Shown one piece after another: positions 1 to 64,000 of a stretch of 64,000 nt of DNA. Made by a program: the position numbers and the translations under genes. The stretch lies in IMG/VR virus record IMGVR_UViG_3300022868_000009, positions 280,635-344,634 of that record. One strand, given 5' to 3'. How positions within the stretch are numbered: the stretch's first letter is position 1; each line of letters begins with the position of its first letter. The notes beneath the pieces are model-generated. The model was not told where the DNA came from. It did not search any database and saw only the letters and a list, made by a program, of their open reading frames with translations.

Positions 1-261
1 ATAGAAACTTATAAAGTATTTGATTTAGAAGATTATCAAATAAACGCAAGAAACCTTAAACTAGGTGGGTATGAAATAAAATATAGATTTACACAAAATA
101 ATGGAAGATCATATACAGAATGGGAAAATTTAACAACAGAAAATTTAAAAACATTAAGATTAGATGAATTAAGATTTGCTAATGTACAATATTTAATTAA
201 AAATATTGGTACAGACACATTTATAATCAATGATATTACGTTAATAGGAGATTTTCAAAAT

Positions 262-1920
262 GTGTCTGCTGATTATATAAAAGTAAACAGATATGGATTA
301 AGAGAAGATTGTATAACATTTTTTCAAAATACAACCGTAGGTATTAATGCATTTAATAAAAATGCATTAACAAACGGATTAAGTTGTTATCAAAATCCAT
401 TAACCGATCTAGAAAATAAAGATAAATCTGGGTTTTGGAATCCTTATGACTTTGATAAAATAGTAGGATTAGCTAATCTATTTGGGGGACATGTTTCAGA
501 TATTGCTGGATGGACTTCAACTTATTGTTTAGCTGATCCAGACGGAAACGGTATAGATAAATATTTACATGAACATCAACTTAAAAATATAATTGATATG
601 CAAGATGTAAAAATAATAATTCCAGAAAATAAATTTCCAAACGAAACTATCAAAATAAATATATTTAACTTAGATCTTTTTGATACATTTGAAGTTCATA
701 TTATGAAAGACCCATTCAAAGAAGCTTTTGGAATAACAAAAAGACCAGGTGAAGATGATATAGTGTACATATGCGAATCAAATCGATTATTTAGAGTTAA
801 ACATGCTCAAGCATTTAGAGAAGTTATGAATGCATCAACTTATTATAAAGTTATTCTAGAAAAATATGAAGATAGAAAAAATATTCAATTTATTGATGAA
901 GATGCAAAAGATTTAATCGATGAATTAACTAAAAATACTTCTATAGATGAAATACTTGGTATTGAAAATGAACAAGATGAAGATAAAATCTCAAATAAAG
1001 AACAAACATATACATTATCATTTGATAAAATAAGAGCAGAAATACACAAAGACGTACTATTTGAAAATTATAATATAAATCAAGATAATACAACAATTTC
1101 AAAATCTCAATATGATTTCAAAGATGTAATTGGTAATACTGCTGTAGATTATTTAAAAACAGACCCTACATTAGGAAAAGGTAATAATAGGTCTTTTATT
1201 ACTTGGTTTAATTTTAATTATAAATATACATCAGAAAATTATTTATCTAATGAAGTATTTGATGCATATACACCAACTAAAAATGCAGTATTTCCTCTAT
1301 TATATAATTATGATACTACTGAAAAATTAGGTTATAGATACTGGTTAGAATATGATAAATTAATATTTCAAATAAATGAAAAATATTTCAGTTTAGAATA
1401 TAATTTTATGACTGGTATATGGTACGGTATAATAATAAACCTAAACCAAAAACAAGGATCAATATCACTGGATATTTATAAAAGAAGTTATGATATTGAA
1501 ATTACAATGTTTAATAAAGACTACGAAAAAATCACAATGACAACAGAAGATACAATAGAAAACAGTCACGAACAATATAATACAGGTTATACATATACTG
1601 ATGCAATTGCTGATGGTTATGAACCTGTTAAAAATATCCAGAATATATATTCTGTTACAGATGATAACTTGACAAATGTTAGTAGTATAACATATGAAAA
1701 TATTGAACCTTCAGAATTCTCACATGATCAATCTATTAAAATTATAGGTTCAGATATACAATATACAAACTTAAGGTTATTCAATGACGTTATTAAAGAA
1801 GAAAGCCAAGAAAATTTATTAAAACAATTTATTATCAAAGATGCACAATATTTAATTTTATCAGACAACTCATCAAAACAAGTCATAACAACAAATTATT
1901 GGAACAAAAATTTTAAATAA
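262..1920 (+). CDS. Virion neck/head-closure protein (T4 gp14-like N-terminal part) with C-terminal beta-rich extension
   Basis: Segment 'RPGEDDIVYICESNRLFRVKHAQAFREVMNASTYYKVILEKYE' resembles the gp14-family pattern; lies near baseplate gene. Confidence 0.5.
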   Translation: MSADYIKVNRYGLREDCITFFQNTTVGINAFNKNALTNGLSCYQNPLTDLENKDKSGFWNPYDFDKIVGLANLFGGHVSDIAGWTSTYCLADPDGNGIDKYLHEHQLKNIIDMQDVKIIIPENKFPNETIKINIFNLDLFDTFEVHIMKDPFKEAFGITKRPGEDDIVYICESNRLFRVKHAQAFREVMNASTYYKVILEKYEDRKNIQFIDEDAKDLIDELTKNTSIDEILGIENEQDEDKISNKEQTYTLSFDKIRAEIHKDVLFENYNINQDNTTISKSQYDFKDVIGNTAVDYLKTDPTLGKGNNRSFITWFNFNYKYTSENYLSNEVFDAYTPTKNAVFPLLYNYDTTEKLGYRYWLEYDKLIFQINEKYFSLEYNFMTGIWYGIIINLNQKQGSISLDIYKRSYDIEITMFNKDYEKITMTTEDTIENSHEQYNTGYTYTDAIADGYEPVKNIQNIYSVTDDNLTNVSSITYENIEPSEFSHDQSIKIIGSDIQYTNLRLFNDVIKEESQENLLKQFIIKDAQYLILSDNSSKQVITTNYWNKNFK

Positions 1921-1947
1921 TGAAATTCCTCAAATAGAAATAACCCA

Positions 1948-1977
1948 AAAAAAAGAGCGCCGAAGCACTCTTTTTTT
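1948..1977. terminator. Bidirectional intrinsic terminator
   Basis: A-run, gagcgc/gcactc stem, T-run between convergent genes. Confidence 0.75.
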
Positions 1978-2851
1978 ATTTTAATGTTATCAAATTTAAA
2001 GGATCCAGTGTCTTATCATTATAATATATTTCATAATGTAAATGAGATCCAGTTGATAAACCAGTACTACCAACATAAGCTATAACATCATCAACATCTA
2101 CTGTATCACCTAATTCAACGTTAAAATTAGATAAATGAGCGTATAATGTTTTATAACCATTTTGATGATTAATAACTAATCTGTTGCCATATCCGATTCT
2201 AGAATATATTTTCATAGTCACAATACCTTTACCAGGTGAATATATATCTGCACCATATTCTGTGTCTAAATCTATACCATCATGGAAATCTATTTTTTTA
2301 GTTATAGGATGTTTCCTATAACCATATCCTGATGTTATCCGATTAAGATCAATTGTTGATATTGGAGAACGATATGGTATATATTCCAATTCATTAACAT
2401 AATCTGAAAGTTCGTTATATGACTCTTTTTGAATTTTGAGTCTAGTTTCAAATTTATCAACATTCAAATATGAATCTTTTATAAAAGATTCTAAATCTTC
2501 GTCAAATAAAAAGATATTTTTATATCTTTCAACACCACCAAATCCACCATTTCTATCATATGGTATTTCATTAACTCCAAGTACATTTCTAAACATTGAA
2601 TCGTTTTTTTCAAAATCCATTAATGCTGTTTTTAAAAGTGTAACTTTGTTGTTAATTTTTTGGTAGGTGTTTGTTAGGGCTTTTTTATCATTTTTTAGTT
2701 CAATATTTTCTCTACTTTTATCAATAGAAATAATATTAACTGTTAAAAACAATAATAATAAAAGTAAAACCCAATTTTTTTTGAAAAAGATTTTTTTCTT
2801 TTCATTTTTCATCTTTAATTTTTGTTTTTTAAGACTTGTAACCCCAACCAT
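1976..2851 (-). CDS. M23 family metallopeptidase with N-terminal membrane anchor and coiled coil
   Basis: HDGID, YAHL and HLHYE motifs; hydrophobic segment WVLLLLLLFLTVNII. Confidence 0.92.
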   Translation of the reverse strand: MVGVTSLKKQKLKMKNEKKKIFFKKNWVLLLLLLFLTVNIISIDKSRENIELKNDKKALTNTYQKINNKVTLLKTALMDFEKNDSMFRNVLGVNEIPYDRNGGFGGVERYKNIFLFDEDLESFIKDSYLNVDKFETRLKIQKESYNELSDYVNELEYIPYRSPISTIDLNRITSGYGYRKHPITKKIDFHDGIDLDTEYGADIYSPGKGIVTMKIYSRIGYGNRLVINHQNGYKTLYAHLSNFNVELGDTVDVDDVIAYVGSTGLSTGSHLHYEIYYNDKTLDPLNLITLK

Positions 2852-3082
2852 TTTAGTGTAATATTACTAAAGTAGTATCAATATTCAATTTTAATTTAAA
2901 ATCTTCCAAAGTCATATAAAATGAAAGATTACAGTCTAGTAACGATTTATATATAAAAATAAATTACTCAAAAAATTCTAAAAACACGAATTAATTATAA
3001 TTAGATTTATTTATTTAGTTTGAAAAAATTTTTTGGCATGAAAATTGTATTATATTAAATATAAAAACTTAAAAAATATATT

Positions 3083-4147
3083 ATGAAAACACTACTTTTA
3101 ACAATTTTACTCGCAATTACAACATTATTCTCATATTCACAAATAGATGAATATGATGATGTTTATTATTCTCCTCTAAAAGAGAAAGATACTATATATA
3201 TAGTGGATACTATATACACAGACACAACAGTTGAAAAAAACACACACGTAACGAATAACTATTATGATGATAATGATTATGAAGATTATTATTACACAAA
3301 AAGAATCCAAAGATTTCATAGATATTATAATTATGATTACTATTCAACGTATTATTCAGATTACTATTTTTTATTTGATATAGGTGGTGTTGATTTTTAC
3401 TTTACAAATTATTATTATCCATATTATTACGGACATTATTATAGACCATATCATTATCATTATTATAGACCATATTATTATTCATACTACAATAATTATC
3501 ACTACTGGGGATATAATCATTATTATTATAATTATAATGGATGGAATAATGGACATAACTATGGATATCATAATAATGAACAATATACCAACAACAATAA
3601 TATTTATTATGGACACAGAAATAATTCAATTACAAATGGATCTAGAGGAAATAACAATAGAACAGATAATGTTGCAGTTTCAACTAATACAAAAAACCCA
3701 ACTAGTAACCCTACATCTTATAGTCACAAACAAGACCAGTCACACACACCTGTTGCAACTAATACTTTAGAAAATAAAAAACCTTATACAAGACCTTCAA
3801 ATTATAGTAAAGATAAAAGTCCATATACAGAATTATTAAATGGTTCAGAAAATAAAAAACCATATAATAAACCTAATTTTAGACCTAACAATACAAAGAA
3901 ACCTACTAACACATACACTAAACCTAACAATAAACCAACTTATAAACCAACTTATAAACCATCTAGTTCAAGATCAAGTTATTCTAAACCTAGTAGAAGT
4001 TCATCAAATTATTCTAGACCAAGTTCAAAATCAAGTTACTCTAGACCTAGTTCTAGTAGAAGTTCATCAAGTTACTCTAGACCTAGTTCTAGTAGAAGTT
4101 CATCAAGTTCATCAAGACCATCTAGTAGAAGTGGTGGGCGAAGATAA
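3083..4147 (+). CDS. Secreted low-complexity protein (signal peptide, Tyr-rich middle, Ser/Arg-rich tail), Bacteroidota-like
   Basis: MKTLLLTILLAITTLFSYSQ leader, DDVYYSP motif, YSRPSSSRSSS repeats, ends GGRR. Confidence 0.65.
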   Translation: MKTLLLTILLAITTLFSYSQIDEYDDVYYSPLKEKDTIYIVDTIYTDTTVEKNTHVTNNYYDDNDYEDYYYTKRIQRFHRYYNYDYYSTYYSDYYFLFDIGGVDFYFTNYYYPYYYGHYYRPYHYHYYRPYYYSYYNNYHYWGYNHYYYNYNGWNNGHNYGYHNNEQYTNNNNIYYGHRNNSITNGSRGNNNRTDNVAVSTNTKNPTSNPTSYSHKQDQSHTPVATNTLENKKPYTRPSNYSKDKSPYTELLNGSENKKPYNKPNFRPNNTKKPTNTYTKPNNKPTYKPTYKPSSSRSSYSKPSRSSSNYSRPSSKSSYSRPSSSRSSSSYSRPSSSRSSSSSSRPSSRSGGRR

Positions 4148-4156
4148 TCGTTCATA

Positions 4157-4185
4157 AAAAAACCTCTCGATTGAGAGGTTTTTTT
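4157..4185. terminator. Bidirectional intrinsic terminator
   Basis: aaaaaacctctc-gatt-gagaggtttttt. Confidence 0.85.
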
Positions 4186-4191
4186 ATGCGA

Positions 4192-4584
4192 CTATTTATA
4201 TAATAACCGTATTAAATCTTGTGTAATTATTTTAATCAATTTTTGATCACCAACTTGAACATCTGGTATATTCTTAAGAATAGAAAAATTGTCATTTCCC
4301 TCAATAACTAAATTTTCAATGTGTTGGTACATTTCTAAATCTTTTTTATAATATTCTTTAAGAGATTCTACAAATTTCTGACAATTAAATCCAACTCTAT
4401 TATTATATTTTATCATTTGTAAATCTTCACCTTCATTACTATCTTTTTCAATAATAAAATACCATAATTTTTTCTTAGAAACTTTTATATTTTCTAATAC
4501 ATTATAAGCTTTACTAGCTTGAACATTTTTTGGAAATGTAGCTACTTTACCATAAAAATTTACATCACTTGTATTACCTGTCAT
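4192..4584 (-). CDS. Hypothetical protein
   Basis: 130-aa ORF, gatatata motif upstream. Confidence 0.7.
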   Translation of the reverse strand: MTGNTSDVNFYGKVATFPKNVQASKAYNVLENIKVSKKKLWYFIIEKDSNEGEDLQMIKYNNRVGFNCQKFVESLKEYYKKDLEMYQHIENLVIEGNDNFSILKNIPDVQVGDQKLIKIITQDLIRLLYK

Positions 4585-4655
4585 ATTTTATATTAAGATT
4601 TTAAGATTTTAATTATATATCTTCTTATAGAAGTCTAAAAAAGTCAAAAATTTTA

Positions 4656-4910
4656 TTAATTATTATGTTTATCATAATACTTATCAACATTATAATTCCA
4701 AAAATTTCTTAATACTAAATTTGAATTAATTACATCAATAGCAAGTTTTTGAAGCCATCCTAAAAATTCATATGTAGTATCATTATGTAAAAGATAACCA
4801 GAAGTCATTTTCTCAACCAATTTATTCTCATAATCAACCCCAGTATTTTTTAAATTATCATTTCTGTGTTTTAATTCATACAATTCTCTTATATGTCTAT
4901 CTTTTTCCAT
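4656..4910 (-). CDS. Small baseplate-associated hypothetical protein
   Basis: Translationally coupled to the wedge gene. Confidence 0.5.
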   Translation of the reverse strand: MEKDRHIRELYELKHRNDNLKNTGVDYENKLVEKMTSGYLLHNDTTYEFLGWLQKLAIDVINSNLVLRNFWNYNVDKYYDKHNN

Positions 4911-6862
4911 TATACAGTTTTATTCTCTTTCTTAGTAACACCATCAAATATTATATTAATACTTGTTAAACCATCAGAATCTGGATTCTCATTGTAATAT
5001 AAATTGTCTCTATCTTTCCAACCACCTCTTATAATAGCATATTCATCTTTACTAATAATAATATCACCATGCACTGGGTCTAAACCTATTATAGCATTAT
5101 TATCATAAGAATTTACTTTATCTTTATCATTAATAACCAATTCACTTATAGGTGTTATACTTTTTGTATTTATACTAACAATAGATTTTTTTGATAATTT
5201 AGAAAATTTTAAATTTTTTTGTTTCAAACCTTTTTGAATTAAATTAGAATTTCTTGCATGATAATCTTCATTATTTTGACTTACAAAATGAATATCAATA
5301 GAATCAACACCATCAACTCCTTTTAAAATTTTGATTAAATCTGATTTTACTATTCTATCAAATCTTTCGTTATTTAATAAATAATCAGACATTTTAGATA
5401 TAATATCTTGTTTAATATTAGTTTCAATAACATCATCATATCTTCTAACATAAACATAAGAAACATATTTAGTTATCTTAGGTTGAATTATAACCAATTC
5501 AGAAGTCATACTCAATATACCCATTTTTTTAATATAATTAACAATTTTTTGCTGTTCTACATCATCTAAATAAAATACATCAACAGGAACATTAAAATAA
5601 TTAACACTATCAGTAAAATAATTAGATATTTTAGGTATCAAGTATAAATAAATTTGATTGTCATTTGTATTACTAAAATACTCATAATAAGCATTCTCAA
5701 AATTTATCATTTTGTTTTGAATATATGCACTACTCTTGCCATTTGAAATAGATTTTTTTAATTCTTGCATCTTTGTATTGATAACAGTAGATGTAATATT
5801 AGAACCAAAGTTATTATCATCAGACTTATTAAAAGCATTTATTTTACTAAACATATTTAATCTCTTTAAATGAAATATAAATTGTGGAGGAGTAGATAAA
5901 ATAAAATTCCTAGAAACATAAGGAATTAAAGATTTTGTAAATTTAGGTGATTCGCCATTACTAGACAATCCAATATTAACATCAACTTCAATATTAAATA
6001 AATCTTCCATTTCTAAAGAATTACCATCACTATCATTAATCATATCAATAAACGTCCAATCATTATTAATTGGATTTAAAATATCACCCCTTTGACCTTC
6101 TGTTAATAAATATTTAACTTCTATAATTGAACCTAATGCAGGTATAAAACCAAAATCATCAGTACCAAATTCAACATCTACACCACCATTAAAACCTGTT
6201 TTAACAACACATGATAATTCACCAGATGTCATACTATATTTATGTTCTTTAATAGTTAATGGATAACCATTAACATAAACTAAAACATTAAAATTTTCAA
6301 TTAAAGATTCACTAGAAATATTAACACTTATAGATTGATCAGGCTCTGCAGCACCAGTAAAAGTTTGAGTTTCAAATTGACCTTGAATAATATTTGCAAA
6401 AAATTGTGTACTTGTGTTCATATTATAAATATTAGAATCAGTACCAAGTACGATAGAATATTTTAAATTATTCGTTTTATTTTTAACAACAGTATAATTA
6501 TTAATAGTAAATGTGCCAGAAGATATTTCCTCATTAATATTAATACCTGGTTTTAATTTAAACATTAATGTACCTGTAGCACTAATCGGTCTAGTAGGGC
6601 TATGTCCTGCAATTCTAGATATATTCCAAATAACTTTAGGATCAATTGTTTGTTCAATATTTATTTGTTCAACCGATCTTTTTTGATAAATCATAGTATG
6701 TCTAAAAACCTCTTCAATGAAAATTAACATTTGACCATAAGGGGAACTAGAATTAAAAAGAAGATCAGATTTCTGATACTGGTTTCGTAACCAAGTATTA
6801 GTTTGATTTACAAGACTATCAAATTTTAATTCTATAAAATTAAATATATTCTTTGCAGGCAT
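4910..6862 (-). CDS. Baseplate wedge subunit (T4 gp6-like)
   Basis: N-terminal 'FDSLVNQTNTWLR...SPYGQML...SRIAGHSPTRPISATGTL', 'VEFGTDDFGFIP', 'YLLTEGQRG' match gp6/baseplate-J architecture. Confidence 0.8.
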   Translation of the reverse strand: MPAKNIFNFIELKFDSLVNQTNTWLRNQYQKSDLLFNSSSPYGQMLIFIEEVFRHTMIYQKRSVEQINIEQTIDPKVIWNISRIAGHSPTRPISATGTLMFKLKPGININEEISSGTFTINNYTVVKNKTNNLKYSIVLGTDSNIYNMNTSTQFFANIIQGQFETQTFTGAAEPDQSISVNISSESLIENFNVLVYVNGYPLTIKEHKYSMTSGELSCVVKTGFNGGVDVEFGTDDFGFIPALGSIIEVKYLLTEGQRGDILNPINNDWTFIDMINDSDGNSLEMEDLFNIEVDVNIGLSSNGESPKFTKSLIPYVSRNFILSTPPQFIFHLKRLNMFSKINAFNKSDDNNFGSNITSTVINTKMQELKKSISNGKSSAYIQNKMINFENAYYEYFSNTNDNQIYLYLIPKISNYFTDSVNYFNVPVDVFYLDDVEQQKIVNYIKKMGILSMTSELVIIQPKITKYVSYVYVRRYDDVIETNIKQDIISKMSDYLLNNERFDRIVKSDLIKILKGVDGVDSIDIHFVSQNNEDYHARNSNLIQKGLKQKNLKFSKLSKKSIVSINTKSITPISELVINDKDKVNSYDNNAIIGLDPVHGDIIISKDEYAIIRGGWKDRDNLYYNENPDSDGLTSINIIFDGVTKKENKTV

Positions 6863-7518
6863 TATTGTCTAATATTATTTTTTAAAACATCTCCAACTGT
6901 CTCCACAATTGTTGTTAAATTATTTTTTTCAACATGTATAAATTTATCATATATTTGAAAATCAAATTTAAATAAACCATCTCTTTCTTTTGTAATATTT
7001 AATTTAACATCATGTTTATTACTAACATTAATATCAAAATTAAACGCTAAATATTTACACGGAACCATAGTAACTTGTGGATCATATTTAAAACCATAAA
7101 TAGATATTTCATTAACATCATTTTTAGAAAACCATTCATTAATCATAACAGCAGGCGAATTAATAAATTCCGATAAAATTTTTATATTTTTTCCAAATTT
7201 ATTTTTCTTAAAAACATTAGAAAGATTTTTTTTAAACTCATCTATATCTTCAAAATAAATAGCCTTATATAAACAATTAATATCATATAAATATAAGCAT
7301 TCATTTTTAGTTAAATATTGTTTATCTGAATCAACAACAAATATCAACTTTGTATGTAACACTTGTGTTTTCTTATAATATAATTTATTAAAAGCAACAA
7401 CCAATTTCAAATCATCAGAACCTTCTATTTTCTCATAAACATGATCGACAGTTAAAACTTGACTATCATCAAATTTTTCTTTCGTAGCTTTATATATTTC
7501 GTCAATACTTATATTCAT
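6862..7518 (-). CDS. Hypothetical protein in structural operon
   Basis: Coupled to both neighbours. Confidence 0.7.
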   Translation of the reverse strand: MNISIDEIYKATKEKFDDSQVLTVDHVYEKIEGSDDLKLVVAFNKLYYKKTQVLHTKLIFVVDSDKQYLTKNECLYLYDINCLYKAIYFEDIDEFKKNLSNVFKKNKFGKNIKILSEFINSPAVMINEWFSKNDVNEISIYGFKYDPQVTMVPCKYLAFNFDINVSNKHDVKLNITKERDGLFKFDFQIYDKFIHVEKNNLTTIVETVGDVLKNNIRQ

Positions 7519-10127
7519 TATAATAATTTTCTTGTTATTTCATATCTTTCTGAAACTGTAGACGTATTAGATTCATCAACTCTTAATATTCTAATATTCA
7601 TTCCTTTATAATAATTCATATCAGAATAATTTTTCATAGTTAAACCACTACTAGTACTATCCAAATTAATATTATAGTAATATGTTGTTCCAGTCATACC
7701 AGTTGATTGTATCGTATAAACGCCTGTTAAATCTACAACAGTATCTCCACTATTAAAATAAAAATTGTCTACATAAACTGTATCACCAGATTGAAATATA
7801 GGATATTTATAAGGTTCTAAATAAAGTGAACTAGTTGAACCACTAACAAATGTTATTAACCTTTCATTAACATTAGTATGATTATAATAAGAATTTGCAT
7901 ATGTAGAACCAGTTGGATTCGAAGAATTATATTCATATAAATCCACTGGTAAATTAACACTAAACAATCTAATCTCTGAATTTGAATCACCGTCATAAAA
8001 ATTCATATTCACATTTAACTTATTTAACACCGATGTCATATTTGCATCAATAGTTATATCCATAACTTGCGCATATTCTAAATCTTTTGTTAACATAATA
8101 TATAATTCACCACCAAAATCAACAATATCATCATTATCAACTGTCAATTTAACTTGATTAGTTGTCGGTATAATTATTGGATAACTTGTACCACTAGCAG
8201 TTTGGTTATAATTATATATTTCAGTTGAAGTTATATCATATATTTCTGAATATTCAGAATTCAAAGCTCTCATTCTCAATGTAGGATAATTACCTGTATA
8301 ATCAGTTTCTATTTTAATTGAAGGTGAATCCACAAATTGATAAGTAGAATATAAAGTTAACAATTCTTCTAAATTAATAATTTGTGATTTAATTAAATCT
8401 AAATCTGTTTGAGAATAAATCAAACTTTTTATGTTCCATAACTCTTCATGAAAATAAGTATATCCACTTAAAACTTTCATATAATTATCACTCATTTGAG
8501 CATTTGTCTGCAATATTCTCTTATATAAATCTAGACTAAATGAATTATAGATACTAGTTGGATCATAACTCATAGGCAAAACATCATTATCAATATCATA
8601 ATTTATATTTAATATAAAATCATAACTAACACCATCTTGTACCCCGTTACTCACATATTTTGGATATGGTCTTATTAATGTGCCATCTGGATCAACTGCA
8701 CCATCCAAATCGTTATTTGGATTATTAAGAAATTCTACACCATATAAATTAGTTGTAATATTTCCTGATCCATCATCAATTTCATAATACCATAAAATAG
8801 CATTAAAATAAAAATCAGAAGGAGCCTCGTTATTATAACTATAACTATTAAATTCATTAAATGTTTCTAAATTAGCAATAGTCATTTTATAATAATGTTC
8901 TGTTTCAAAGTCAATTGTTAAACCATCAATATCATCTGAATTAAAACTAACAAGACTCTCGACATAATCAGATTGATCTAAATCAACATTATTAGTTAAT
9001 TCTATACCATAATAATTTCCTTTTTTCCTCAATTTATCACCACTTGAACAAATATATGTTTTATCGTCTGTATCAAAATAACCAAAATAAGAGCCTGGAT
9101 AATCAGACGGATTTAATCTTATAGGAGAATTCAATGATTCTGCGCCCATAATTTCATCTTGTATTTCTTCTGGAATAATAGGTAATTCTAAATTTGGATA
9201 ATAATTATTATTATCTTCTATTTTAAATAAGATATTTGGAGTTTGACCCTCGTGATGAGGAATCTTAGCTATTATCTCATTGTAATTTCTTCTACTTGTC
9301 TGTACTTGGCTATCTACTTGTGTATCACCAGCATATTGTATAAATCTAGTATAATCTAAATAAATTGTAGCCGATTCGCTGATTATACTATGTACAGTAG
9401 AACCTAAATCAAGATATGTTATACTGCCAACAACAGTCACATTTTCAATTGTGTATGTTGTGTCTACTAAATATATGTTTGTTGTACCTGAAAAATTAAC
9501 TTCATCACCAATTTTGAATTTAGCAACACTTGATATTTCCACACTTATTGTACCACCACTGTAGTAACCAGTTGAACTATCTACAACACAACTATAATAA
9601 TTAATTTCTCTTTCTTTCCATAAATACTCTCTAAAATAATCTGTATTAGTTACAGTAGATGCATTCGGATTTTGAAAATCAGGAAGATTTTTATCCCAGT
9701 CTACCAAATGTACACCTGGTTCAAAATCCATCAAATTTAATTTTCTACACCATTTCCAAAAAATCATTTCGGTAGGTGTTTGTAACTCTGATATATTGTA
9801 GAAATCCGTGTTCGAGTTTATTCTACTTTCTCGTTCAACATCATCATAATTAGCAACATAATTTCTTAATGATTCAATTAAATTATCACCAAATGATAAA
9901 GCAGGTGGACTTGGTTCATAACAGAAAAAGTCTCCTTTTTTATTGGTTGTAATATCAAAATTTAATGTATCTCCAGATTGATTTGGAAAATTAAGACATA
10001 CAAATTTTGTAAAATTTACTTTGAAATTCTGATTATTATGCGCTTGATTAATATCTTCTGCTGCACTTGGAAAAGCATAAAAACTTGTTCCACGTTCTTT
10101 CATTGCTTTGTAAAGTGGTGTAGCCAT
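7518..10127 (-). CDS. Large probable virion structural protein
   Basis: 869 aa, Ser/Thr/Gly-rich beta segments, first gene of baseplate operon, AATATATA upstream. Confidence 0.55.
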   Translation of the reverse strand: MATPLYKAMKERGTSFYAFPSAAEDINQAHNNQNFKVNFTKFVCLNFPNQSGDTLNFDITTNKKGDFFCYEPSPPALSFGDNLIESLRNYVANYDDVERESRINSNTDFYNISELQTPTEMIFWKWCRKLNLMDFEPGVHLVDWDKNLPDFQNPNASTVTNTDYFREYLWKEREINYYSCVVDSSTGYYSGGTISVEISSVAKFKIGDEVNFSGTTNIYLVDTTYTIENVTVVGSITYLDLGSTVHSIISESATIYLDYTRFIQYAGDTQVDSQVQTSRRNYNEIIAKIPHHEGQTPNILFKIEDNNNYYPNLELPIIPEEIQDEIMGAESLNSPIRLNPSDYPGSYFGYFDTDDKTYICSSGDKLRKKGNYYGIELTNNVDLDQSDYVESLVSFNSDDIDGLTIDFETEHYYKMTIANLETFNEFNSYSYNNEAPSDFYFNAILWYYEIDDGSGNITTNLYGVEFLNNPNNDLDGAVDPDGTLIRPYPKYVSNGVQDGVSYDFILNINYDIDNDVLPMSYDPTSIYNSFSLDLYKRILQTNAQMSDNYMKVLSGYTYFHEELWNIKSLIYSQTDLDLIKSQIINLEELLTLYSTYQFVDSPSIKIETDYTGNYPTLRMRALNSEYSEIYDITSTEIYNYNQTASGTSYPIIIPTTNQVKLTVDNDDIVDFGGELYIMLTKDLEYAQVMDITIDANMTSVLNKLNVNMNFYDGDSNSEIRLFSVNLPVDLYEYNSSNPTGSTYANSYYNHTNVNERLITFVSGSTSSLYLEPYKYPIFQSGDTVYVDNFYFNSGDTVVDLTGVYTIQSTGMTGTTYYYNINLDSTSSGLTMKNYSDMNYYKGMNIRILRVDESNTSTVSERYEITRKLL

Positions 10128-10150
10128 TTAAATATACTATATTTTTTTAT

Positions 10151-10158
10151 TATATATT
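10151..10158 (-). promoter_or_regulatory. Putative late promoter AATATATA (structural operon)
   Basis: Same octamer sits shortly upstream of many starts (11511, 19217, 19232, 21423, 21444, 53154, 55618, 57979, 58754, 59358, 60379, 62056, 63878). Confidence 0.55.
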
Positions 10159-10226
10159 AAATAAACTCATTCATAATTCAAAAATTTATTTTTAAAACTT
10201 TTAAAAATAAGAACACTAAAATATAA

Positions 10227-10604
10227 ATGAGATGGAAACCCGGTACAATATTTCAGGCAGATGAAAGATTTATTTTTGCAAGAAAAATGATAGATAAAAA
10301 TACACTAATAATTTGTACCAGAGATGATGAATATAAAATGTACAAAAAAATTATCACAGAAAAAATATATTCTAAAGGCAAAGTATTTATAAATAAAAGA
10401 ATAGTAGAAATAAATCTAATGGCTGATGATATTACAAGAAATGGTTCATATTATAAAATAATAAAACCAATGTTTACTCCGTTTAAAAGTGAACACTTAG
10501 CAATAAGACTAGATAAGAATTTTAATAAACTAGAAGAAATAATAGATTTCCAATTAGACAAAATGATAAATCTAAAACTTAGTATTTTTGCCCCTGTCGT
10601 CTAA
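10227..10604 (+). CDS. Hypothetical protein
   Basis: 125-aa ORF. Confidence 0.6.
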   Translation: MRWKPGTIFQADERFIFARKMIDKNTLIICTRDDEYKMYKKIITEKIYSKGKVFINKRIVEINLMADDITRNGSYYKIIKPMFTPFKSEHLAIRLDKNFNKLEEIIDFQLDKMINLKLSIFAPVV

Positions 10605-10976
10605 ATAAACATTTAACATATCATACATACTAATAGCCAGTTTTATCTGAAACTCAACTTCCTTAAACTTACCAGAATTTAACATATTCATCAATTGAAA
10701 TAAAGAATGATCTTTAAAAAGATAAAGAGTTAAACCATCCATTTCTTCTTCATCAACTAACTCTTCAACTTCAATTTTTTGATCCTCAATCTTTTTCTCA
10801 ATTTTTTTCAATTCTTTAGCATCTTTTTTATTTTTAACATCGATATATTGTGTATTTCCAAGAGAATCATGCATATAATATCCAAGTACTTTACCACCAT
10901 GTCCATATACAATTTGAGGCGGTTTATTTATAGGGTATCTGTCCATTTCACTACCAAATAATTTATGAATATCCAT
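10572..10976 (-). CDS. Hypothetical protein
   Basis: 134-aa ORF coupled to HAD gene. Confidence 0.65.
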   Translation of the reverse strand: MDIHKLFGSEMDRYPINKPPQIVYGHGGKVLGYYMHDSLGNTQYIDVKNKKDAKELKKIEKKIEDQKIEVEELVDEEEMDGLTLYLFKDHSLFQLMNMLNSGKFKEVEFQIKLAISMYDMLNVYLDDRGKNTKF

Positions 10977-11400
10977 TTAATATTTTTATTGCTTTTTTAG
11001 ACGAAATTAAACCAAATTCAGCATCTACTTTAATTAAATTATCATATAATCCATCTATATCCATATCATCAATTATAATAAATGATTCTACATCATTTAA
11101 ATATATCCAATGATTAATTTCTTCACTTCTATTTTTATATTCAAAACCAATAGGAGTAACATCTATTATGTTCTTTATACCTCTCTTTTTAAATATTTCT
11201 TGTATTTTTTCTAAACCTGCCGTTCTCCATGTACTAGTCACTACAATTTTCGCATCGGTTTTATTTTGAATTTCGTTGATAAATTTGACTACTTCTGGAT
11301 TAAATTTTGATAATTTATCCTTAGCCTCTTTATAATCAATTGAAATTTGATGTTTTCTAGTTACTAAAACACCATCTATATCCAAAAATATTATTTTCAT
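10963..11400 (-). CDS. HAD-superfamily phosphatase (Swiss-army-knife RNA-repair type)
   Basis: IIFLDIDGVL, VVTSTWR, IIIDD motifs. Confidence 0.85.
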   Translation of the reverse strand: MKIIFLDIDGVLVTRKHQISIDYKEAKDKLSKFNPEVVKFINEIQNKTDAKIVVTSTWRTAGLEKIQEIFKKRGIKNIIDVTPIGFEYKNRSEEINHWIYLNDVESFIIIDDMDIDGLYDNLIKVDAEFGLISSKKAIKILNGYS

Positions 11401-11524
11401 ATTTAATATATATTAAAGAATATAAATCCATTATGAAAAATTTAATGACATGAAAATTGGTTTAAAAAGAAAGCACATCATCGAAGCACTTAAAATGAAT
11501 TTATTATAATAATATATAAAATAT

Positions 11525-12130
11525 ATGAGAAACCTTAAAACATATGAAGATTATTTATATGAATATTCTGAAATTAAAAAAGAAGAAACACTACACATAT
11601 ACACAGATGGTAGTTATTCTGACCAAGTTTCAAATTATAAAATAAGTTATAGTGCAGTTTTAATAACAGAAAACGAAAACGAATATTATCTTTCAGGACA
11701 TATGGTTAGAAAATATGTTGATCAATTATTTGGTTCTCAAACACCATTAAATAGTTTAACTGCTGAATTAGTGGCTTTAAATCAACTACTTTATATTATG
11801 AATAGCTATAAAATATCTAATAAAAATCTTCTAATTTATACAGATTGTGAATCTGTTTACGAACACTTCAATGAATCTTTGCCTGTAATAAAGAAAAAAA
11901 ATATGTCTAAATTAGTCAATAATATAAAACATAATATTAACAATTTAAAAAATAAAAAAAATATCGTTGATATTAGATGGATTCCAGGACATAAACAAAT
12001 ATACGGTAATATGATAGCAAACTATCTAGCCAAAAAAGGTGAAGATATCAACACTTTTAAAATATATTTTAATATGGCAGATAGACATTTTAAAAATATG
12101 AAAGACTACGATTGGTTCAAAAAACTTTAA
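11525..12130 (+). CDS. Ribonuclease HI-like protein with N-terminal MRNLKTYE tag
   Basis: IYTDGS, TAELVA, IYTDCES, WIPGHKQIYGNMIANYLAK. Confidence 0.88.
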   Translation: MRNLKTYEDYLYEYSEIKKEETLHIYTDGSYSDQVSNYKISYSAVLITENENEYYLSGHMVRKYVDQLFGSQTPLNSLTAELVALNQLLYIMNSYKISNKNLLIYTDCESVYEHFNESLPVIKKKNMSKLVNNIKHNINNLKNKKNIVDIRWIPGHKQIYGNMIANYLAKKGEDINTFKIYFNMADRHFKNMKDYDWFKKL

Positions 12131-12765
12131 AAATCACCACCTTTTATTGGAGGAGCACCCCAGTGACAAACTAAATATTGTGGCATATTTTCAAGTTTCT
12201 TAAATTTCAAACCTTTACTAGCTAAAGTTAAAACAAATAACCAATCATGACCATAACCAGTTTTCCATTCTATACCAGAAATATTCTTATGACAAATAGA
12301 ACTTGTTCCGATCTGACCAAATCTCGGTTCAACCAACCTTTTATGTAATATTTTAAAATCTTTACTACCAACTAAATAATCATCATAATATACCCAGTCA
12401 TATTTATTAATATCAAATTGAGACATTATAGTTTCTAAATGTGTTTTACCCCAAGCATCATCACTATCAAGATAAGCGATAACTTCACCTTTAGCATGGT
12501 TTAATCCTTCTGTTCTAACATTTCCACTATAAGTTGGCTGTTTTGGTATTATTATACATTCAATATTTGGAATATCATCCCAATTTTCTTTATATATCTC
12601 ATAAGTTTTTGTACAACCATCTGAAACAATAATTAATTCAGTATTTTTATATGATTGTTTTATAAAAGTTTTAACAGCTCTTATAAATTTTTTATCTCTA
12701 TTTTTAGCAGCATTTGGATAATCACCCAAATAACTTGCCATTATAACTGAAACTAATTTATTCAT
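12127..12765 (-). CDS. Glycosyltransferase family 2
   Basis: VSVIMASY, ELIIVSDG, IAYLDSDD. Confidence 0.9.
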   Translation of the reverse strand: MNKLVSVIMASYLGDYPNAAKNRDKKFIRAVKTFIKQSYKNTELIIVSDGCTKTYEIYKENWDDIPNIECIIIPKQPTYSGNVRTEGLNHAKGEVIAYLDSDDAWGKTHLETIMSQFDINKYDWVYYDDYLVGSKDFKILHKRLVEPRFGQIGTSSICHKNISGIEWKTGYGHDWLFVLTLASKGLKFKKLENMPQYLVCHWGAPPIKGGDF

Positions 12766-12780
12766 ATTATTTATTTTATT

Positions 12781-13953
12781 TTAAACTGCAACCTCCATTT
12801 TTATATTAGGATGATATTCATAATTAACAAATTCAAAATCTTCATATCTATAATCATAAATAGAAACTTTTTTTTCTATTTTTAATTTACAGGGTTTAAA
12901 ACTATCCCTTGTTAACAATTCTGTTAATTGTTCCTCATGATTCTTATAAATATGAACATCTCCCCCCTGCCAAATAAATTCATCAGGTTTCATATTAACA
13001 ACAGATGCAATCATATTTAATAAAATAGAATAAGATGCAATGTTAAATGGTAAACCTAAACCAACATCCACAGATCTTTGATATAATTGCAAAGATAAAG
13101 ATTTAGTAGATACATTTAAATCATTTAATTTATGTATTTGTTCAACTCTATCATATTTATCCATAAAAGTAACAATTTGATATTTATCATTATCAAAATA
13201 GTATTCTAATCTTTCTTTATGTGACAATGTTTTAACATAACATTGAAATAATATATGACATGGTGGTAACATCATATCATCAACATCATTAACATTCCAT
13301 GCATTAACAATATGCCTTCTTGAATCTGGATTTGACATTAAACCATCAATTAAATTATCAATTTGATTTATACCTGGAAAATATACATCTTTCCAACCAA
13401 GATGATCTACTATCTTAGTTTCTGATTTAGTATAATTATATTCTTTCTTTACTTCAACTTTTTCATAATGTCCATTCCAATCAACCCATTGTTTACCATA
13501 AACTGGTCCAAGATCTCCCCATTTAAGAGCAAAATTATCATCTTTTTCAATTTTAGTTTCAAATTCTTTCTGATTCAACATTTTAAATTTCTTTACAGTC
13601 TTTTCATCTATTAAATCATTTTGCATATATTTTTCTAATTTCTTACTTCTGTAATCTTTATACGGCCAATCACTCCAAAAAGTGACACCATTATCAATTA
13701 AATATTTGATATTAGTATTACCAAATTTATCATATTTCTCGTCATAAGATTTTAAAAACCATAATAATTCATGAATTAATGATTTATTGTGTATTTTTCT
13801 TAATGTTAATAATGGAAATCCATCATCCATTTTAAATCTTATATTATAACCAAAAACACTTTTAGTACCAATATTAGTTCTGTCTGCTTTATCAGAACCA
13901 TTTTCAAATATATGTTTGATAAGTTCTTTATATTTCTTATCATGTATATTCAT
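12781..13953 (-). CDS. thyA: Thymidylate synthase with insertions
   Basis: DRTNIGT, ELLWFL, LGPVYGKQW, LPPCH, YQRSVDVGLGLPFNIASY, DVHIYKNH. Confidence 0.97.
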   Translation of the reverse strand: MNIHDKKYKELIKHIFENGSDKADRTNIGTKSVFGYNIRFKMDDGFPLLTLRKIHNKSLIHELLWFLKSYDEKYDKFGNTNIKYLIDNGVTFWSDWPYKDYRSKKLEKYMQNDLIDEKTVKKFKMLNQKEFETKIEKDDNFALKWGDLGPVYGKQWVDWNGHYEKVEVKKEYNYTKSETKIVDHLGWKDVYFPGINQIDNLIDGLMSNPDSRRHIVNAWNVNDVDDMMLPPCHILFQCYVKTLSHKERLEYYFDNDKYQIVTFMDKYDRVEQIHKLNDLNVSTKSLSLQLYQRSVDVGLGLPFNIASYSILLNMIASVVNMKPDEFIWQGGDVHIYKNHEEQLTELLTRDSFKPCKLKIEKKVSIYDYRYEDFEFVNYEYHPNIKMEVAV

Positions 13954-13976
13954 ATTATTCTTTATTTTTGGAAAGA

Positions 13977-14507
13977 TTAACGTTTCATTAATTCTCTATA
14001 TTGTTCTTCTAATTGAGATATTTTATCTTTCATATATTCATTCTCACTAGTTAATTTTTCAACCTCACATTTATATTCATTTAATTCAATTTGCAAATTC
14101 CCAGTCGTTGTACCTTCACAACACTTATCAAATATATCACCATCTTCTTCCATTAAAATAGTTGAAATATATTTTCCAGATATTTCATTTTTTATATCAT
14201 TTAATTTCGCATGTAATGCATTTTGATAATTAATATCAGAATCTAATTCTAATTCATCTTTAATCCATCCAGATGATACTTCTAAACAATGATTTTCATG
14301 TTCTGTTATTAATTGTCGAACTTGTGGTTTAATTGCATTTGATATCAATAAAGTAAAATTACTTTTATCTGCATATGATTTACATAATATCTCACTTATA
14401 GTGTCAGCAATAATATTTGATATTATTTCGTAAGCTTCTGTTGATACAACCATTTCGGTGTATGTTTGTTCTCTATTTTCATTAAATATGAAACCTTTTT
14501 TAATCAT
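13977..14507 (-). CDS. Hypothetical protein, C-terminal coiled coil
   Basis: 176-aa ORF in operon. Confidence 0.7.
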   Translation of the reverse strand: MIKKGFIFNENREQTYTEMVVSTEAYEIISNIIADTISEILCKSYADKSNFTLLISNAIKPQVRQLITEHENHCLEVSSGWIKDELELDSDINYQNALHAKLNDIKNEISGKYISTILMEEDGDIFDKCCEGTTTGNLQIELNEYKCEVEKLTSENEYMKDKISQLEEQYRELMKR

Positions 14508-14518
14508 TTTTTAAATTA

Positions 14519-15736
14519 TTATTTTTTAGATACTATCTCTTTATAAAGATCAGTTCTTTTTTTATTTACTACACTCATTTCAAACGTTTTCATAAAATAT
14601 TCATGATTTGCTTCACCATGATCAATAATAGCATTTGGGTTATCAACATACCATTTCATTTTATTATACCAATCACTATTTTTTTCACTAACATAAAAAC
14701 CTTTTTGTTTACCGTCATTTTTGCCTTCTATATCATCTATAAGATAAGGACCATAATCACTTAATATTATTGGCATTTTGTGAGCACCAGATTCAATTAC
14801 TTTTAATTGAGATTTACAATAATTAAACATATGATTATTTTTTAAAGGTGCTAAAGAAATATCAGCCTCTCTATACATTGTACCATATTCTAAAATGGCT
14901 TTTGTCCATCTTCTTTGATAAAATTCATCTTTGTATTTTTCAACATATCCAAAAGTAACATTATCATTTTTTTCATTATTATCTAAATGAGATCTATAAT
15001 TATGATCTTTTATATATTTATTACCACTTGTAAATATACTCTCAAAATGACCCCATTGACTTCTTCTAGAATCATCAATTGCAGTTTGGCCACCAGCCAT
15101 TCTGATTCTTAAATCAAACCCACACAAATAAATTTGTGCCTTTGTCAAAAATTCTTTATCAAATAATTTAAAATCATCCTTTAATAATCTTAAATCTGGC
15201 ATATGAGAAATACCACCACCCCATATAAATCTAGTTTTTTCAGATTCAACTTTAACAGAGTTCCATTGTTGCTCTTTAATATTTAAAGCATTTTCAATAA
15301 CAGTAATATTTGGATTATGTTCTCTAATTATATCTGCAAACAAAGGAGAAGTAGTTGTTATATGATCTGAATTTTTAAGAATTTTTTCAATAACTGATTG
15401 TGAATTATTCTTTTTCCATGATCTATAATTTAAATGAGTACTATTCAATATCCAATAATCATCAATATCATAAACTAATTTAATATTATATTTTTTAATA
15501 ATTGAATAAAAAACAGATTCAATTTCAGGTTTTAAAGGTAACATTTTATTATAAAATAAAATATCATATTTACTCATAAATTCCTCGCTTAATAACGGTA
15601 ATGTACCATCAGAAAGAAGTCTAATGTCTACATTAATATCTGGGTCATTCATACATAAATGTGGATTTAATATCCGATAATATCCAACACCATCGTTATC
15701 ACCTGAAACTACAAGTATATTAATTTTTTTGCTCAT
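14519..15736 (-). CDS. GT-B fold glycosyltransferase (GT4-like)
   Basis: GVGYYR, VYDIDD, WGGGISH, DISLAPL..FNYCKSQLKVIE. Confidence 0.85.
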   Translation of the reverse strand: MSKKINILVVSGDNDGVGYYRILNPHLCMNDPDINVDIRLLSDGTLPLLSEEFMSKYDILFYNKMLPLKPEIESVFYSIIKKYNIKLVYDIDDYWILNSTHLNYRSWKKNNSQSVIEKILKNSDHITTTSPLFADIIREHNPNITVIENALNIKEQQWNSVKVESEKTRFIWGGGISHMPDLRLLKDDFKLFDKEFLTKAQIYLCGFDLRIRMAGGQTAIDDSRRSQWGHFESIFTSGNKYIKDHNYRSHLDNNEKNDNVTFGYVEKYKDEFYQRRWTKAILEYGTMYREADISLAPLKNNHMFNYCKSQLKVIESGAHKMPIILSDYGPYLIDDIEGKNDGKQKGFYVSEKNSDWYNKMKWYVDNPNAIIDHGEANHEYFMKTFEMSVVNKKRTDLYKEIVSKK

Positions 15737-16044
15737 AAATAGTAATATTTTTAATTTTATATATCCTTAGAGATTAAGTTTAATAAAAATTATTTTTTAA
15801 AATTCAAAAAACCTATTCGACGAATCGAACAGGTTTTCTATATTTGAAGTATAATTTTATTTATTTTTTAAAATCATGTACATTACAATAATTATTTTTT
15901 GAAACTATTTCTATTAACTCATCAAGAGTAACTTTTATGAGAAATTCACCTCTCTTTACATTCTTTGCAAATTTGCATGTCTTTTATTCCTGTACCAATA
16001 CAATCTTCACAAAGTTTGTGAACATAATATAATCCTTTCAGGAT

Positions 16045-16278
16045 TTAATTTAATTTTTCTAATTCTTCATAAAATTTTTCCATTAACTTCTCTTTATACA
16101 TTATCCAATCTTTATTTGTCTTATCAAAATAACTAAAAACAAGCAAAGGTGATATTAAATAAATTATAGGTACTCTTAATAACCAAAAAGGGTATATACA
16201 TATTTTACCAATTTTATTATAATTAGACCAATCCTCTTTTATATATTGATTATACACAAACTTATAGAATTTTCTCAT
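16045..16278 (-). CDS. Small hypothetical membrane protein
   Basis: Central hydrophobic stretch. Confidence 0.55.
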   Translation of the reverse strand: MRKFYKFVYNQYIKEDWSNYNKIGKICIYPFWLLRVPIIYLISPLLVFSYFDKTNKDWIMYKEKLMEKFYEELEKLN

Positions 16279-16295
16279 TTAAATTTTTTCTTTTG

Positions 16296-16499
16296 TTAAT
16301 AAATAAGTACATATTCTACATTAATATAACATTTCTTTTTTAACTCCACTAAATCAACTTTTAATTCCTGTGGAATTCCATACAATCTACCATGATATTT
16401 AGATTTCATTTTAATTTCTAATTGATCTGAAACAAATCTAATATAATCACCTTTTGTTTCAAAAATTTCCATATCATGACCACTAACATTTAATTTCAT
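16296..16499 (-). CDS. Hypothetical protein
   Basis: 67-aa ORF in operon. Confidence 0.55.
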   Translation of the reverse strand: MKLNVSGHDMEIFETKGDYIRFVSDQLEIKMKSKYHGRLYGIPQELKVDLVELKKKCYINVEYVLIY

Positions 16500-16514
16500 A
16501 TAATTTTATTTATT

Positions 16515-16889
16515 TTATTTTCCTAAGCCAAATAAACGTTGAAAAAAATTTCTTGAAGGTTTAACCATAATAATCTCTTTCAATTCTCGAACAACTTCTT
16601 GTTCATTTTTTTCTTCAACTTTAGGTTCAACTTTAGGTTCAACTTTAGGTTCAACTTTAGGTTCAACTTTAGGTTCAACTTTAGGTTCAACTTTAAGTTT
16701 TTTAGCAGAATCAACTGATCTAATTAAATCTTTATAATTTGCTTCAAATCTGTGTCTTTCATTAGAATCTAACATTTCTTTTAAAATACTATCAATTTTA
16801 ATTTTATACTCTTCATAATTTAAATCAACTTTTAATAAAGGTTTAACTTTATGCCAAAAGTAATAAGCAACTGTTGTTTTTGGTACCAT
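16515..16889 (-). CDS. Hypothetical protein with (KVEP)n linker
   Basis: ORF track. Confidence 0.7.
   Translation of the reverse strand: MVPKTTVAYYFWHKVKPLLKVDLNYEEYKIKIDSILKEMLDSNERHRFEANYKDLIRSVDSAKKLKVEPKVEPKVEPKVEPKVEPKVEPKVEEKNEQEVVRELKEIIMVKPSRNFFQRLFGLGK
16614..16695. repeat. 12-bp tandem repeat (ttcaactttagg), about 6-7 copies
   Basis: Directly visible; encodes PKVE repeats. Confidence 0.95.
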
Positions 16890-16907
16890 AATTTTATGTT
16901 TTTAAGT

Positions 16908-17363
16908 TTATACTAATTTTATTTCTATATTTTCATTCTTGTAAAAATGTTCCTTCATTAAAAATATAACAGAAGTTTTTCTTAAAAAATAAGTCTTTGA
17001 AGTAAAACATTCTTTATCATCCATAATCTTAATAACCAAGCCATCTTTCATTTTAAATTCACCATCTCTCAATAAATCTATAACTTGTTCATATGTTAAA
17101 TCAACTTCTTTAAATTTAAGAGATTCGCCATTTTTAATTACATATCTTGTTTCATTATATTTCTTACTAATTGTATCTGTAGTTTCATCTACAAAATCTT
17201 TAACCTCTGAATTTTTATAATTTTCCATTAATCCATCAACCCTTTTTTTGAAATTAGATTTTTTATATTTTTCTTGCGCTTTCTTAGCACTAACTTTAAC
17301 ATTTCTCTTTACAGAATATTTGAGTGTTTCAAATAATAACTGTTGTTTTAAAAAATTCCACAT
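16908..17363 (-). CDS. Hypothetical protein
   Basis: 151-aa ORF. Confidence 0.65.
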   Translation of the reverse strand: MWNFLKQQLLFETLKYSVKRNVKVSAKKAQEKYKKSNFKKRVDGLMENYKNSEVKDFVDETTDTISKKYNETRYVIKNGESLKFKEVDLTYEQVIDLLRDGEFKMKDGLVIKIMDDKECFTSKTYFLRKTSVIFLMKEHFYKNENIEIKLV

Positions 17364-17377
17364 TTTTTTTATATTTT

Positions 17378-17830
17378 TTAGTTAATAAATTCTTTATGTA
17401 CTATTACATTTTCTCTGAATTCTTCAGAGAAAGTTTTCTTCAAATCTTCATTCTCTTTTTTCAATACCTTATTCTCTTTTTTCAATTCTTCTATCTTCTT
17501 ATATTCAGGTGTTAAATTACCATCCCAATTTAACCATTCTTCAGTTTCACCAATAATATTCAAATAATTCTCAATCAATCTTGTAACACCAACTTGATAA
17601 TCTTCCAATTTATCATATAAATCACGAGTCCAATCATTATAAAATATAAATTTACTCTTAGAATGATACCTTTCTGAATGTAATTCAACTTTTCTAATTT
17701 TTTTATAACCAAAAAAATTTTTTTTTATAACATCCTTATATAAAGTAGTTTTTATTTCCCAAGAAAAACTACTATCATGAAAAGTCGTATAATACTTTTT
17801 ACCCTTATAATGAATTTCTCTATATGTCAT
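17378..17830 (-). CDS. Hypothetical protein
   Basis: 150-aa ORF. Confidence 0.65.
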   Translation of the reverse strand: MTYREIHYKGKKYYTTFHDSSFSWEIKTTLYKDVIKKNFFGYKKIRKVELHSERYHSKSKFIFYNDWTRDLYDKLEDYQVGVTRLIENYLNIIGETEEWLNWDGNLTPEYKKIEELKKENKVLKKENEDLKKTFSEEFRENVIVHKEFIN

Positions 17831-17832
17831 TT

Positions 17833-18027
17833 TTAGTTGTCTTCTGACTCCTTTAATTTCTGAACATAAATCGCTTTCAATTTTTGTTCTCTTTTCTTAA
17901 CTGATTTCTTTTTATAATCTTTCTTGTCCCTGATTGCTTTTAAAACACCAGTCTTAATATATTTTTGCTTATATTTTTTTAAAGCTCTATCAATTTTATC
18001 TTTACTATCTACTTTAATTATTAACAT
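17833..18027 (-). CDS. rpsU: Ribosomal protein bS21, Bacteroidota-type
   Basis: MLIIKV...IDRALKKYK.K..KTGVLK.IR....Y.K.SV.KR....KAIY, 64 aa. Confidence 0.92.
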   Translation of the reverse strand: MLIIKVDSKDKIDRALKKYKQKYIKTGVLKAIRDKKDYKKKSVKKREQKLKAIYVQKLKESEDN

Positions 18028-18134
18028 TTTTTATATTTATTATTTTTATTCTGTTTTGTTTAATTATTTGTTAAAATTTCACTAACACAAATATAGTAAA
18101 AATTTAACAAATAAAAAATTTAAAAAGAAAAATA

Positions 18135-19208
18135 CTAAGAAACTACATACTTATATAACTTCTTGTGATAGTCAAGATCCTTATAATCACTAACCATCAA
18201 ATAAACTATATAACAAAAATAAAATATTTTATCAATCATCAAACTTCTATCAACATCACCACCAACAAACCTAAATTCAACATAATCATCATCAATAATT
18301 CTTCTTAAATTCATACCGAAAGTTTTAGAACCTAGATTATTAGATAATTCCTTTAATTCGATTTCCAAAAACTTCTCAACATCATCTACAAAATTATCAC
18401 TACTAAACTCAGGAAACTCACCCTTCTTTATCTTATCTAAAAATGTCTGACAATATGCAGTAAATTGTCTATATTCAATATCTTTATAAATATAGGGTTT
18501 TTCACTAGTCTCAACCATCATAATTAAACCCTTTACAAAATTCCATCTATCTACATCTTTATTTAAACCAATATTAATATGAATAGAAGTGTGATTATTC
18601 ATATACCAATAATCCTGTTTATTAAAATCATCATAAAAATCATTAATCATTTCTAAACCTTTATCCAAACCAGTCACATATTTCTTAGGTGAAAATTCAA
18701 CCCCCCTAGATAAAGTTTGATCAAACTCAAATTTTAAATCATCATAATATTTAGTATAAAAATTAGGCAAATATTCACCAATTTTATTTATAACATATCC
18801 AAGATTTTCAAATTCATCTTCTTCCTCTTCCTCATATTCAATTTCTAAATTATCAATAATATTAATCATATTAGAAACTATATATTCCTCTGTCTTATTC
18901 TTACAACTATTCATAATATTATCCAAAGAATCAGATATATTTCCAAAATCAAACTGATTATAAACTATCTGTTTTAAAAAATCTAAATCATAATCAATTT
19001 TATCAATGTCTAATCCAACACGTAATTTTTTAAATATTTCTAATAAATACTTATCCTCTACTTTAGAAACTTTAACATTCTCATCATCTGTTTCTAATTC
19101 AAATTCAAAAGCTAATGTAAAATGTTCTACCATACCAGAATCAAATAATAATTTCTTATCTTTTCTATTAAATTCTAGTAATTGTTTATATGTTATAAGA
19201 TATTTCAT
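18135..19208 (-). CDS. Putative amidoligase (COOH-NH2 ligase-like) with N-terminal MKYLITY..LLE tag
   Basis: FEFELE, VEFSP, SIHINIG, YVEFR motifs. Confidence 0.6.
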   Translation of the reverse strand: MKYLITYKQLLEFNRKDKKLLFDSGMVEHFTLAFEFELETDDENVKVSKVEDKYLLEIFKKLRVGLDIDKIDYDLDFLKQIVYNQFDFGNISDSLDNIMNSCKNKTEEYIVSNMINIIDNLEIEYEEEEEDEFENLGYVINKIGEYLPNFYTKYYDDLKFEFDQTLSRGVEFSPKKYVTGLDKGLEMINDFYDDFNKQDYWYMNNHTSIHINIGLNKDVDRWNFVKGLIMMVETSEKPYIYKDIEYRQFTAYCQTFLDKIKKGEFPEFSSDNFVDDVEKFLEIELKELSNNLGSKTFGMNLRRIIDDDYVEFRFVGGDVDRSLMIDKIFYFCYIVYLMVSDYKDLDYHKKLYKYVVS

Positions 19209-19216
19209 TTCAACTT

Positions 19217-19239
19217 TATATATTAAAAATTAATATATA
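19217..19239. promoter_or_regulatory. Back-to-back AATATATA putative late promoters
   Basis: TATATATT at 19217 and AATATATA at 19232 serve divergent genes. Confidence 0.55.
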
Positions 19240-19244
19240 CTAGT

Positions 19245-19637
19245 ATGAAAAATTTTTTAAATTTTATAAATAATAATCACGAATATTCAAATAATGAAAT
19301 GAATAAAATTATTAAATTCATTGGCAAATTATGTAAATATGAAAACAAAAAAGCAAACGCAATATTCAATTTTAACATATCAAAAAATATACTTAATGAT
19401 ACAGATTTTAATGCATCAGTAAGATCAAATAACATATATTCAAACGATATAAAACAAGTTACAAAAATACTTGATAAAGTATGCGAAAAATTAAATATGT
19501 ATCCAACAATAAATATTATGATTAATACATTTGGTAGATCAACAAATTATAATATTAACTGTACATTTGAATTTACAGAAAAAAATAAATTAGACATTCT
19601 TGCAACTATAGAAGGAAATAAATTAGGACTATTATAA
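19245..19637 (+). CDS. Hypothetical, C-tag family (EGNKLGLL)
   Basis: C-terminal motif. Confidence 0.75.
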   Translation: MKNFLNFINNNHEYSNNEMNKIIKFIGKLCKYENKKANAIFNFNISKNILNDTDFNASVRSNNIYSNDIKQVTKILDKVCEKLNMYPTINIMINTFGRSTNYNINCTFEFTEKNKLDILATIEGNKLGLL

Positions 19638-19982
19638 ATGAAACATCTTAAAAAATATAACGAAGAGAAAATAGAAAATAAATGGAAAAATACAATAGTA
19701 ATTTATGAATCTTACTCGGATTCATGGGTATATGTAGATGGTTCATTGATATCAGAATGGTCTGTTACCATATTTGATATATTATTAATATTATCAGAGG
19801 ATAATGTTAATATATTGAAATATAAAATATCAATGTTAACAGATCATTTTCCTCAAAATATAATTGATCATTTAAACGATCACCCAGAACAAGAATTTCC
19901 AATGTATGATTTAGATATATATGAACAAGAAATAATAAAAAGAAAAGCAGAAAAAGAAGGACAAAAAATGGGTCTGTTTTAA
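19638..19982 (+). CDS. Hypothetical, N-tag (MKHLKKYNE) + C-tag (EGQKMGLF)
   Basis: Both terminal motifs. Confidence 0.8.
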   Translation: MKHLKKYNEEKIENKWKNTIVIYESYSDSWVYVDGSLISEWSVTIFDILLILSEDNVNILKYKISMLTDHFPQNIIDHLNDHPEQEFPMYDLDIYEQEIIKRKAEKEGQKMGLF

Positions 19983-19983
19983 A

Positions 19984-20307
19984 ATGAAACATATTTCAAC
20001 ATATAACGAATACTTACAAACACCCTTAAATTTATCAATACCAATATAGAAGATAATGATAAATTTACAAATTACCTAGAACAATCAAACCTAATATCAA
20101 AAAATTCTTTATTTAGAACATATCATAAAGGATGTATATATCATACATTTTTAATATCAATTATAGATAATCATTCTTAAAAATTAGTTGTTCAAACCCA
20201 GATAATGTATCTGGGTTTGAACAAAAAGGAGTAAATGAAATATTATTTGATCCAGATATAATTATATAATTATAAGATTAGAAGCAAATAAAATGGGATT
20301 ATTATGA
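19984..20307 (+). pseudogene. Disrupted N-tag/C-tag gene
   Basis: Begins MKHISTYNE at 19984, ends EANKMGLL-TGA overlapping ATG 20304; internal stop/frameshift. Confidence 0.65.
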
Positions 20308-20585
20308 AATATTTAAAGACATACAACGAATCAAAATATAAACCATCATATACTGCACGCCCAATGCCAGATAAATATCGGCTTAGATGTGAATATTTAA
20401 TAGATAAATACGGTAAACTAAATACAAATAATAAAATTACACATTTATCAGAAGAATCAGAAATTTTACAAATAGATATAAATGATGATTATAGATTAGA
20501 TATTTTTAAAACTACTGATAAATCGTTACTTAATATGAGAGAATTAGAAATGAAATTACAAGCAAAAGAATTAGGATTGTTATAG
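20304..20585 (+). CDS. Hypothetical, N-tag (MKYLKTYNE) + C-tag (AKELGLL); paralog of 21030 and 58927 ORFs
   Basis: Shared RC.YL.DKYG motif. Confidence 0.8.
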   Translation: MKYLKTYNESKYKPSYTARPMPDKYRLRCEYLIDKYGKLNTNNKITHLSEESEILQIDINDDYRLDIFKTTDKSLLNMRELEMKLQAKELGLL

Positions 20586-20647
20586 ATTTAATGAAAAGGG
20601 GAATTTATATTATAATATATTTAATGTATCATAATTTAGCACCTTTT

Positions 20648-21029
20648 TTATAATAATCCCATTTGATTTGCCTGTTTAACATTATCGAGTGATATACCAA
20701 CATTTTTTTCTAACCAATTTTCAATTGTAATATAATTGTATTTTTTATAATCAGGATCTTGTAAATTATTTTGTAAATATACCATACTACCCCCAATTAA
20801 AATCATAATCTTTAACATTAAATATTTCATAATTTTCTTGAGAAATAGATATCAGAAAATAACTAGGTCTACCACCAGAATAACGAAAAATATAATCATA
20901 ATCTATATCAATATTATAAAAATCATCATATAATGAAAATAATACAAAATTAATACATAATATATGTATACATAATATTAAAACAGATGATATAAAATTA
21001 TTAGAAAAAATATGTTGTTTTAAGGTATT
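20648..21029 (-). pseudogene. Fragmented C-tag gene (ends ANQMGLL)
   Basis: Only the last 60 codons are open; KYLKT-like start remnant near 21015-21029. Confidence 0.5.
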
Positions 21030-21416
21030 TTATAACAATCCCATTTTTTTCGCAGTTAATATTTTTTCTATTTCAGAACCTAATAAAAATGCATTTAATT
21101 TTATGAGTATAGAATTATCTAAATCATCATATTGTACATTTCTTTCATATTCACTATCTGATAAATTATAATAATAAATAATACCGGTTGTATTAATATT
21201 ACTTTGATAAATGTCAAATTTTAAATCATCTAATTTTATTTTTATTAAATTAGTAGATGTAGATCTACCATAAAGATCAGATATTCTATTATTACCATCA
21301 TTATTTTTTTCACCGTATTTATCTAGTAAATATAAACACCTATTAAATACTTTATCAGGCATTAAATAACAATGATTTCTATTAATTTTTTCTAAATATG
21401 ATTTCAAATATCTCAT
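21030..21416 (-). CDS. Hypothetical, N-tag (MRYLKSYLE) + C-tag (AKKMGLL)
   Basis: Both terminal motifs. Confidence 0.8.
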   Translation of the reverse strand: MRYLKSYLEKINRNHCYLMPDKVFNRCLYLLDKYGEKNNDGNNRISDLYGRSTSTNLIKIKLDDLKFDIYQSNINTTGIIYYYNLSDSEYERNVQYDDLDNSILIKLNAFLLGSEIEKILTAKKMGLL

Positions 21417-21457
21417 TAATCTTATATATTAAATTTAAATAAGAATATATAAATAAT

Positions 21458-21760
21458 ATGAAATACCTTAAAACATATAATGAAAATAAATCATTTAATG
21501 ATAAAGTTAATATGATTAAAAAAATAGTAGACACCGTTGGTAAAACTGATGATAGAGGTAAAATTTTAAATTTAAACTATAAATCAAAAGGTTCTAAAAC
21601 CTATCTTTTAAAAATTCAAGATACATGCTGGATAAGTATTGAGATGATAGGTACAAGATTTTTAAGAAATTTAGATTCTAGAGTAATTGAATCTATATAT
21701 AAAGAATTAAAAGAAAAATACCCAGAGTTTTTTATGGGAGATAAATTAGGTATTTTATAA
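21458..21760 (+). CDS. Hypothetical, N-tag (MKYLKTYNE) + C-tag (GDKLGIL)
   Basis: Both terminal motifs. Confidence 0.8.
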   Translation: MKYLKTYNENKSFNDKVNMIKKIVDTVGKTDDRGKILNLNYKSKGSKTYLLKIQDTCWISIEMIGTRFLRNLDSRVIESIYKELKEKYPEFFMGDKLGIL

Positions 21761-22260
21761 AATAAAAGTCTTAAAAAATTTTCCAAAAAAATTTTCCAAA
21801 AAAATTTTAGAAACAAAATCCCAGTTTCTAAGTTATACTTTGTAACGGATACCCAAACGTAATTATATTATATATTATATTATATACACTTTTTAAATTT
21901 ACACTTTCTGACAAATACTTAATATCTACTACAAAACAGTTACTAATTTAAATGAACACTACTTACTCTATAAAAACAAACTTACTATTCTGTGATATAA
22001 AAAGTACTCTATTTACTATAAAATAGTTAATACCTTATATAGATAATACTTTATTTTAAAATAAACTTCTTTATATTATTTAAAATAAACTTCTTCATGA
22101 CCTCATATATTCACTATATCTATATATGTAGATAGGTGGCCCGTGAGCTATTTTTACTTATTATTATTAATCTTAAATTAGGAGGATTTTTATAATCCTT
22201 ATCTATTATTATTTTTTTGTCATGGATCATTGTGACATCTTTTTTTATTTTTATATTAAG
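21761..22260. other. Non-coding AT-rich region with short direct repeats; candidate replication origin
   Basis: aaaaaattttcc x3 (21773-21808), tttaaaataaacttct x2 (about 22054-22094); + strand switches from C-rich to G-rich across it. Confidence 0.4.
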
Positions 22261-22302
22261 GTTGCTTTCCTTATCTTTGTAATGAATAAAAATTATAATG
22301 AG

Positions 22303-22854
22303 ATGGAAAATTATTTTAAAATTGAACATGGAAGAAAGGTTGAGACATACACACCTAAAGATACATATGTATTAACATGGAATGAAAGACATGGTGATGC
22401 TGATCAAAGTATGCCTACATCTATGACTATACACAGTATGGATGAGTTATGGTTCATGTTATGGTTTAGTAAGTGGTTAGATAGATACAGACAGTATAGT
22501 GACTTAGATGAGTATAGTAAGGTACTTAATAAGTATAGTAAGGAGTTATTGGGTAGTAGTTGGTATATAACTGATTGGTGTAGTGATGTGTATGATCATG
22601 ATTGTATATATTCTAGTTGTTATTGTGGTGTGGATGCCATGAAGTTATATTATTATGATGAGCATGGTGTTAAGTATGAAGAGGAGATTGATGGTAGTAC
22701 ATATATATCTTTAGTGAAGATGGGATATAAGTTAGATTGTTGGTTCATTGATAAGTATCCACATATAGCTAATGAGTTACAGGGTATGATATGTGATGCT
22801 GCATTGGAAGATAAGAAGGATGTTATTGAGGCTAATAAAATGGGGTTGATATGA
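22303..22854 (+). CDS. Hypothetical, GDAD...YYYDEHGV family with C-tag (EANKMGLI)
   Basis: Start moved downstream of promoter at ~22270; paralog of 26950 and 43171. Confidence 0.75.
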   Translation: MENYFKIEHGRKVETYTPKDTYVLTWNERHGDADQSMPTSMTIHSMDELWFMLWFSKWLDRYRQYSDLDEYSKVLNKYSKELLGSSWYITDWCSDVYDHDCIYSSCYCGVDAMKLYYYDEHGVKYEEEIDGSTYISLVKMGYKLDCWFIDKYPHIANELQGMICDAALEDKKDVIEANKMGLI

Positions 22855-23183
22855 TAGATAAGAATATAGTTATAGTATCGTATAGTAAAGAGGAGTTTAA
22901 TTATGTATTGAATCTATTTAAATCTAGGGAGTTCAGTAGGTCTACGATTGATTCGTATCTACGTTACGTTAATGATGATGGTCATTATAATGATTATGTA
23001 TATCCTATTGCATTAATTGTGAGGTTTAAATTAATGTCAGCAACGTGGCAGTATAAAGATATGTGGGATCATATTAATGATTTATTAGATAGGGGTGAGG
23101 TTGATAGTGTTATTGATTGTAAAGATTTCAAAGAGATGGGTGGTGATAATTATATTGAAGGTATTAAATTAGGTTTACTTTAA
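22851..23183 (+). CDS. Hypothetical, C-tag (EGIKLGLL)
   Basis: ATGA overlap with previous tag. Confidence 0.8.
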   Translation: MIDKNIVIVSYSKEEFNYVLNLFKSREFSRSTIDSYLRYVNDDGHYNDYVYPIALIVRFKLMSATWQYKDMWDHINDLLDRGEVDSVIDCKDFKEMGGDNYIEGIKLGLL

Positions 23184-23213
23184 AGTTTAGAAGGTATTCC
23201 TTATCTTTGTATT
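23182..23213 (+). promoter_or_regulatory. Early promoter repeat aaagtttagaaggtattcc(g/t)tatctttgta containing Bacteroidota -7 element TAnnTTTG
   Basis: Near-identical copies at 23182, 25415, 26165, 30653; looser copies (GAA-N5-TCCGTAT[AC]TTTGTA) about 35 times between 22 and 61 kb. Confidence 0.85.
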
Positions 23214-23255
23214 GAATATAATTTAAAGAATAGAAAATGATAAAAGGAATAAGTA

Positions 23256-23573
23256 ATGACATATAAGGTATTGATTAAGGTTCGTAATGAATCTGAATGG
23301 ATATCATGTTGTGATATGTTGTATAGTCATGGTTATCGATGGCAAGACAATTGTATGGACTCAAAGAAGATACATGGATATAAGTTGATAAGTGAAGGTG
23401 ATATATATTTAGTTATATATAATCATACTGACCCTCATCATCATGATGATCGTTTATTTTATAATACTAATGTTAATGTTGATATTTATGGGCCGGATGT
23501 TATTATAATTAATTATGTTGAAGGTATGGATTTACATGAGATAATAGAAGTTAATAAATTGGGATTAATATGA
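23256..23573 (+). CDS. Hypothetical, C-tag (EVNKLGLI)
   Basis: Paralog of 23570 (KVRNESEW..CC.MLYSHGY.W). Confidence 0.8.
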   Translation: MTYKVLIKVRNESEWISCCDMLYSHGYRWQDNCMDSKKIHGYKLISEGDIYLVIYNHTDPHHHDDRLFYNTNVNVDIYGPDVIIINYVEGMDLHEIIEVNKLGLI

Positions 23574-23905
23574 TAGTATTTAGTAAAGATATAAAGAAAA
23601 TAAATATTAAGGTTCGTAATGAATCTGAATGGGTATCATGTTGCAATATGTTGTATAGTCATGGTTATCATTGGAATGTTGAGTCTGATTTTATGGAGAT
23701 ATATTCTGAATGTTTAGAAACTGCTAAGGAATATATTAAGACTTATGCAATAAATGATGGTATATATTTAGTTGTTTATAATGATAATAGTGGACGGTTA
23801 TATTATAATTATAAATATAAGACTGATGGTATAATAAATCTTGATTGGTATGATGGTATGGATTTACATGAGATAAATGAAGCTAATAAATTGGGGTTAA
23901 TATGA
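23570..23905 (+). CDS. Hypothetical, C-tag (EANKLGLI)
   Basis: Tandem paralog. Confidence 0.8.
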   Translation: MIVFSKDIKKINIKVRNESEWVSCCNMLYSHGYHWNVESDFMEIYSECLETAKEYIKTYAINDGIYLVVYNDNSGRLYYNYKYKTDGIINLDWYDGMDLHEINEANKLGLI

Positions 23906-24207
23906 AAGAGAAGATATACATAATATTAAATAATATAGATGATTGGATTAATTGTTGTAATCAATTAGACAATGAGGGATATTTTTGGGCAAGAAGTAGT
24001 GACTCATATAAAGATAAATATCATAAATGTAAAACTTTCGGTAATCCTGAAAATTATATAGTAATAGGTCATAATGAGTATGATGATAATCGTTTATATT
24101 ATGGTAATATATATAATGATAAGAAGTTTGATGGTATTATTTTATATTGGGATGCTGATGTAGATTTAGAAAGTTATTTTGCAGGTTTAAAAATGGGATT
24201 ATTATAA
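23902..24207 (+). CDS. Hypothetical, C-tag (AGLKMGLL)
   Basis: Tandem paralog (W..CC..L...GY.W). Confidence 0.8.
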   Translation: MKEKIYIILNNIDDWINCCNQLDNEGYFWARSSDSYKDKYHKCKTFGNPENYIVIGHNEYDDNRLYYGNIYNDKKFDGIILYWDADVDLESYFAGLKMGLL

Positions 24208-24317
24208 TAATATTTTCATGTTTGACCAGGGAGAATTTAGGTTGGAGGAAAGGGGATATTTTTATTTGGTGAAGGTTTGTTGTGTATTTGTGTATAAATT
24301 AAAATGTAAAAAAGATT

Positions 24318-24698
24318 ATGATAAAATGGATTAATATAAGGCTGGAAGGTTATGGTAAAGGTAAAGGTAAAGGTAAAGGTAAGAAGAAACTGAATAAGAT
24401 GGTTATGCGTAAATTGTTACATCAAATTGATTGTAAGGTTGGTTTTCGTATTAAGGATGGTGGATGGAAACCAGTTTTAAATAGTTTAAAAGAATATAAG
24501 CATTATAAATATATATGGATTGCTATATGTCCTTTTGGTAAAGATATGGCTGCGGATTATCATGAAAATAAAGAAGAATGGGAGAGTTATAAAGACGGTA
24601 TTGAGGCGGATGAAGCTGAGGTATGGTTGAGTTGGGAAGAGTTTATGGATTTAGATATTCAGATGATTGTTAATGGTTCTAAAATGAATTTATTATGA
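24318..24698 (+). CDS. Hypothetical, C-tag variant (GSKMNLL), GK repeat
   Basis: ORF track. Confidence 0.75.
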   Translation: MIKWINIRLEGYGKGKGKGKGKKKLNKMVMRKLLHQIDCKVGFRIKDGGWKPVLNSLKEYKHYKYIWIAICPFGKDMAADYHENKEEWESYKDGIEADEAEVWLSWEEFMDLDIQMIVNGSKMNLL

Positions 24699-25087
24699 AA
24701 GATATAAAGTGGATAAATATAATGTTAGACTGGGATAAGTTTAAGTGGGAACAATTCCATGATGTTGTTGATTATTATAAAGAGTTATTTCCTAAATTAG
24801 ATTGGACAACTGTTCAAACTGAGATACAGATACATGATAAAATTCGAAATGAATCTGTTTTTGATATTTTAGGTTTATCTATATGTTTGGAACATGATAG
24901 TAATGATTTTAATATTAATAATTGTGAAAATACTATAAATAATTGGCATCCTGTTATATTTAAGTATGGTATTGGTGATGATTTATATGACAAGCAAACT
25001 GGTATTGAAATAATTGTTAAATATAGTAAAGATTTCCGTGAAGAGATTGAGTTTTATTTAGAGGGTTCTAAAATGGGTTTATTATGA
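24695..25087 (+). CDS. Hypothetical, C-tag (EGSKMGLL)
   Basis: ATGA overlaps both sides; related to 51002. Confidence 0.8.
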   Translation: MKDIKWINIMLDWDKFKWEQFHDVVDYYKELFPKLDWTTVQTEIQIHDKIRNESVFDILGLSICLEHDSNDFNINNCENTINNWHPVIFKYGIGDDLYDKQTGIEIIVKYSKDFREEIEFYLEGSKMGLL

Positions 25088-25416
25088 AAAAAACAATAAT
25101 ATTTTTACATAACAATAAGGATTTGGGCAACTTGTTCATGTATTTACATGTTATTGGATGCAAATGGTCTAGTGGTAGACCTATTATAATAGATAGTGAA
25201 ATACAAAGATTTAATTTATCTTGTTCTAGATCTAAATCTGTTGCAATTATCGTTGATGATGGTAGTCTTACTTATGTATCAAATAAGAAAGATATTGTTT
25301 ATAGTTATATATCTGGTGATAAATTTAAATATTATGATCATTATGAGTATGTAGATTTTGATAAGGAGTTTGATATTGATGTAACTATTAATGGTAATAA
25401 GATGGGATTACTTTAA
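25084..25416 (+). CDS. Hypothetical, C-tag (NGNKMGLL)
   Basis: Paralog of 25469/25801 (YLH.IG.KW, YDHYEY). Confidence 0.8.
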   Translation: MKKTIIFLHNNKDLGNLFMYLHVIGCKWSSGRPIIIDSEIQRFNLSCSRSKSVAIIVDDGSLTYVSNKKDIVYSYISGDKFKYYDHYEYVDFDKEFDIDVTINGNKMGLL

Positions 25417-25468
25417 AGTTTAGAAGGTATTCCGTGTCTTTGTATTATAATTAAAGGAGGAAACAAAA

Positions 25469-25804
25469 ATGAAAATGATAATATATGCACATAATGACGA
25501 AGATATTTATAAGTTATCAACTTATTTACATTATATTGGAATTAAATGGCAAACTGAAATTTTTATTATGAATGATGGTGAAATGACAATAGATTGTAAT
25601 AGAGCTGAATCTAAATCTATTGCATTTTGTGTTAAAAATAATCGTGTGTCATATATGAATGATGGTGGTTCTTTTGGTGGTGATGTTTATAATTTTTTCA
25701 AAAGGCAACCATATGAATGTTATGACCATTATGAGTATATTGAATTTGATAAGGAGTTTGGTGTTGATATGGTTTTAGAATCAATAAAGATGGGTTTATT
25801 ATGA
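25469..25804 (+). CDS. Hypothetical, C-tag (ESIKMGLL)
   Basis: Promoter and AGGAGG upstream. Confidence 0.8.
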   Translation: MKMIIYAHNDEDIYKLSTYLHYIGIKWQTEIFIMNDGEMTIDCNRAESKSIAFCVKNNRVSYMNDGGSFGGDVYNFFKRQPYECYDHYEYIEFDKEFGVDMVLESIKMGLL

Positions 25805-26166
25805 AAAAAACAATAATATATGTACATAGTGATGAGGATATGATTAATTTATTAAGTTATTTACATTTTGTTGGAGTTACATGGCATGGCTCTGCTATTA
25901 TAAAAGATGATGATAGTTCCGATAATTTTTTTAATGCCGATGCCAGATATATAGATATTAGTTGTAAAAAAACGGGAACTGTTGGATTTTGTATTGATCA
26001 AGATGATTATATTACATATATGGATGATGGTACTTTTAAAGGCGAGAATGTTTATGAATATTTCGGTAGAGATTTTATGGAGTATGATCATTATGAGTAT
26101 GATGAATATGTTGAAAAGTTTGATATTGAACCACTCATAAATGGAATAAAGATGGGTTTACTTTAA
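25801..26166 (+). CDS. Hypothetical, C-tag (NGIKMGLL)
   Basis: Tandem paralog. Confidence 0.8.
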   Translation: MKKTIIYVHSDEDMINLLSYLHFVGVTWHGSAIIKDDDSSDNFFNADARYIDISCKKTGTVGFCIDQDDYITYMDDGTFKGENVYEYFGRDFMEYDHYEYDEYVEKFDIEPLINGIKMGLL

Positions 26167-26218
26167 AGTTTAGAAGGTATTCCGTATCTTTGTATTATAA
26201 TTAAAAAGGAGAAGAAAA

Positions 26219-26473
26219 ATGAAAAAGAAACAAAATAAAAAAGAAGAGAGTAAATATCAATACAGAAGTGATACTGCTGTTAGGGTTGAAGAAACTGAAT
26301 ATAGTGTAAATGAGTATGACGAATGGGATCGCATAGTATTTTATTTATGGAAGAAGAGTGGTTATTGGTCTGTGAATGTTTTTGCTCCTGTAACTGATGG
26401 TAAAAGGGTTTCATTAGAACCTTTACAAGTAATTCATAAGTATTGGACATCTTATAATAAATTATCAATATGA
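26219..26473 (+). CDS. Hypothetical protein
   Basis: Promoter and SD upstream. Confidence 0.7.
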   Translation: MKKKQNKKEESKYQYRSDTAVRVEETEYSVNEYDEWDRIVFYLWKKSGYWSVNVFAPVTDGKRVSLEPLQVIHKYWTSYNKLSI

Positions 26474-26736
26474 AAAGATTAAATATATTTGTAAGAAGTG
26501 GATTACAGCAAACGTTGTTTCTACATTATTTATATACTAATGGTTATAGTTATAAAGATAGAAAGGATCTTTATTGGAAATTTACTAATGGTTCAGGTGC
26601 TATTGTGGTTAATGTAATTGATAAAATAATATTAGGTGGTAACACAGGTTGGTTTGCAACACAATCACATATGAATGTAAAAGAATTTGTTGATAAGGCG
26701 TGGGAATTTGAAAGTATGAGGATTGGTGTATTATGA
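26470..26736 (+). CDS. Hypothetical, degenerate C-tag (ESMRIGVL)
   Basis: ORF track. Confidence 0.7.
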   Translation: MKRLNIFVRSGLQQTLFLHYLYTNGYSYKDRKDLYWKFTNGSGAIVVNVIDKIILGGNTGWFATQSHMNVKEFVDKAWEFESMRIGVL

Positions 26737-26949
26737 TTAAGGAATATCATATATGTATTATAAATAAAAAGGAGAAAAAAATGCTAACAATATTAACAAT
26801 ATTATTAATATGGAATCAATTTAGTGGTTGGTTTAGAAAGATGTTTTGTAAAATTGGTTTACACACATGGATTAAAGTCTATTCACATAATGAAAAAGGT
26901 TGGCATATAAAGGAAAAGAAATGTAGAATATGTAATAAGGAGGTAAAAA

Positions 26950-27459
26950 ATGATAAAAATAATAGAAAATAAAACACAAACTAAAAGAATTGAACCTTAT
27001 TATAGGTTAAAATTTAGTTACATGATTGGTGATGCTGATGGTGACACTACAGAGAAGATTGATATTCCTCTTAACAATCCATATGTCGAAAGAGTTGTTG
27101 ATGTTTTAAATAATTGTGATACACCTAAAGGTCATTGGGGTATGATATTAGACTCTGAACATTTCACTAAGTTATTGAATCAGGGTAAAATGACACAGAG
27201 TGATTATAATTTTTGTAAAGTGGTTGTATTTGGTGATGACATTGATGAACACATGGAAGAGTTTTTCAGCAAGGAAAGAATTGAGGCTGACAAATTAAAA
27301 TTATTGGAGATAACTGGCGATGAAAAATCATACGCTTATGAATTTGAAGAGGCTTGTATTACTTCGATTGGACATAGTTTCGCAGTTTTTGAAGGTATTG
27401 ATTTATATTATATTGATGAATATGGAGTAAAACATGAGACCAAAATAGTTGATGATTAA
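26950..27459 (+). CDS. Hypothetical, GDAD...YYIDEYGV family lacking the C-tag extension
   Basis: Shared motifs with 22303 and 43171. Confidence 0.75.
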   Translation: MIKIIENKTQTKRIEPYYRLKFSYMIGDADGDTTEKIDIPLNNPYVERVVDVLNNCDTPKGHWGMILDSEHFTKLLNQGKMTQSDYNFCKVVVFGDDIDEHMEEFFSKERIEADKLKLLEITGDEKSYAYEFEEACITSIGHSFAVFEGIDLYYIDEYGVKHETKIVDD

Positions 27460-27533
27460 AACATTAAAATGGTAAGGAATTTCAGAAGGAGTTCCTTATC
27501 TTTGTATTAATATTAATTTAAAGAAGAAATAAA

Positions 27534-27761
27534 ATGATAAAATATAAAATAACAGATGAAAAAATTGAAGTAGGCGACATTGTTGCTTATGGAATAACAT
27601 GGAGAGAGAAACGTGTAAGAAAGCACGGTTATGTACTTGGTGTTTGGGAAGAATATTGGGATGAGGATTCACAGAAGTTTAGAAATAAGGTTGAATGTGT
27701 TGATAAAGATAATCATATAATTCGTAGTGAAGAATGGTTAAAAAAGGTGGTATTGATATGA
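27534..27761 (+). CDS. Hypothetical protein
   Basis: Promoter upstream. Confidence 0.65.
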   Translation: MIKYKITDEKIEVGDIVAYGITWREKRVRKHGYVLGVWEEYWDEDSQKFRNKVECVDKDNHIIRSEEWLKKVVLI

Positions 27762-28063
27762 TAAAACGATATTATAAAATAGGAATAGATATTCCTGATA
27801 ATAAATTTGTTAAGTTGATATCAGATCATTTATATTCTTTGGGTTATAAATGGTGTAGTGATTTTAGAGACGAATCTTTTTATGATAAAGTAACGAATGA
27901 ATGTATAAGAAGTAATGTGCGTGGTATTGGTGTTGAATGTAATGGTCGCATGAGTTACAATGTTGTTAAAAATCAAACTGAAAAGTGGTATTCTCTTGAA
28001 GAATATGTAATAAAATATGATTTAGTGATTGAATATGAAGGATTAAAAATGGGTTTATTATGA
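27758..28063 (+). CDS. Hypothetical, C-tag (EGLKMGLL); paralog of 49238/49534
   Basis: HLYSLGY.W...GIGVE..G..SYNV. Confidence 0.8.
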   Translation: MIKRYYKIGIDIPDNKFVKLISDHLYSLGYKWCSDFRDESFYDKVTNECIRSNVRGIGVECNGRMSYNVVKNQTEKWYSLEEYVIKYDLVIEYEGLKMGLL

Positions 28064-28176
28064 GAAAGAGAAAACGAATCAAGGAAAATATTGACTATTT
28101 GTTATTTGGAATGGATTGTGCATTGATAGTATTATTTGTATTATTCATAGTATTAATTATAATTTAGGAGGAAAAA

Positions 28177-28527
28177 ATGAGAAAAATATATTTAGCAACA
28201 AATTATTTCACAGCGTTAACCCCGCTTGATGATGATAACAATTTATTAAAATTAGAAAGAGGTAAAGATCCTGTTATTATTTGTACCCTTGAGAAATATC
28301 TGGAAGATGTTGATAACACAATAATCACAGGTAACATATTAAGATTAGAAATAATTGCAAAAACAGATGATGGTTGGATAATTGAACAAGAATTTATAAC
28401 ACCGGGAATGTTAGAGAGTTTGAATTGTAGAAAGATAAGTCTTGACTCACAATTTATTGAAACTTTAAATCGAAGCCAGAAAGTGGCTTTAGAGTTAAAG
28501 AATATAAATGAAAAATTGTCAAGGTAA
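28177..28527 (+). CDS. Hypothetical protein
   Basis: AGGAGG upstream. Confidence 0.7.
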   Translation: MRKIYLATNYFTALTPLDDDNNLLKLERGKDPVIICTLEKYLEDVDNTIITGNILRLEIIAKTDDGWIIEQEFITPGMLESLNCRKISLDSQFIETLNRSQKVALELKNINEKLSR

Positions 28528-28695
28528 ATTTTTTTATTAAGTAGAATCACCGTATATTTGTATTATACAATTGAGAAGATAGAAAAAGAAGAGAAATAAA
28601 CAGAATGATTTTTTAATTCAGAATAAAGTTCTTATCTTTGTATAGACAAAAACAAGTAAACATAATATTAATTAATTTAAAAAACGAAAAACAAA

Positions 28696-29010
28696 ATGGC
28701 AAACAAAAAAGATTTAACAAACGCAATTGCAATAGCTACAGGCAAAACAAAAAAAGATAGCAAAGAATTAGTAAACGTCATAATGGCATCTATTAAATCT
28801 GAATTAAGTAACGGTGAAGGTTCTATCGTAAAATTAGTAAACTTTGGAACATTTAAAGTAGTTAATCGAAAAGCAAGAAAAGGAAGAAATCCAAGGACTG
28901 GTGAATCAATTGATATCCCTGCAAAGAATGTAGTTAGATTCAAAGCTGGTAAAGGTCTTAAAGAAGCGGTTGATTATACTGCTGAAGAAAGAGAAGAATT
29001 AGGAATATAA
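28696..29010 (+). CDS. hup: HU-family DNA-binding protein, copy 1
   Basis: NFGTFKV..RKARKGRNPRTGESI.IPAK.VVRFKAGK.LKEAV. Confidence 0.95.
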   Translation: MANKKDLTNAIAIATGKTKKDSKELVNVIMASIKSELSNGEGSIVKLVNFGTFKVVNRKARKGRNPRTGESIDIPAKNVVRFKAGKGLKEAVDYTAEEREELGI

Positions 29011-29034
29011 GAAATAAAACTCCTGAAATATCGA

Positions 29035-29060
29035 AGCCACCTGGAGAGGTGGCTTTTTTT
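29035..29060 (+). terminator. Intrinsic terminator
   Basis: agccacct-ggag-aggtggct followed by T-run. Confidence 0.9.
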
Positions 29061-29087
29061 ATTTGAAAAAATTCCTTATATTTGTAT

Positions 29088-29408
29088 ATGAATAACGAAA
29101 AATATATAAGGTTTAAGGTAAAAACTCTATCAGATAGTAAGAGTATTCAAGAATTTTTATTTTCTTTAGGATATATGTGGTGTTCAGAAAATAGGAAAGA
29201 ATATTATTATATGAATTTTGAAACGTCTGATATTTTATTATGTCTTGAGAGTGACTTTAATCCTAATATAGATCATATTTTTCATGGTGATGTAGAGATA
29301 TTAAATTATGATAAAAGATGGATGGATAAGATAATAAAATCTTATGATATGAGTAATTATAAAGATTTTATTCAATATAAAAATGCAAAACAACTGGGAT
29401 TAATTTAA
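29088..29408 (+). CDS. Hypothetical, C-tag (NAKQLGLI)
   Basis: Paralog of 29439 (IQEFLFSLGY.W). Confidence 0.8.
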   Translation: MNNEKYIRFKVKTLSDSKSIQEFLFSLGYMWCSENRKEYYYMNFETSDILLCLESDFNPNIDHIFHGDVEILNYDKRWMDKIIKSYDMSNYKDFIQYKNAKQLGLI

Positions 29409-29438
29409 TATTAAGAACAAACTCCGTATCTTTACACT

Positions 29439-29744
29439 ATGAAAAAACATGAAAAATTTATATTATTTAAGGTTGATACTTCAAGGGAAAGTAAGGAAAT
29501 TCAAGAATTTTTGTTTTCTTTAGGTTATTCTTGGCGTGGAGATAATAATATGGAATATTTCTCTGTTGAAATTGGGGCTTATATTTTATTATGTGTTGAT
29601 AGTAATAATATTAAGAGCAAAAATTGTATTTTTTATGGAAATGATAAAATGCAATATGATCAAGAACTTATAAAATCTTATAACATGAATAATTATAAAG
29701 ATTCTTTATGTTTTATAGAATCATTTAAATTGGGATTATTTTAA
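29439..29744 (+). CDS. Hypothetical, C-tag (ESFKLGLF)
   Basis: Tandem paralog. Confidence 0.8.
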   Translation: MKKHEKFILFKVDTSRESKEIQEFLFSLGYSWRGDNNMEYFSVEIGAYILLCVDSNNIKSKNCIFYGNDKMQYDQELIKSYNMNNYKDSLCFIESFKLGLF

Positions 29745-29777
29745 AATTGAGAACAAACTCCGTATCTTTACATAGTT

Positions 29778-29833
29778 AAAGGGCGGAGAATTTTTATAGG
29801 TTCTGGGAGAGTAGACTCCAACTTGCGATATAT
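29778..29833 (+). ncRNA. Repeated small structured RNA, copy 1
   Basis: aaagggcggag-hairpin-gagagtagactccaacttgcg immediately after promoter, no ORF. Confidence 0.6.
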
Positions 29834-29883
29834 TTTTTTTAACACAATTTTTATTTCTTAGAAGTAATCCGTATCTTTGTTAT

Positions 29884-30315
29884 ATGAAAATGAAAGTATT
29901 ATATATTAAAGCTGAAAACATGAAAGATGGTGATTTTGACATTATGTTAAAATTTGTTAATAATAATAAAAATTTAGATTATTATTTAACAGGTATAAAT
30001 ATGGGGGGTATTATGAGAACATTTATATGTATAGCCGTAAATGATGATAATTATAATGAGGTTAAAGAAAAATTATTCTCTAAATATAATACACCATCAC
30101 ATATTACTGATTTTCAAAATTATGAAGATTATAAATATCCCTATTTATCAATTGAAATATCAATGGAAAATGAACATGCAGATCATTTAACTATTCATCC
30201 TTTGAATGATGATGATGTAGATGTTAAAAATTTTGAAATAATTTATAGTAATATTGATGACATATTTGATGATATTGATATGCATATAACTACAAAAAAA
30301 CTTGGTTTATCTTAA
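29884..30315 (+). CDS. Hypothetical, C-tag variant (TKKLGLS)
   Basis: ORF track. Confidence 0.7.
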   Translation: MKMKVLYIKAENMKDGDFDIMLKFVNNNKNLDYYLTGINMGGIMRTFICIAVNDDNYNEVKEKLFSKYNTPSHITDFQNYEDYKYPYLSIEISMENEHADHLTIHPLNDDDVDVKNFEIIYSNIDDIFDDIDMHITTKKLGLS

Positions 30316-30330
30316 CTAAAAAAAATAATT

Positions 30331-30651
30331 ATGAGAAAATTTAATTGTATTAAAATAGAAAATGAAGAACATTTAAATGAATGTTATAAAAAGATAATTG
30401 ATCTTAAAACACATTATCCATATAACACTTTTGTTGATAGATTTATTATGATAAAGGGTTATTGTATTGGTTTTGAAATAGAAGAAATAGAAGAAGGAAG
30501 ATTAATTTTAACATTTTTAACTGATAATGATCTTCAACGATTTGATGAATCAAATGAATTAGCTTTTAATTGTAATTATTTTAATGATATTGATTCTTTT
30601 GTTGAATATCATAAGATTTATTTTGATTGTAGATCATTAGGGGTTTTATAA
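30331..30651 (+). CDS. Hypothetical, C-tag variant (CRSLGVL)
   Basis: ORF track. Confidence 0.75.
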   Translation: MRKFNCIKIENEEHLNECYKKIIDLKTHYPYNTFVDRFIMIKGYCIGFEIEEIEEGRLILTFLTDNDLQRFDESNELAFNCNYFNDIDSFVEYHKIYFDCRSLGVL

Positions 30652-30704
30652 GAAAGTTTAGAAGGTATTCCGTATCTTTGTATAAATATTAAAATAATAT
30701 AATT

Positions 30705-31166
30705 ATGGAATTAGATAAAGCAAGAATAAAAATGAGAGAATTGTTATCAAAACATGGTCTTGATAATTGGAGTTTTGATTTTGATAGAGCAGTTAGACGT
30801 TTAGGTCAATGTGTTTGGAAAAAGAATAGTATCATGACTCGAAAAATTACTATGTCTAGAATTATGACTGAAAGTAGAACTGATAAAGAAGTTATTAATA
30901 CAATGTTACATGAAATAGCACACGCAATAGATTTTGAAACAAGGGGTAGAAGTGCTCATGATGATGTTTGGAGATCAATTGCATTGAGTATTGGTTGTGA
31001 TGGTAATAGATCTAGTAATGTTGATGTTGAGGTTTCAGAAAAGAATTATAAGTGGTTGGCTATATGTCCAGAGCATGGTGTTTTGGGTGGATGGCAAAGA
31101 AAACCAAAAGATAATAAAATGTGTAAAAAATGTAAAAGTAAAATCATAATAAAGGAAAATAAATAA
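30705..31166 (+). CDS. SprT-like zinc metalloprotease with C-terminal Zn ribbon
   Basis: RRLGQC, TMLHEIAHA, AHDDVW, C..H...C..C. Confidence 0.88.
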   Translation: MELDKARIKMRELLSKHGLDNWSFDFDRAVRRLGQCVWKKNSIMTRKITMSRIMTESRTDKEVINTMLHEIAHAIDFETRGRSAHDDVWRSIALSIGCDGNRSSNVDVEVSEKNYKWLAICPEHGVLGGWQRKPKDNKMCKKCKSKIIIKENK

Positions 31167-31167
31167 C

Positions 31168-31995
31168 ATGAAAATAAAAGAAATAATAAGAAAAATATAT
31201 GATAAAACCGGACATGGATATACTGCTACGGCTATTAGTGTTTTAAAAAAATCTGGTTTGATGGGTGATAAAACACATCAAAAGATTAAGAACATTGTTG
31301 AGAATGAAATTCAAAGATATGAAAAAGAATATTTTGAAAAATATAAGTCTTATATTAGTGAGTATAGATATGAATCACCAACTATGATTTTATCAATAAT
31401 GTATATTGATGGTTTTAAAGGAAAATATACTGATTCTTATAAGAAGATTCAGAAAGAGATTCAAAGAATTGACACATCAGAATTAAAGTCATATAAATCT
31501 TTAATAAAGAAAGCTAAATCTACTGATCATTTGCTAAGTAAGATATCCCATTATAAAAGAGCATTATCATTTCGAGGGGATAAAAAAATTGAAGAGAAAT
31601 TGAAAGATTTAGAGGAGGATTTTCACTCAGATCAGATTATAGAGGATGAGAAGCAATTTTCAGAGAATACTATTCAATTAAAAGATTCCTCTATAATCAA
31701 AATTTATCTTGATCCGAATAACAGAAATACTTTGATGATGGAACAAGAACAAGAAGGTAAAAAAGGTTTTAGGTTAGTTAATCATTTTGCAGCTATACCA
31801 CCATTGAAAGAAACTACTGACATATTTTGGATTGGTGAAAGAACTTCAAAAGCAACTGGTTATAAACATAATTCAGAGGCTTTAATAATAATGAGAGATG
31901 AAAATGATACAATAAGAATATATTATAAAGGAAGTTTATTAATAGAAAATTATTGTGAAGAAGAATTAAAAAAAATTATAAATAAAATTAAATAA
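31168..31995 (+). CDS. Hypothetical protein
   Basis: 275-aa ORF. Confidence 0.75.
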   Translation: MKIKEIIRKIYDKTGHGYTATAISVLKKSGLMGDKTHQKIKNIVENEIQRYEKEYFEKYKSYISEYRYESPTMILSIMYIDGFKGKYTDSYKKIQKEIQRIDTSELKSYKSLIKKAKSTDHLLSKISHYKRALSFRGDKKIEEKLKDLEEDFHSDQIIEDEKQFSENTIQLKDSSIIKIYLDPNNRNTLMMEQEQEGKKGFRLVNHFAAIPPLKETTDIFWIGERTSKATGYKHNSEALIIMRDENDTIRIYYKGSLLIENYCEEELKKIINKIK

Positions 31996-32003
31996 AACAA
32001 ATT

Positions 32004-32210
32004 ATGTGGATAACAATTGGAATAATAATAGGATTAGTAATAGGTGGTTGGTTAGGATATCAGGCTTGTATGGCAAAATATAGACCTACAGAATTACTTA
32101 AATTAGCAAAAATACAAACTGAAATGATTTCAGGTGAAATAACACCGGAAAAGGCTTTAAAAGAGATACATCAAATTGAAATTGAACACCCTGAATTGAA
32201 AAAGAAATGA
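32004..32210 (+). CDS. Small membrane protein
   Basis: N-terminal TM (ITIGIIIGLVIGGWLGY). Confidence 0.7.
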   Translation: MWITIGIIIGLVIGGWLGYQACMAKYRPTELLKLAKIQTEMISGEITPEKALKEIHQIEIEHPELKKK

Positions 32211-32530
32211 AAAAGTATAAATTTATAACAGAAAGTGATTATGGTGATTTGCAACTCATCATTTATTTTGAAGATAGAGATGAATCTATTAAAGTTCAAA
32301 ATGAAATGATAGAACGTGGTTATTTAAAAATCACAGAGACAAATACACAAGATAAAGATTTATATCCATTTTCTGTTTGGTTTGAACCTAAAAATAAAAT
32401 AATGAATGGTGGTCAAAAGAATTCTGAATATATGTTAAGGTATGGTAGATCATTACATTCTGATATATTTATGGAGTATATAGATAATCTGGAAGCATTA
32501 TTTGAGTCTTTAAAAATGGGTTTGTTATAA
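32207..32530 (+). CDS. Hypothetical, C-tag (ESLKMGLL)
   Basis: ORF track. Confidence 0.8.
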   Translation: MKKYKFITESDYGDLQLIIYFEDRDESIKVQNEMIERGYLKITETNTQDKDLYPFSVWFEPKNKIMNGGQKNSEYMLRYGRSLHSDIFMEYIDNLEALFESLKMGLL

Positions 32531-32565
32531 TTTTTAACTTTTGAACAAAGTCCGTATATTTGTAT

Positions 32566-32651
32566 TATCATTAACGGTTACATGTGTCCAACGACACCTT
32601 GCAAGAGCGTAATAAGCGATGTCCAGTGTTCGATTCCCTGGTAGTGGTACA
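32566..32651 (+). ncRNA. Atypical tRNA-like RNA
   Basis: Own promoter; tatcatta/tagtggta terminal stem; TTCGATT T-loop; non-canonical D/anticodon region. Confidence 0.45.
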
Positions 32652-32770
32652 AAAATCACAAAGAAAACAAAACACAAGTATATTTTTTATTTAGGAAGGA
32701 AGTCCGTATATTTGTATAACAATAAAGAAAAATAATAATATTAATTTAAAATCTATAGGAGGATATAAAA

Positions 32771-33007
32771 ATGGCAAGAGAAAAATTAGGTAAAGTAGTA
32801 GGACAAGTTGGTGGATTCAGAATCAGAATGGAAATGAAAAATATCCAAAAAATTGAAACAGACAGATTTGGTAGAAGAAAAGTAACTGAATCTAAAAGAT
32901 GTTTCACCGGAAAATACGGAGTTTACGCAGGTAGAAACCTTTGTAAAAATGGTCTAACCAAAGAAAAAGCAATTCAATACGCAAAATCGTATAACAAAGA
33001 AAATTAG
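32771..33007 (+). CDS. Small basic hypothetical protein
   Basis: Promoter and AGGAGG; biased codons. Confidence 0.75.
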   Translation: MAREKLGKVVGQVGGFRIRMEMKNIQKIETDRFGRRKVTESKRCFTGKYGVYAGRNLCKNGLTKEKAIQYAKSYNKEN

Positions 33008-33090
33008 AGCTCCCAGTTGGAGATTCGTTCCTCAAGGTTGAAAGGTCTTGAGGGACGTCTTAATTATAATAATAATTATTAAAAATATAT

Positions 33091-33163
33091 GTATCATTAG
33101 CTCAGTTGGTAGAGCTTCTGCCTTTTAAGCAGAAAGTCCAGGGTTCGAGTCCCCGATGGTATA
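33091..33163 (+). tRNA. tRNA-Lys(UUU)
   Basis: Cloverleaf; tctgc-cTTTTaa-gcaga. Confidence 0.9.
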
Positions 33164-33198
33164 CACAATGTAACCTCCTTTCACATTGAATTAGTACT

Positions 33199-33227
33199 TC
33201 CCCACCCGAACAGGTGGGGATTTTTTT
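33199..33227 (+). terminator. Intrinsic terminator
   Basis: tccccacc-gaaca-ggtgggga followed by T-run. Confidence 0.85.
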
Positions 33228-33243
33228 TATTAGAAGGATTGTT

Positions 33244-33519
33244 GTATCTTTGTATTAGTATAAATTTTAAAAAAGGAGAAAAAAATGAATGAATTAACAA
33301 AATTTATTGAATATTTAGAAAAAACTGATATTGAGGATTTTAAACATCCTGAACAGATTAAAGAATATATTATTGGTATATGTAAATCAATTAAAAAAGA
33401 TATTATTGATTTTCATCCAATGATGGAGGATACGGAATAGGGTTTTTTAAATCAGAACAAATTCCGTATCTTTGTATTAATATAAATTTTAAAAAAGGAG
33501 AAAAAAATGAATGAATTAA
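33244..33519 (+). repeat. About 54-bp direct repeat of promoter + SD + first codons (33244-33297 and 33466-33519)
   Basis: gtatctttgtatta.tataaattttaaaaaaggagaaaaaaatgaatgaatta twice. Confidence 0.9.
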
Positions 33520-33619
33520 ACAAAATAGCAATAAATTTTATAAATATTATAAACACAATTAGTATAGACGCATTTACATTATATATGTATATTGGGTTTT
33601 TCATATAGGAGAAATTAAA

Positions 33620-33853
33620 ATGATAGTAAGTATAAGAATAAATAACTGGGAAGATTATTTCAAAATTAAGAAATATCTAATATCACTCAATTTTAAGTGG
33701 TTTAGGACAACCTATAGCCCAAAATTTGATTTAATTATACACTTATCAAGTGGTAAATTATCATATGATCCAAGAATGAATAAAAATGATAATTATGAAT
33801 ATGCTACTGTAAAAGAAATTATAAGTAAAGGATTCGGATCTTTTATTTTTTAG
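33620..33853 (+). CDS. Hypothetical protein (core resembles tagged family, no clear tag)
   Basis: I.I...EDY..I..YL.SL.FKW. Confidence 0.65.
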   Translation: MIVSIRINNWEDYFKIKKYLISLNFKWFRTTYSPKFDLIIHLSSGKLSYDPRMNKNDNYEYATVKEIISKGFGSFIF

Positions 33854-33877
33854 AAGATAATCCGTATATTTGTATTG

Positions 33878-34418
33878 ACACAAGCAGAAACAGGATTGGT
33901 CGAATTGCCTGTGTTCTTCGGAACAAACTCGTTACCTATGCTTTTTTCCTAGAGGTTGGGCGAATTAATAACAATAAACTAGGCGCCGGACAATGCGATA
34001 TTGTATGATTTTTAAGTAGTGAAATAAGAACTAACTTGGCTCTCTAACCAGATAGAGTGACTTTCGTAAGATGTTTGAAAGAAAACTATCTAGACTTTTA
34101 TGTTTCAAGATAACCGGTAATGGAATTAAAAAGTTGCTAACACACAACGCGACAAGGCTTTGTCGCGTGAGATAGATATTCAAGGTAGGAGGTATTAGAT
34201 ACACCGTCTGGACTACAAGTTTGGAAATCAACAAAGTGGTGGGATGCGAGTGGTTGACCAGTGTTAGAATTAAAGAAGCAGGTTCGAATCCTGTGAATAT
34301 GGATATAGAAAACAAAGGAGGGTTAATATTCGAGATAGAATGGCTCTAGCTTCGGCAGAGTATCGCCTCAGAAATTAAATGAACGGCTATGCTAAATAGC
34401 TTCAGTACTTTAATCGAG
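33878..34418 (+). ncRNA. Large (~540 nt) structured non-coding RNA candidate
   Basis: Promoter at ~33861, terminator at 34419, GC-richer, no + strand ORF, cTTCGg hairpins, cgcgaca/tgtcgcg stem, T-loop hairpin. Confidence 0.65.
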
Positions 34419-34452
34419 AAGCCCAATAGGAAATTACTATTGGGCTTTTTTT
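34419..34452 (+). terminator. Intrinsic terminator
   Basis: aagcccaatag...ctattgggctt followed by T-run. Confidence 0.9.
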
Positions 34453-34483
34453 ATTTGAATAATCTCCGTATATTTGTACTATC

Positions 34484-34537
34484 AAAAGGCGGAGTTTTAA
34501 AAGAACCCCGAAGAGTAGACTCCAATTTGCGTTATAT
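34484..34537 (+). ncRNA. Repeated small structured RNA, copy 2
   Basis: aaaaggcggag-gttttaaaagaac-cccgaagagtagactccaatttgcg after promoter. Confidence 0.6.
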
Positions 34538-34723
34538 ATTATATAACATTTTTTAATTCAGAATATTATTAGTATCTTTGTATTATAAATATAAAATTAG
34601 AAATTATAATTACATATTTTTTCTCTTTGAAAAAATTGGGAGGAATTTTTAATTTAAGAAAAATTTCCGTATATTTGTAGTATTAAAATGTTTAGTATAA
34701 ATTAAATAAAAAACTGAAAAAAT

Positions 34724-35368
34724 ATGGCAAAAGAAAAAAAGATTGAAGAAAAAATAGTGGAAAAATTATTAACATCTAAGAAGAAATTAGAAACAGGCAA
34801 ATGGCTTTATAGAGGATTTGTAGTTGAAAAAAATGGATCAAAATGGGTGGCTAAAGTTCACGAAGGTTCTAATATTGTTGAAGAAAAATCTGATTCTGTT
34901 GTTGATGAATTGATGACATCAGCTAAAAATATTTGTATTAGTATTGATAAGGTTTTAGGTGATTTAACAGATTCAGAAAAAACTAAACCGAAAAGAGCAA
35001 TAAAATCAAAAGCATCAAGACTTAAAGATAAAGATGAAAAAGCTAAATATATTGAAAGAGCGCAAAGAGTAGCTTATGACATTAGAAATGGTTTACAAGT
35101 ATTATCATTTCTTAATAAGAAAAAATTAAAAGATAATCTTTTAAGTGATGCTCCGAATATGAGAAAAACATTATCTAATGGTTATAGATTAGGATGGGAA
35201 AATGGTTGTTTATATAATGTACCAGAAATAACTGATGAAATTAAAGCAATCATAGAAAAGGACAAAGAGTTTATTGAAGAATTAAAAGTGAAACATGAAG
35301 ATTTAAACATATCATTTGGTATGGAAGATAATAAAATTGATATAGAAGTAACTTATAAAGAAAAATAA
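34724..35368 (+). CDS. Hypothetical protein
   Basis: 214 aa, own promoter and terminator. Confidence 0.8.
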   Translation: MAKEKKIEEKIVEKLLTSKKKLETGKWLYRGFVVEKNGSKWVAKVHEGSNIVEEKSDSVVDELMTSAKNICISIDKVLGDLTDSEKTKPKRAIKSKASRLKDKDEKAKYIERAQRVAYDIRNGLQVLSFLNKKKLKDNLLSDAPNMRKTLSNGYRLGWENGCLYNVPEITDEIKAIIEKDKEFIEELKVKHEDLNISFGMEDNKIDIEVTYKEK

Positions 35369-35386
35369 TCTCAATCTTTTTAATAT

Positions 35387-35416
35387 AAACCCCAGTTAAT
35401 CGACTGGGGTTTTTTT
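35387..35416 (+). terminator. Intrinsic terminator
   Basis: aaaccccagt...actggggttt followed by T-run. Confidence 0.9.
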
Positions 35417-35475
35417 ATTTTAAATACTTTCCGTATATTTGTATAACGAAATTAATAATTAAAAAGGAGGAAAAA

Positions 35476-35838
35476 ATGACAACATTATTATTTATAAAAA
35501 TATTAATAATTATAATGATTTTAGTAATGGGATTTATATCAGTTAGAATATGGGTTAAGCAAGTTAAATTGTTTAATAAGAGAAATAAAATGATTGCTGA
35601 TAAAAAATTAAAAACTGAAAACTATATCAAAGAAAGAACTGAATTCTTTAAGAAAAATATTGATGAGTTTGAAATAGATGAAGTCGTTAAAGAAAAAGCA
35701 TTTAACTTTGAAGCAATTATATTAGATAAAACAGCAAACAGTCTTTTTGTTCACACAAAGAAAAGAAAACCAGAAGGAACTGATTGTACAGGATGGTTTT
35801 CTATTGATGATTTCAACAGAAGATTTAAAAAACAATAA
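35476..35838 (+). CDS. Membrane-anchored hypothetical protein
   Basis: N-terminal TM, SD upstream. Confidence 0.75.
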   Translation: MTTLLFIKILIIIMILVMGFISVRIWVKQVKLFNKRNKMIADKKLKTENYIKERTEFFKKNIDEFEIDEVVKEKAFNFEAIILDKTANSLFVHTKKRKPEGTDCTGWFSIDDFNRRFKKQ

Positions 35839-35921
35839 TAATAATTAAAATTAAAACTAGAAACTATGAAAAATTATGAAATTGAAGATGATAGAGTAAT
35901 GTTCTAAAAACATTGAAACAT

Positions 35922-35993
35922 GGTCCGTTCGTCTATTGCGAAGGACGTTGGGTTTTCAGCCCAGAAAGAGGGGTTCGATTCCCCTACGGACTA
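35922..35993 (+). tRNA. tRNA-Glu(UUC)
   Basis: Cloverleaf; ttggg-ttTTCag-cccag. Confidence 0.9.
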
Positions 35994-36000
35994 CTAAATT

Positions 36001-36084
36001 GGGTAGGTATGCAAGAGGCTAAAGCAGGCGGTCTGTAAAACCGTTACGTAAGATCTACCGGTGGTTCAAATCCATCTCTACCCA
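36001..36084 (+). tRNA. tRNA-Tyr(GUA)
   Basis: gcggt-ctGTAaa-accgt, long variable arm. Confidence 0.9.
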
Positions 36085-36091
36085 CACATAT

Positions 36092-36167
36092 CTAGATGTT
36101 CCTCCAGCCAGGCATAGGGGCGTGACTTGGACTCACGTGTTCACAGGTTCGAATCCTGTCATTTAGA
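36092..36167 (+). tRNA. tRNA-Pro(UGG), atypical D arm
   Basis: cgtga-ctTGGac-tcacg; C1-G72, A73. Confidence 0.8.
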
Positions 36168-36176
36168 CTAAAATAT

Positions 36177-36250
36177 TGTGATGTAGCTCAGCTAGGTAGA
36201 GCACCAGATTGAAGATCTGGGTGTCGGTGGTTCAAATCCATCTATCACAA
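36177..36250 (+). tRNA. tRNA-Phe(GAA)
   Basis: ccaga-ttGAAga-tctgg. Confidence 0.9.
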
Positions 36251-36256
36251 CAAAAT

Positions 36257-36331
36257 GCCTTTATGATGTAAAGGATAGCATAAAAGTTTTCTAAACTTTT
36301 CGTCTAGGTTCGAATCCTAGTAAGGGTACCA
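36257..36331 (+). tRNA. tRNA-Arg(UCU)
   Basis: aaagt-ttTCTaa-acttt; encoded CCA. Confidence 0.88.
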
Positions 36332-36440
36332 ATATCAAAATAAATTACAAATTATTGAATACTATTTTTAGTTTAAGAAAAATATTCGTATATTTGTATT
36401 ATAATTAAATTAAAAATTAAACTAATAGGAGGAAAATAAA

Positions 36441-36593
36441 ATGGCAATTAAAAGATGTACTTGTAAAAATGAATTTCAAGATGAGAAATATGGTAAAGGA
36501 AAAAGAGTATTTACTCAATCTAGCGTACCTAAAGAAGGTGGAACCGCAAAAGAAGGTAAATCAAGATGTACTGTATGTGGATCAACAAAATAA
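36441..36593 (+). CDS. 50-aa Zn-ribbon protein missed by the ORF track
   Basis: MAIKRCTCKNEFQDEKYGKGKRV...RCTVCGSTK; promoter and AGGAGG upstream. Confidence 0.8.
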   Translation: MAIKRCTCKNEFQDEKYGKGKRVFTQSSVPKEGGTAKEGKSRCTVCGSTK

Positions 36594-36685
36594 TACGAAT
36601 TATTTTTTATTTAAGTATAAAGTTCGTATGTATAACAATTAAACAATTAAATTATTTATTAATAACACTAAAACAAAAAATTAAA

Positions 36686-37000
36686 ATGGCAAACAAAAAA
36701 GACTTAACAAACGCAATCGCTTTAGCAACAGGTAAAACTAAAAAATCAAGTAAAGACCTAGTTGATGTTATCATGGCATCTATTAAAGCTGAATTATCAA
36801 ATGGTGAAGGTTCAATCGTGAAATTAGTTAATTTCGGAACATTCAAAGTAGTAAACAGAAAAGCAAGAAAAGGTAGAAACCCTAGAACTGGTGAATCAAT
36901 CAACATACCTTCAAAAAATGTTGTTAGATTTAAAGCTGGTAAAGCATTGAAAGAAGCAGTTGATTATACTGCCGAAGAAAGAGAAGAATTAGGACTATAA
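36686..37000 (+). CDS. hup: HU-family DNA-binding protein, copy 2 (start corrected)
   Basis: Near-identical to 28696 protein. Confidence 0.95.
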   Translation: MANKKDLTNAIALATGKTKKSSKDLVDVIMASIKAELSNGEGSIVKLVNFGTFKVVNRKARKGRNPRTGESINIPSKNVVRFKAGKALKEAVDYTAEEREELGL

Positions 37001-37017
37001 TCTACTCAAACATAAAG

Positions 37018-37049
37018 AAAACCCTGACTTTGACGGTCAGGGTTTTTTT
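37018..37049 (+). terminator. Intrinsic terminator
   Basis: aaaaccctgac...gtcagggtttt. Confidence 0.9.
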
Positions 37050-37092
37050 ATGTAGAATAATTTTCGTATCTTTGTATTAAGTAAAATTAATT

Positions 37093-37467
37093 ATGAACCT
37101 ATTTAAAATAAAAATTATGGGAAAAAAAGAAAAAAAACAAATAGGCTTTAAACAAAATTATCAAATTGAAGCTGACAAATTAAAAGAAGAACCAAAAGAA
37201 GAAGAAAATATAAATAAAGAAGAAGAAAAAGGTCAAGCTGCACTTGAAGCAATGGCTAAACTTACCGGACAATTTCAAATGTCTACAAATGAAATATTAA
37301 TATCAACAAAATTAAAAATGTATGTAGATTTAATTAAATCAGAAGAATTCATAATAAAAACATTAGAAGAAAAAGAAGCATTTATAGGTGAATTGTTATT
37401 TTTACAATCATTAAGCACAGAAATGACCACATTAAAATCACAAATGCAATCAGTTATAAACAAATAA
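37093..37467 (+). CDS. Hypothetical protein
   Basis: Promoter upstream. Confidence 0.7.
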   Translation: MNLFKIKIMGKKEKKQIGFKQNYQIEADKLKEEPKEEENINKEEEKGQAALEAMAKLTGQFQMSTNEILISTKLKMYVDLIKSEEFIIKTLEEKEAFIGELLFLQSLSTEMTTLKSQMQSVINK

Positions 37468-37480
37468 AAAAGGGAAAATT

Positions 37481-37690
37481 ATGTTATCAAAAGAAGAATT
37501 TAAATCGCTAGAAGAAACAAAATTACTTGCGTCTAATGTTAAAAAAATGTTAAATGATGATTGCGAATTATTTATCAAATACACAAACGAACCAACAGGT
37601 AAAATTAAACAATTATTGAAAAGAACTAAAGATCCTTATTTAGAGTTTATTTTAAATAATGTTTTACAAACAAGATATGGAAAGAAGTAA
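37481..37690 (+). CDS. Hypothetical protein
   Basis: ORF track. Confidence 0.65.
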   Translation: MLSKEEFKSLEETKLLASNVKKMLNDDCELFIKYTNEPTGKIKQLLKRTKDPYLEFILNNVLQTRYGKK

Positions 37691-37758
37691 TTTTTTTTAT
37701 CTTTTGAAGAATATCCGTATATTTGTATATTGTTAAACTAAAAAAGGAGGAAATTAAT

Positions 37759-38025
37759 ATGGCACGTAAAATAAATTGGAATAAAAATAAAGCTAAATCA
37801 GAAATTAAAAAAAATGTAGAAATTGTATCTGAAAAGAAAACTATTAAATTTGCTTATAAAATTGGATTAATCAAACGAAAAGGTGGTATAACATCTTATA
37901 ACGCAATTGATAAAGACGCAATGGAAACCAAAGTATTGGAAATAATGGAAAAAGATAATTATAAGAAAATCCTAGTTTTAAACAATAAAACCAGAGAACG
38001 TAAAGTATATTTATCAGAATTATAA
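37759..38025 (+). CDS. Basic hypothetical protein (start corrected)
   Basis: AGGAGG before ATG 37759. Confidence 0.75.
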   Translation: MARKINWNKNKAKSEIKKNVEIVSEKKTIKFAYKIGLIKRKGGITSYNAIDKDAMETKVLEIMEKDNYKKILVLNNKTRERKVYLSEL

Positions 38026-38123
38026 TTATAATATAATTTTTTACCTGGAATATTATCCGTATATTTATATCAACAAACAACAATTAAATTATTTATTAAC
38101 TAACATTAAAACAAAAAATTAAA

Positions 38124-38336
38124 ATGCCAAACATCAAAAAATGTAAAATAGGAGAATTTGTACAAATCATCACTAATGGACAAGCGAACCGTAGAGGTCG
38201 TATAGTATCTAAAACAGAGAAACGAGTTTATTGTTTCATCATGGAAGGTGGAAAATATTTACGTGACGAGAATGGTCGTGAAAAACGTTTTTTAGTTAAC
38301 CCTACAAACATTAAGTTTTACAACTCAGCAGAGTAA
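38124..38336 (+). CDS. Small basic beta-barrel-like hypothetical protein
   Basis: Shares 5' leader with HU copy 2. Confidence 0.75.
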   Translation: MPNIKKCKIGEFVQIITNGQANRRGRIVSKTEKRVYCFIMEGGKYLRDENGREKRFLVNPTNIKFYNSAE

Positions 38337-38378
38337 AAGAAAAAAGAGAACCTCCATTTAATTGGAGGTTCTTTACAT

Positions 38379-38449
38379 TGACCCATGGTATAATGGTAGT
38401 ATACCTGCCTTTGAAGTAGGTGGTTTTGGTTCGAATCCTGATAGGTCAA
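38379..38449 (+). tRNA. tRNA-Gln(UUG)
   Basis: cctgc-ctTTGaa-gtagg. Confidence 0.85.
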
Positions 38450-38838
38450 CAATTATTAACTTTAAAAAATTTAAAATATGGATATTTGTATAATAATAAT
38501 ATCACTTTTATTTATATTATGTAACGTTTTTGTTTTAGGATATTATTTTGAAAGAAATAAATCTAAAAAGGTGTCTTATTACAAATGTTTTATTGAGTGT
38601 TTAGAATTGTTTAAATATTTTTAACCCGAAAAACCATAGTTCGTTTTTTATACACCTAATTAATAACATGAAACAAAATGTGGGTACAAACCTTATATAA
38701 TAAAAGATATGGGTGGTTATGATAAAGACTTTGTTGAAAAAGAATTTGAAAACTTTAAAAATATTTTTTAATTAAGAAACAAAATCGTATATTTGTTCTA
38801 TAATAGAAAATGAAAGATATAAGAATCCAAAAATATAT

Positions 38839-38910
38839 TGCGAGGTGGAGCAGGGGTAGCTCGCTAGGCTCATAACCTAGAGGCCGTCGGTTCAAATCCG
38901 ACTCTCGCTA
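38839..38910 (+). tRNA. tRNA-Met(CAU), initiator-like
   Basis: ctagg-ctCATaa-cctag; mismatched 1:72 pair; fMet-like D arm. Confidence 0.88.
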
Positions 38911-38968
38911 CTAAGTAGGTCTATATGGCTTACCGAATATGTCTCTTAACACTACGGTGTTCAAAAGG

Positions 38969-38992
38969 AAAAGCCCGATAAGGGCTTTTTTT
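38969..38992 (+). terminator. Intrinsic terminator
   Basis: aaaagccc-gataa-gggctttt. Confidence 0.85.
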
Positions 38993-39045
38993 ATTGGAAT
39001 ATATTCCGTATATTTGTATAGTTAAAATAAAAAGTAAAAAGTATT

Positions 39046-40029
39046 ATGGAAAGAAAATTAGCAACAATAGCAAAAATTAATGACATCAACCCTATTAAAG
39101 GAGCTGATGTAATTGAAGTAGCTACTATTCGAGGATGGAAAGTTGTAGTTAAAAAAGATGAATTCAAAATTGGAGATCTTTGTGTGTATTGTGAAATAGA
39201 CTCAGTTATGCCTCCAAAAGAAGAATTTAAATTCCTAGAAAATAAAAAATATAGGATTAAAACTATTAAACTCAGAGGACAAGTATCTCAAGGTATAGCA
39301 TTTCCATTGTCTATTTTACCATTAGGTTGGCACTCAATTATAGATCAAGATGTAACAGAACTTCTTGAAGTAATTAAATGGGAACCAGTAATACCAGCTT
39401 GTTTAGCAGGTAAAATAAAAGGTCTTTTTCCTTCTCATTCTCTAAAAACAGATGAAGAAAGAATACAAAATCTTATTGAAGAATTTCCTAATTTAAAAAC
39501 TAAAACATATATAGCAACAGAAAAACTTGATGGTTCTTCTGCAACATTTTATCTTAAAGATAATATATTTGGTGTATGTTCTAGAAACTTAGATATATTA
39601 GAAGATGATACTAATTCATTTTGGAAAGTAGCAAGAGAATTGAAAATCGAAGAATTAATGAGAGAAAATGGTCTTGATAATTATAACCTCCAAGGAGAAC
39701 TTATTGGAGAAGGTATACAAAAAAACAAATATAAAATCAAAGGACAAACAGTAAGATTCTTTAGAATGTTTAATATTAAAACACATTCATTTATAAATTA
39801 TAGTGACTTTATTTTATTAATTAAAGCAATGGAATTACAAACTGTTCCTATTGTAGAAGTTAATTTAGAACTACCTGAAACAATAGATGAACTTCTTAAA
39901 TATGCTGAAGGATTATCAAAACTTAATAAAAATATACAAAGAGAAGGTATTGTCTTTGTAGCTGAAGAAACAGAAGATAGAGAATCATTTAAAGTAATAT
40001 CAAATAAATTTTTATTGAAAAATGAATAA
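39046..40029 (+). CDS. RNA ligase, DRB0094/Rnl5 family
   Basis: RKLATIAKI..I.PI.GAD.IE, KTDEERIQN, TEKLDGSS, QGELIG, REGIV, FKVISNKFLL. Confidence 0.93.
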   Translation: MERKLATIAKINDINPIKGADVIEVATIRGWKVVVKKDEFKIGDLCVYCEIDSVMPPKEEFKFLENKKYRIKTIKLRGQVSQGIAFPLSILPLGWHSIIDQDVTELLEVIKWEPVIPACLAGKIKGLFPSHSLKTDEERIQNLIEEFPNLKTKTYIATEKLDGSSATFYLKDNIFGVCSRNLDILEDDTNSFWKVARELKIEELMRENGLDNYNLQGELIGEGIQKNKYKIKGQTVRFFRMFNIKTHSFINYSDFILLIKAMELQTVPIVEVNLELPETIDELLKYAEGLSKLNKNIQREGIVFVAEETEDRESFKVISNKFLLKNE

Positions 40030-40216
40030 AGAACTAGAATTAACAGGAAAACAAGTAAAACTCATATCAATGGATGACCCTTATACTAAATTGAAAAATG
40101 GAGATAAAGGTATAATAATCTTTGTCGATGATATAGGTCAAATACATGTACAATGGGACAATGGATCATCACTTGCATTAATACCAGGTGAAGATAAGTA
40201 TGAAATATTAGATTGA
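40022..40216 (+). CDS. DUF4314-like protein
   Basis: VKLISMDDPY..L..GD.G....VDDIGQIHVQWDNGSSLALIPGED. Confidence 0.85.
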   Translation: MNKELELTGKQVKLISMDDPYTKLKNGDKGIIIFVDDIGQIHVQWDNGSSLALIPGEDKYEILD

Positions 40217-40323
40217 TGGAACTTCCAGAAATGGGCGCTATTTCGAGCATAAGATGTGAATTGCCCTGATATCTCTGCAGACAAACCCCTATAAGGGGAG
40301 AGAAAATTAGCATTCTTCCATCA
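40214..40323 (+). ncRNA. About 110-nt structured RNA candidate
   Basis: tgatggaa/ttccatca closing stem, gggcg/tgccc, tctct..cccct-ata-agggg-agaga. Confidence 0.45.
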
Positions 40324-40362
40324 TTTTTAATCTTTGAATAATTTCCATATCTTTACATAAGT

Positions 40363-40416
40363 AAAGGGCGGGAATTTTTTAGGTTCTGGAAGAGTAGACT
40401 CTAATTTATGATATAT
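40363..40416 (+). ncRNA. Repeated small structured RNA, copy 3
   Basis: aaagggcgggaattttttaggttctggaagagtagactct after promoter. Confidence 0.55.
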
Positions 40417-40481
40417 TCACCCCAATTTTTTATATTCAATAATTATCCGTATATTTATACAAAATTAAAAAACCTAAAGAA

Positions 40482-40668
40482 ATGAAAAAAAAAATATTTA
40501 ACACAAAAATTAGAAGAATTAACAACTCGGACTTATAAATATAAAAGGACTAAACTTGATGTAATTATGTTTAAACTTAAAGAAGCATTAAGTAATGATG
40601 AATTGGCAGATCTATTAGAAATCAGATTAGTAGATATTTTAGAAGGACAGAAATTGGGTCTATTGTAA
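40482..40668 (+). pseudogene. C-tag gene remnant (ends EGQKLGLL)
   Basis: Promoter, ATG followed by an A-run, tag out of frame. Confidence 0.5.
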
Positions 40669-40725
40669 TTTTTAATTCTTGAAAGATATCCTTATCTTTG
40701 TATAAACAATTAAAGATAAAATATC

Positions 40726-40917
40726 ATGGCAAAAAGAAAAAGAAAAAGAACAAAAAAAATCAAAGAATTTAAAATAACTTTAGATGACTTTCTAAAAGCT
40801 AATCGTATAGGATCTAGAGAGGCAGAATTAGAACAAAATGGAACTGGTTGGAAATCTAATCGAAAAGCATATAAAAATAAAAAATCATATTCACGCAAAG
40901 ATAAACACAGAAATTAA
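40726..40917 (+). CDS. Small highly basic protein
   Basis: KANR.GSREAELE...GW......KNKK.Y.RK.KH. Confidence 0.75.
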   Translation: MAKRKRKRTKKIKEFKITLDDFLKANRIGSREAELEQNGTGWKSNRKAYKNKKSYSRKDKHRN

Positions 40918-41186
40918 TGGAATTCAATCAATTATCATATCAAATAATAGTTACGATGAATTAATGGAAGAACTTAAAGGTTTTATTGATTTTAAAGAAA
41001 ATGATAGTTTACGACCGAATATCGTGACTATAAACAAGATTTTAAAGCAACATGGGATCATTATGAAGTTTATAAACGTAAAGTTATATGGGATAGTAAT
41101 GATTATATATTTAATATGAATGAACAGTCTATTAAAGAAATAATTAATAAAATTAAAGAAATAATACCATATAAATTAAAACTATT

Positions 41187-41513
41187 ATGATTAAACTATT
41201 AGCAATAAAAATATATTCTAAAACAAGATTATTACAAATATTAGATGATCTTAAAAAGAACTATAATATACATAAAACATACAATAATGATTGGGTAGGT
41301 TTTAAAGGTATAAGAGAAGGTGGTATATTTGTATATATCAATATTGAATCAAATATAAAGTTATATGGTTGGGATTATATTTACAAAGATTATGATAAGG
41401 AATATGTACCAAGTACTATCAGCAATGGTTTAAAACACAAAACATTAATAATAATAGATAACGATTTACCAATATCAGCAATAATAGAATCAAATAAATT
41501 TAACTTAATATAA
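41187..41513 (+). CDS. Hypothetical, C-tag variant (ESNKFNLI); paralog of 53504/54920
   Basis: AI.IYS...L...W.GF..I..GG. Confidence 0.8.
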   Translation: MIKLLAIKIYSKTRLLQILDDLKKNYNIHKTYNNDWVGFKGIREGGIFVYINIESNIKLYGWDYIYKDYDKEYVPSTISNGLKHKTLIIIDNDLPISAIIESNKFNLI

Positions 41514-41526
41514 AAAAGGAGACAAA

Positions 41527-41805
41527 ATGATTGAAACTAAAACAAAAGAATTAGTAATAAATAAAACAACTATTAAGAAATCATTAATAATTCATGAATG
41601 TAAAAGATGTGGAAATACACACCTAATACATATTGAATATGAGATTGAAAACATAGATACATCTTGGGAAGAAGAAATGATTGCATTCTCTGATGGTTAT
41701 TGGTGTGAAAAATGTAATCATGTTATAAGTGAAGATGAAAATCATACTTCCACTTATGTTATTACTTCATCTACAAATGATGATTTTGATATAAGAAAAA
41801 TATAA
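41527..41805 (+). CDS. Zn-ribbon hypothetical protein
   Basis: CKRC...CEKC. Confidence 0.7.
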   Translation: MIETKTKELVINKTTIKKSLIIHECKRCGNTHLIHIEYEIENIDTSWEEEMIAFSDGYWCEKCNHVISEDENHTSTYVITSSTNDDFDIRKI

Positions 41806-41806
41806 T

Positions 41807-41890
41807 GCCAAAATGGCGAAATAGGTAGACGCGCCAGGTTTAGAACCTGGTGTCCATTAGGACGTGTGGGTTCGAGTCCCACCTTTGGTA
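41807..41890 (+). tRNA. tRNA-Leu(UAG)
   Basis: ccagg-ttTAGaa-cctgg, long variable arm. Confidence 0.92.
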
Positions 41891-41906
41891 CAAAATAATT
41901 AAAAAT

Positions 41907-42221
41907 ATGAAAAATATAGAAGAATATTATTTTATAACAATTGAAACTAAAAAATGTAACAATGGAAATATTAATGAAATATTAGACTATTGTATAAAAA
42001 TAGGACTTCAACTTCAGTATCCACGGCAAAGCTACGAAACTGATGAATATTTAGTAATGTGTTTCAAAAGTTATCATAAAGCAATTGCTAATTGTGATGC
42101 TGGTATAGTTTACGGAACTAATGATTTATTAGAAGAACTAGATTATATGTTATCACCAGAAGAATTTTTATCTGGTGAATATGACTACTTATTCGATGCA
42201 GGAAAATTAAACTTAATTTAA
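41907..42221 (+). CDS. Hypothetical, C-tag variant (DAGKLNLI), start corrected
   Basis: ATG downstream of tRNA. Confidence 0.75.
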   Translation: MKNIEEYYFITIETKKCNNGNINEILDYCIKIGLQLQYPRQSYETDEYLVMCFKSYHKAIANCDAGIVYGTNDLLEELDYMLSPEEFLSGEYDYLFDAGKLNLI

Positions 42222-42278
42222 AAATATAACATTTAAACTTTTTATTCCAGAATAATCTCCGTATATTTGTACTATAAT

Positions 42279-42332
42279 AAAGGCTGAGAGATTAAACTCC
42301 CCCAGAAGAGTAGACTCCAACTTGCGTTATAT
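42279..42332 (+). ncRNA. Repeated small structured RNA, copy 4
   Basis: aaaggctgagagattaaactcccccagaagagtagactccaacttgcg after promoter. Confidence 0.6.
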
Positions 42333-42642
42333 CCCCGCACACAAGAATAATATATACCAATAAACAGATTCGTGATTCGACTGCTTGCGTCAAAGCCTCG
42401 AATCACGATCATGTTGATATATCTAAGTTACATGTTTAAATTCAATTTTATTACATTTAAGTTTTTTTACCTGAAAAAAATCCGTATATTTGTATAACAA
42501 GATTGGAAATAATCTTACACTTTTCTTGAAAATTTCAAGAAATAAAACTTTAAAAATATTTTTAATGTAAGAAAAATTTCACTATATTTGTATATAACAA
42601 TTAAGAAAAATTATTTATTAACCTTTTAAAACCTTAAAGACT

Positions 42643-42951
42643 ATGGCAAACAGAAAAGACCTTATCAATGGTATCGCATCAGCGACCGGTAAAACAAAAA
42701 AAGATTCTAAAATCGCTTTAGAAGCAATGCTTTCAATTATGAAAAAAGAATTAGGCGATGGCGGAGAAATTAAACTTGTAAATTTTGGTACCTTTAAAAT
42801 CGTAGCAAGAAAAGCTCGAAAAGGAAGAAATCCTAGAACAGGTGAATCAATCAACATTCCTGCAAAGAATGTAGTTAAATTTAAAGCTGGTAAAGGCCTT
42901 AAAGAAGCGGCTGATTACACAGCAGAAGAAAGAGCTGAATTAGGACTATAA
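42643..42951 (+). CDS. hup: HU-family DNA-binding protein, copy 3
   Basis: NFGTFK..ARKARKGRNPRTGESINIPAK. Confidence 0.95.
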   Translation: MANRKDLINGIASATGKTKKDSKIALEAMLSIMKKELGDGGEIKLVNFGTFKIVARKARKGRNPRTGESINIPAKNVVKFKAGKGLKEAADYTAEERAELGL

Positions 42952-42969
42952 ACCTAATAATTCTATAAT

Positions 42970-42998
42970 AAAAAGAGGATTTATTAATCCTCTTTTTT
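42970..42998 (+). terminator. Intrinsic terminator
   Basis: aaaaagaggatt...aatcctcttttt. Confidence 0.85.
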
Positions 42999-43170
42999 AT
43001 TGCGATAAACACTATTTAGATTTAGTCTAAATAAAAATAATAATTCAAATTATTATATTAAGAAGATTATCCCTATATTTAATAAATAAATTAAAAAATT
43101 ATGCAAAAAGTAGAAATAATATTAAGTGTGGTGGATATGGATTGTTTCATTAAAAATAATAATAACAATT

Positions 43171-43803
43171 ATGATTAAAATAGGAGAAAAGAAAATAATA
43201 CATAAAGATTGTATATACTTTGAAAATAGTATATGTTTTGGAGATGGCGATACATATAGTACCGTTAAATATGAAATACCTAACAATGAAGTAGGACACA
43301 ATACAATTTTACTTGCATTATTCTTAGGATATTATGATGAATATTCAGATGGAGGTATAAAAAATCTACCAAATTGGATTCAAGATGAATTAAAAACATT
43401 AGACCTTCTAATTCTAAATAGATGGAATATAAATAAAAAAACAAATGTTAAAGATACAGATGAAAGAGAACTTATGTATATCTTTAATGATTCTGAAGAA
43501 CATTCAGGATATTTTGGTTGGGTTGATGGTACAGATATATATTATTATGATAAAGATGGTGTATCACATGATATTGAAATATTTGGTATATCATTCGATA
43601 AACAAACTAATCATACAGCAATAGATATAATGCTTAATATATATGCATGGTTTCTAAGTAAGTGCAAAGAAATAACAATGGAAAAATTTAAAGACTTAGT
43701 AAGATTTGAATATAGAGTAAAATTCAAGGAAATAATAGAGGACAAACCCGAACTAAAAGACCTTAAAATTAAAATAGAAGCCGCTAACCTTGGCTTATTA
43801 TAA
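43171..43803 (+). CDS. Hypothetical, GDGD...YYYDKDGV family with C-tag (EAANLGLL)
   Basis: Paralog of 22303/26950. Confidence 0.75.
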   Translation: MIKIGEKKIIHKDCIYFENSICFGDGDTYSTVKYEIPNNEVGHNTILLALFLGYYDEYSDGGIKNLPNWIQDELKTLDLLILNRWNINKKTNVKDTDERELMYIFNDSEEHSGYFGWVDGTDIYYYDKDGVSHDIEIFGISFDKQTNHTAIDIMLNIYAWFLSKCKEITMEKFKDLVRFEYRVKFKEIIEDKPELKDLKIKIEAANLGLL

Positions 43804-43854
43804 TATTGGTTTGCCATAACTCCAAGTTATCTGAAAATGTACAATGAGTAGGCA

Positions 43855-43884
43855 CAACCCCACCTTTAAAGGTGGGGTTTTTTT
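43855..43884 (+). terminator. Intrinsic terminator
   Basis: aaccccacctt-ta-aaggtggggtt followed by T-run. Confidence 0.9.
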
Positions 43885-44204
43885 ATTTAGAAGAATTTCC
43901 TTACCTTTATTTAAATTAAAAAGAAAAAATTATGTTAGAATATACAAAAAATGGAGTAATTATAAGTGGTCAATTTCATTCACTTGAGAGCATCATCAGA
44001 AAAGTAAACCAAATGAAGAAATTGATGAACTAACAAAGAAATGGAAAGTATGAAAAAAGAATATGAACATACGAGAAATTAACAAATTTGGACCAACACT
44101 AATTAAATAAAGAAATGTAATTTTTTAATTAAACAAATTTACTATTGTAAAATATAAATCATAATATTTGATATGTTAATCGGTTAAAAAACAAATTAAA
44201 AATT

Positions 44205-44666
44205 ATGATTTTAACAATAATTATTACAACCTTAGCAAGCGTATTATCAACTTTGGTGGTTGGCTATTTTATATGGTCAGGTATTAGGGCACGTAAGTTA
44301 AATCAAAAGGTCAAGGATAATACATTAAGTATTACACAAAATGAAAGATATTGTCAAGATGCAGATGATTCACTTAGTGAATCTATAGATGAAGTGAATA
44401 TTCGTGTTGATAATAATGTAAATGAATTAAGTGAAAGAATTCATTCTATGTATGGTCAGAATTCAGATAATAGAGATGAATTAGATAGAAAAATTCATAA
44501 AGAATTAGATAAAAGATTTGATAAAGTTTGGCAAACAATTCAAAATAATTCTTTATTCCAAAAGTATAATATTATAACTGCGTCGGGAAATATTGATTCA
44601 GATAAAGTTACAAAACTTGCTATTGAGAATGATGGTGAAGCCGTGAAAGATGAAGAAATAAAATAA
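44205..44666 (+). CDS. Membrane-anchored coiled-coil protein
   Basis: N-terminal TM. Confidence 0.75.
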   Translation: MILTIIITTLASVLSTLVVGYFIWSGIRARKLNQKVKDNTLSITQNERYCQDADDSLSESIDEVNIRVDNNVNELSERIHSMYGQNSDNRDELDRKIHKELDKRFDKVWQTIQNNSLFQKYNIITASGNIDSDKVTKLAIENDGEAVKDEEIK

Positions 44667-44735
44667 GAAATATAACTGATTAACAATCAAATATTTTTTA
44701 TATTAGAAGAAAATCCGTATCTTTATACTATTAAA

Positions 44736-44783
44736 AAAGGCTGAGGATTTAAACTTCCCTAGAAGAGTAGACTTCAACATGCA
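44736..44783 (+). ncRNA. Repeated small structured RNA, copy 5
   Basis: aaaggctgaggatttaaacttccctagaagagtagacttcaacatgc after promoter. Confidence 0.55.
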
Positions 44784-45707
44784 AAAAATTCTTATTTAGA
44801 ACCATTTTAAATAAGATCAGAATATTAAGAATTTTATTCTTATTTACACACCCCTTCTTCGATAAACACTAACCAAAATAATTGCTATACAATTTTTATT
44901 TCTTGAAAATTTTCCGTATCCTATTACTATATCAGAATAAAAAATTCTAAGATTGAAATATATCAGAAATTTTCCTATAAGTGAATAACATAAACAGACA
45001 ATTTCAGAATTACAAAAAACCTAGATATAAGACCAAAATTTTCGAATGAGAATTTAATTGAATAATTTTAAAGCCTTGAACGTGAATAACACATATTCAT
45101 TATATGTAAATACGTAAAGATATAAATGCGCTTATTCTTATTTAGACTAAATAAGAATTATAATAATAATTTTTATTATTAATAATAATTACTATTATAA
45201 TGATATATGAGTCTTAATAGTAAATATCCTGAACAATTTCAAGTGCAAATATTTGAATCAAGAGAAGGAGATATAATAACCAACAAAATTAATAATTGGT
45301 TAGATGATAATAAAAGTAAACAAATACACGATATTAAGTACATTGTCGATGGTAATGGTTATATATGGTGCGTAATTGAATTTTATAATGAATAATATAA
45401 ATAAAAATACAACATTTATTAGAAAATCAGGGCTTAGTATCAAGGTTGATGAAGTAGAAGGTGTTAAATGTGTGAAAGATAATCTTGATAAAGGTAATGT
45501 AATATGGTTTCATATGAAAAGTGGAAAAACTTTATGTATTCCACAATTAGAACTAGATATTTTTAAGAAATTAGAAGAATATTTATTAAAATATTTTAAT
45601 GTAACACAAATAAATGATCTATTAGATGAATCTGAATAATAACATACCGAATATTTCGGAATTATGAAAATGTATCAATTAAAACAAGTAAAAGAAAAAT
45701 TAAAATT

Positions 45708-45929
45708 ATGAAATATCTTGATTACAAAGGTTACACAGGTAGTATAGAGTATAGTGAAGAAGATAACTTGCTTTATGGAAAAGTATTAGGAATACAAGGA
45801 CTTATCTCTTATGAAGGACTTACGGGAAAGGATTTAGAAGCAGATTTTAAAGAATCTATTAATGTTTATTTCGCTGATTGTAAAGCAAACAATACAAGCC
45901 CTGAAAAACCATTTAAAGGACGAATATAA
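45708..45929 (+). CDS. hicB: Solo, C-terminally truncated HicB-like antitoxin
   Basis: YKGYTGSIEYSEEDNLLYGKVLGI...ISYEG....L...F..SI..Y...C......PEKPFKG. Confidence 0.8.
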   Translation: MKYLDYKGYTGSIEYSEEDNLLYGKVLGIQGLISYEGLTGKDLEADFKESINVYFADCKANNTSPEKPFKGRI

Positions 45930-46637
45930 AGGACATTTATTTAAAATTTCTGATATTGTATTGATAAAATATACTAATCAGTATGGAACAGTAATCGTAT
46001 TTAAAAATAAATCAACAATAAATACATCTGATGAACGATTATATCAGTATTTTAAAAAAATGTTAAACCCAACAAATATAGAAAATGAACTTAAATAACA
46101 ATGAAGATTTTATCTTATTATGGCATGATAATGGATATACAACAGTTAAAATTGATCAAATATCTTATATGGTTTGGTATTATTATACTACAAGTACAAG
46201 TTATTTAAAGCTTTTTATATATTATATAAATGGAAAATATTCTGAGGTTATAATTTTTAAAAGACATTATGATGTAAATAAACCAAAATTCGAATTAGCT
46301 GGATTAGAAATACCAAGTTATGAAAAAACATCTTAAATATAAGAATAATGTCAATGTAGATGAATTTCAAATTTACCTCCGACCAGGGAGAAAACAAGTT
46401 ATCAGGAAACGGAAACCTTAGATGAATATAGATTAGATAGTAATTTAAAAATTTAAAGATGCAAGAAAAAATTGAAAATAAGACAACTCATAAAGCCATT
46501 GATCTTATTGAACAAGGACATTTACCTATTGATGTTGTTGATACTCTAAAGTTAAAGAAATTATTAGTTATATCTATTGAACTTGAAAGATATAAATGTT
46601 GTCAAATGATAAAAGAAGAACTATTAAATAGAAAAGA

Positions 46638-46967
46638 ATGGGATTAAATTATAAATACCTTAAAGTAAAAGGACAATTAATAATATTAGAAGATATTGTA
46701 AGTGTTACTAAATATATTTGTAATCCTACACTGAAAGCAGCATGGAGTGGATATGTGATGAGAAGATTTAATACTATGGAGGAATTTAAAGAAAGTGATT
46801 ATGCGGATTGTGAAGAAACTGTAATAGGTGTAAAGTATGTTTTATCTGATATTAAGTTAGTTTTTACACTAGAAGAAAAAGAAGATGCAGAGAAATGTTT
46901 TAATTTCTTAAAACAATTAGAAATTACAGATTATATTGAATTAAAAGATATTAAAAATGAGTCTTAA
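46638..46967 (+). CDS. Hypothetical protein
   Basis: One of several coupled small ORFs, 45207-47238. Confidence 0.6.
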   Translation: MGLNYKYLKVKGQLIILEDIVSVTKYICNPTLKAAWSGYVMRRFNTMEEFKESDYADCEETVIGVKYVLSDIKLVFTLEEKEDAEKCFNFLKQLEITDYIELKDIKNES

Positions 46968-48351
46968 CAACAATATTAAATACATAGAAGTTATAACTGG
47001 AACAGAATCTATTTGGATTTGTACTGAAAATATATTACAAGTTAAAAAAGAAACAAAGAACCATTATAATGGACACAATTATGTGAAGTATGCAATATTA
47101 AGAATTGTATATAAAACTAAGAATGTTAAAGTTAAAATCAGAGATATTAATATTTCTAATGAATTAAGAGATAAGTTGTGTATTGTTTTAGAAGAATATG
47201 TACTAAAGAGTGAGTACAAACAAGTAAAATTAAATTAAATGAGCCTGAACAATAATACTAAATGGATATATGCTGATATTTCTGATTATGAAGAGAGAAA
47301 TATATTGAAAATCAACAAAGAAGCGTCTTGTGCTAATAATGGATATAATATATTTTTCAAAATAATATATGTTAAGTAAATACATAACAATTGAGAAAGG
47401 AACAATTAATGAGAGAGAAAAAACGAGAGAAAAATCAACAAAGTCTATCATTTATTGAAAGAATTCGTGATAGAATCCACGGAAATTGACCTCGCAGAAT
47501 GACGCATATCAACGCACATATGTGACAAAAAAGTATTGATTGGGAACCCCTATACACATTTATTCGGATTTTGAACTTTATATGGTTGTTATATTTAGGT
47601 CTTTTGTTTTCTAATTTTACTTACTGTTGATGTGTGATAAAACACATTAAAAGATTAAGAACATTGAATTTTAGATTTGACAATCAAAATTATTATTAAA
47701 TCTCCGAACAACAGAATATGGTAGAGAAAAAATTAAAGGATTTAAAATGAAAAATAATTATATGATTATAGAAACAATATTTGGTGAAATGAAAATTGAA
47801 GAATATAAATATTCTGATTTTGATAAAGAAACTCAGAATTATATTGATAGATTATGGGAAGTTGATATAGATAATTATGATGGTGATGTACTAAAAATTA
47901 TGTCTGATATTGTAATTGTTGCTAAAGATAAATCTGATTATGATCATTATATATTAAATTAAAAATTACCTACAGATGATGAAGAGATTGAATTTTTGAA
48001 AAAATATATTGAAAAAATATATTAATATGAACGAAATAATTGTATTTTTTATCAAACCCATGGTCTTTAACATCGATTGTTTGTATAATCTTGATTGCCA
48101 AATCTAAGATTTAACAATATATTGTTTTCAGTATGTTTAGGAGTACATATTATTAACTGTAAGTATTAATTATAAAGGATTTGAGTATGAAAAAAACAAG
48201 TAAAATGAGGATTGCAATAAAAATAAAATCACCTAAAAAGTTACATGAAGTATGGTCAGAAATGGATGGTAAGATATCCTAATGATAGAGAAACCATTAT
48301 TGTAGATTTGGATAACAATGATTTAGATTCTAATAAATTAGGATTATTATA

Positions 48352-48633
48352 ATGTTGTATTATATAAAAGTAAAGGAAGATATGGATATCAGTCGAATAA
48401 CCGATGTTGTTCCATGGTATAATAATGAGGGTTTAACTTTTGTAAAATTTGTTAATTGTTATTGTATTGGTTTTTATGATTATTATAATTATTTTGATAA
48501 TAATGTATCTAGAAAATTATTTTGGTATTCGTATTTTCATATGAAAAATGTAATAATTGAGAGAAAGAAAAAGTGTAAAGACATTGATGAATTTTTAAGT
48601 TATTACGAAGGATGTAAAATGGGATTGCTGTAA
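48352..48633 (+). CDS. Hypothetical, C-tag (EGCKMGLL)
   Basis: Related to 53201; preceded by orphan tag. Confidence 0.8.
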   Translation: MLYYIKVKEDMDISRITDVVPWYNNEGLTFVKFVNCYCIGFYDYYNYFDNNVSRKLFWYSYFHMKNVIIERKKKCKDIDEFLSYYEGCKMGLL

Positions 48634-48685
48634 ATGGAGGAATTAATTCCACGAACCTATCCAGGAATTAGTTACGTTAGAATTA

Positions 48686-49024
48686 TTGAATATGAAATAT
48701 GCGATAGAAATAAATAATATATCAGAGGGTGCGAAATTATTTGATATTATAGATATAGATTTGGGAAGAATAAAAGGTTTTATAGGTGATAGATATTCTT
48801 CAGATAAGGAGATATGGATAGATTTTTTAAAGTTAAGGATTAATCATTATAATCATTTTAATTCTGTAATAGTTTGTTTTTATGAAGGATTAATTTTTGA
48901 AAAGTATATTTATGGTGGTCATATATTTCACAATGTATTGGGTGATAATTATATAGAATTAAATTGTAATGATATGGATTATATTAAATTATTTTTTGAA
49001 GCTAATAAAATGGGATTGTTATGA
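48686..49024 (+). CDS. Hypothetical, C-tag (EANKMGLL)
   Basis: ORF track. Confidence 0.8.
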   Translation: MNMKYAIEINNISEGAKLFDIIDIDLGRIKGFIGDRYSSDKEIWIDFLKLRINHYNHFNSVIVCFYEGLIFEKYIYGGHIFHNVLGDNYIELNCNDMDYIKLFFEANKMGLL

Positions 49025-49241
49025 TTATGAAAGAAAGTATTGAGTATGATTTTAAATTTGCTATAAAGGTGGATGATAAGTTATTAATTAAATTAGTGGT
49101 AAATCATTTATATATTTTGGGTTATAAGTGGTATGGGGGTGGTGATAGGGATGATATATTAGAGGTATGTATTAAATCTAATTATGATGTCATCCTGAAT
49201 TAATGGAGGATTATGTTAGTATTAAAATGGGATTATTATGA
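49021..49241 (+). pseudogene. Internally deleted C-tag gene
   Basis: 5' part resembles 49238; last ~52 bp identical to 3' end of 49534 gene but out of frame. Confidence 0.75.
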
Positions 49242-49537
49242 AAAAGTTTGAAAACACACAATTTAAATTTGCTATAAAGGTGAGTGGTATAGGATTAACT
49301 GAGTTAGTGGTAAATCATTTATATTCTTTGGGTTATGAGTGGTGTGGTGGTGATAAGTGTGAGGTAATAAATGAATGTGCAAAAAATAATGAACATGGAA
49401 TTGGTGTTGAACATGGTAGGATAAGTTATAATGTTTATGAATGGGATTGTGATAAGTGGTATGATATTGATGAATATGTTGAAAAATATGATGAATTAAT
49501 GGAAGAATATATTAGTATTAAAATGGGATTATTATGA
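49238..49537 (+). CDS. Hypothetical, C-tag (ISIKMGLL)
   Basis: Tandem paralog. Confidence 0.8.
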   Translation: MKKFENTQFKFAIKVSGIGLTELVVNHLYSLGYEWCGGDKCEVINECAKNNEHGIGVEHGRISYNVYEWDCDKWYDIDEYVEKYDELMEEYISIKMGLL

Positions 49538-49833
49538 AAGTTAAAAAGTGTGATTATAAATTTGCTGTAGAGGTAAGTGGTGTATTATTAACTGAGTTAT
49601 TAGTAGAACATTTATATTCTTTGGGTTATGAATGGTTTAGTGGTAAGAAAATGAATATAAATGCTCTATGTGAAAGAACAGAATCAAATAAAATTGGTAT
49701 TGATTATAATGGTAAGATAAGTTATAATGTTCACGAAGAGATATGTGATGAGTGGTATGATATTGATGAATATATTGAATGTCATCCTGAATTAATGGAG
49801 GATTATGTTAGTATTAAAATGGGATTATTATAA
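49534..49833 (+). CDS. Hypothetical, C-tag (VSIKMGLL)
   Basis: Tandem paralog. Confidence 0.8.
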   Translation: MKVKKCDYKFAVEVSGVLLTELLVEHLYSLGYEWFSGKKMNINALCERTESNKIGIDYNGKISYNVHEEICDEWYDIDEYIECHPELMEDYVSIKMGLL

Positions 49834-50357
49834 TGATTATAGATAGTCAGGAAGTATTAAACAGATTTATAAAGTTTTTAGAAGAAGATCATCTTGAAGG
49901 TTATATAAAAATTGTAGAAAAATTGAGAGATAAGTTAATTAGATATTGATTTGTTGATGAAATATTGTAGTGATTCTTATGGTAATAATTTTTCTTATGG
50001 TGATGATTATTTTTTAGGTATAACTGAGGAAGGTGAAGCCTTATTAAAAAAAGATAGTAGAATTCATGATGAGATTTTAGGAATTGTGGAAGAAGATGAA
50101 ATTAAATTGATTTTTGTATATTTTAATAAGGGTTCAATTATAAAATATAGTTATCTTGAAGTTTTTAATTATGGGGAGTATAAGAAGCATTTTTTAAGGA
50201 ATCAGAGAAAGTTAAAGTTAGAGAGGGTTAATGGAAAATAAGTGGAGGAATTCCACGAACCTATCCAGGAATTAATTACGTTAGAATTATTGAAAATTTA
50301 TATAAATGTGATTTAAGTAATATAAAGAAGATATGCATTAAATTAAATGATAGTAAT

Positions 50358-50558
50358 ATGCATGAAGTTATGAATTATTTAGGTTATTCAGCTAACATGT
50401 GTTATTATAATTATGGTTATGTGATATATTATATTGGTTTTGGTGTGTATAGATTTTGTGAAAATAATAGGTTTACTGAATTAATAAATGATTGTGAAGA
50501 ATGTAATTTTGAAGAGTTTAAATTTAGTATAGAGTCAAATAAGATGGGATTGTTATAA
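50358..50558 (+). CDS. Hypothetical (possibly 5'-truncated), C-tag (ESNKMGLL)
   Basis: ORF track. Confidence 0.6.
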   Translation: MHEVMNYLGYSANMCYYNYGYVIYYIGFGVYRFCENNRFTELINDCEECNFEEFKFSIESNKMGLL

Positions 50559-50679
50559 AAAATAAATAATGTTAATAGTAATTTTACATAAAAACGAAGA
50601 GGAAAAGAAATTATAGATTTTTGGAAAGAAAATTTTTATTTTGAAAGTTAATGTAGTGATTATATAAAATAGAGATATT

Positions 50680-50943
50680 ATGAAAAAATATTATATAAAA
50701 TTAGACTATAATAGAGATGAAATTTTTGATTATTGTATGCCTTATTTCAAGGAGGATATTATTAGTGATATTAAGATTAAAAATGATTTATTTGTATATT
50801 TAATATATTATACTCATACTGCGAATTACAATTTTTATACAAGTTTTTCTAATAAATTATTATTAGGAAGGGATTATATAATGTGTGATAATCTTGAAGA
50901 GTTTAAATTTAGTATAGAATCTAGTAGAATGGGATTGATATAG
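50680..50943 (+). CDS. Hypothetical, C-tag (ESSRMGLI)
   Basis: Shares EEFKFSIES with 50358. Confidence 0.75.
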   Translation: MKKYYIKLDYNRDEIFDYCMPYFKEDIISDIKIKNDLFVYLIYYTHTANYNFYTSFSNKLLLGRDYIMCDNLEEFKFSIESSRMGLI

Positions 50944-51001
50944 ACATATTTTTTAAATTAAAAGAAGTTTCGTATATTATGTTAAATTAAAAAAGGAAAA
51001 A

Positions 51002-51382
51002 ATGAAATTACAATGGATAAATATATTTATAAAGTATGATGATTTTACTTGGAAGATTTATGATGAAGTTGAGTTTTATTTTAAATCTAAATATCCTGGT
51101 ATTAAATGTGTAGGTAAAAAAGAATTAAAATATGCATTAAAAGATAGATTAGAAGAAAATCATTATTTTCTAGATATTTTTGCTTTTTGTGTAGAATTTT
51201 ATCCTAAAAGAGATAGATTTACAGTATATACACCAATTGGAAAAAATTTTGCTGATTATGGTTTATGTTATAATAAATATACTGAAAGTGTTACTTATTA
51301 TGAATTAACTGTTGATTATGGTGAAAATTTTAAAGAAGAAATTGAAATGTTATTAACATCAATGAATATGGGGGTTCTTTAA
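51002..51382 (+). CDS. Hypothetical, C-tag (SMNMGVL)
   Basis: ORF track. Confidence 0.8.
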   Translation: MKLQWINIFIKYDDFTWKIYDEVEFYFKSKYPGIKCVGKKELKYALKDRLEENHYFLDIFAFCVEFYPKRDRFTVYTPIGKNFADYGLCYNKYTESVTYYELTVDYGENFKEEIEMLLTSMNMGVL

Positions 51383-51753
51383 TGAAAAAATGGTTAAACA
51401 TAAAAATTGACATAAATGGTGATATCATGGGCCAAATGGTTAAGATGATAAATAAAATGAAAAATTTTTATAGTCCAACTTTATCATTTGATAAACATTT
51501 AGAAGAATTGTCAGAATCTATAAAAACTATAAAAGAAAACAGAAGTTTAAAAGATGATAATTTATTTATAAGTTTCTTTTTAGAAAATAATAAGGACTTG
51601 AATTTACATGAATCAAGTTTAATGGTTGTAGATTTATGGAGTGATGATAGATGGAGGGATATCACAAATGAGATATGGATTGAGGATACTAATGTTTTTT
51701 TGGAATATGGTTTAGATGCATTATTAGATAGTATAAATATGGGGTTACTTTAG
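51382..51753 (+). CDS. Hypothetical, C-tag (DSINMGLL)
   Basis: ORF track. Confidence 0.8.
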   Translation: MKKWLNIKIDINGDIMGQMVKMINKMKNFYSPTLSFDKHLEELSESIKTIKENRSLKDDNLFISFFLENNKDLNLHESSLMVVDLWSDDRWRDITNEIWIEDTNVFLEYGLDALLDSINMGLL

Positions 51754-51755
51754 AT

Positions 51756-52081
51756 ATGGAATTAGATTATATAAATATACTTATAAAGTATGATGATTTT
51801 ACTTGGGAGATTTATGATGAAGTGGAGTCTTATTTTTTATCGAAATACCCTGATTTAAAATTAGAAGTATTTTTGCTTTTTGTTTAGAAATTCGCCCTGA
51901 TAATATTAGGAATGTATTTAGAATATACACACCACAAACAATAAATTATGCTAAACATGGTTTAAGTTGCAATTCTTATAATGAAGATATTACTTATTAT
52001 GAATTAACTGTTGATTATGGTGAAAATTTTAAAGAAGAAATTGAAATGTTATTAATATCAATGAAATTAGGTTTATTATAA
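51756..52081 (+). pseudogene. Decayed paralog of 51002 gene, ends SMKLGLL
   Basis: About 65 bp identical to 51291-51356; 5' similarity; internal deletion/frameshift. Confidence 0.75.
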
Positions 52082-52483
52082 ATTAAAAATTAGGTTGGAG
52101 GAGGCATTTAGAAGGTTCAGAGAAGCTGTTAGACTAAATTTAAAAAAAAGATAATAAAATTAATCGTCTAAAAAATTTAAAGTTATAAAATCATGAATAA
52201 GTATTGTTACATAGAAAGAAATAACATTGGAGTAATTCAGAAATATACTAAACCAAGTTGGTTTAGAAAGACTTTCTTTAATGACGGATATGAATGGAGA
52301 GACTTTTGTTTATGTACCGATAAAGAATGGACGAAAGACTTTTACGAAAGATCATATAAAGATATTAAAATTTAAAAATCATCGAATCTATTATTGAGCC
52401 TGAAAAAATGAATCTTTTATAATAGATTGTCTAAGAATTTGTTGTAACAAATAATTAAAAAAAATGAAAATAATAAAAAAAAT

Positions 52484-52807
52484 ATGAATTATAGAAAATT
52501 TGTGCAAGAACGAATTGGTATTTTTATAGTCTTTACACAAGAAGATTATAATGAAGTTGTTAAAATCTTTGAATCTATTGGATTAACATTTAATCCATTT
52601 TCTAACTTATCATTTAATAGAGTATTTTGTATTACTTTACAAATAAATCCATGGGGTGGTAACAGAGTTTTCAGGGATTCTTATTCATATAGATCATATT
52701 ATGAAAGAGAAAAAGAATATTCCAAATTTTGGGATGTAGATAAATTAAGAGAAGAGAGTAAAGATTTACCAATAAAATATGAAGCAAGAAAGATGGGTTT
52801 ATTATAA
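52484..52807 (+). CDS. Hypothetical, C-tag (EARKMGLL)
   Basis: Tail-to-tail TTATAA overlap with 52802 gene. Confidence 0.8.
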   Translation: MNYRKFVQERIGIFIVFTQEDYNEVVKIFESIGLTFNPFSNLSFNRVFCITLQINPWGGNRVFRDSYSYRSYYEREKEYSKFWDVDKLREESKDLPIKYEARKMGLL

Positions 52808-53146
52808 TAGACCCATTTTGTTTCCTGTGTGATATATTTTGAATTCTTTATTATAATCAGCATATTCTTCTAGGCTTTCAAATACTGTAAAAAATGTATT
52901 AGAAGAATAATTAAATGCGATGAGGGTTTTATTATAACCAATATAATATTCATTGTAACTATAATTGTTAATGCAATGTTCTAATATTTCTTTGTGATGG
53001 GCTTCATCTTCATTGGGTTCATCCCAGTATTTATTCAATTGACTTCTCCAATAATTAATAAGGCTTGTTACTTCTTCCGGAGTTTTGCAGTTAACTAGGA
53101 CTTTATCTGATTGTATATTTTCTAAATATGTACTAAGGTATTTCAT
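52802..53146 (-). CDS. Hypothetical, N-tag (MKYLSTYLE) + C-tag (GNKMGLL)
   Basis: Both motifs; AATATATA upstream. Confidence 0.8.
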   Translation of the reverse strand: MKYLSTYLENIQSDKVLVNCKTPEEVTSLINYWRSQLNKYWDEPNEDEAHHKEILEHCINNYSYNEYYIGYNKTLIAFNYSSNTFFTVFESLEEYADYNKEFKIYHTGNKMGLL

Positions 53147-53200
53147 ATGAAGATATATATTGAATTTGTTTTTTCAAAATAAATTTTGTATTTTATATTT

Positions 53201-53482
53201 ATGAAATTTTATTATTTAGAAGTAAAAGAAAAGGATTGGAATGAAGTTATAAACTATATAACTAAAGTTATTCCTATTTGGAATGAAAAGTTTGATATAA
53301 GTCTTCCTATTAAACATATTGGATTTTATATAGATCTAAAGAATGAATTTGGTTTAAATAATGATAATTTATTATTGTTTCGTTATCATAAATTAAATTT
53401 TAAAACTTGTGATTATATAAAGTGTAAGGATATAGAAGAATTCTTATTTTCTTATGAATCAAGTAAGATGGGATTATTGTAA
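53201..53482 (+). CDS. Hypothetical, C-tag (ESSKMGLL)
   Basis: ORF track, start corrected. Confidence 0.8.
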   Translation: MKFYYLEVKEKDWNEVINYITKVIPIWNEKFDISLPIKHIGFYIDLKNEFGLNNDNLLLFRYHKLNFKTCDYIKCKDIEEFLFSYESSKMGLL

Positions 53483-53503
53483 CATTATTAAATAAAACAA
53501 AGA

Positions 53504-53827
53504 ATGAACATAGCTATCGAGTTATATACTAAGAAAGAGTTATTTAAGGCATGGAAAAAGATGTTAGATTTAGGATATAATTTAGATGTTTGGCATAGAA
53601 TTTACATGGAGAAGGATTATAATTGGATTGGATTTGATTATATAAAAAAAAGGGGTGGTCTTTATATTTATTTTGATTTAGATGAATATATAATGACTGG
53701 TTGGGATGGTTTATATAATATACACATGATTAAATATATTCCTGATGATATGGATTTTATTATCAATCATATTGATATTGATTCGATTGATTCGTGTATA
53801 GAGGGTATTAAATTAGGTTTATTATAG
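53504..53827 (+). CDS. Hypothetical, C-tag (EGIKLGLL)
   Basis: Paralog of 54920/41187. Confidence 0.8.
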   Translation: MNIAIELYTKKELFKAWKKMLDLGYNLDVWHRIYMEKDYNWIGFDYIKKRGGLYIYFDLDEYIMTGWDGLYNIHMIKYIPDDMDFIINHIDIDSIDSCIEGIKLGLL

Positions 53828-53876
53828 ATTTGAAATTATGAGATTTTATAGGATCTACTAAAATGGGATTAATGTA

Positions 53877-54176
53877 ATGAATGAACTTGTATATATTAGT
53901 GTAAATAATAAGGAACAATATGATAGAGTTATACGTATTGCTGAAAATAATGGTTTTAAAACAAGAGGTAATTCCTCTTCTTTACCTGTTAATATTTATC
54001 TTTGTATTAAGGATGCTGTTGAAGGATCTTGGTTAAAGGATGTTATTTATTTTAGTAGTAATGATTATGATCTATATAAAACTGTATTACCAGTTAGGAT
54101 AAAATGTGATTATGAGGATTTTTCAGAAGAATATTTAAAGTTTATAACAGAATCAGATAAGATGGGATTATTATAA
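53877..54176 (+). CDS. Hypothetical, C-tag (ESDKMGLL)
   Basis: ORF track. Confidence 0.8.
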   Translation: MNELVYISVNNKEQYDRVIRIAENNGFKTRGNSSSLPVNIYLCIKDAVEGSWLKDVIYFSSNDYDLYKTVLPVRIKCDYEDFSEEYLKFITESDKMGLL

Positions 54177-54178
54177 TT

Positions 54179-54590
54179 ATGAATGAATCGAATACAATAT
54201 TGTGTGCTGCTTTTTGTGGTACTGGAAAAACTTATATTTGCAATCAGAATAAGAAGGCTATTAAAATTGAATATTGGAAGTATGAAAGAAGGACTAGAAA
54301 AAGAATATGTTAGTGATATAAAAAAGCAAATTGGAAAAGTAGATTATATTTTTTTAAGTACTGACATAGAAGGTTTGAAACTATTAAAAGGTTTTAATAT
54401 TGTACTTGATTACCCTGAAAATAATTTGAGAAATGAATACCTTGATAGGTTTATTGATAGAGATAGTCCTTACGATTTTATAGGGACGTTTATGAAACAT
54501 TGGAATATATGGATAGATGAACTTAAAGATCAAAATTATTGTAAACATATTATATTGAAAAATGGTGAGTACTTGCAAAATATTCTCTAA
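54179..54590 (+). pseudogene. Frameshifted P-loop kinase-like gene
   Basis: Frame from ATG 54179 reads MNESNTILCAAFCGTGKTYIC; the remainder is in the 54183 frame after ~54285. Confidence 0.7.
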
Positions 54591-54620
54591 ATTAAAGACT
54601 ATGTTTTAAATTAAATAACA

Positions 54621-54923
54621 ATGAATGATATAGATATAAATGTAAATGAAGATAATTATATAGAATTTGTCAATTATTTATATAGTATTAATTATATAAC
54701 TAAGAATGATAATGAAAGGTTAGTTAATTGGTATACTGATGTGAATGATTATTTTCAAAAAGAATATAACTCATATGAATATAGATTATTTTTTGATCGT
54801 AAAGAATGGGATATAATAGCTTGTTGTTGTGGCGGTTCTGAATTTTTTAAAAAAGTAACTTTTATTAATAATTTAAAGGAATTAGAGGTTTATATGAATT
54901 GTTTAAAAATGGGGCTATTATGA
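54621..54923 (+). CDS. Hypothetical, C-tag (NCLKMGLL)
   Basis: ORF track. Confidence 0.8.
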   Translation: MNDIDINVNEDNYIEFVNYLYSINYITKNDNERLVNWYTDVNDYFQKEYNSYEYRLFFDRKEWDIIACCCGGSEFFKKVTFINNLKELEVYMNCLKMGLL

Positions 54924-55240
54924 AAAGAATTGCAATAGAGATATATTCCATAGAGAAATTATTTGAAATATGGGAAGAAATGGTTGATTTAGGTTACACT
55001 TTAAGTTCTTGGACTAATATATTTAAGAGAACAGAAATTGATTGGCTTGGTTTTTTAAGTATTGAAAGAGGTGGTATTTATCTTTGTTTTGATTTAGATA
55101 AGTGTATAATGATTGGTTGGGGAAGTCTATATTATGATTCTGGAAAAAAGTTTATTATTAAAGATTTTGAATTAATTATAGATAGTAGTAAAGATGATAT
55201 TAGATTTCATCTAAATTCAATTAAGATGGGGTTATTATAA
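54920..55240 (+). CDS. Hypothetical, C-tag (NSIKMGLL)
   Basis: ATGA overlap at 5' end, TTATAA overlap at 3' end. Confidence 0.8.
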   Translation: MKRIAIEIYSIEKLFEIWEEMVDLGYTLSSWTNIFKRTEIDWLGFLSIERGGIYLCFDLDKCIMIGWGSLYYDSGKKFIIKDFELIIDSSKDDIRFHLNSIKMGLL

Positions 55241-55603
55241 TAGTCCGAGTTTATTTCCTTGTATCAATATATCAAGATCCATTCCATATTCTTTTTTTAA
55301 CCAATCATCACAACTTATAAAAGAATCTTTATAAAATGACACATATTCTAATAGAAACTTCATTGAGCTCCAACACTTATCAAAGCGTTGACCATCATCT
55401 AATGTAAAAAATGTTTTATCTTTTGAAAAAGCAACCCAAAAATTTTCTTTAAAATTTACTCTAGAATATTCTATATCATATTTTTCCTCAATTAATTTTA
55501 TTATAAATTTTGTTTCTTTATGAGGTATATCAGTTATTACAACAATATTATCCTCTTTATTTTCATTGTATGTATTAAGATATTTCATTTTCAAATGTTT
55601 CAA
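55235..55603 (-). CDS. Hypothetical, doubled N-tag (KHLK-MKYLNTYNE) + C-tag (QGNKLGLL)
   Basis: Both motifs; core related to 61463/61750 (ITDIP). Confidence 0.8.
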   Translation of the reverse strand: MKHLKMKYLNTYNENKEDNIVVITDIPHKETKFIIKLIEEKYDIEYSRVNFKENFWVAFSKDKTFFTLDDGQRFDKCWSSMKFLLEYVSFYKDSFISCDDWLKKEYGMDLDILIQGNKLGLL

Positions 55604-55611
55604 ATCTTATT

Positions 55612-56163
55612 TTGTTTTATATATTAATTTGTTTTTTTAGAATATTTTTTTTATCTTTCAATATGAAAATAAATATAATGTATGCGGGGATGGCGGATGA
55701 TATTATGCTTCCAATGTTACAAGTTCCAACTTTCATAATAATCCAAGTTTATTTGCTTCTATTTTTATTTGATGGAGCCTTTGCTAGAAATGGTTGGGAA
55801 AGTCAAAAAGAAGATATAAGACAAACGTTATTGTCTGGTAATAATGAGAATTCATGGCACAGGGAGGTATATTTAAAATATGAATCAGACACTCCAACTT
55901 TTTCATTAGAAGAAAAATGTGTTATATTATCTGATATAGATAAAGATGAATGTTGGAAATTGACATTTGATTATAATGGAAAGCGCAGAGAACTAATTTA
56001 TTATCATCATCAAAACTTTTATGATGTGTGGCCTGATAATATAAAGGATATTAATCATTTATTTAGTATTGGTGCTACTTTTGAATATTTAACAGAACCT
56101 AAATTAAAAGAAATGTTGAAGACAAGATGTACTGGTTATTTATATGATCAAGTGACACCATAA
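55612..56163 (+). CDS. Hypothetical protein, start uncertain
   Basis: ORF track. Confidence 0.5.
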   Translation: MFYILICFFRIFFLSFNMKINIMYAGMADDIMLPMLQVPTFIIIQVYLLLFLFDGAFARNGWESQKEDIRQTLLSGNNENSWHREVYLKYESDTPTFSLEEKCVILSDIDKDECWKLTFDYNGKRRELIYYHHQNFYDVWPDNIKDINHLFSIGATFEYLTEPKLKEMLKTRCTGYLYDQVTP

Positions 56164-56217
56164 GAAACAGAAATAATTCAAATGAATAGAAGGATTTATA
56201 TTAATAAAATAGATATA

Positions 56218-56697
56218 TTAATATAATCCCATTTTATTTGCATTATAAAGGTCTGGATTTTCTTTCCAAAACCATTCCCAATATTCTTCTAAATTATTAT
56301 AAGGTAATTGGTTATTATAACAATTTAAATATTCTAATCTTTTAGATAATTCAGGTAATTCAGTTAATTGGTTACCATCACAATCTAAATATTTTAACTC
56401 TTTTGGTAATTCAGGCAATTTAGTTAATTTATTATTATAACAATATAATATTTCTAACCCTTTTGGTAGTTCAGGTAATTCAATTAATTTGTTGTTGTCA
56501 CAATATAACATTTCTAATCCTTTTGGTAATTCAGGTAATTCAGTTAATTGATTATTATAACACATTAATTTTTCTAACCCTTTAGGTAATTCAGGTAATT
56601 CAGTTAAATTTAAATTAACTAAATTTAATATTTTACCATCATCACTTAGATGATCTTTTATTAATTGGTTTTCTGAATATGTTTTTAAATATTTCAT
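56218..56697 (-). CDS. Leucine-rich-repeat protein (20-aa LPELPKGLE.L.C.NN.L repeats) with N-tag and C-tag
   Basis: About 5 LPX-type repeats; MKYLKTYSE...ANKMGLY. Confidence 0.9.
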   Translation of the reverse strand: MKYLKTYSENQLIKDHLSDDGKILNLVNLNLTELPELPKGLEKLMCYNNQLTELPELPKGLEMLYCDNNKLIELPELPKGLEILYCYNNKLTKLPELPKELKYLDCDGNQLTELPELSKRLEYLNCYNNQLPYNNLEEYWEWFWKENPDLYNANKMGLY

Positions 56698-56718
56698 CTA
56701 TTTTATAATTTTATTGAC

Positions 56719-57102
56719 TTACATAAGTCCTAATTTACCTGATTCAAATACATATGGGTTATTATGAAAGAATATTTTCATAATAAATAATATTAGTTCA
56801 TAATCTTTTATTATTTGGTGTCCATCATTTTTATTTGAAGATTCTTTTATCCAATTTGGATCTGATACAACTGCAACTTGCTGTTCAACTTTTTGTAATA
56901 TTATTTGAAATAGATTTCCTTCTCGTTTTAACACAATAGTTGTGTATACTCCGTTATAATCTATTTCAAGGAATCCATTTCTAATATAAATTTTAAATTT
57001 GGTATCTTTAAACATATCTTTTATTGTATCAACAAAGAAATCTTGATTGTTATCATTAACTGAAATCTCATTTATCATTTGATATGTCTTTAAATGTTTC
57101 AT
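56719..57102 (-). CDS. Hypothetical, N-tag (MKHLKTYQMINE) + C-tag (ESGKLGLM)
   Basis: Both motifs. Confidence 0.8.
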   Translation of the reverse strand: MKHLKTYQMINEISVNDNNQDFFVDTIKDMFKDTKFKIYIRNGFLEIDYNGVYTTIVLKREGNLFQIILQKVEQQVAVVSDPNWIKESSNKNDGHQIIKDYELILFIMKIFFHNNPYVFESGKLGLM

Positions 57103-57123
57103 CTATTTTATAATTTTATTGAC

Positions 57124-57492
57124 TTACAAGACACCAAGATTTTTTGTCCCATTATACATATTTATCATATTTTGTAATTCATTCATAAATTCATCTTTAG
57201 TTATTAATATATCTGAGTGTTTATAATAACCGCAAGGACCATAAATACGATTTAATTTATAATGAATTGTTCTACTTTCATGTTGTACACAGCAACTATA
57301 CACCATTTTTCTTTTATCTTCCTCTTTTTCAAGTATATCACAACATAATTCTATTTTTGTTCTATGTACATCAAATTTAAAATCATTTATAAGTTTATCA
57401 TATATTTCAATTGCTTCTTTTGCGTTATTAAATTCAACTGATATAAACTTATCTTCATCTATATTTTCATTATATGTTTTAAGGTATTTCAT
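57124..57492 (-). CDS. Hypothetical, N-tag (MKYLKTYNE) + C-tag (TKNLGVL)
   Basis: Both motifs. Confidence 0.8.
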   Translation of the reverse strand: MKYLKTYNENIDEDKFISVEFNNAKEAIEIYDKLINDFKFDVHRTKIELCCDILEKEEDKRKMVYSCCVQHESRTIHYKLNRIYGPCGYYKHSDILITKDEFMNELQNMINMYNGTKNLGVL

Positions 57493-57962
57493 TATAATAA
57501 TCCTAGTTTATTTGCTTCTAAATCTGCTTTAAGGTCTTCACTTTTAAGGTATTCTAATATTTGTGAAAGTTTTTTATAATTTTTTAAATTTTTACTAACC
57601 CTTGTTAAAAGACTAAATTTATCTCTATTATTATCTTCAATAAGATAAGCAATAACATCAACAATTTTACTAGTATTAATATCAACTGAATCTAATACTT
57701 CTAGATGTGTATAATTACCTAATTTAATATTTTCTGGTATTTTTATAAATACTTGTTCATATTTATCACCATGTAAAATATATTGATATTTATTATATAT
57801 TTTAGCACATTCCTTTTTAATATCTGATATTAGTTTATTAAAATTATCAAAAATTGTTTTATCATTTATTTGTTTATAAAGCAATTCTTTTTGTTTATAA
57901 AATGATTCTTGTTGTTTATAGTTTTCTTCTATGTTTTCGTTATATGTTTCACTTATGATCAT
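57492..57962 (-). CDS. Hypothetical, degenerate N-tag (ETYNE) + C-tag (EANKLGLL)
   Basis: ORF track. Confidence 0.75.
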   Translation of the reverse strand: MIISETYNENIEENYKQQESFYKQKELLYKQINDKTIFDNFNKLISDIKKECAKIYNKYQYILHGDKYEQVFIKIPENIKLGNYTHLEVLDSVDINTSKIVDVIAYLIEDNNRDKFSLLTRVSKNLKNYKKLSQILEYLKSEDLKADLEANKLGLL

Positions 57963-58082
57963 ATTGTTTTGTTTGTTTTATATATTAATTTGTTTTTTTA
58001 GAATTTTTTTCTTATATTACAATAATTATTAAAAATTATGAAAGAATTAATTTGGTTAAATATATGTTATAAAGGTCTTATG

Positions 58083-58325
58083 TCAAAAGAAATGTATTTC
58101 TACATATTCATCTATGATGATTGGATGATATCTTTTAATATCTCTCACTATATCATCTACAATTTCTTTTAGTTTTATTATATCTGTATTTGGTGGAACA
58201 AATAAGTAAATTTCTGAATCATCTTTACACAAACCCTTTTTATTCAAATAATATGGTGTATTTTTAAATATATCATCAATAATATATTTAAATTTAAATG
58301 ATTCATACTTTTTTATATATTTCAT
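58083..58325 (-). CDS. Hypothetical, N-tag only (MKYIKKYES)
   Basis: ORF track. Confidence 0.7.
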   Translation of the reverse strand: MKYIKKYESFKFKYIIDDIFKNTPYYLNKKGLCKDDSEIYLFVPPNTDIIKLKEIVDDIVRDIKRYHPIIIDEYVEIHFF

Positions 58326-58335
58326 AATTATTAGA

Positions 58336-58746
58336 TTATAAAAGACCCATTTGACCTGTTATTAATAATCTTTTTACTTTTTTTAATGGTACTAAATAAT
58401 TTTCCCAGTTTTCTGGACTATCATCTATACCATCTGTTATATCTTTATCTTCCCAAACAGATATTGGTATTTTATTATCCTTTGTAAAGATAGTGTTTGC
58501 ACCATTTTGATCAAATCGTATAATCTCTTCATCAAATAAATTAAAAATTGTTCGACTTGTTTTTATATTATCATCAATATATGAATTATAGTCAGTAATT
58601 AAATGTTTTGCATATTGATTAAACCATTTACAACCATTCTTTATAGCTAAATTAGTATAAGTAAAATATTCATCAATATTACTTACTTCAAACACAAATA
58701 ATACATTTGGTATTGTACTTTCATTATATGTTTTTAAATATTTCAT
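58336..58746 (-). CDS. Hypothetical, N-tag + C-tag (TGQMGLL)
   Basis: Both motifs. Confidence 0.8.
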   Translation of the reverse strand: MKYLKTYNESTIPNVLFVFEVSNIDEYFTYTNLAIKNGCKWFNQYAKHLITDYNSYIDDNIKTSRTIFNLFDEEIIRFDQNGANTIFTKDNKIPISVWEDKDITDGIDDSPENWENYLVPLKKVKRLLITGQMGLL

Positions 58747-58926
58747 TATAGTTTATATATTTATTTTTTTATTTAAGAAAATTTTAACTATTTTTTTAAT
58801 ACCTTTAGTTTTAACTATTGGTATATTTTTAAAATAATTATTTAATTCATCAACCATTTTAATTCTTAACTTAGATGTAATGGTCATAGACTTAGCAAAT
58901 TGATTATATGTGTCTAATTTATTCAT

Positions 58927-59352
58927 TTATAATAGTCCTAATTTAGTAGATTCAAATTTTGATTCTATATTTTCACTATGAATATATTCTATTATTTTTT
59001 CTTCAAATTCCGTAGAGCAACTCTCAATATAATAATTAGTGTCATTCACAGATTGAAGAAATATTCTATAAGAAGTCGAAATTTCTTCATCATACTTTAT
59101 GATATATAATGATAAATCATCATCTGGATCTACAATTGTTCTTCTATCTATATTAGTAGGTTTATCTATAAAATCTGAACCAGATACATTTACTTTAACA
59201 TCTGTTCTACTATTCAAATATTCATTAGGTTTACCATATTTATTTATTAAATACTCACATCTATATAATAATTCTTCATCATCTTTATAAATATGATGAA
59301 CAGTACCATTATCATATATTAATGATTCATTATAAGTTTTTAAATATTTCAC
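58927..59352 (-). CDS. Hypothetical, N-tag + C-tag (ESTKLGLL)
   Basis: Both motifs; RCEYLI.KYG family. Confidence 0.8.
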   Translation of the reverse strand: MKYLKTYNESLIYDNGTVHHIYKDDEELLYRCEYLINKYGKPNEYLNSRTDVKVNVSGSDFIDKPTNIDRRTIVDPDDDLSLYIIKYDEEISTSYRIFLQSVNDTNYYIESCSTEFEEKIIEYIHSENIESKFESTKLGLL

Positions 59353-59471
59353 AAGACTATATATTAATTTTTTATTTTAAGATAAATTTTCTATATTAAA
59401 ATTATGGATATTAAAGAAAACCTTAAAAATTATTATGAAATTAGATAAATATTTCTTAATTAAAGATAAAT

Positions 59472-59795
59472 ATGATTAAAATTAATATTACGGGAATTAA
59501 TTGTAATGAATTTGAAAAGTTACAAAAAATATTCTTTGATCAAAATATACCTTGGTATTATAGTGGTTATAAATTACAATCATCCGATGATTGTAATTAT
59601 TATCATAACATTTATATTGTTTCAAAAATCGTTGTCATGAGAAATGATAACCATGAAAAAGAAGAATATTATATGACCTTTAAAAAAGATAATATAATCT
59701 CAAAAGACCAAGATTTAATTGAATATAAATATGATGAAATGGATGAGAATACATTAAAAAGTTATTTTAACGGTTTACAACTAGGATTATTATGA
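59472..59795 (+). CDS. Hypothetical, C-tag (NGLQLGLL)
   Basis: ORF track. Confidence 0.8.
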   Translation: MIKINITGINCNEFEKLQKIFFDQNIPWYYSGYKLQSSDDCNYYHNIYIVSKIVVMRNDNHEKEEYYMTFKKDNIISKDQDLIEYKYDEMDENTLKSYFNGLQLGLL

Positions 59796-60110
59796 TATCA
59801 ATAAATATAGAAAATATAAGTCTAAATGACTTCAAGAAATTGCAAATACATATGATTGATCAAAATATTCCTTGGATTGATGGTGATTGGGAAGTTTGGG
59901 TAGATGGATATTGGTCATTTATAATTAATCATAAAAAAAAATATCTTACTAATTGATCAATATACATCAACTGGTAAACCAGTTGATGGTTACCTTAGAT
60001 ATAATATGCAATTGTGTAATGTTTCATCTCCAATCGTTTTAAGTGTTGAAGAAATGCTTGATTTAAATATATACGAATATTTGGAGGCGAAAAAGTTTAA
60101 TTTATTATAA
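59792..60110 (+). pseudogene. Frameshifted paralog of 59472 (ends EAKKFNLL)
   Basis: DQNIPW motif; frame breaks near A-run at 59933-59941. Confidence 0.65.
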
Positions 60111-60355
60111 TAGATCCATCTTATTCGATGCAATATACTCTTGTAAATTAAAATCTTTAGTTATATCAGAACCATTTAACTTACCTAACAAAATACCAAT
60201 TTCAGTATATTTTTCAATAATTTGATTATAAAACCAAGTAGTCCAATGATTTCCAATATAAGTTTTATCATCTATATTAATTAGTAAATTAATTTCTTTC
60301 CAAAACCATTCCTTATATCACTAATACTTTCATCATATGTCTTTAAGTATTTCAT
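60105..60355 (-). pseudogene. Disrupted N-tag/C-tag gene (MKYLKTYDE ... ASNKMDLL)
   Basis: Both termini readable, frame broken. Confidence 0.65.
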
Positions 60356-60572
60356 GAATAATTTAAAAACTTTTGTTTTATATATTAAAATTTAGATTTG
60401 AATATCAATACCCAGAATTTATATTCCAACCTCTACAATATCATAAAATTAATTTTTATACCAAGAAATATTCCTTATATTTAAGTATTGGAATTTCGAA
60501 AAAATTGAAGAATTTTTATTTTTTGAACAAATTCCGTATATTATAAATGATGAAATACATAAACTACTAAAT

Positions 60573-61463
60573 ATGGAAGAAAAAACAAAAATATTATTAA
60601 ACGGCAAAGAAAATAAGAGCGAACTTATTAACTTACTTACAAAAGTTGATGTTTCTTGCTCTACTCGTGAACTAAATTCTGAGTTGATAGTTAAAATCAA
60701 ACATTTTAACAAATGTATCGAAGAAAATATCGAATTCAGAAATAAATTCAATGTTAATGAAAGATTTGAGTTCTTAGAAGATCTTACCAACATGATTATT
60801 GATGGTAAAGGTAACTCATTGATAGTTATAGGTGAAGGTGGACTTGGTAAAACATTTACTGTATTAAGCACTTTATCAAAAAGAACAAAAACTGGATTTC
60901 TAAACCTTTTCAAGAAAAAAGAAGATGTTCACATAGTTAAAGGTTTCTCAACAGCTAGAGGTCTATATGATACATTATATGATAATAGAGATAAATTAAT
61001 TTTATTTGACGACTGTGATTCAATCTTAGAAGATAAAACAGCTATTAATATTTTAAAATCAGCTTTAGATTCTTATGATACTAGAATCGTTACATGGTCT
61101 AAATTTTTGAAAAATAAAAACAATTATCCACAATCATTCGAATTTACAGGTAGAATAATCTTTATCTCAAATAAAAAGAAAACTCAAATACCACAACCAA
61201 TCTTAACAAGAGGTTATGTAGTTGATTTAGAAATGAGCAATGGTGAGAAAATCGACAGAATGGCTCACATCATGCCAACACTTATCGAAGATAAAGGTAA
61301 AGGTAGATGGAGTTTAAATGATGGTTTTACGGCTTTAGAATTCATTAGAATAAATATAGATGATGTTAAAGAACTAAGTATTAGAACATTAGTAGATGTT
61401 TTAAGAATAATGAAATCAAGAAAAAATTGGGAAAAATTAGCTTTATATACAATAACAGAATAA
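60573..61463 (+). CDS. AAA+/P-loop ATPase
   Basis: Walker A GEGGLGKT, Walker B ILFDDCD, IIFISN, ILTR. Confidence 0.85.
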   Translation: MEEKTKILLNGKENKSELINLLTKVDVSCSTRELNSELIVKIKHFNKCIEENIEFRNKFNVNERFEFLEDLTNMIIDGKGNSLIVIGEGGLGKTFTVLSTLSKRTKTGFLNLFKKKEDVHIVKGFSTARGLYDTLYDNRDKLILFDDCDSILEDKTAINILKSALDSYDTRIVTWSKFLKNKNNYPQSFEFTGRIIFISNKKKTQIPQPILTRGYVVDLEMSNGEKIDRMAHIMPTLIEDKGKGRWSLNDGFTALEFIRINIDDVKELSIRTLVDVLRIMKSRKNWEKLALYTITE

Positions 61464-61753
61464 TGACAACATATATAACAGATATACCATCAGAATATAT
61501 ATTATATCTTGATAAAATAATCAGTGAATATTATAATATGAAATCTATAATTAGACCTAATAAAAGAATCATAAAATATGATTATTATTTTATAAGTATC
61601 AATAAATATAATGATAATTGTCTGTGTTATTCAGGTATGTGTTATTTACATGAACTCATAGGACCAACCAGTGAAACTATTAATTATGTTGATTGGTTAG
61701 AAAAACATAATTTAACATACAAATTAGAATCAACCAAATTAGGATTATTATGA
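61463..61753 (+). CDS. Hypothetical, C-tag (ESTKLGLL)
   Basis: Tandem paralog of 61750. Confidence 0.8.
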   Translation: MTTYITDIPSEYILYLDKIISEYYNMKSIIRPNKRIIKYDYYFISINKYNDNCLCYSGMCYLHELIGPTSETINYVDWLEKHNLTYKLESTKLGLL

Positions 61754-62046
61754 CATTATATATAACAGACATACCTCAAAAAGAAATATTATATCTTGAT
61801 AAAATAATCAGTGAATATTATAATATGGAAACTATAACTCGTAGTATTAATAGAATTAATTTCACATTATATGATTATATTTATATAAGTGTTGGTAAAA
61901 ATTGTACTGAGGGATTATATTATTCAGATATGAATTATTTAAAACATATTAAAAAACAGAACCATAAAACTATCAATTATATTGATTGGTTGAAAAAGAA
62001 TAATTTATTCTATAAATTAGAATCAGCCAAATTAGGATTATTATGA
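61750..62046 (+). CDS. Hypothetical, C-tag (ESAKLGLL)
   Basis: Tandem paralog. Confidence 0.8.
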   Translation: MTLYITDIPQKEILYLDKIISEYYNMETITRSINRINFTLYDYIYISVGKNCTEGLYYSDMNYLKHIKKQNHKTINYIDWLKKNNLFYKLESAKLGLL

Positions 62047-62070
62047 TAATAAATTAATATATAAATTAGA

Positions 62071-62358
62071 ATGATATTAACAGATGAAATATTAAATGAA
62101 ATAAAAGGATTTAAAAACCAATTTGCAATTTATATGCGTAATGGTGATATATTTTATATACCAAAAGGTAGACCAGTTCAATATGCCGCTGGAAGAATGA
62201 TAGCAAATTCTGAAAAACATAATACTATTGAAATAATTAAATTTATTAATATTCTTTATTTTGTTATTGATGGTAAAAGATATGATTTTGAACTACCAAC
62301 TGTAAAATTAACTAGATATCAAAAAATAATTAATTTTTTTAAAAGACCAACTTTCTAA
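62071..62358 (+). CDS. Hypothetical protein
   Basis: AATATATA upstream. Confidence 0.7.
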   Translation: MILTDEILNEIKGFKNQFAIYMRNGDIFYIPKGRPVQYAAGRMIANSEKHNTIEIIKFINILYFVIDGKRYDFELPTVKLTRYQKIINFFKRPTF

Positions 62359-62361
62359 ATT

Positions 62362-63189
62362 ATGATAACACGAATTGCACCATCACCAACAGGATATTTT
62401 CATTTAGGAACTCTAAGAACTGCACTACTAAATTATTTAATGGCAAGAGCAAACAATGGAACATTCATCCTTAGAATTGATGATACCGACCAAGAAAGAA
62501 ATCAAAACACATTCACAAACTATATCTATAAACAAATGAATAAATTTGGCCTTGATTATGATATAACTTTTAAACAATCAGAAAGATTAGACAGATATAA
62601 AGAAGTAGCATATAAAATAGGAACAAAAACTGAAAATGGTTATGAATTAAATATGGGAGAATATTCAATGGTTATACTCAGAAATAACGGTTTTCCTACC
62701 TATAATTTCTGTTCAATTCTTGATGATTATGATTATGATGTTACAGATATAGTCAGAGGTGTTGACCATATCGCAAACGAATCTAAACAAAAAATTATAT
62801 GGGATTTGATTTGTTATGTAGAAAGTGATAAACCTTTTCCTAATATAATTCATGCTGGTTTACTTTTTGAAGGAAATAAAAAGCTTTCTAAAAGAAGTGG
62901 TAATGGTCTAACAGAAGATTATTTAGATTTTAGTACTAATGCAATATTAAATTGGTTATTAAAATTTGGTTGGTCACATCCAGACCCAAACTTCGATAAG
63001 AAGTATCCTACATTAAATATGAATCAAATGATTAATTTATTCAATGATGGTAAAATCTCCGATAGAAATTGTAAAATAGATAAGGCTAAATTAAACTTTT
63101 TAAATAAAAAATGGAGATACTTAGAAAGAAAAGCTAATGAAAACTCTAAACTTTCTAAGTTTAATGAATTTAATAATGGTCTATTGTAA
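62362..63189 (+). CDS. Minimal glutamyl-tRNA synthetase-like protein (catalytic domain only, GluRS/GluQ-like)
   Basis: TRIAPSPTG.FHLGT.RTAL.N, LRIDDTDQER, PTYNF, VRG.DH, KKLSKR; no anticodon-binding domain. Confidence 0.88.
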   Translation: MITRIAPSPTGYFHLGTLRTALLNYLMARANNGTFILRIDDTDQERNQNTFTNYIYKQMNKFGLDYDITFKQSERLDRYKEVAYKIGTKTENGYELNMGEYSMVILRNNGFPTYNFCSILDDYDYDVTDIVRGVDHIANESKQKIIWDLICYVESDKPFPNIIHAGLLFEGNKKLSKRSGNGLTEDYLDFSTNAILNWLLKFGWSHPDPNFDKKYPTLNMNQMINLFNDGKISDRNCKIDKAKLNFLNKKWRYLERKANENSKLSKFNEFNNGLL

Positions 63190-63861
63190 AGATTCACCAA
63201 GTTTTAAAGCAACTTCTACTGAAGCTCTTACATCATTTTCACAATATTCAACAATGGTTTGAATATCATTCTTTTGATGAAAATATTCATAAACATCAGC
63301 ACCACTTATCTTTTGCTTAGGTGATTCAACTCCTAAAACATAACACACTTCTTCTAATGAAGAATATTCACGAGAACCTGCTTTCCAAATATCACTTAAT
63401 TCAATTAAATTCATTTCCCAAGGTTTCTTACCTTCTACTCTTAATAAAAAAGGCAGTTTTATTCCATATTTAAAATATTTCTTATTTAATAAAGGTATGT
63501 CAAATCCTGTAATATTATAACCACCTAGACTAAAGTTGTTATTATTAGCATTAATAATGACTTTATTGAATTTATTCAAAATGTCTGTTTCATCACCGTG
63601 AAATGATTTTATAATCCATTCATCATTAATAAAATGCGACATAGATATACAAACAATTTTATTATATTCATGTAAAAGAGGACCCTTCATAGGATATAGT
63701 TCTTCTAGTGGTTTATCCCAACTTTTATCATATACTGATTTCTTTTTTTGTTTATTATTGAAAACTTTAAAACCAATTGGATCTAAAGATTCAAATTCAT
63801 GTATATCTTTGTATTCAGTACTCGTTTCAATATCAAAAAATAAGCAAGTATAATTGTTCAT
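63181..63861 (-). CDS. DEDD 3'-5' exonuclease (PolB-exonuclease-like)
   Basis: FFDIET, GYNITGFDIP, YCENDV. Confidence 0.88.
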   Translation of the reverse strand: MNNYTCLFFDIETSTEYKDIHEFESLDPIGFKVFNNKQKKKSVYDKSWDKPLEELYPMKGPLLHEYNKIVCISMSHFINDEWIIKSFHGDETDILNKFNKVIINANNNNFSLGGYNITGFDIPLLNKKYFKYGIKLPFLLRVEGKKPWEMNLIELSDIWKAGSREYSSLEEVCYVLGVESPKQKISGADVYEYFHQKNDIQTIVEYCENDVRASVEVALKLGESLQ

Positions 63862-63894
63862 ATAATTTTTTTCTTTTTATATATTTGTTAGTGT

Positions 63895-63930
63895 AAAACA
63901 CACAAGTCTTTAGCTTGTGTGATGTAAGCG
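63895..63930 (+). mobile_element. Possible IS200/IS605-family end hairpin
   Basis: cacacaag-tctttag-cttgtgtg-atgt resembles CTTTAG-loop ends of TnpB-type elements; window ends before any ORF. Confidence 0.35.
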
Positions 63931-64000
63931 ATTAAAATGGTAAAAAAACCATTATATTTTAATTATATATACTTACAGAAGAAAAAAGTTTTTTGTAAAA

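What the first reader, a model, noticed from the sequence alone, without database searches (positions are those of the whole stretch)
22303..43803. A paralog trio shows the C-tag is a detachable module
Seen: ORFs 22303, 26950 and 43171 share GD[AG]D near the N-terminus and YY[YI]D..GV..[ED] later. ORF 26950 stops right after that motif, while the other two continue with dissimilar ~55-75-aa extensions ending KMGLI and NLGLL. Inference: the tag was added to, or lost from, an independent domain and is not part of its fold.
Basis: partly seen in the sequence, partly recalled or inferred. Interest (0 to 1): 0.6.

Follow-up and report, generated by a model that had tools for sequence, protein, structure and literature searches.

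The report
Portable tail tag on phage proteins
In a huge T4-type phage, two of three related proteins carry an added helical linker ending in the same short tail found on about sixty unrelated small proteins, so the tail is a portable, label-like module whose reader is still unknown.

Summary
ORF1 (22303-22854), ORF2 (26950-27459) and ORF3 (43171-43803) are the only three ORFs in the 344-kb virus record with GD[AG]D and YY[YI]D..GV..[ED]. A profile built only from 66 foreign homologs ranks them 1-3 of 769 ORFs. HHalign of ORF1+ORF3 against the family gives 95.8%, E 7e-9, and the match ends at ORF3 residue 137.

The shared core belongs to a widespread phage family of unknown function (best PHROG 8562; 179 cluster representatives). 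None of 147 foreign members carries the tag, and nearly all end within 12 residues of the second hairpin, as ORF2 does. ORF2 alone folds confidently (pLDDT 88) and has no PDB match.

So the change was a gain. ORF1 and ORF3 acquired a 45- or 64-residue helical linker plus a tag, consensus hydrophobic-E-[AGS]-x-K-[ML]-G-L-L. That tag ends about 60 otherwise unrelated small proteins in this genome, including LRR proteins. It occurs almost only at C-termini (54 terminal, 14 internal) and its codons vary synonymously.

The function is inferred only: a docking or sorting peptide read by one shared receptor. I favour head loading, since the genome has a T4-type capsid protein and head protease. A degron or hub-binding motif remains open.

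The parts
22303..22689 (+). ORF1 core domain (residues 1-129), a divergent member of the phrog_8562-like family
   Evidence: GDAD and YYYDEHGVKYE motifs. Foreign-family HMM E 6e-5.
22690..22824 (+). ORF1 linker (residues 130-174, 45 aa), no detectable relative apart from a weak match to the ORF3 linker
   Evidence: Kept in frame in the diverged variant P0011.
22825..22854 (+). ORF1 C-terminal tag IEANKMGLI plus stop codon
   Evidence: A tag scoring matrix trained on the other 60 carriers ranks ORF1 31st of 546 ORFs.
26950..27459 (+). ORF2, the untagged canonical family member (169 aa), ending 6 residues after the second hairpin motif
   Evidence: AF2 pLDDT 88. Tag score rank 334 of 546.
43171..43581 (+). 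ORF3 core domain (residues 1-137)
   Evidence: The AF2 model has the same hairpin-helices-hairpin order as ORF2, at lower confidence.
43582..43773 (+). ORF3 linker (residues 138-201, 64 aa), predicted as three helices
   Evidence: helices 147-164, 170-191 and 193-206, pLDDT 52-72. No relative found elsewhere in the genome.
43774..43803 (+). ORF3 C-terminal tag IEAANLGLL plus stop codon
   Evidence: Tag score rank 23 of 546. Rank 10 when only positions -6 to -14 are scored.
56218..56697 (-). Independent example of the same tag on a known fold: MKYLKTY N-terminal motif, LRR domain, then ...NANKMGLY
   Evidence: Pfam LRR_4 E 8e-17. Paralog at genome 97218-97820 has LRR_4 at 7e-28. Tagged and untagged LRR relatives exist in related phages.
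19245..32530 (.). First array of small ORFs ending in the tag. It contains ORF1 and ORF2.
48352..62046 (.). Second set of arrays of tagged small ORFs, on both strands
49021..49833 (+). Another tagged/untagged set: the 60-aa untagged ORF 49021-49203 is 52-55% identical to the N-terminal halves of the tagged 99-aa ORFs 49238-49537 and 49534-49833
22268..22282 (+). Promoter-like motif TCCTTATCTTTGTAA just upstream of the ORF1 start, one of about 33 copies between 22.2 and 44.7 kb

Best explanation
**Shown.**
- The three ORFs share an autonomous domain of about 130-165 residues: a beta-hairpin carrying GDxD, a helical insert, and a beta-hairpin carrying YxDExG. The domain belongs to a family widespread in large lytic and huge phages, whose normal architecture ends right after the second hairpin.
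- In this phage lineage one branch of the family, ORF1 and ORF3, gained a helical linker of 45 or 64 residues that ends in a C-terminal peptide of 9 to 14 residues. Its consensus is hydrophobic-E-[A/G/S]-x-K-[M/L]-G-L-L-COOH.
- The same peptide ends about 60 small proteins in this half-genome that share no detectable similarity, and 27 and 43 more in two related phages.
- The tag is therefore a portable short linear motif selected at the protein level and tied to the free C-terminus. The trio shows it grafted onto a fold that works without it.

**Inferred.** One peptide placed on dozens of unrelated cores behaves as an address or docking label read by a single shared receptor. The linker serves to hold it clear of the folded domain.

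**Preferred mechanism, about 0.3 on its own.** The tag loads its carriers into the T4-type prohead, in the way the N-terminal capsid targeting sequence does for T4 internal proteins. The carriers would then be injected with the DNA as a diverse set of early-acting proteins. The conserved Glu at -8 followed by Ala/Gly/Ser could be a head-protease site that removes the label.
For: **Homology and polarity.** Searches support homology of the three cores. Searches show that none of 147 foreign members is tagged, including a 151-aa homolog in the 462-kb phage LR756500.1.

**Autonomy of the core.** ORF2 folds at pLDDT 88 without an extension. In the ORF3 model the extra part is three helices after the last strand.

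**The tag is real and acts as a peptide.**
- The pentapeptide pattern is terminal 54 times and internal 14 times in 107,950 residues, against about 0.07 terminal occurrences expected.
- The logo extends to -9, with weaker signal at -13 and -14.
- Codons vary synonymously (Gly GGA 33, GGT 17, GGG 8, GGC 2; several Leu codons). Met and Leu alternate at -4. All three stop codons follow the tag, and downstream sequences differ.
- A scoring matrix trained without the trio ranks ORF3 23rd, ORF1 31st and ORF2 334th of 546 ORFs.

**Modularity beyond the trio.**
- Cores of the tagged ORFs fall into 9 small clusters and 37 singletons at BLASTP 1e-3.
- The tag occurs on LRR_4 proteins.
- Tagged/untagged pairs exist in the LRR family and at 49021-49833.
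- An N-terminal motif MK[YH]LKT[YF][NE]E combines freely with the tag: 34 ORFs carry it, 19 of them with the tag.

**For head loading.**
- The genome has a gp23-like major capsid protein (PF07068, E 5e-25). Next to it is an 811-aa protein with a head maturation protease domain (phrog_207 at 8e-30; Peptidase_S77 at 23.5 bits).
- T4 internal proteins are described as a highly diverse set sharing only a capsid targeting sequence (PMC3012670).
- That sequence, MKTYQEFIAE (bioRxiv 10.1101/2021.01.19.427310), resembles the N-terminal motif seen here.
Against: - No receptor was identified and nothing shows where the tagged proteins go.
- The ORF3 model is of low confidence (mean pLDDT 64.5), so I cannot exclude that the linker packs onto the core.
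- The T4 targeting sequence is N-terminal, not C-terminal.
- Residues around Glu -8 fit neither the T4 (L/I-x-E) nor the phiKZ-type (S/A/G-x-E) cleavage context well. Both contexts are recalled from memory, not tested here.
- More than 100 distinct cargo species per genome would be unusually many.
- The tagged genes lie in arrays that look like early-gene arrays, some behind a TATAAT-containing promoter motif, whereas head cargo needs late expression.
- Very fast divergence from one ancestral tagged protein could mimic unrelated cores for the orphan carriers. This does not apply to the trio or the LRR proteins.
- The pairing of ORF1 with ORF3 in the tree may be long-branch attraction.
Confidence: 0.7

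Rival explanations
1. The tag is a C-terminal degron. A host or phage AAA+ protease or tail-specific protease recognises the non-polar free C-terminus, so that a large set of early proteins is short-lived or cleared at a set time.
For: The tag is strictly C-terminal and ends in non-polar residues. It sits on many unrelated small proteins in arrays that look like early-gene arrays. A degron can serve any number of carriers.
Against: The tail is not LAA-like (ssrA motif recalled from memory). Conservation extends over at least 9 residues with a fixed Glu, a small residue, Lys and Gly, which is more than known simple non-polar-tail degrons need. No ClpP, S41 peptidase or PDZ domain was found in this 48% fragment, though the host could supply them.
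Confidence: 0.2
2. The tag is a hub-docking motif of the sliding-clamp type. x-[L/M]-x-L-[L/F] at the extreme C-terminus resembles the bacterial beta-clamp motif QL[S/D]LF (for example QLGLF or QMSLL, from memory). It would tether many phage proteins to the clamp or to another host hub.
For: Hydrophobic residues at positions 2, 4 and 5 and the C-terminal position match. A few carriers have Gln at position 1: QLGLL, QLGLI, QMGLL.
Against: Position 1 is Lys in 48 of 62 carriers and Gln in only 4. The carriers are orphan proteins of about 100 aa and LRR proteins, not replication or repair enzymes. Sixty competitors for one clamp pocket is hard to rationalise. No beta-clamp or gp45-type clamp gene was found in the fragment.
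Confidence: 0.08
3. On how the tag arrived: ORF1 and ORF3 arose when a core gene lost its stop codon and fused with a small tagged gene of about 55-75 aa lying downstream. The linker would be the remnant of that gene. The alternative is that the tag spread as a discrete cassette.
For: Free-standing tagged ORFs of 60-66 aa exist (20648-20830, 50358-50558). Genes in these arrays overlap or abut as ATGA or TAATG, so a single change could fuse neighbours. In other phages the core C-terminus also carries unrelated additions: P0025 +125 aa, P0105, P0131.
Against: The linkers match no other ORF in the genome beyond the tag itself, so no donor can be named.
Confidence: 0.3
4. The conserved 3' end is a nucleotide signal, such as a ribosome-binding site or coupling signal for the next gene or a terminator, and the peptide is a by-product.
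For: Many tagged genes abut the next start (TTATGA, TAATG), and the Gly codon GGA/GGG lies 8-9 nt before that start.
Against: Gly is GGT or GGC in 19 of 60 carriers. Leu codons vary, and Met (ATG) alternates with Leu (TTA, CTT, TTG) at -4. The tag is equally present on genes followed by long intergenic regions (22851, 25084, 25801, 32207, 43171). Conservation continues upstream as amino-acid classes (Glu at -8, A/G/S at -7).
Confidence: 0.03
5. The three cores are not homologous, and the shared motifs are chance or convergence.
For: Pairwise identity is low (20-27%), and the N-terminal 60 residues of ORF1 and ORF3 are not significantly similar on their own.
Against:: same best PHROG, top three hits of a foreign-only HMM, HHalign 95.8%, colinear motifs, and the same predicted order of secondary structure.
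Confidence: 0.02

Closest known systems
Capsid targeting sequence of phage T4 internal proteins (MKTYQEFIAE)
   Same: A short terminal peptide is the only feature shared by a highly diverse set of small phage proteins, and it is portable to foreign proteins (PMC3012670; bioRxiv 10.1101/2021.01.19.427310). This genome has a T4-type capsid protein and head protease. It also has a T4-like N-terminal motif, MK[YH]LKT[YF][NE]E, on 34 ORFs.
   Different: The tag studied here is C-terminal, unrelated in sequence, and far more numerous. Neither packaging nor cleavage has been shown.
Encapsulin cargo-loading peptides
   Same: Short C-terminal peptides rich in Gly and Leu/Ile on unrelated cargo proteins, read by the inner face of an HK97-fold shell (from memory).
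   Different: There is no encapsulin here. The motif differs, and any receptor on the phage capsid protein is purely hypothetical.
Bacterial beta-clamp-binding pentapeptide QL[S/D]LF
   Same: Pattern x-L-x-L-[F/L], often at the extreme C-terminus.
   Different: Lys rather than Gln at position 1 in most carriers. The carriers are not replication or repair proteins. No clamp gene was found in the fragment.
C-terminal degrons and tethering tails of AAA+ proteases (ssrA ...LAA, SspB C-terminal ClpX-binding tail)
   Same: Short portable C-terminal peptides ending in non-polar residues, which work on any carrier.
   Different: The sequence is different and the conserved stretch is longer. No protease link has been found.
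Poxvirus ankyrin/PRANC (F-box-like) multigene families
   Same: Large families near a genome end that combine variable binding domains (here LRR among others) with one conserved C-terminal docking element. This is an analogy from memory.
   Different: Those are eukaryotic viruses with a folded C-terminal domain of about 50 aa and a known ubiquitin-ligase partner. Here the element is a peptide of 9-14 aa with an unknown partner.
PHROG 8562 and related uncharacterised proteins of T4-like, T5-like, SPO1-like and jumbo phages
   Same: The trio's core matches this profile. The ORF2 model resembles BFVD models from Vibrio phage pVp-1, Klebsiella phage JD18, Bacillus phages Mater and G, and others.
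   Different: All have unknown function. The matches of ORF1 and ORF3 are weak, and these two alone carry the linker and tag.

Membership tests
phrog_8562-like phage core family | Significant match to a family profile | tested here: met
   phrog_8562 is the best hit of all three (E 3e-4, 5e-4, 2e-3). Foreign-only HMM: 3e-55, 6e-5 and 4e-3. HHalign 95.8%.
phrog_8562-like phage core family | Topology: hairpin (GDxD turn), helical insert, hairpin (DExG turn) | tested here: met
   ORF2 model at pLDDT 88 has strands 17-26, 31-40, 143-155 and 161-163 with six helices between. ORF3 has the same order at pLDDT 64.5. ORF1 was not modelled.
phrog_8562-like phage core family | Protein ends within about 12 residues of the second hairpin | tested here: not met
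   Met by ORF2 and by nearly all of 147 foreign members. Not met by ORF1 (+54 aa) or ORF3 (+73 aa). This is the point of the finding, not a reason to exclude them.
T4-type capsid targeting sequence | N-terminal peptide of about 10 residues | tested here: not met
   The tag is C-terminal. A separate N-terminal motif resembling MKTYQEFIAE exists on 34 ORFs, but none of the trio has it.
T4-type capsid targeting sequence | T4-type head assembly genes in the same genome | tested here: met
   Gp23 PF07068 at E 5e-25. Head maturation protease phrog_207 at 8e-30, and S77 at 23.5 bits, below the cut-off of 27.
T4-type capsid targeting sequence | Carriers are present in virions and the signal is removed by the head protease after Glu | not testable with these tools
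   Only compatible: Glu in 33 of 62 carriers at -8, and A/G/S in 56 of 62 at -7.
Beta-clamp-binding motif QL[S/D]LF | Gln at position 1 | tested here: not met
   At position -5: K 48, N 5, Q 4 of 62.
Beta-clamp-binding motif QL[S/D]LF | Hydrophobic residues at positions 2, 4 and 5, often at the C-terminus | tested here: met
   M/L at -4, L at -2, L/I/F at -1.
Beta-clamp-binding motif QL[S/D]LF | Binds a sliding clamp | not tested
   No clamp gene found in the 48% fragment. The host is unknown.
ssrA-like C-terminal degron | Non-polar extreme C-terminus that needs the free carboxylate | tested here: inconclusive
   The tail is non-polar and almost only terminal, but its sequence is not LAA-like. 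Degradation is not testable here.
Encapsulin cargo-loading peptide | Short C-terminal peptide on unrelated cargo, read by an HK97-fold shell | not testable with these tools
   The first half is met. No evidence on a shell receptor.
Pfam LRR_4 (for the tagged ORF 56218-56697) | Score above the Pfam gathering threshold | tested here: met
   61.3 bits against a cut-off of 27. The paralog scores 96.4 bits.

The most novel reading that the evidence does not exclude
The C-terminal tag and the separate N-terminal MK[YH]LKT[YF][NE]E motif may form a two-signal sorting code. With it, a T4-type huge phage (CheckV estimate 48% complete at 344 kb) would load well over a hundred diverse small proteins into its capsid for co-injection, among them LRR binders and the ORF1/ORF3 domain. 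That would be a C-terminal counterpart of the T4 capsid targeting sequence, expanded on a scale not described before. A related alternative is that the tag tethers variable binder domains to one host machine, such as a protease, as a family of adaptors.
Probability: 0.25. Interest if true: 0.85.

Novelty: new variant of a known kind. Interest (0 to 1): 0.6.

Why it matters
Portable terminal peptides such as signal peptides, the T4 capsid targeting sequence, encapsulin cargo peptides and degrons are among the most useful things to know about a proteome. One receptor then explains the fate of many proteins, and the peptide can be used as a tool.

Here a single peptide of 9-14 residues marks roughly one in nine ORFs of a huge-phage half-genome. 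Nearly all of these proteins are otherwise unannotatable.

The trio gives the cleanest natural experiment. The same fold occurs with and without the label in one genome, and a deep outgroup shows that the label was added. This makes the question testable: tag or untag ORF2 and ORF1, then ask where they go and what they bind.

I found no paper mentioning the motif. In IMG/VR it appears confined to one lineage of at least three phages.

Tried and rejected
**Searches that found nothing useful.**
- DNA and tblastn searches of the GenBank phage collection with the region and with ORF1 gave no match. ORF2 found only LR756500.1.
- A word-index search with ORF1+ORF3 found only themselves and a near-identical variant.
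- The search for related loci with the family alignment failed, because no stretch was conserved enough.
- Full-text search for KMGLL, KLGLL and MKYLKTY returned only unrelated papers.

**Function of the core remains open.**
- Pfam gave nothing above threshold for the trio.
- Fold searches of the confident ORF2 model: Foldseek against PDB, no hit at E <= 1e-3. VIA-align wide, best Z 3.1. ESM Atlas, only viral hypothetical proteins at TM 0.47 or below by query.

**Candidate receptors.** Searches of the genome for DNA_pol3_beta, gp45, Peptidase_S41, ClpP and PDZ_2 were all negative. The record is about half a genome, so this shows little. DNA polymerase B is present only as a fragment next to an inserted 533-aa ORF, so its C-terminus could not be checked for a tag.

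**Complex prediction.** One job paired the gp23-like capsid protein with the last 35 residues of ORF1, supplied as an alignment of 43 tag ends. It returned 'no answer' (score 0.00). This is evidence neither for nor against binding.

**Other.**
- The ORF1 and ORF3 linkers were searched against all genome ORFs for a donor gene; nothing appeared beyond the tag.
- dN/dS on the extension was not possible: the variant P0011 differs by one codon there, and the relative G003 is identical.
- No alternative genetic code was needed. TAA, TGA and TAG all terminate tagged ORFs.

Full report
**Setting**

The window is the last 64 kb of a 344,634-bp IMG/VR virus record. Its GC content is 25%, and CheckV estimates it to be 48% complete. 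It is a tailed phage with T4-type parts:
- tail sheath, topoisomerase II and ribonucleotide reductase;
- a gp23-like major capsid protein (PF07068, E 5e-25);
- next to it, an 811-aa protein whose first 200 residues match a head maturation protease (phrog_207 at 8e-30; Peptidase_S77 at 23.5 bits).

The window carries nine tRNA genes and long arrays of small ORFs.

**The observation**

In the whole record these two patterns occur only in these three ORFs, both among the 769 ORFs and in the six-frame translation.

ORF2 ends six residues after the second motif. ORF1 continues for 54 residues and ORF3 for 73, ending KMGLI and NLGLL.

**Are the cores homologous?**

Yes, though remotely.
- Pairwise BLASTP gives E 2e-4, 2e-5 and 5e-4.
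- All three have the same best PHROG, 8562, of unknown function.
- A word-index search found ORF2 relatives at 35-45% identity. An exhaustive profile search then found 179 cluster representatives at E <= 1e-3.
- An HMM built from 66 of these foreign proteins, with nothing from this genome, ranks ORF2 (3e-55), ORF1 (6e-5) and ORF3 (4e-3) as the top three of 769 ORFs, aligned colinearly.
- Profile-profile comparison of ORF1+ORF3 against the family gives 95.8% probability and E 6.7e-9 over 133 columns. It covers ORF3 residues 1-137 and stops there.

**What is the core?**

With the family alignment, AlphaFold2 models ORF2 at pLDDT 88 and pTM 0.81. The order is a beta-hairpin whose turn is the GDADGD motif, six helices, then a second hairpin whose turn is DEYG. 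ORF3 gives the same order at lower confidence, followed by three extra helices at 147-206 and a short coil at the end.

I found no solved structure that resembles the ORF2 model. The nearest predicted structures are uncharacterised proteins of T4-like, T5-like, SPO1-like and jumbo phages. The function of the core stays unknown.

**Direction of the change**

I read the C-termini of 147 foreign family members. None ends in the tag, and nearly all stop within about 12 residues of the second hairpin. The same holds for the 151-aa homolog in the 462-kb uncultured phage LR756500.1. Its 40-kb neighbourhood has no tagged ORF.

The untagged form is therefore ancestral, and ORF1 and ORF3 gained the extension.

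A quick maximum-likelihood tree places ORF2 inside the main clade (support 95). ORF1 and ORF3 pair with each other (aLRT 80) in another clade of untagged proteins. Both are long branches, so the pairing may be an artefact.

It agrees, however, with a weak colinear similarity of the two linkers (p about 0.03). One gain followed by a duplication is the simplest reading. The linkers match nothing else in the genome, so I cannot name a donor. Fusion with a small downstream tagged gene is plausible but unproven.

**The tag itself**

About 62 ORFs in the record end in a K[ML]GLL-like tail, and 45 of them lie in this window.

- *Extent.* Anchored at the C-terminus, conservation runs from -1 to -9: L, L, G, M/L, K, x, A/G/S, E, hydrophobic. 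There is weaker signal at -13 (L/I) and -14 (D/E).
- *Position.* The pentapeptide pattern is terminal 54 times and internal 14 times in 107,950 residues. About 0.07 terminal occurrences would be expected.
- *Level of selection.* It is selected as a peptide. Gly and Leu codons vary, ATG alternates with Leu codons at -4, all three stop codons follow it, and the downstream DNA differs.
- *The trio.* A scoring matrix trained on the other 60 carriers ranks ORF3 23rd, ORF1 31st and ORF2 334th of 546 ORFs. The ranking holds when only positions -6 to -14 are scored.

**Modularity beyond the trio**

- With the last eight residues removed, the carriers fall into nine small BLAST clusters and 37 singletons.
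- Two carriers are bona fide LRR proteins (LRR_4 at 8e-17 and 7e-28).
- Two related phages share about 80% nucleotide identity with this genome over the parts that align. They hold 27 and 43 tagged ORFs.
- In those phages the LRR family varies from 99 to 239 aa, all ending ...KMGLY-like. Untagged LRR members lie beside them.
- The untagged 60-aa ORF 49021-49203 is an N-terminal paralog of the tagged ORFs 49238 and 49534.
- A second terminal motif, N-terminal MK[YH]LKT[YF][NE]E, occurs on 34 ORFs, 19 of them with the tag. The two ends combine freely.
- In IMG/VR an exact-pattern scan found several tagged genes per contig only in this lineage.

**Mechanism**

What is shown is the architecture: an autonomous domain, an added helical linker, and a portable C-terminal peptide.

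What is inferred is that one peptide on dozens of unrelated cores is a label read by one receptor, and that it needs the free C-terminus.

I favour loading into the T4-type prohead, at about 0.3, for four reasons:
- the genome has the T4 head module;
- T4 internal proteins are the textbook case of diverse proteins sharing only a targeting peptide (PMC3012670);
- the N-terminal motif here resembles the T4 sequence MKTYQEFIAE;
- Glu at -8 followed by a small residue would suit a protease that cuts after Glu.

A degron (about 0.2) and a clamp-like or other hub-docking motif (about 0.1) fit the data nearly as well. The rest of the probability is unassigned.

A single complex prediction with the capsid protein gave no answer, and I do not use it either way.

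**Verdict**

It is sharpened in three ways:
- the change was a gain;
- what was gained is a linker plus a tag of 9-14 residues;
- the three proteins belong to two deep branches of a widespread family rather than being recent paralogs.

The tag appears to be undescribed. It is a new variant of a known kind of thing, a portable terminal targeting or docking peptide.

Noticed in passing
window 22268-44728, + strand (e.g. 23198, 25431, 26181, 30669, 33463): Intergenic motif TCCGTAT[C/A]TTTGTAT has 41 matches at up to 3 mismatches, against 3.4 expected. About 33 are on the + strand, just upstream of genes and tRNA or RNA elements. They are often preceded by a T-run plus AGAA and followed by TATAAT. 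This is probably one promoter class for the 22-45 kb block. It is absent from the tagged arrays at 48-62 kb.
   Followed up: partly
whole record; in the window e.g. 20304, 21030(-), 21458, 52802(-), 55235(-), 56218-58746(-): N-terminal motif MK[YH]LKT[YF][NE]E occurs on 34 ORFs, 19 of which also carry the C-terminal tag. It resembles the T4 internal-protein capsid targeting sequence MKTYQEFIAE.
   Followed up: partly
window 29774-29830, 34480-34535, 42273-42330, 44729-44785 (+): Four copies of a conserved element of about 50 nt (AAAGGCNGAG ... GAAGAGTAGACTCCAACTTGCG), each directly after a copy of the promoter motif. It is a candidate small RNA family and has no Rfam match.
   Followed up: partly
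window 28696-29010, 36566-37000, 42643-42951 (+): Three HU/IHF-like paralogs (judged by eye from the sequence, not scanned) share an unusual acidic C-terminal extension, DYTAEER[EA]ELG[IL].
   Followed up: no
window 62362-63189 (+): A 275-aa ORF starts MITRIAPSPTGY, which looks like the catalytic core of a glutamyl-tRNA synthetase (judged by eye, not scanned). It ends ...NNGLL, a partial look-alike of the tag.
   Followed up: no
window 21760-22300: A 540-bp AT-rich non-coding gap lies at a strand switch, and the GC skew flips sign here (about -0.3 before, +0.5 after). It looks like a divergent control region or a module boundary.
   Followed up: no
G000 genome 1788-3440, 8010-9752, 93117-94694, 95580-97226, 100168-101979, 130817-132418, 181954-183675 (outside the window): A family of paralogs of about 525-600 aa (N-terminus MILTK.VKVKV...YY; most copies share an internal FVGS..KLGLYYN). 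One copy lies beside a DNA polymerase B fragment, which suggests mobile insertions that split genes.
   Followed up: no
L002 (ENA contig, 11.7 kb) and L107 (LR756500.1): In two other huge-phage contigs the untagged ORF2-type gene lies within 2 kb of a 298-aa gene. The L002 copy is a Pfam cation-efflux (PF01545) protein. The L107 copy looks related only by its similar C-terminal sequence.
   Followed up: no
window 12781-13953 (-): A thymidylate synthase of 390 aa covers the whole 266-position Pfam model, so it carries large insertions.
   Followed up: no
G000 genome 5467-7902 (-) (outside the window): The head maturation protease domain is the first 200 residues of an 811-aa protein that lies next to the capsid gene. 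It may be a protease-scaffold fusion.
   Followed up: partly

Follow-up and report, generated by a model that had tools for sequence, protein, structure and literature searches.

Analysis of a 64,000-nt window of a 345-kb salt-lake phage identified five copies of a small, individually promoted RNA gene that matches no family in Rfam 15 and is shared with many other phages of Bacteroidota, including cultured ones; the function of the RNA is unknown. The window is 100% identical to two ~345-kb IMG/VR phage contigs from salt-lake metagenomes. All five copies lie on the + strand, with conserved cores starting at 29808, 34512, 40391, 42307, and 44764 (c1 to c5, respectively), and the observation of five dispersed, promoted elements made in a preliminary description of the sequence is confirmed. 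The sequence AGAGTAGACT occurs exactly five times in the window and nowhere else, even when one mismatch is allowed. A covariance model, one of the checks proposed in advance, recovers exactly these five sites with filters off (51–68 bits), while the next best place in the window scores 15.6 bits. Each copy begins 7–10 nt after a Bacteroidota-type TAnnTTT[GA] box contained within the longer motif CCGTATMTTT, which has 42 matches in the window against 8.9 expected, a count reached by 0 of 100 shuffles.

The conserved part of the element is about 55 nt, which is not a measured transcript length, and consists of a 5′ AAAGG, a hairpin (P1) of free sequence, a near-invariant module AGAGUAGACUCCAAC, and a short tail that is often followed by U-runs. 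In c1 (29778–29840, 67.6 bits), the −7 box TATCTTTA at 29763–29770 (within CCGTATCTTT) precedes AAAGG at 29778–29782, P1 at 29784–29806, the core at 29808–29821, the tail CUUGCG at 29822–29827, and a U8 run at 29833–29840. In c2 (34485–34554, 65.1 bits), the box TATATTTG at 34469–34476 precedes AAAGG at 34485–34489, P1 at 34490–34510, the core at 34512–34525, and the tail UUUGCG at 34526–34531, followed by an A+U hairpin and a U-run at 34549–34554. In c3 (40363–40431, 53.9 bits), the box TATCTTTA lies at 40348–40355, where the window has CCATAT and other strains have CCGTAT (40347 A>G), and is followed by AAAGG at 40363–40367, P1 at 40369–40389, the core at 40391–40404, the tail UUUAUG, and a U-run at 40426–40431. 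In c4 (42279–42332, 51.4 bits), the box TATATTTG at 42262–42269 precedes AAAGG at 42279–42283, P1 at 42284–42305, the core at 42307–42320, and the tail CUUGCG at 42321–42326, with no U-run but with a strong hairpin further on at 42368–42410. In c5 (44736–44788, 58 bits), the box TATCTTTA at 44718–44725 precedes AAAGG at 44736–44740, P1 at 44741–44762, the core at 44764–44777, and the tail CAUGCA, and A+U hairpins follow to about 44850. Two copies depart from the consensus given in the preliminary description: c3 has CUCU in the core and the tail UUUAUG, while c5 has CUUC in the core and the tail CAUGCA. The c5 copy looks degraded, with two core changes plus 44770 G>A in some strains. The next promoter lies 45–200 nt downstream of c1 to c4, and about 400 nt without an ORF follow c5.

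Relatives of the element were sought in metagenome contigs and, as had been suggested beforehand, in phage genomes. A pattern search recovered 69 stretches in metagenome contigs, comprising about 38 distinct true members, and the covariance model added 11 members that the pattern had missed. About 40 distinct relatives occur in roughly 30 metagenome contigs (recovered sequences are designated by L numbers), in the 635-kb phage LR745206, and in Tenacibaculum phage Larrie, which has two copies; a weaker match occurs in Cellulophaga phages phiST and phi13:1. Pattern scans of IMG/VR found only this phage plus one chance match, and megablast of 16.5 kb of the region against GenBank phages gave no match. 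RNA ligase relatives in IMG/VR (L012 and L013, 59% identity) carry neither the element nor CCGTAT promoters. In contrast to its recurrence in phages, near-exact copies are essentially absent from 185,579 bacterial and archaeal species genomes, in which a pattern scan returned two stretches, one a chance match and the other on a 3-kb MAG contig. No Rfam 15 family matches the five sites or the elements of 12 typical relatives at E values up to 10. A full-text search for the core found only synthetic GAGUA reference hairpins, and literature searches by sequence and by topic found no description of the family.

A DNA protein-binding site with no significant covariation had been named at the outset as an outcome that would refute an RNA element, whereas P1 covaries strongly. 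All 7 modelled pairs show changes on both sides, 0 of 500 shuffles reach the covariation score, and 79% of cells pair, against 26–58% when the partner columns are slid. A hairpin is predicted at the same place in 46 of 48 distinct sequences, and it is more stable on the promoter strand than on the complement in 34 of 40 sequences (Wilcoxon p = 2e-4). Strain variants keep the pairing: a C to U change gives a G.U pair in L070, and G>T occurs together with C>A in reads aligned to c4, although only DNA contigs were used for this comparison. The hairpin is supported by comparison between sequences and not by stability, since the folding energies of the five copies are no better than those of shuffles (z-scores −0.95 to +0.06). 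RNAalifold, run on a MAFFT alignment and on the model-fitted alignment, returns only GAG/CUC because P1 is not in register there. The variable segment had been read as possibly multi-allelic, a reading that is not supported, as it is simply the upper half of a hairpin that drifts with compensating changes, and copies in other phages have near-identical hairpins within one genome (L029 and L046).

The core and tail offer further possible pairings. GAG-UAGA-CUC is self-complementary, as noted in the preliminary description, but it is nearly invariant, partly because the search pattern required it, and so cannot be tested by covariation; LR745206 has AGAU in place of AGAG, which breaks GAG/CUC. 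Alternatively, the tail can pair with GUAG of the core, with 76% of cells pairing against 29–50% when slid, and the type B variant (AGAGGGUAG) lengthens this helix in Larrie and in L075. Neither of the two pairings shows two-sided covariation. A closing helix between the 5′ AAAGG and CCUU of the tail is no better than slid controls, and the tail has no consistent partner by RNAduplex (mean z −0.4). Pairing of the 3′ strand of the hairpin with the tail looked like covariation in L029 but fails in L058, L092, and the U-type members.

The element is always intergenic, and a TAnnTTT[GA] box lies within 40 nt upstream in 27 of 44 distinct matches. Both flanking ORFs are on the opposite strand in at least 9 loci, and in the annotated genome of Larrie every neighboring gene is on the other strand, with copy 1 ending at a clear terminator hairpin and copy 2 at a U6 run; a terminator was also found in L031. 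With its own promoter, intergenic position, conserved structure on the transcribed strand, and own stop, the element fits the description of a stand-alone small RNA gene, although no RNA-seq run was listed and no transcript has been seen. The early expression proposed for the family is likewise only inferred, from the host-type promoters. In the salt-lake phage, all five copies point the same way as the genes, and the terminator scan found no G+C-rich terminator after any copy, only U-runs or A+U hairpins, so that the 3′ ends are undefined and read-through into the next gene, and hence a role in cis, cannot be excluded here. A cis-acting 5′ leader element that modifies or protects the transcript it belongs to, for example a put/nut-like processive antiterminator or a 5′ stabilizer, with transcription from the first promoter reading on into the downstream genes, would fit this arrangement; its hairpin followed by a conserved single strand recalls boxB/boxA, and in L060, L065, L075, L061, and L074 the element is the 3′ part of a longer leader. 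We consider this reading unlikely, because in the antiparallel loci and in Larrie the element runs into a terminator with nothing downstream to read through to, and because in the window a second promoter stands between the element and the next gene.

A signal acting at the DNA level, either a protein-binding site or a terminator for the opposite strand, or a selfish promoter-plus-hairpin module that spreads without serving the phage, was also evaluated. On the − strand, the hairpin followed by CCUUU scores as terminator-like at c2 and c4, the region is rich in duplications, and c5 seems to be decaying. However, P1 keeps pairing through G.U pairs that would be A.C mismatches on the other strand (34 against 6 sequences), and its free sequence argues against sequence-specific binding of a protein to the palindrome. 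In addition, the promoter is conserved upstream, strains restore its consensus at c3, and a 15-nt core held nearly constant from 77-kb to 635-kb phages implies selection, making this reading improbable.

No protein family travels with the element across lineages. Its neighbors are ORFans, HU, SprT-like, and DUF4314 proteins, and a weak sub-threshold WYL_2 hit next to the element in L046 has no counterpart in the window. ARAGORN and Rfam find 9 tRNA genes in the window, lying between the copies but none at the elements, and linkage to tRNA genes is not general; the likeness of GGGCUG...CAG...CUCCA to an alanine acceptor stem is no more than a resemblance. Likenesses to hammerhead, HDV-like, twister, and pistol RNAs, K-turns, Y RNA, and Cas12a and Cas13b repeats were considered by eye and dropped for lack of the defining motifs and of Rfam hits.

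Together these results indicate that the five elements are best explained, with roughly even confidence, as paralogous genes for a stand-alone small RNA, whose likely transcripts run 65–135 nt and would be read by the host RNA polymerase from Bacteroidota-type promoters. The analysis establishes family membership, covariation of the hairpin, the strand, association with promoters, stand-alone gene organization, and absence from bacterial chromosomes at near-exact identity, whereas transcription itself, the 3′ ends, action in trans, and the existence and nature of a partner are inferences. In this view, pairing of the tail with GUAG would present ACUCCAAC in a loop just before a U-rich stop, the invariant 3′ module would be the working part, and P1 would be a scaffold. 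We propose that the RNA works in trans by binding a partner conserved across the phylum, either a host protein or RNA or a widely shared phage protein, and that several copies would serve to raise the dose, as expected for a stoichiometric binder or sponge. No partner was identified, and protein structures and complexes were not modelled because no candidate justified it. The interpretation given in the preliminary description is thus partly supported: a family of individually promoted non-coding RNAs with a covarying hairpin and no match to an Rfam 15 family is borne out, while the multi-allele reading and mimicry of a CRISPR repeat or a type III antitoxin found no support.

The invariant stretch could alternatively be a seed that pairs with a conserved host RNA, since a 15-nt stretch conserved across phages of many hosts suits such a target. 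The core pairs over 11 contiguous bases with E. coli 16S rRNA 1306–1318, in the 5′ strand of helix 42 (−18.5 kcal/mol), and 23 of 1000 shuffles do as well against 16S, 23S, and 5S together. This lead is doubtful, as p of about 0.02 comes from a single post hoc test against E. coli, with no Bacteroidota rRNA compared, and that strand is base-paired inside the mature ribosome. Neither the complement of the core nor that of the loop is enriched in the phage window. More speculatively, and in our judgment unlikely, the module could be a phylum-wide RNA weapon that, made in high dose from several promoters, would capture or block one conserved component of Bacteroidota cells, such as an RRM-type RNA-binding protein, a defense nuclease, or nascent 16S rRNA at helix 42. 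This would be an RNA-based take-over or counter-defense shared by phages from 77 kb to 635 kb, with no host-encoded template.

Small RNAs encoded by phages are known, but few families are conserved beyond one phage group, and almost nothing is known for phages of Bacteroidota, whose hosts lack Hfq, ProQ, and CsrA. Here, a core that barely changes is found across a cultured 77-kb siphovirus, a 345-kb salt-lake jumbo phage, a 635-kb megaphage, and many marine and freshwater contigs, a pattern that, with the promoters and the absence from bacterial chromosomes at near-exact identity, points to a conserved interaction with the host cell. Two culturable pairs, Larrie on T. larymnensis and, by the weaker match, phiST and phi13:1 on C. 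baltica, make the question directly accessible. At the least, the family deserves an Rfam entry and annotation in flavobacterial phage genomes, where the loci are now blank.

Among known systems, the FopS/GibS small RNAs of Bacteroides, which are bound by the RRM protein RbpB (PMC11697453), are likewise a multicopy family of short RNAs in the same phylum, each with its own canonical Bacteroidota sigma-A promoter, a conserved single-stranded stretch, and a terminator hairpin. FopS binds a phylum-typical RNA-binding protein, which suggests a kind of partner, and one FopS copy was seen in a phage. FopS is, however, chromosomal, with 12–15 copies per Bacteroides genome; its authors state that it was deposited in Rfam, yet no Rfam 15 model matches here, and sequence likeness was not tested beyond Rfam. 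The order of parts is also reversed, with the hairpin first and the conserved stretch second in the phage family. RNA anti-CRISPRs (Racr, solitary repeat units) and phage pseudo-ToxI are short phage-encoded RNAs with their own promoter that act by titration, and mimicry of this kind was suggested in the preliminary description; such a mimic would soak up Cas proteins or a ToxN-like toxin. The present elements are solitary, promoted, multicopy, and confined to phages by the pattern used, with a hairpin-plus-handle layout broadly like a repeat. However, Racr and pseudo-ToxI copy a host repeat or antitoxin, and the comparison with host repeats and antitoxin arrays that had been called for found no match to Rfam CRISPR-DR or ToxI models at E up to 10 and no array in the species genomes, although that scan needed a near-exact core and a looser mimic is not excluded. 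The units in the window are single and 2–6 kb apart, unlike the tandem 34–45-nt repeats of type III antitoxins, and only L061 and L074 carry 1.5 tandem units. The same core also serves phages of different host genera, such as Tenacibaculum and Cellulophaga, and of salt-lake, freshwater, and marine samples, whereas CRISPR and antitoxin repeats are system-specific. Mimicry is therefore not supported and appears improbable; binding to Cas proteins and blocking of interference were not assayed. HK022 put and lambda nut sites also place a hairpin plus a conserved stretch directly behind early promoters, several per genome, and act in cis on the polymerase that reads on into genes. The required position between a promoter and same-strand genes is seen in the window but not in the 9 antiparallel loci or in Larrie, so that the evidence on this point is divided and does not settle it either way. 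Finally, the small stable RNAs of T4-like phages (species 1 and 2, rnaC/rnaD) are non-coding RNAs of unknown function lying among tRNA genes in a large virulent phage; no sequence or structure relation to them was tested or seen, and the T4 RNAs are longer and are processed from the tRNA operon, not individually promoted.

Examination of the five sites confirmed that they read as the preliminary description had stated, so its observation holds. The sequence AGAGTAGACT occurs five times in the 64 kb, always on the + strand and always exact, and no further site appears when one mismatch is allowed. Each of the five copies (c1 to c5, in order along the window) starts 7–10 nt after a TAnnTTT[GA] box, the −7 element typical of Bacteroidota, which is embedded in a longer phage consensus, CCGTATMTTT. 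This consensus has 42 matches against 8.9 expected, nearly all of them on the + strand between 22 and 46 kb. An alignment of the five copies with their flanks shows the same extended promoter before the element and again after it. Copies c1 and c3 are close to each other, as are c4 and c5, while c2 stands alone; c3 and c5 depart from the consensus given in the preliminary description in the last bases of the core and in the tail. Single-sequence folding gives no support, with z-scores between −0.95 and +0.06. Alignment of contigs from other salt-lake and marine runs revealed strain differences at two of these loci: 40347 A>G restores the CCGTAT promoter consensus of c3 in all four runs, and 44770 G>A changes the core of c5 (UAGA to UAAA) in two runs.

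The window has a G+C content of about 25%, and its large ORFs match a baseplate wedge protein, thymidylate synthase, a glycosyltransferase, and an Rnl1-type RNA ligase. It is 100% identical to two IMG/VR contigs of 348 and 345 kb, and it was recovered from many salt-lake metagenome runs and a few marine ones. It is therefore part of a jumbo phage, and the promoters, together with the relatives described below, point to a Bacteroidota host, an assignment that rests on these promoters and on cultured relatives. The search pattern finds the same five copies, and no others, in the full-length contigs. On the + strand between 22000 and 46000, about 35 copies of the extended Bacteroidota-type promoter (T-run, GAATAAT, nTCCGTATMTTTG) stand one in front of almost every small gene, forming a very dense array of separately promoted, presumably early genes. 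The RNA ligase (39046–40029; phrog_968, E = 9e-75) lies among nine tRNA genes (33091–41891), including tRNA-Lys(UUU); this is the kit used by T4 against anticodon nucleases, although a polynucleotide kinase was not searched for here. Three paralogous HU/IHF-type DNA-binding proteins (28696–29010, 36566–37000, and 42643–42951; PF00216, E = 1e-31 for the third) are 72–81% alike at the DNA level, and one of them lies just downstream of c4. Tandem duplicate ORFs (29082–29408 and 29439–29744; 69% DNA identity) lie just upstream of c1, and the region evolves by local duplication. About 400 nt without an ORF follow c5 (44790–45200), with several A+U hairpins and a degenerate promoter (CCGTATCCT at 44913), and a strong 13-bp hairpin without a U-run lies 40 nt after c4 (42368–42410); either could hold further non-coding RNAs.

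In order to determine whether the element occurs beyond this phage, metagenome contigs were scanned with a pattern combining the 5′ motif, a gap, and the core, which returned 69 stretches. After removal of chance matches and duplicates, about 38 distinct elements remain, from roughly 30 contigs with G+C contents from 25 to about 45%. Most sit just behind a TAnnTTTG box, with 27 of 44 distinct matches having one within 40 nt. A covariance model, which had been proposed in advance as a check on the family, was built on these sequences and finds exactly the five copies in the window, at 51–68 bits against 15.6 bits for the next place with filters off. Over all loci it finds 60 good matches, eleven of which the pattern had missed. 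Those eleven show what can vary in the apparently invariant parts: AAAGG becomes CAAGG, UAAGG, or GACGG, the run of G is 2–4 long, CCAAC becomes CCGAC, GACU becomes GAUU, and a second type (type B) has AGAGGGUAG. In one contig, L078, two convergent, overlapping candidates were found at 946–1016 (+) and 1001–1071 (−), the second of which is divergent (core AGAGUGUACUCCGAC, 24 bits, E = 0.05).

Among GenBank phages, the 635-kb uncultured phage LR745206 has one copy in the 50 kb searched, with AGAU in the core, and Tenacibaculum phage Larrie (Cbastvirus), which infects T. larymnensis LAR25, has two copies, one of each type, at 18780–18851 and 19413–19483 of ON950054. Cellulophaga phages phiST and phi13:1, of which phiST infects C. 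baltica, hold a divergent candidate that scores only 18.7 bits (E = 0.06, although E-values of this purpose-built model are rough) but has a 12-nt exact core and a hairpin in place. The Rfam comparison, also named beforehand as a test, was negative, as no Rfam 15 model matches any member. The same pattern found only two stretches in 185,579 species genomes, a chance match in a Firmicute and a 3-kb MAG contig. The RNA is therefore a phage gene, not a captured host RNA, at least at near-exact identity, the collection scans having needed a near-exact core. The suggestion that it acts as a decoy by mimicry is not supported by these scans for a near-exact core.

The hairpin, P1, starts with CUG or CGG and ends with YAG or CCG, and often has a G.U pair at the third position and an A.G or A.C mismatch at the fourth. 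An upper stem of free sequence follows, and the loop is GNRA-like or CAAAA-like in many relatives, while in this phage the loops are A+U-rich. A lack of significant covariation had been set out as grounds for rejecting an RNA in favor of a protein-binding site in DNA; on the model-fitted alignment, all seven modelled pairs change on both sides, 0 of 500 shuffles reach the covariation score, and pairing falls from 79% to 26–58% when the partner columns are slid, although that alignment leans towards the structure and includes a few chance rows. Independently of the model, a hairpin is predicted at the same place in 46 of 48 distinct sequences. It is more stable on the promoter strand in 34 of 40 sequences (p = 2e-4), which argues for selection on the RNA and not on the DNA palindrome. 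Strain variants agree with this pairing: a C to U change gives a G.U pair in the contig L070, and in contigs aligned to c4, G>T appears together with C>A across the stem.

The core has two mutually exclusive pairings. The first, GAG-UAGA-CUC, is the one picked by RNAalifold, and the C to U variants are compatible with it, but LR745206 breaks it. In the second, GUAG pairs with CUAC, CUGC, or UUGC of the tail, with ACUCCAAC as the loop; here 76% of cells pair against 29–50% when slid, but only one side varies. Type B lengthens this second helix, and in Larrie it is followed by U6. We favor the second pairing, as a terminator-like hairpin that displays ACUCCAAC, although it is weak in this phage. 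A closing helix between the 5′ end and the tail is not supported, and the tail has no consistent partner.

The element never overlaps a credible ORF. In nine loci both flanking ORFs lie on the opposite strand, and in four more the only available flank does. In the contig L031, the element stands between two opposite-strand genes, has its own promoter, and shares a two-way terminator. In Larrie, nearly all genes, and all those near the copies, are on one strand, while both copies are on the other strand, in unannotated gaps, each with a TAnnTTTG box. Copy 2 of Larrie lies within a 1.1-kb stretch without annotated genes (in 18600–20370), which also holds two pairs of ~90-nt direct repeats, at 18636/19262 and 19600/19775, carrying opposite-strand promoter-like boxes. 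This organization argues against a pure leader or antiterminator role for the family as a whole. In the window, however, the copies are co-oriented with the genes and lack a strong terminator, so a cis effect in this phage stays possible. In some lineages the element is the 3′ domain of a longer RNA. In one lineage with Bacteroides-like TACCTTTGCA promoters (L061 2845–2918 (−), L074 644–716 (+), and L041), it is preceded by a 12-codon mini-ORF and a hairpin, and a second, partial copy of the core follows about 37 nt later, making 1.5 tandem units.

Neighboring proteins give no lead to function. They are ORFans, three HU paralogues, an SprT-like protein, DUF4314, and the RNA ligase, and no family travels with the element across lineages. 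A 63-aa very basic protein (40726–40917) and the SprT-like metalloprotease (30705–31166) are nonetheless shared with freshwater phage contigs that also carry the RNA (L035, L071, L081, and L089; L031 and L046), which shows shared early-gene modules between these phages. The upper hairpin is not conserved between orthologous copies, and copies within other genomes can be near-identical; therefore, the proposal of multiple alleles falls, and the working part must be the conserved module. One post-hoc lead for a base-pairing role is that the core is complementary to E. coli 16S rRNA 1306–1318, the 5′ strand of helix 42, with 11 contiguous base pairs between GUAGACUCCAA and 16S AUUGGAGUCUGCA. As 23 of 1000 shuffles do as well (empirical p about 0.02), this lead is weak, and it was not checked in a real host. 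The core also coincides with the synthetic GAGUA reference hairpin used in chemical-probing constructs.

Together, these results partly support the interpretation in the preliminary description: the reading as an undescribed non-coding RNA family is supported and much extended, whereas the reading as a decoy by mimicry is not. Several points fit a trans-acting RNA needed in quantity that recognizes something conserved in the host phylum, namely several copies with strong promoters, a core conserved across phages of different host genera, and no host counterpart. The analysis does not fix the mechanism, no transcript or expression data were found, and we consider it about as likely as not that this is a stand-alone trans-acting RNA that binds a conserved partner through the invariant module. 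The nearest analogue in the hosts is the FopS/GibS family, which is bound by the RRM protein RbpB, although the present family is not FopS.

What the first reader, a model, noticed from the sequence alone, without database searches (positions are those of the whole stretch)
52484..62046. Two-route delivery: the same C-tag and even the same cores appear with or without the N-tag
Seen: + strand tagged genes behind TAnnTTTG promoters have only the C-tag, while interleaved AATATATA-driven genes (mostly - strand here) have both tags. One core (ITDIP...I.E.Y) occurs N-tagged at 55235(-) and without N-tag at 61463/61750. RNase H, the amidoligase-like protein and the 58083 ORF have only the N-tag. Inference: a combinatorial grammar, [promoter class + optional packaging tag]-[variable core]-[common C-tag], lets the phage deliver effectors to the same target either pre-made from the capsid or by early synthesis.
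Basis: inference. Interest (0 to 1): 0.82.

Follow-up and report, generated by a model that had tools for sequence, protein, structure and literature searches.

The report
Two portable peptide tags on phage effectors
A 348-kb phage of Bacteroidota-type hosts puts the same 14-residue tail on about 40% of the small proteins sampled and a 9-residue T4-like head-targeting peptide on a subset, which looks like an address-label system for a large, fast-changing set of host-takeover proteins, though what the labels bind is untested.

Summary
In the window, 46 of 126 ORFs end in [ML]-G-[LVI]-[LIMF]-stop (0.07 expected from composition). Sixteen start with MKYLKTYNE-like peptides (0.01 expected). Both tags vary at synonymous sites, so the peptides are what is conserved.

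N-tagged genes sit almost only in transcription units headed by AATATATA placed 5-8 nt before the ATG (15/16 against 10/110, p = 5e-12). This repeats in 45 kb of the same genome outside the window. One core family (55235(-), 61463(+), 61750(+)) does occur with and without the N-tag. It is the only mixed family among nine multi-member families.

The N-tag also occurs in other huge phages that lack the C-tag. It is absent from bacterial genomes, is predicted disordered, and resembles the cleaved T4 capsid targeting sequence MKTYQEFIAE. The C-tag is an extra helix plus a GLL end. This lineage adds it to unrelated cores (LRR, ankyrin, a widespread small phage domain).

The promoter claim for C-only genes fails inside 52-62 kb. 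Consensus Bacteroidota-type promoters lie at 22-43 kb.

Packaging and a shared target remain inferences. The two-route model is plausible (compare T4 Alt and ModA/ModB) but unproven.

The parts
52484..52807 (+). C-only gene (107 aa, ends ARKMGLL). Its last Leu codon and stop overlap those of the next gene.
52802..53146 (-). N+C gene (MKYLSTYLEN ... NKMGLL). AATATATA lies at 53154-53161(-), 15 nt before the ATG.
53201..55240 (+). Run of five C-only genes (53201-53482, 53504-53827, 53877-54176, 54621-54923, 54920-55240) plus untagged 54183-54590 (phrog_4182). No consensus early promoter upstream.
55235..55603 (-). N+C gene with the ITDIP core. TTG start gives MKHLK, then MKYLNTYNEN. AATATATA at 55618-55625(-).
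56218..56697 (-). N+C gene whose core is an LPX-type leucine-rich repeat. In the AF2 model residues 1-7 are disordered and the tail is helix 148-155 followed by GLY.
56719..57492 (-). Two N+C genes inside the operon with no promoter of their own (56719-57102, MKHLKTYQ|MINEISVN; 57124-57492).
57492..57962 (-). First gene of the operon, with a degenerate N-tag (MIISETYNEN) and a C-tag. AATATATA at 57979-57986(-).
58083..58325 (-). N-only ORF (80 aa, MKYIKKYES).
58336..59352 (-). N+C genes 58336-58746 and 58927-59352 (GTG start), each behind AATATATA (58754-58761, 59358-59365). Between them is the 57-aa ORF 58753-58926 with a weak N-like start.
59472..59795 (+). C-only gene (ends LQLGLL).
59957..60386 (-). 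Decayed N+C gene: an MKYLKTYDES start, then a stop after 24 codons, with a KMDLL end in another frame. AATATATA at 60379-60386(-).
60372..60400 (+). TTTG-N21-TAGATTTG, a Bacteroidota-type promoter-like site in front of the ATPase operon.
60573..61463 (+). Untagged P-loop ATPase (phrog_1250; weak AAA and clamp-loader similarity). First gene of the operon that holds the two C-only ITDIP genes.
61463..62046 (+). Two C-only genes with the ITDIP core (61463-61753, 61750-62046).
11525..12130 (+). RNase H (Pfam PF00075) with an N-tag-like start MRNLKTYED and no C-tag. AATATATA at 11511-11518.
18135..19208 (-). Amidoligase_2-like protein, N-only (MKYLITYKQL in front of the conserved LEFNRKDK start). 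AATATATA at 19217-19224(-).
19245..21760 (.). Second cluster of tagged genes on both strands with divergent AATATATA promoters. Includes the decayed N+C gene 19984-20307.
22222..32530 (+). Array of C-only genes interleaved with consensus early promoters (TTAGAAGGTATTCCGTATCTTTGTAT followed by AGGAGG).
48352..51753 (+). Further array of C-only genes. 49534-49833 was modelled: pLDDT 88, tag = helix 85-95 followed by MGLL.

Best explanation
The window comes from a 348-kb phage of the huge-phage clade that infects Bacteroidota-type hosts. About 45 kb of it is an accessory-gene region holding a large, fast-turning-over set of small proteins.

These proteins are built from three modules: an optional N-terminal peptide, a variable core and a common C-terminal tail. 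The cores include LRR, ankyrin and a widespread small alpha/beta phage domain. Both tags act as peptides, not as DNA elements.

N-tag (MKYLKTYNE). It is a disordered, portable extension found only on genes of the phage's own non-early AATATATA promoter class. I infer that it works like the T4 capsid targeting sequence. On that reading it loads late-made proteins into the prohead, is probably clipped after the conserved Glu, and the proteins then enter the next cell with the DNA.

C-tag. It is an extra amphipathic helix with a small-xxx-Gly pattern, ending in a free hydrophobic [ML]-G-L-L carboxy terminus. I infer that it docks all these proteins onto one common partner in the infected cell. 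That partner is not identified; a protease or unfoldase, or a DNA-bound hub, are candidates.

Shown here: the tags, their position specificity, peptide-level conservation, modularity, the promoter association and the one shared core. Inferred: packaging, cleavage, and the existence and identity of a common partner.
For: Identity of the phage. The genome is IMG/VR contig 3300023257_000007, 348,222 bp. Its baseplate wedge protein is 45% identical to that of the 735-kb phage LR756501. It is 25-37% identical to other huge phages and Lak phages, and it also matches Tenacibaculum, Flavobacterium and Chryseobacterium jumbo phages.

Peptide-level selection and position specificity.

N-tag.
- Its link to AATATATA units is seen in the window and repeated outside it.
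- It keeps the same promoter spacing in LR745206.1 and seven other AT-rich viral contigs that lack the C-tag.
- BLAST of the promoter-plus-tag cassette finds 21, 11 and 9 places in three 630-640-kb phages.
- Only 2 hits occur in 185,579 bacterial genomes. Both are MAG scaffolds; one has the length of a viral contig and carries 3 N-tag ORFs.
- Promoter-less genes inside operons also carry it.
- Residues 1-7 have pLDDT below 50 in a model with mean pLDDT 91.
- It has been gained or lost on amidoligase relatives and added in front of a retained Met.
- The T4 CTS is a roughly 10-residue cleaved N-terminal peptide, MKTYQEFIAE, and is the only conserved part of a diverse set of injected defence proteins (PMC8442874, PMC3012670). 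Short variants here start MKTYNEY and MKTYEDY.

C-tag.
- After trimming, 82 tagged ORFs fall into 57 BLAST clusters that HMM iteration does not merge.
- It sits on LRR and ankyrin proteins.
- A profile search of 1.84 billion proteins found 51 relatives of the commonest core. The 35 that lack the tag match the profile only up to positions 81-93.
- Arrays of C-tagged genes with the same early promoter occur in two other metagenome contigs with 30-31% GC.

Effector setting. An Acb3 CBASS inhibitor lies beside tagged genes. Several decayed tagged genes are present.

Precedent for two routes. T4 Alt is packaged and injected, while its paralogues ModA and ModB are not (PMC5512222).
Against: There is no virion proteome, transcript map or binding data for this phage or any relative, and none of them is cultured.

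The N-tag also sits on RNase H, an enzyme not known to be packaged in any phage.

AATATATA also drives replication-type genes, so 'late' is not established for N-tagged genes.

The T4 protease motif is (L/I)-x-E (from my own knowledge of T4), whereas here it is Y-x-E. In several variants the Glu is shifted or missing. A T4-type prohead protease was not looked for in this genome.

The C-tag helix is modelled with high confidence (pLDDT about 90), so it may pack on its own core rather than be free to dock.

Only one core family spans both classes.
Confidence: 0.42

Rival explanations
1. The N-tag is a real peptide signal but not for the capsid. It would mark proteins of the non-early class for something else inside the cell, such as recognition by a protease or chaperone, a subcellular site, or control of stability.
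For: The tag sits on RNase H and on an amidoligase-like enzyme. The AATATATA class includes replication-type genes. The P3 residue before the conserved Glu is Tyr, not the Leu/Ile of the T4 cleavage motif.
Against: The closest known peptide of the same length, position and KTY(N/Q)E core is the T4 CTS (PMC8442874). The tag is confined to viruses. Its carriers are diverse small proteins, LRR and ankyrin proteins, as expected of injected effectors.
Confidence: 0.25
2. The C-tag is a degradation signal. The hydrophobic free C-terminus makes the takeover proteins short-lived through a host or phage AAA+ protease, which limits their action to a time window.
For: The end is invariably free and non-polar, [ML]-G-L-L, and preceded by Lys. 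One tag on very many unrelated proteins is what a degron looks like. Non-polar C-terminal residues are known determinants of degradation in bacteria (established knowledge: ssrA tag, Parsell and Sauer 1990).
Against: The motif does not resemble the ssrA end ...LAA. The conserved part is 14 residues with a helix and a small-xxx-Gly pattern, more than known C-degrons need. There is no experimental stability data.
Confidence: 0.15
3. The tags are not signals. They are the best-conserved ends of one or two old paralogue families that diverged beyond recognition, and the C-terminal helix is simply part of the fold.
For: Protein-language-model features place two members of different BLAST clusters next to the same unnamed viral clusters. 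The helix is modelled with pLDDT about 90. Tandem duplication is evident.
Against: Tag-less relatives of the commonest core end before the tag. The same tail sits on LRR and ankyrin repeat proteins. The N-tag is absent from most amidoligase relatives and precedes a retained Met in two genes. Residues 1-7 are disordered.
Confidence: 0.12
4. The conservation is at nucleic-acid level. The N-tag would be the start region of leaderless or short-leader mRNAs from AATATATA promoters. The C-tag would be part of a promoter, ribosome-binding or recombination cassette.
For: AATATATA ends 5-8 nt before the ATG, so the transcripts may be nearly leaderless. Thr ACA in the N-tag and Gly GGA in the C-tag are over-used. 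Where an early promoter follows, the tag ends TTA CTT TAA A, directly joined to the promoter.
Against: Other synonymous sites vary as in the rest of the genome, including Leu TTA/CTT, which differ at two bases. Promoter-less genes inside operons carry the N-tag. GGA use is the same whether or not a gene follows closely. The Met/Leu alternation at -4 makes sense only for a peptide.
Confidence: 0.06
5. The C-tag is a sliding-clamp-binding motif that tethers the proteins to DNA-loaded clamps.
For: The last five residues, K/Q-[ML]-G-L-[LF], resemble the C-terminal clamp-binding peptide of E. coli Pol II (QLGLF) and the consensus QL[S/D]LF (PMC3716654). Three HU paralogues carry a related ...ELG(L/I) end.
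Against: The Gln described as highly conserved in that motif is Lys in 59 of 82 tags and Gln in only 5. RNase H and the exonuclease in the window lack the tail. It is hard to see why about 40% of small proteins would need a clamp.
Confidence: 0.07

Closest known systems
T4 capsid targeting sequence (CTS) of the internal proteins IPI-III
   Same: A roughly 10-residue N-terminal peptide starting MK and containing KTY(Q/N)E. It sits on otherwise unrelated, fast-evolving small proteins, is portable, and is found in a myovirus with a T4-type baseplate wedge (PMC8442874, PMC3012670).
   Different: The sequence is MKYLKTYNE, not MKTYQEFIAE. The residue at P3 of the presumed cleavage site is Tyr, not Ile/Leu. 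The tag is also on enzymes (RNase H, amidoligase). It is used by dozens of genes per genome rather than three. Packaging and cleavage are untested here.
T4 Alt versus ModA/ModB (paralogues delivered from the capsid or made early)
   Same: One protein family is supplied both as an injected virion protein and as a product of early genes (PMC5512222). Here the ITDIP core occurs with and without the N-tag.
   Different: Only one such family was found in about 110 kb. The expression times and virion content are unknown.
Short C-terminal docking peptides: clamp-binding motif, SspB XB peptide for ClpX, SSB tip, encapsulin targeting peptide, poxvirus ankyrin/PRANC proteins
   Same: A short conserved C-terminal element on diverse proteins addresses them to one partner. 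Repeat-type binding domains (LRR, ankyrin) combined with a common C-terminal module recall poxvirus ankyrin/F-box-like proteins (own knowledge).
   Different: The sequence fits none of them. Lys replaces the conserved Gln of the clamp motif (PMC3716654). There is only loose likeness to the encapsulin consensus SDGSLGIGSLKRS (PMC8346489). No partner is known.
T4-type promoter-early stem-loop cassettes and T4 late promoter TATAAATA
   Same: Repeated terminator-promoter cassettes lie between small early genes. A single AT-rich box close to the start site marks the phage's own promoter class. The comparison with T4 rests on my own knowledge.
   Different: The early consensus is of the Bacteroidota type (TAnnTTTG). 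The second box is AATATATA and lies only 5-8 nt from the ATG. Neither was mapped experimentally.

Membership tests
T4-type capsid targeting sequence | Short peptide at the extreme N-terminus, shared by otherwise unrelated proteins | tested here: met
   18 N-terminal against 1 internal occurrence of the core motif. Carriers fall into many unrelated clusters. The peptide has been gained or lost on amidoligase relatives.
T4-type capsid targeting sequence | Sequence similarity to MKTYQEFIAE | tested here: inconclusive
   Shares MK and KTY(N/Q)E. Variants MKTYNEY and MKTYEDY exist. The peptide is too short for a statistical test.
T4-type capsid targeting sequence | Cleavage by the prohead protease after (L/I)-x-E | not testable with these tools
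   Glu at position 9 in 39 of 52 tags, preceded by Y-x rather than L/I-x. The protease gene was not located and there is no proteomics.
T4-type capsid targeting sequence | Carriers are found inside the virion | not testable with these tools
   The phage is uncultured. No RNA run was listed and proteomic data cannot be searched with these tools.
Beta-clamp-binding motif QL[S/D]LF | Conserved Gln at the first position | tested here: not met
   Lys in 59, Gln in 5 of 82 tags. Motif definition from PMC3716654.
Beta-clamp-binding motif QL[S/D]LF | Hydrophobic-x-hydrophobic-hydrophobic at or near the C-terminus | tested here: met
   [ML]-G-L-[LIF] at the carboxy end in all tags.
Encapsulin family 1 targeting peptide | Consensus SDGSLGIGSLKRS / TVGSL at the C-terminus | tested here: not met
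   Only an LG(L/I) element is shared. Here a helix precedes the end (PMC8346489).
ssrA-like C-terminal degron | C-terminal ...LAA recognised by ClpX | tested here: not met
   The end is GLL, never LAA. Degradation itself cannot be tested here.
Bacteroidota sigma-A promoter (TTTG / TAnnTTTG) | A -7 box TAnnTTTG upstream of the C-only genes | tested here: inconclusive
   34 + strand sites of TAT[AC]TTTGT[AT], against about 3 per strand expected. 29 lie in 22.2-42.6 kb, interleaved with C-only genes, and the same arrangement is seen in L138. None precedes the nine C-only genes in 52.5-62 kb.
Leucine-rich repeat proteins | Pfam LRR match and a solenoid model | tested here: met
   LRR_4 at 8e-17 for 56218-56697. 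AF2 pLDDT 91 with a regular strand repeat.
Amidoligase_2 (PF12224) | Match to the family profile | tested here: inconclusive
   No Pfam hit at E 0.01. Atlas feature score 0.95 and structural TM 0.5-0.56 to Amidoligase_2 clusters.

The most novel reading that the evidence does not exclude
The tagged proteins are a phage-encoded adaptor repertoire. Each variable core (LRR, ankyrin, small alpha/beta domains) would bind a different host factor, such as a defence protein. The common helix-GLL tail would hand that factor to one shared machine, for instance a protease or unfoldase. A subset would be pre-loaded into the capsid through a T4-like targeting peptide, so that it acts before any phage gene is expressed. 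This would be a bacterial-virus counterpart of the ankyrin/F-box families of poxviruses.
Probability: 0.15. Interest if true: 0.92.

Novelty: new variant of a known kind. Interest (0 to 1): 0.78.

Why it matters
Huge phages carry hundreds of small genes of unknown function. If two short peptides sort them into those that travel in the capsid and those that dock on a common partner, a large part of that unknown gene content becomes classifiable from sequence alone.

The N-tag would extend T4's capsid-targeting principle to a distant clade with genomes up to about 640 kb. It would also predict which proteins are injected.

The C-tag offers a simple experimental handle. A 14-residue peptide could be used as bait to find the hub that these phages act on in Bacteroidota-type hosts.

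Neither tag motif was found in the searchable literature.

Tried and rejected
- Stop-codon recoding: reading through TAG or TGA does not lengthen ORFs, so the standard code applies.
- Pfam and PHROGs on 51 tagged proteins: only LRR was found.
- Fold search of the modelled C-only protein against the PDB: no match at E <= 0.001.
- Word-based homologue search with an N+C protein: only the protein itself was found.
- One superfamily for all cores: BLAST and iterated HMMs do not merge the clusters. Language-model features hint that several C-only cores are related.
- C-tag Gly codon as a ribosome-binding site for the next gene: GGA use does not depend on coupling.
- Transcript evidence: DNA runs from salt-lake and marine metagenomes hold the region, but no RNA run was listed.
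- The 735-kb relative, 42 kb around its baseplate gene: no tags there.
- GluQRS-like end NNGLL as a tag: its LR745206.1 homologue lacks it, so this was left as uncertain.
- Literature: the jumbo-phage comparative review and the polyvalent-protein paper do not mention such tags.
- Whole-genome contingency test: the full 348-kb contig could not be fetched. The test was run on the window plus about 45 kb of other loci.

Full report
WHAT THE WINDOW IS

The sequence has 24% G+C and uses the standard genetic code. It belongs to IMG/VR contig 3300023257_000007 of 348,222 bp. DNA runs from salt-lake and marine metagenomes hold it.

Its baseplate wedge protein (4910-6862) is 45% identical to that of the 735-kb phage LR756501. 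It is 25-37% identical to other huge phages and Lak phages. It also matches jumbo phages of Tenacibaculum, Flavobacterium and Chryseobacterium. The phage therefore belongs to the huge-phage clade associated with Bacteroidota hosts.

The left 19 kb holds larger genes: a baseplate gene, peptidase M23, thymidylate synthase, glycosyltransferases and RNase H. From 19 to 62 kb the genes are small.

THE C-TAG

- 46 of 126 called ORFs end in [ML]-G-[LVIM]-[LMYIVF]-stop, against 0.07 expected from composition.
- Pooling the window with four other loci of the same genome gives 80 of 213 ORFs.
- The motif is terminal 75 times and internal 3 times.
- Over 82 distinct tagged ORFs the conserved stretch is 14 residues: [DE][LI]xx-hydrophobic-hydrophobic-E-[ASG]-x-K-[ML]-G-L-L.
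- Codons vary synonymously (Leu TTA/CTA/TTG/CTT, Lys AAA/AAG) and Met alternates with Leu. GGA is over-used for Gly, but this does not depend on whether a gene follows closely. The conservation is therefore at the peptide level.

After trimming the tag, the 82 ORFs fall into 57 BLAST clusters, and iterated HMM searches do not merge them. The tail sits on an LPX-type leucine-rich repeat protein and on an ankyrin protein.

A profile of the commonest core found 51 relatives among 1.84 billion representative proteins. Sixteen carry the tag. The other 35 are single-domain or tandem-repeat proteins of other phages, one of them with a polyvalent-type ADP-ribosyltransferase domain. These match the profile only up to positions 81-93 and end differently.

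The AF2 model of 49534-49833 (pLDDT 88) shows the tag as an additional helix, residues 85-95, followed by a non-helical MGLL. No PDB fold matched. The tail is therefore an addition made in this lineage to unrelated cores.

Among IMG/VR loci fetched with three codon versions of the tag, only four related contigs carry two or more tagged ORFs. Look-ups of two tagged relatives then found arrays of C-tagged genes in two further metagenome contigs with 30-31% G+C. In one of these the arrays are joined to the same early promoter.

THE N-TAG

A position-weight score separates 34 of 213 ORFs that start with MKYLKTYNE-like peptides. Sixteen of them are in the window.

Synonymous sites vary about as in the rest of the genome, except for Thr ACA.

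The tag is wider than the C-tag:
- LR745206.1 has six N-tagged ORFs in 40 kb and no C-tag there.
- Seven more AT-rich viral contigs have it, one on an ankyrin protein.
- BLAST of the promoter-plus-tag cassette finds 21, 11 and 9 places in three 630-640-kb phages.
- In 185,579 bacterial genomes the pattern occurs twice, both on MAG scaffolds. One has the length of a viral contig and carries three N-tag ORFs.

The tag is portable:
- Amidoligase relatives start MILEFNR or MLILEFNR, while the nearest ones start MKYLxTYxxL-LEFNR.
- Two genes read MKHLKTYQ|MINEISVN and MKYLKTYNR|MINEISVN, with the old Met retained.
- In the LRR model (pLDDT 91) residues 1-7 have pLDDT below 50.

PROMOTERS

AATATATA is not enriched as a word, but 14 of its 49 copies start 10-34 nt before a start codon, against 1.2 expected (P = 9e-12). 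Ten start at -13 to -16, which leaves 5-8 nt before the ATG.

Units headed by this box contain:
- 15 of 16 N-tagged genes against 10 of 110 others in the window (p = 4.7e-12);
- 14 of 18 against 24 of 69 in the loci outside the window (p = 0.0014);
- pooled, p = 1.5e-13.

The one exception in the window (20304) follows a decayed tagged gene in such a unit. The same box also heads the baseplate operon, a HAD-like gene, an exonuclease and the GluQRS-like unit. It therefore marks the phage's general non-early class.

The other class is a cassette of hairpin plus T-run, then TTAGAAGGTATTCCGTATCTTTGTAT, then AGGAGG. There are 34 + strand sites of TAT[AC]TTTGT[AT], of which 29 lie in 22.2-42.6 kb, among C-only genes, tRNAs and HU genes. 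No N-tagged gene lies in such a unit.

Inside the flagged 52.5-62 kb, none of the nine C-only genes has this consensus. Only TTTG-N21-TAGATTTG at 60372-60400 precedes the ATPase operon that carries 61463 and 61750. What holds is that C-only genes are not in AATATATA units (1 of 34).

SHARED CORES

With both tags trimmed, 55235(-) matches 61750(+) at 30% identity over 90 residues (E = 7e-5). 61463 and 61750 match each other at E = 3e-24. This is the only mixed family among nine multi-member families (87 tagged proteins, 60 clusters). N-tagged genes mostly also carry the C-tag: 27 of 34, against 53 of 179 of the others (p = 9e-8).

INTERPRETATION

The closest known thing to the N-tag is the T4 capsid targeting sequence. 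It is a roughly 10-residue N-terminal peptide, MKTYQEFIAE, which is cleaved off. It is the only conserved part of a diverse set of injected defence proteins (PMC8442874, PMC3012670). T4 also supplies one enzyme family by both routes: Alt is injected, while ModA and ModB are not (PMC5512222).

Packaging, cleavage and a common partner for the tail remain inferences. An N-tag on RNase H argues for caution.

For the tail I considered the following:
- A clamp-binding motif. The end resembles Pol II QLGLF, but the conserved Gln is Lys in 59 of 82 tags (PMC3716654).
- An encapsulin-type targeting peptide. The likeness is only loose (PMC8346489).
- A degron.
- A tether to a shared machine.

LRR and ankyrin cores and a neighbouring Acb3 CBASS inhibitor fit an effector repertoire in conflict with host defence. 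No paper in the searchable library contains either tag motif.

Noticed in passing
28696-29010, 36692-37000, 42643-42951 (+): Three HU-type DNA-binding paralogues (75-91% identical) all carry a 12-residue C-terminal extension ending EER(E/A)ELG(L/I)-stop. This end resembles the C-tag minus its last residue.
   Followed up: partly
22272-42583 (+): About 29 repeated cassettes of hairpin plus T-run, a conserved Bacteroidota-type promoter and an AGGAGG ribosome-binding site. They separate small genes, nine tRNA genes (33091-41891), an RNA ligase (39046-40029) and a SprT-like gene (30705-31166).
   Followed up: partly
52802-52807 and 55235-55240: Convergent tagged genes overlap by the palindrome TTATAA, so that the last Leu codon and stop of one C-tag are read on the other strand as those of the other.
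   Followed up: no
19984-20307 (+) and 59957-60355 (-): Decayed genes that still show an N-tag start and a C-tag end but are broken by stops or frameshifts. Shorter tag remnants end at 53877, 49241 and 55733(-).
   Followed up: partly
12781-13953 (-): The thymidylate synthase is 390 aa against a 266-position Pfam profile matched end to end. This implies an insert of about 120 residues.
   Followed up: no
62362-63189 (+): Truncated glutamyl/glutaminyl-tRNA synthetase-like gene (catalytic domain only, 275 aa), 77% identical in DNA to LR745206.1. It ends NNGLL here but not in that relative.
   Followed up: partly
L041:5856-6671 (same genome, outside the window): A gene matching the CBASS inhibitor Acb3 (Pfam 2e-37) lies next to genes starting MKTYNEY and MKKINTYSEY.
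   Followed up: no
22851-23183, 25084-25416, 25801-26166; L138: Where an early promoter follows directly, the C-tag ends TTA CTT TAA A instead of the usual TTA TTA TAA. The tag end and the upstream edge of the promoter seem to be copied as one unit.
   Followed up: no
L047:921-2090, L045, L043, L033 (other viral contigs, 20-22% G+C): The N-tag is followed by a second conserved stretch (SLRDKMKPKS.EEI) on ankyrin-repeat and other proteins. What kind of virus these contigs come from was not determined.
   Followed up: no

What the first reader, a model, noticed from the sequence alone, without database searches (positions are those of the whole stretch)
56218..56697. Double-tagged LPX-type leucine-rich-repeat protein in a phage
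Seen: about five near-perfect 20-aa repeats of the type found in the LRR domains of IpaH/SspH/YopM effectors, flanked only by the N-tag and C-tag. It is the only double-tagged protein with a recognisable fold, and that fold is a pure binding scaffold. Inference: tagged proteins may be adaptors in which the variable core binds a target and the C-tag recruits a common machine such as a protease.
Basis: partly seen in the sequence, partly recalled or inferred. Interest (0 to 1): 0.62.

Follow-up and report, generated by a model that had tools for sequence, protein, structure and literature searches.

The report
Double-tagged LRR binder of a megaphage
A giant bacteriophage encodes a small protein-binding scaffold of the kind Shigella, Salmonella and Yersinia inject into our cells, carrying two short address labels that it shares with dozens of unrelated phage proteins; the front label resembles the signal phage T4 uses to load proteins into its head.

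Summary
Window 56218-56697 (- strand) is an intact 159-aa gene with five full 20-aa LPX-type leucine-rich repeats. Its best sequence and fold matches are the LRR domains of SspH, IpaH and YopM. It has no ligase domain. Both tags are real and selected as peptides. In the 344.6-kb contig about 65 ORFs end in Phi-E-[ASG]-x-K-[ML]-G-L-L and 31 begin MK[YH]LKT[YF], on mostly unrelated cores.

The repeats are 72% identical, not near-perfect. Conserved 20-aa caps lie between repeats and tags. The contig holds at least four LRR paralogues.

The phage is a relative of the 735-kb "Mahaphage" and probably infects Bacteroidota. It has a T4-type head: a gp23-like capsid protein and a gp21-like protease fused to a scaffold of eleven SEYIAE repeats.

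My reading:
- The N-tag is probably a T4-type capsid-targeting leader, so the LRR protein would be packaged and ejected into the next host.
- The C-tag is a separate, strictly C-terminal motif, mostly on genes in an early-looking block. Its partner is unknown.

All function is inferred.

The parts
56218..56697 (-). Whole gene: 159-aa double-tagged LPX-type LRR protein (stop codon TAA at 56218-56220).
56668..56697 (-). N-tag, residues 1-10, MKYLKTYSEN. This is the leader shared by 31 ORFs of the contig. It ends in Y-S-E, a Phi-x-E motif.
   Evidence: The first 10 residues of the model have pLDDT about 60.
56608..56667 (-). Residues 11-30: the rest of the N-terminal cap helix plus a degenerate first LRR strand (GKILNLVNLN). 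It aligns to the N-cap of YopM and SspH2.
56308..56607 (-). Five full 20-aa LPX repeats (residues 31-130), consensus LTELPELPKGLExLxCxNNx. The variable positions 13, 15 and 17 fall in the predicted beta strand, which in known LRR structures lines the concave face.
56248..56307 (-). Residues 131-150, LPYNNLEEYWEWFWKENPDL: a Trp-rich helical C-cap conserved across the phage LRR family.
56221..56247 (-). C-tag, residues 151-159, YNANKMGLY. This is the family variant of the contig-wide tag Phi-E-[ASG]-x-K-[ML]-G-L-L-COOH. The last four residues are coil in the model.
56698..56718 (-). 21-nt spacer GTCAATAAAATTATAAAATAG between the stop of the upstream tagged gene and the ATG. An identical spacer precedes the next gene at 57103-57123.
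56719..58746 (-). Five upstream same-strand tagged genes: 58336-58746 (both tags), 58083-58325 (N-tag only), 57492-57962 (C-tag, degenerate N-tag), 57124-57492 (both) and 56719-57102 (both). The LRR gene appears to be co-transcribed with them, because the gaps are no more than about 120 nt.
58753..58760 (-). ATATATAA promoter-like motif about 7 nt upstream of the first gene of that cluster. The same motif class precedes the major capsid gene. Coordinates are approximate.
55235..55588 (-). The next double-tagged gene downstream on the same strand (117 aa), with its own ATATATAA-type motif.
22222..54966 (+). Plus-strand block of 72 small genes that holds 34 of the 47 C-tag-only genes and none of the N-tag genes. 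Upstream regions carry TAnnTTTG in 19 of 44 cases and never ATATATA[AG].

Best explanation
The gene encodes a small stand-alone LPX-type leucine-rich-repeat binder. It belongs to a multi-copy family with variable repeat number in a Bacteroidota-type megaphage with a T4-like head.

Shown:
- The fold.
- The absence of any enzymatic domain.
- Sequence variation concentrated at repeat positions 13, 15 and 17, which fall in the predicted beta strand; in known LRR structures these positions line the concave, ligand-binding face.
- Relatives with 2 to 9 repeats.
- Two terminal tags that are shared with dozens of unrelated proteins and conserved at the peptide level.

Inferred:
(1) The N-tag, M-KYL-KT[YF]-x-E-[FN], is the counterpart of the T4 capsid-targeting sequence, M-KTYQEF-IAE. 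The protein would be made with the capsid-class genes, bound to the prohead core, perhaps trimmed after the Phi-x-E, kept in the head and ejected with the DNA into the next host cell.
(2) In that cell the concave LRR face would bind a host protein, for example a defence or housekeeping factor. It would act as an injected inhibitor or decoy, as T4 IPI* does.
(3) The C-tag is a second, independent short linear motif needing a free C-terminus. The LRR protein shares it with the phage's early-region proteins, so it most likely acts in the host cytoplasm, as a handle for one common partner or as a degron. The partner is not identified. A Clp machine encoded by the same lineage is the only candidate in sight.
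For: LRR identity.

Binder-type variation: entropy is 2.6-3.4 bits at repeat positions 13, 15 and 17, against about 0 at the L/P/C/N framework positions. Homologues of 99-240 aa have 2-9 repeats and the same caps and tags.

Tags on unrelated cores, under peptide-level selection.

T4-type head:
- A gp23-family capsid protein, 4.7e-25.
- An 811-aa ORF with a weak gp21/S77 protease domain followed by 11 tandem 14-aa SEYIAE repeats. These repeat the T4 L/I-X-E cleavage motif and the EFIAE end of the T4 CTS (PMC9026906; bioRxiv 10.1101/2021.01.19.427310).

N-tag against the T4 CTS:
- K, T, Y, E and F are shared in order, at the extreme N-terminus.
- T4 targeting depends on CTS residues 4 and 7, which correspond to the invariant [YF] at position 7 and to position 10, where F is the joint commonest residue (7 of 31), in the N-tag.
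- 26 of 30 N-tags have E at position 8 or 9. Phi-x-E lies within residues 5-20 in 23 of 30, against 186 of 451 other ORFs.
- Two double-tagged genes lie close downstream of the capsid gene on the same strand, after an intervening 550-aa ORF.
- ATATATA[AG] lies upstream of 9 of 12 N-tag genes that have an intergenic region, and upstream of the capsid gene. It lies upstream of only 3 of 27 C-only genes (p = 0.0002).
- Three of five large IMG/VR contigs carrying the N-tag have a gp23-type capsid gene.
- T4 Alt loses propeptides at both ends, which is a precedent for double tagging (PMC5694885).

C-tag in an early-looking block: TAnnTTTG precedes 19 of 44 genes there against 21 of 204 elsewhere (p = 1e-6). 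34 of 47 C-only genes lie there.
Against: - No experiment or read data bears on packaging, cleavage, ejection or binding.
- The N-tag/CTS resemblance is a six-residue motif. Most N-tags lack the IAE processing half.
- ATATATA[AG] also precedes topoisomerase and homing-endonuclease genes, so it is not a clean late or structural marker.
- The promoter classes are motif inferences only.
- The closest complete relative (LR756501; capsid protein 64% identical) lacks the C-tag, so the tags are not part of the conserved head machinery.
- The target of the LRR face is unknown.
- The C-tag partner is unknown. The LRR family carries N or A at position -8, where half of the other tags have E.
Confidence: 0.45

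Rival explanations
1. The LRR core binds a host target, and the C-tag recruits a common proteolytic machine that destroys the bound target. This would be an adaptor that delivers its cargo in trans.
For: The C-tag is strictly C-terminal and apolar (41 terminal against 3 internal occurrences), and its last four residues are coil in the models. Established knowledge, from my own recall and not checked with a tool here: apolar C-terminal tails such as ssrA are recognised by ClpXP, ClpAP and FtsH; SspB tethers cargo through a C-terminal peptide; IpaH proteins pair the same LRR type with a ligase that sends targets to degradation. A contig of the same tag-bearing lineage encodes ClpC without an N-domain but with a GIGF ClpP-docking loop, plus a full ClpP 13 kb away.
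Against: Nothing links the tag to Clp. ClpP also occurs in N-tag phages without this C-tag. No protease partner lies in the window's own contig. It is not proven that the ClpC/ClpP contig belongs to the same genome. An adaptor would itself need to escape degradation.
Confidence: 0.18
2. The C-tag is a cis-acting degron. It gives early-acting phage proteins, including injected ones, a short programmed lifetime, and it has no role in delivering targets.
For: The motif features are the same as above. 34 of 47 C-only genes lie in a block with host-like promoters, as expected of early genes that must be cleared later. The lineage encodes ClpC (no N-domain) and ClpP.
Against: The conserved nine-residue motif, with near-invariant G at -3 and K at -5, is more specific than a generic apolar tail. 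The timing is inferred from motifs only. No stability data exist.
Confidence: 0.2
3. Both tags are prohead-core targeting propeptides, as at the two ends of T4 Alt. All of the roughly 80 tagged proteins would be capsid cargo, and the C-tag would be cut off at Phi-Phi-E / [ASG].
For: T4 Alt loses 6 N-terminal and 63 C-terminal residues at ITE and LTE (PMC5694885). About half of the C-tags have E at -8, followed by A, S or G and preceded by hydrophobic residues. The scaffold carries SEYIAE repeats. Another lineage has at least 17 consecutive genes that carry both tags.
Against: E at -8 is present in only 34 of 65 tags and is absent from the LRR family. The C-only genes sit in an early-looking block that never carries the capsid-class motif.
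Confidence: 0.13
4. The tags have no peptide function. They are conserved DNA ends of gene cassettes that recombine, or they are translational-coupling signals.
For: An identical 21-nt spacer lies between cassettes. An extended leader (MINEISVN) is shared by LRR and non-LRR genes. 20 of 62 C-tag genes overlap the next start by 1 or 4 nt.
Against: Synonymous codons vary freely within the tags: Gly is GGA/GGT/GGG/GGC, Leu is TTA/TTG/CTN. Other lineages keep the tags in altered peptide form, such as K[FY]N[IL] and DLGLW. Two thirds of C-tag genes are not coupled to a downstream gene, the LRR gene among them.
Confidence: 0.05
5. The C-tag is a sliding-clamp-binding tail, since it resembles QL[SDG]L[FL] as in the QLGLF at the Pol II C-terminus.
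For: The resemblance is Phi-G-L-[LF]-COOH, and a few tags read QMGLL or QLGLL. The phage has a gp44-type clamp loader.
Against: Position 1 is K in 48 of 65 tags and Q in only 4. No beta or gp45 clamp was detected in the contig. The ORFs next to the clamp loader gave no clamp match.
Confidence: 0.03

Closest known systems
LRR domains of the type III effectors IpaH (Shigella), SspH1/SspH2/SlrP (Salmonella) and YopM (Yersinia)
   Same: The same 20-residue LPX repeat (LxxLPxLPxxLxxLxCxxNxL). They are the best sequence hits and the best fold hits, at 38-48% identity. There is an N-terminal helical cap. The role is a pure binding scaffold, delivered (here presumably) into another cell.
   Different: The protein is only 159 aa. 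It has no NEL ligase domain and no type III secretion context. It has its own Trp-rich C-cap. It is encoded by a phage and bracketed by phage-specific tags. Any target would be bacterial, not eukaryotic.
T4 internal proteins IPI/IPII/IPIII and Alt, which carry the capsid-targeting sequence MKTYQEFIAE
   Same: A short leader of about 10 aa at the extreme N-terminus of otherwise unrelated small proteins. The genome has gp23-type capsid and gp21-type protease genes. The residues K-T-Y-x-E-F are shared. The loci are hypervariable and cassette-like. Alt is processed at both ends.
   Different: The leader is longer at the front (MKYL-) and lacks the IAE processing half. There are far more tagged genes (31 or more per half genome). 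A second, C-terminal tag has no T4 counterpart. Packaging is not shown.
C-terminal recognition tails: the ssrA tag, the SspB XB peptide, and encapsulin cargo-loading peptides (Phi-G-S-L). These comparisons rest on my own knowledge, not on a tool result.
   Same: A short motif at the extreme C-terminus, apolar at the end, placed on unrelated proteins to address them to one machine or shell.
   Different: The sequence (K-[ML]-G-L-L) matches none of them. No partner has been identified. It is encoded in the genes rather than added by tmRNA.

Membership tests
Bacterial LPX-type (20-residue) LRR domain (YopM/IpaH/SspH type) | Tandem 20-aa repeats with the consensus LxxLPxLPxxLxxLxCxxNxL | tested here: met
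   TRF finds period 60 nt, 5.1 copies. The repeat logo has invariant L1, P5, C16 and N19.
Bacterial LPX-type (20-residue) LRR domain (YopM/IpaH/SspH type) | Significant sequence and fold similarity to solved LPX LRR domains | tested here: met
   SspH2 2e-66, YopM 7e-63. Foldseek: SspH1/IpaH/YopM, TMq 0.65-0.75.
IpaH/SspH NEL E3 ubiquitin ligases | C-terminal NEL domain with a catalytic cysteine | tested here: not met
   The protein ends 29 residues after the last repeat. Pfam finds only LRR families. The PDB alignments cover only the LRR parts of SspH2 and the IpaHs.
Type III secreted effectors | An N-terminal secretion signal and a type III secretion system in the same organism | tested here: not met
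   The gene lies in a phage genome with a gp23 capsid, baseplate and clamp-loader genes. Its N-terminus is the phage-wide N-tag.
T4-type CTS-bearing internal (ejected) head proteins | A conserved leader of about 10 aa at the extreme N-terminus of otherwise unrelated proteins | tested here: met
   31 ORFs carry it; their cores fall into separate BLAST clusters.
T4-type CTS-bearing internal (ejected) head proteins | Leader similar to MKTYQEFIAE and ending in an L/I-X-E protease site | tested here: inconclusive
   KTY-x-E-[FN] is shared. [YF]-x-E lies at positions 7-9 in 14 of 30 leaders and Phi-x-E within residues 5-20 in 23 of 30. The IAE half is missing.
T4-type CTS-bearing internal (ejected) head proteins | gp23-type capsid protein and gp21-type prohead protease/scaffold in the same genome | tested here: met
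   PF07068 4.7e-25. PF03420 scores 22-24 bits, below the cut-off, within an 811-aa ORF that also carries 11 SEYIAE repeats.
T4-type CTS-bearing internal (ejected) head proteins | Physical presence in virions and ejection into the host | not testable with these tools
   The phage is uncultured and no proteome exists. The complex prediction gave no answer.
C-terminal degron or protease-adaptor tails (ssrA-like, SspB-like) | A motif that must sit at the free C-terminus, with an apolar end | tested here: met
   41 terminal against 3 internal occurrences. The last four residues are [ML]-G-[LIV]-[LIMFY].
C-terminal degron or protease-adaptor tails (ssrA-like, SspB-like) | A cognate unfoldase or protease that recognises the tail; tag-dependent degradation | not testable with these tools
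   The only candidates are ClpC (no N-domain) plus ClpP on the probable sister contig G007. There is none in the window's contig.
Beta-clamp binding motif | Q at position 1 of Q-L-[SD]-L-F | tested here: not met
   K in 48 of 65 tags, Q in 4 of 65.

The most novel reading that the evidence does not exclude
This megaphage lineage runs a tagged effector system. An N-terminal leader routes a subset of small proteins through the capsid into the next host. A universal C-terminal handle, K-[ML]-G-L-L-COOH, couples about 65 diverse early-acting binders, including the diversifying LPX-LRR family, to one machine, plausibly the phage's own ClpC (no N-domain)-ClpP. The LRR proteins would then work as injected, programmable degraders of host proteins, a phage analogue of the IpaH LRR-plus-ligase design.
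Probability: 0.12. Interest if true: 0.88.

Novelty: new variant of a known kind. Interest (0 to 1): 0.62.

Why it matters
Megaphage genomes are mostly unannotated small ORFs. A two-tag grammar that marks about 80 of them in half a genome would sort that dark matter into candidate delivery and action classes without knowing any fold. If the N-tag is a capsid-targeting leader, megaphages would inject dozens of different proteins, far beyond the T4 paradigm. The leader could also serve as a cargo-loading tool for Bacteroidota phages. The LRR family would be a natural library of small, repeat-variable binders aimed at bacterial proteins. The C-tag would point to an unknown hub that a phage addresses with many effectors at once.

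Tried and rejected
- Complex prediction. I paired the protease-plus-repeat part of the 811-aa head protein (aa 1-470) with the LRR protein. The tool returned no answer, and this counts neither for nor against binding.
- tblastn of the LRR protein against GenBank phages found no match, possibly because of the low-complexity filter.
- Literature searches for the tag strings, for CTS-like leaders and for megaphage LRR proteins found no description of these tags.
- Family searches of the window's contig found no beta clamp, gp45 clamp, ClpP, S41 peptidase or PDZ domain.
- The two ORFs upstream of the clamp loader, tested as possible clamps, gave nothing by PDB or PHROG search.
- ATATATA[AG] as a clean late promoter: rejected. 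It also precedes topoisomerase II and homing-endonuclease genes. I use it only as the class that includes the capsid gene.
- ClpP as a marker of C-tag phages: rejected. ClpP is present in two N-tag contigs that lack the C-tag.
- The N-tag DNA pattern in 596 Gb of bacterial genomes gave 8 stretches. At least one (a 51,205-bp contig, the same length as an IMG/VR contig that carries the N-tag) looks like a phage contig binned into a MAG. This gave no host information.
- The AF2 model of a C-only paralogue family had low confidence (pLDDT 62.6). I use it only for the helix-plus-free-tail pattern.
- Not used: the read tools and the large representative protein search. No alternative genetic code was applied, although two CUA-anticodon tRNAs were seen.

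Full report
**1. What is at the coordinates**

Window 56218-56697 is a complete ORF on the minus strand: 159 aa, ATG to TAA.

- Its DNA holds a 60-nt tandem repeat, 5.1 copies, at 56305-56607.
- Pfam scores LRR_4 at 8e-17 and LRR_1 at 1e-7, and nothing else of note.
- Against all PDB chains the best matches are SspH2 (2e-66), YopM (7e-63, 1.4e-62), SspH1, IpaH7.8, IpaH3, IpaH1.4/2.5, SlrP and IpaH9.8. Generic LRR proteins follow far behind.
- An AlphaFold2 model built on 24 family members has mean pLDDT 94.3. It shows a helix at residues 2-16, six short strands exactly 20 residues apart (23-25 to 123-125), two C-terminal helices (136-146 and 148-155), and a four-residue coil tail.
- Foldseek against the PDB returns the SspH1, IpaH9.8, IpaH7.8, IpaH1.4, SspH2 and YopM LRR domains first, with TMq 0.65-0.75 and 38-48% identity.

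Three details need correcting.

- The five full repeats (residues 31-130) are on average 72% identical in protein and 81% in DNA. They are regular, not near-perfect.
- The repeats are not flanked only by tags. Residues 11-30 align with the N-cap of YopM and SspH2. Residues 131-150 (LPYNNLEEYWEWFWKENPDL) are a family-specific cap conserved in all relatives.
- The contig holds further paralogues. These lie at G000 97218-97820 (200 aa, 7 repeats, both tags) and at 20714-21250 (6 repeats, with ATT where the others have ATG). A copy at 9-236 is cut by the contig end.

**2. The family**

The word-index protein search found 229 relatives.

- The closest ones, 99-240 aa, share the whole architecture: N-tag, helix, 2 to 9 LPX repeats, Trp-rich cap and C-tag.
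- The C-tag takes different forms by lineage: ANKMGL[YI], AKDLGLW, AKQMGLY or K[YF]N[LI].
- An identical copy and three paralogues lie on a 348-kb IMG/VR contig, which is the same phage shifted by about 85 kb.
- Across 94 repeat units the framework positions are nearly invariant. Positions 13, 15 and 17, which fall in the predicted beta strand, carry 2.6-3.4 bits of entropy. In known LRR structures these positions line the concave face. This is the pattern of a diversifying binding surface.
- Longer untagged relatives occur in giant-virus bins and in Pacmanvirus.

**3. The tags are real and are peptides**

The window is the last 64 kb of a 344,634-bp viral contig with 25% GC. CheckV estimates it at 48% complete.

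- About 65 ORFs end in the logo Phi(-9)-E(-8)-[ASG](-7)-x-K(-5)-[ML]-G-L-L. 31 ORFs begin M-[KR]-[YH]-L-K-T-[YF]-[EN]-E. About 16 ORFs have both.
- The core [KQR][ML]G[LI][LI] is terminal 41 times and internal 3 times.
- Synonymous codons vary freely inside both tags.
- With the tags removed, 80 tagged ORFs fall into 62 BLAST clusters.
- None of 16 other double-tagged (or near-double-tagged) proteins, and none of the larger C-tagged ones, has a significant Pfam family.
- Only a third of C-tag genes overlap the next gene. The tag is therefore not just a coupling signal.
- An extended leader, MK[YH]LKTY[NQ](R)MINEISVN, is shared by LRR paralogues and by non-LRR proteins. An identical 21-nt spacer precedes two adjacent cassettes. 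The modules are therefore shuffled.

**4. What kind of phage**

- The contig encodes a gp23-family major capsid protein. It is 64% identical to that of the 735-kb LR756501 phage, about 50% to the 630-640-kb relatives, 29% to the Lak phages, and 24-31% to Chryseobacterium and Tenacibaculum jumbo phages.
- Shine-Dalgarno-like motifs are rare, in 21 of 248 upstream regions. TAnnTTTG, which I recall as the Bacteroidota -7 promoter element, is enriched upstream of genes. A Bacteroidota host is therefore likely.
- Next to the capsid gene lies an 811-aa ORF. Its N-terminus matches the T4 gp21 prohead protease family weakly, at 22-24 bits, which is below the curated cut-off.
- The middle of that ORF consists of eleven 14-aa repeats, [ST]EYIAE.[LV]D[KN]NI.Y. 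T4 gp21 cuts after L/I-X-E, and the T4 capsid-targeting sequence is MKTYQEFIAE. The repeat therefore looks like a scaffold with one T4-type cleavage site per unit.
- Two double-tagged genes lie close downstream of the capsid gene on the same strand, after an intervening 550-aa ORF.

**5. The N-tag**

- Aligned to the T4 CTS, K-T-[YF]-x-E-[FN] matches K-T-Y-Q-E-F.
- In T4, residues 4 and 7 carry targeting and residues 8 and 10 carry processing. The N-tag keeps the first half and lacks IAE.
- 26 of 30 N-tags have E at position 8 or 9. Phi-x-E lies within residues 5-20 in 23 of 30, against 186 of 451 other ORFs.
- The extended leader variant contains I-N-E and V-N-E.
- Upstream regions fall into two classes. 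ATATATA[AG] occurs before the capsid gene and in 95 of 204 regions outside the small-gene block. It occurs before 9 of 12 N-tag genes that have an intergenic region, but before only 3 of 27 C-only genes (p = 0.0002).
- That motif also precedes topoisomerase and homing-endonuclease genes. It therefore marks the phage's own promoter class rather than late genes alone.
- The strict N-tag DNA pattern occurs in 49 stretches on about 30 IMG/VR contigs, but in only 8 stretches in 596 Gb of bacterial genomes.
- Three of five large N-tag contigs have a gp23-type capsid gene.
- Another lineage has at least 17 consecutive genes of the form MKYIKxFE...KFNI.
- I take the N-tag to be a CTS-type leader, with probability about 0.55. 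This rests on resemblance and context only.

**6. The C-tag**

- 34 of the 47 C-only genes lie in one plus-strand block (window about 22.2-55 kb). That block has no N-tag gene on the same strand, carries TAnnTTTG upstream in 19 of 44 cases (against 21 of 204 elsewhere, p = 1e-6), and never carries ATATATA[AG] (p = 4e-11).
- The block looks like an early, host-transcribed region. Its proteins could hardly be loaded into proheads. The C-tag therefore most likely acts in the cytoplasm.
- Double-tagged proteins, if injected, would carry the tag there at time zero.
- In both models the tag is the end of a helix plus a free four-residue tail (the second model is low-confidence).
- The strict C-tag is confined to this lineage: 59 pattern matches in the 348-kb contig and 10 in contig G007, against 0-1 in ten other contigs and in the complete LR756501.

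**7. Candidate machines**

- The window's contig has a ClpB homologue without an N-domain (8e-246 to T. thermophilus ClpB) and without a ClpP-docking loop.
- Contig G007 is 166.6 kb with 25.5% GC, and carries 31 C-tags and 21 N-tags.
  - Its gene content is complementary to the window's contig, with only paralogue-level hits. It may be part of the missing half.
  - It encodes a ClpC homologue without an N-domain, in which GIGF aligns to the ClpC VGF loop (9e-235).
  - It also encodes a full ClpP 13 kb away (1e-63).
However, ClpP also occurs in two N-tag contigs that lack the C-tag, and nothing ties the tag to Clp.

**8. Verdict**

The LRR-as-binder and shared-handle logic is sound. The protease link is untested.

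Most likely, the gene encodes a packaged and injected LPX-type binder of a T4-headed megaphage. Its N-tag is the loading signal. Its C-tag is a shared cytoplasmic handle or degron whose partner is unknown.

The finding is a new variant of known kinds (CTS-tagged internal proteins and LPX LRR binders) rather than a new category. The scale of the tagging and the unexplained C-tag make it worth bench work.

Noticed in passing
G000 112614-112688 (+) and 140629-140701 (+), outside the window; window 33091-41891 for the tRNA cluster: ARAGORN finds 35 tRNA genes in the contig and no tmRNA. Two have a CUA anticodon (amber-suppressor type). Nine tRNAs lie inside the window. This hints at possible TAG recoding in part of the infection cycle. 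No alternative code was applied here, and the LRR gene ends in TAA.
   Followed up: no
G000 5467-7902 (-) = L042:5467-7902: An 811-aa head protein joins a weak gp21/S77-type protease domain to eleven tandem 14-aa SEYIAE repeats (42-nt DNA repeat). Each repeat carries a T4-type I-A-E cleavage motif. It looks like a protease-scaffold fusion.
   Followed up: partly
G000 151411-153567 (+); contig G007 (IMGVR_UViG_3300022890_000011) 113199-115205 and 128107-128766: The lineage encodes a ClpB and a ClpC homologue, both without the N-domain, and a full-length ClpP. The ClpC homologue has GIGF at the ClpP-docking loop. ClpP lies next to a TnpB/IS605-type gene.
   Followed up: partly
G000 20714-21250 (+): A third LRR paralogue (6 repeats) has ATT where its relatives have ATG. 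Its start overlaps the C-tag (YKLNI-stop) of the upstream gene. Whether it is translated is unknown.
   Followed up: no
window 22222-54966 (+) versus the rest of the contig: Two mutually exclusive upstream motif classes exist. TAnnTTTG (Bacteroidota-like) is concentrated in the small-gene block. ATATATA[AG] is found everywhere else, including before the capsid gene. Shine-Dalgarno-like motifs occur in only 8% of upstream regions.
   Followed up: partly
window 62362-63189 (+): A 275-aa ORF matches only the catalytic domain of class I Glu/Gln-tRNA synthetases (PF00749, 8.5e-47) and ends in NNGLL. It is a truncated synthetase-like gene of unknown role.
   Followed up: no
window 28696-29010, 36566-37000, 42643-42951 (+): Three paralogous ORFs end in TAEERxELG[IL]. 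Two of them (36566-37000 and 42643-42951) overlap antisense ORFs that begin MLIDSPVLGFLPF. This is a dispersed repeat of unknown nature among the tRNA genes.
   Followed up: no
L022 (IMGVR_UViG_3300030339_000011), locus positions 2985-9887: Another low-GC phage lineage has an uninterrupted array of at least 17 genes. Most start MKYIKxFE and end KFNI, and many have ...HPE[VI]... before the tail. It is a sister version of the two-tag system, and it includes an LRR member.
   Followed up: partly
G000 1788-3440, 8010-9752, 95580-97226, 130817-132418: Several homing-endonuclease-like genes of about 550 aa are scattered through the contig (PHROG 3339/559 for 95580-97226 and 130817-132418; DUF7487 for 1788-3440). 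One sits between the capsid gene and the double-tagged genes.
   Followed up: no
window end (64000) and L002 5378-6544: The contig ends 140 nt before a TnpB/IS605-type gene seen in the sister contig. The last 130 nt match contig G007 at 99%. A repeated mobile element probably caused the assembly break.
   Followed up: partly
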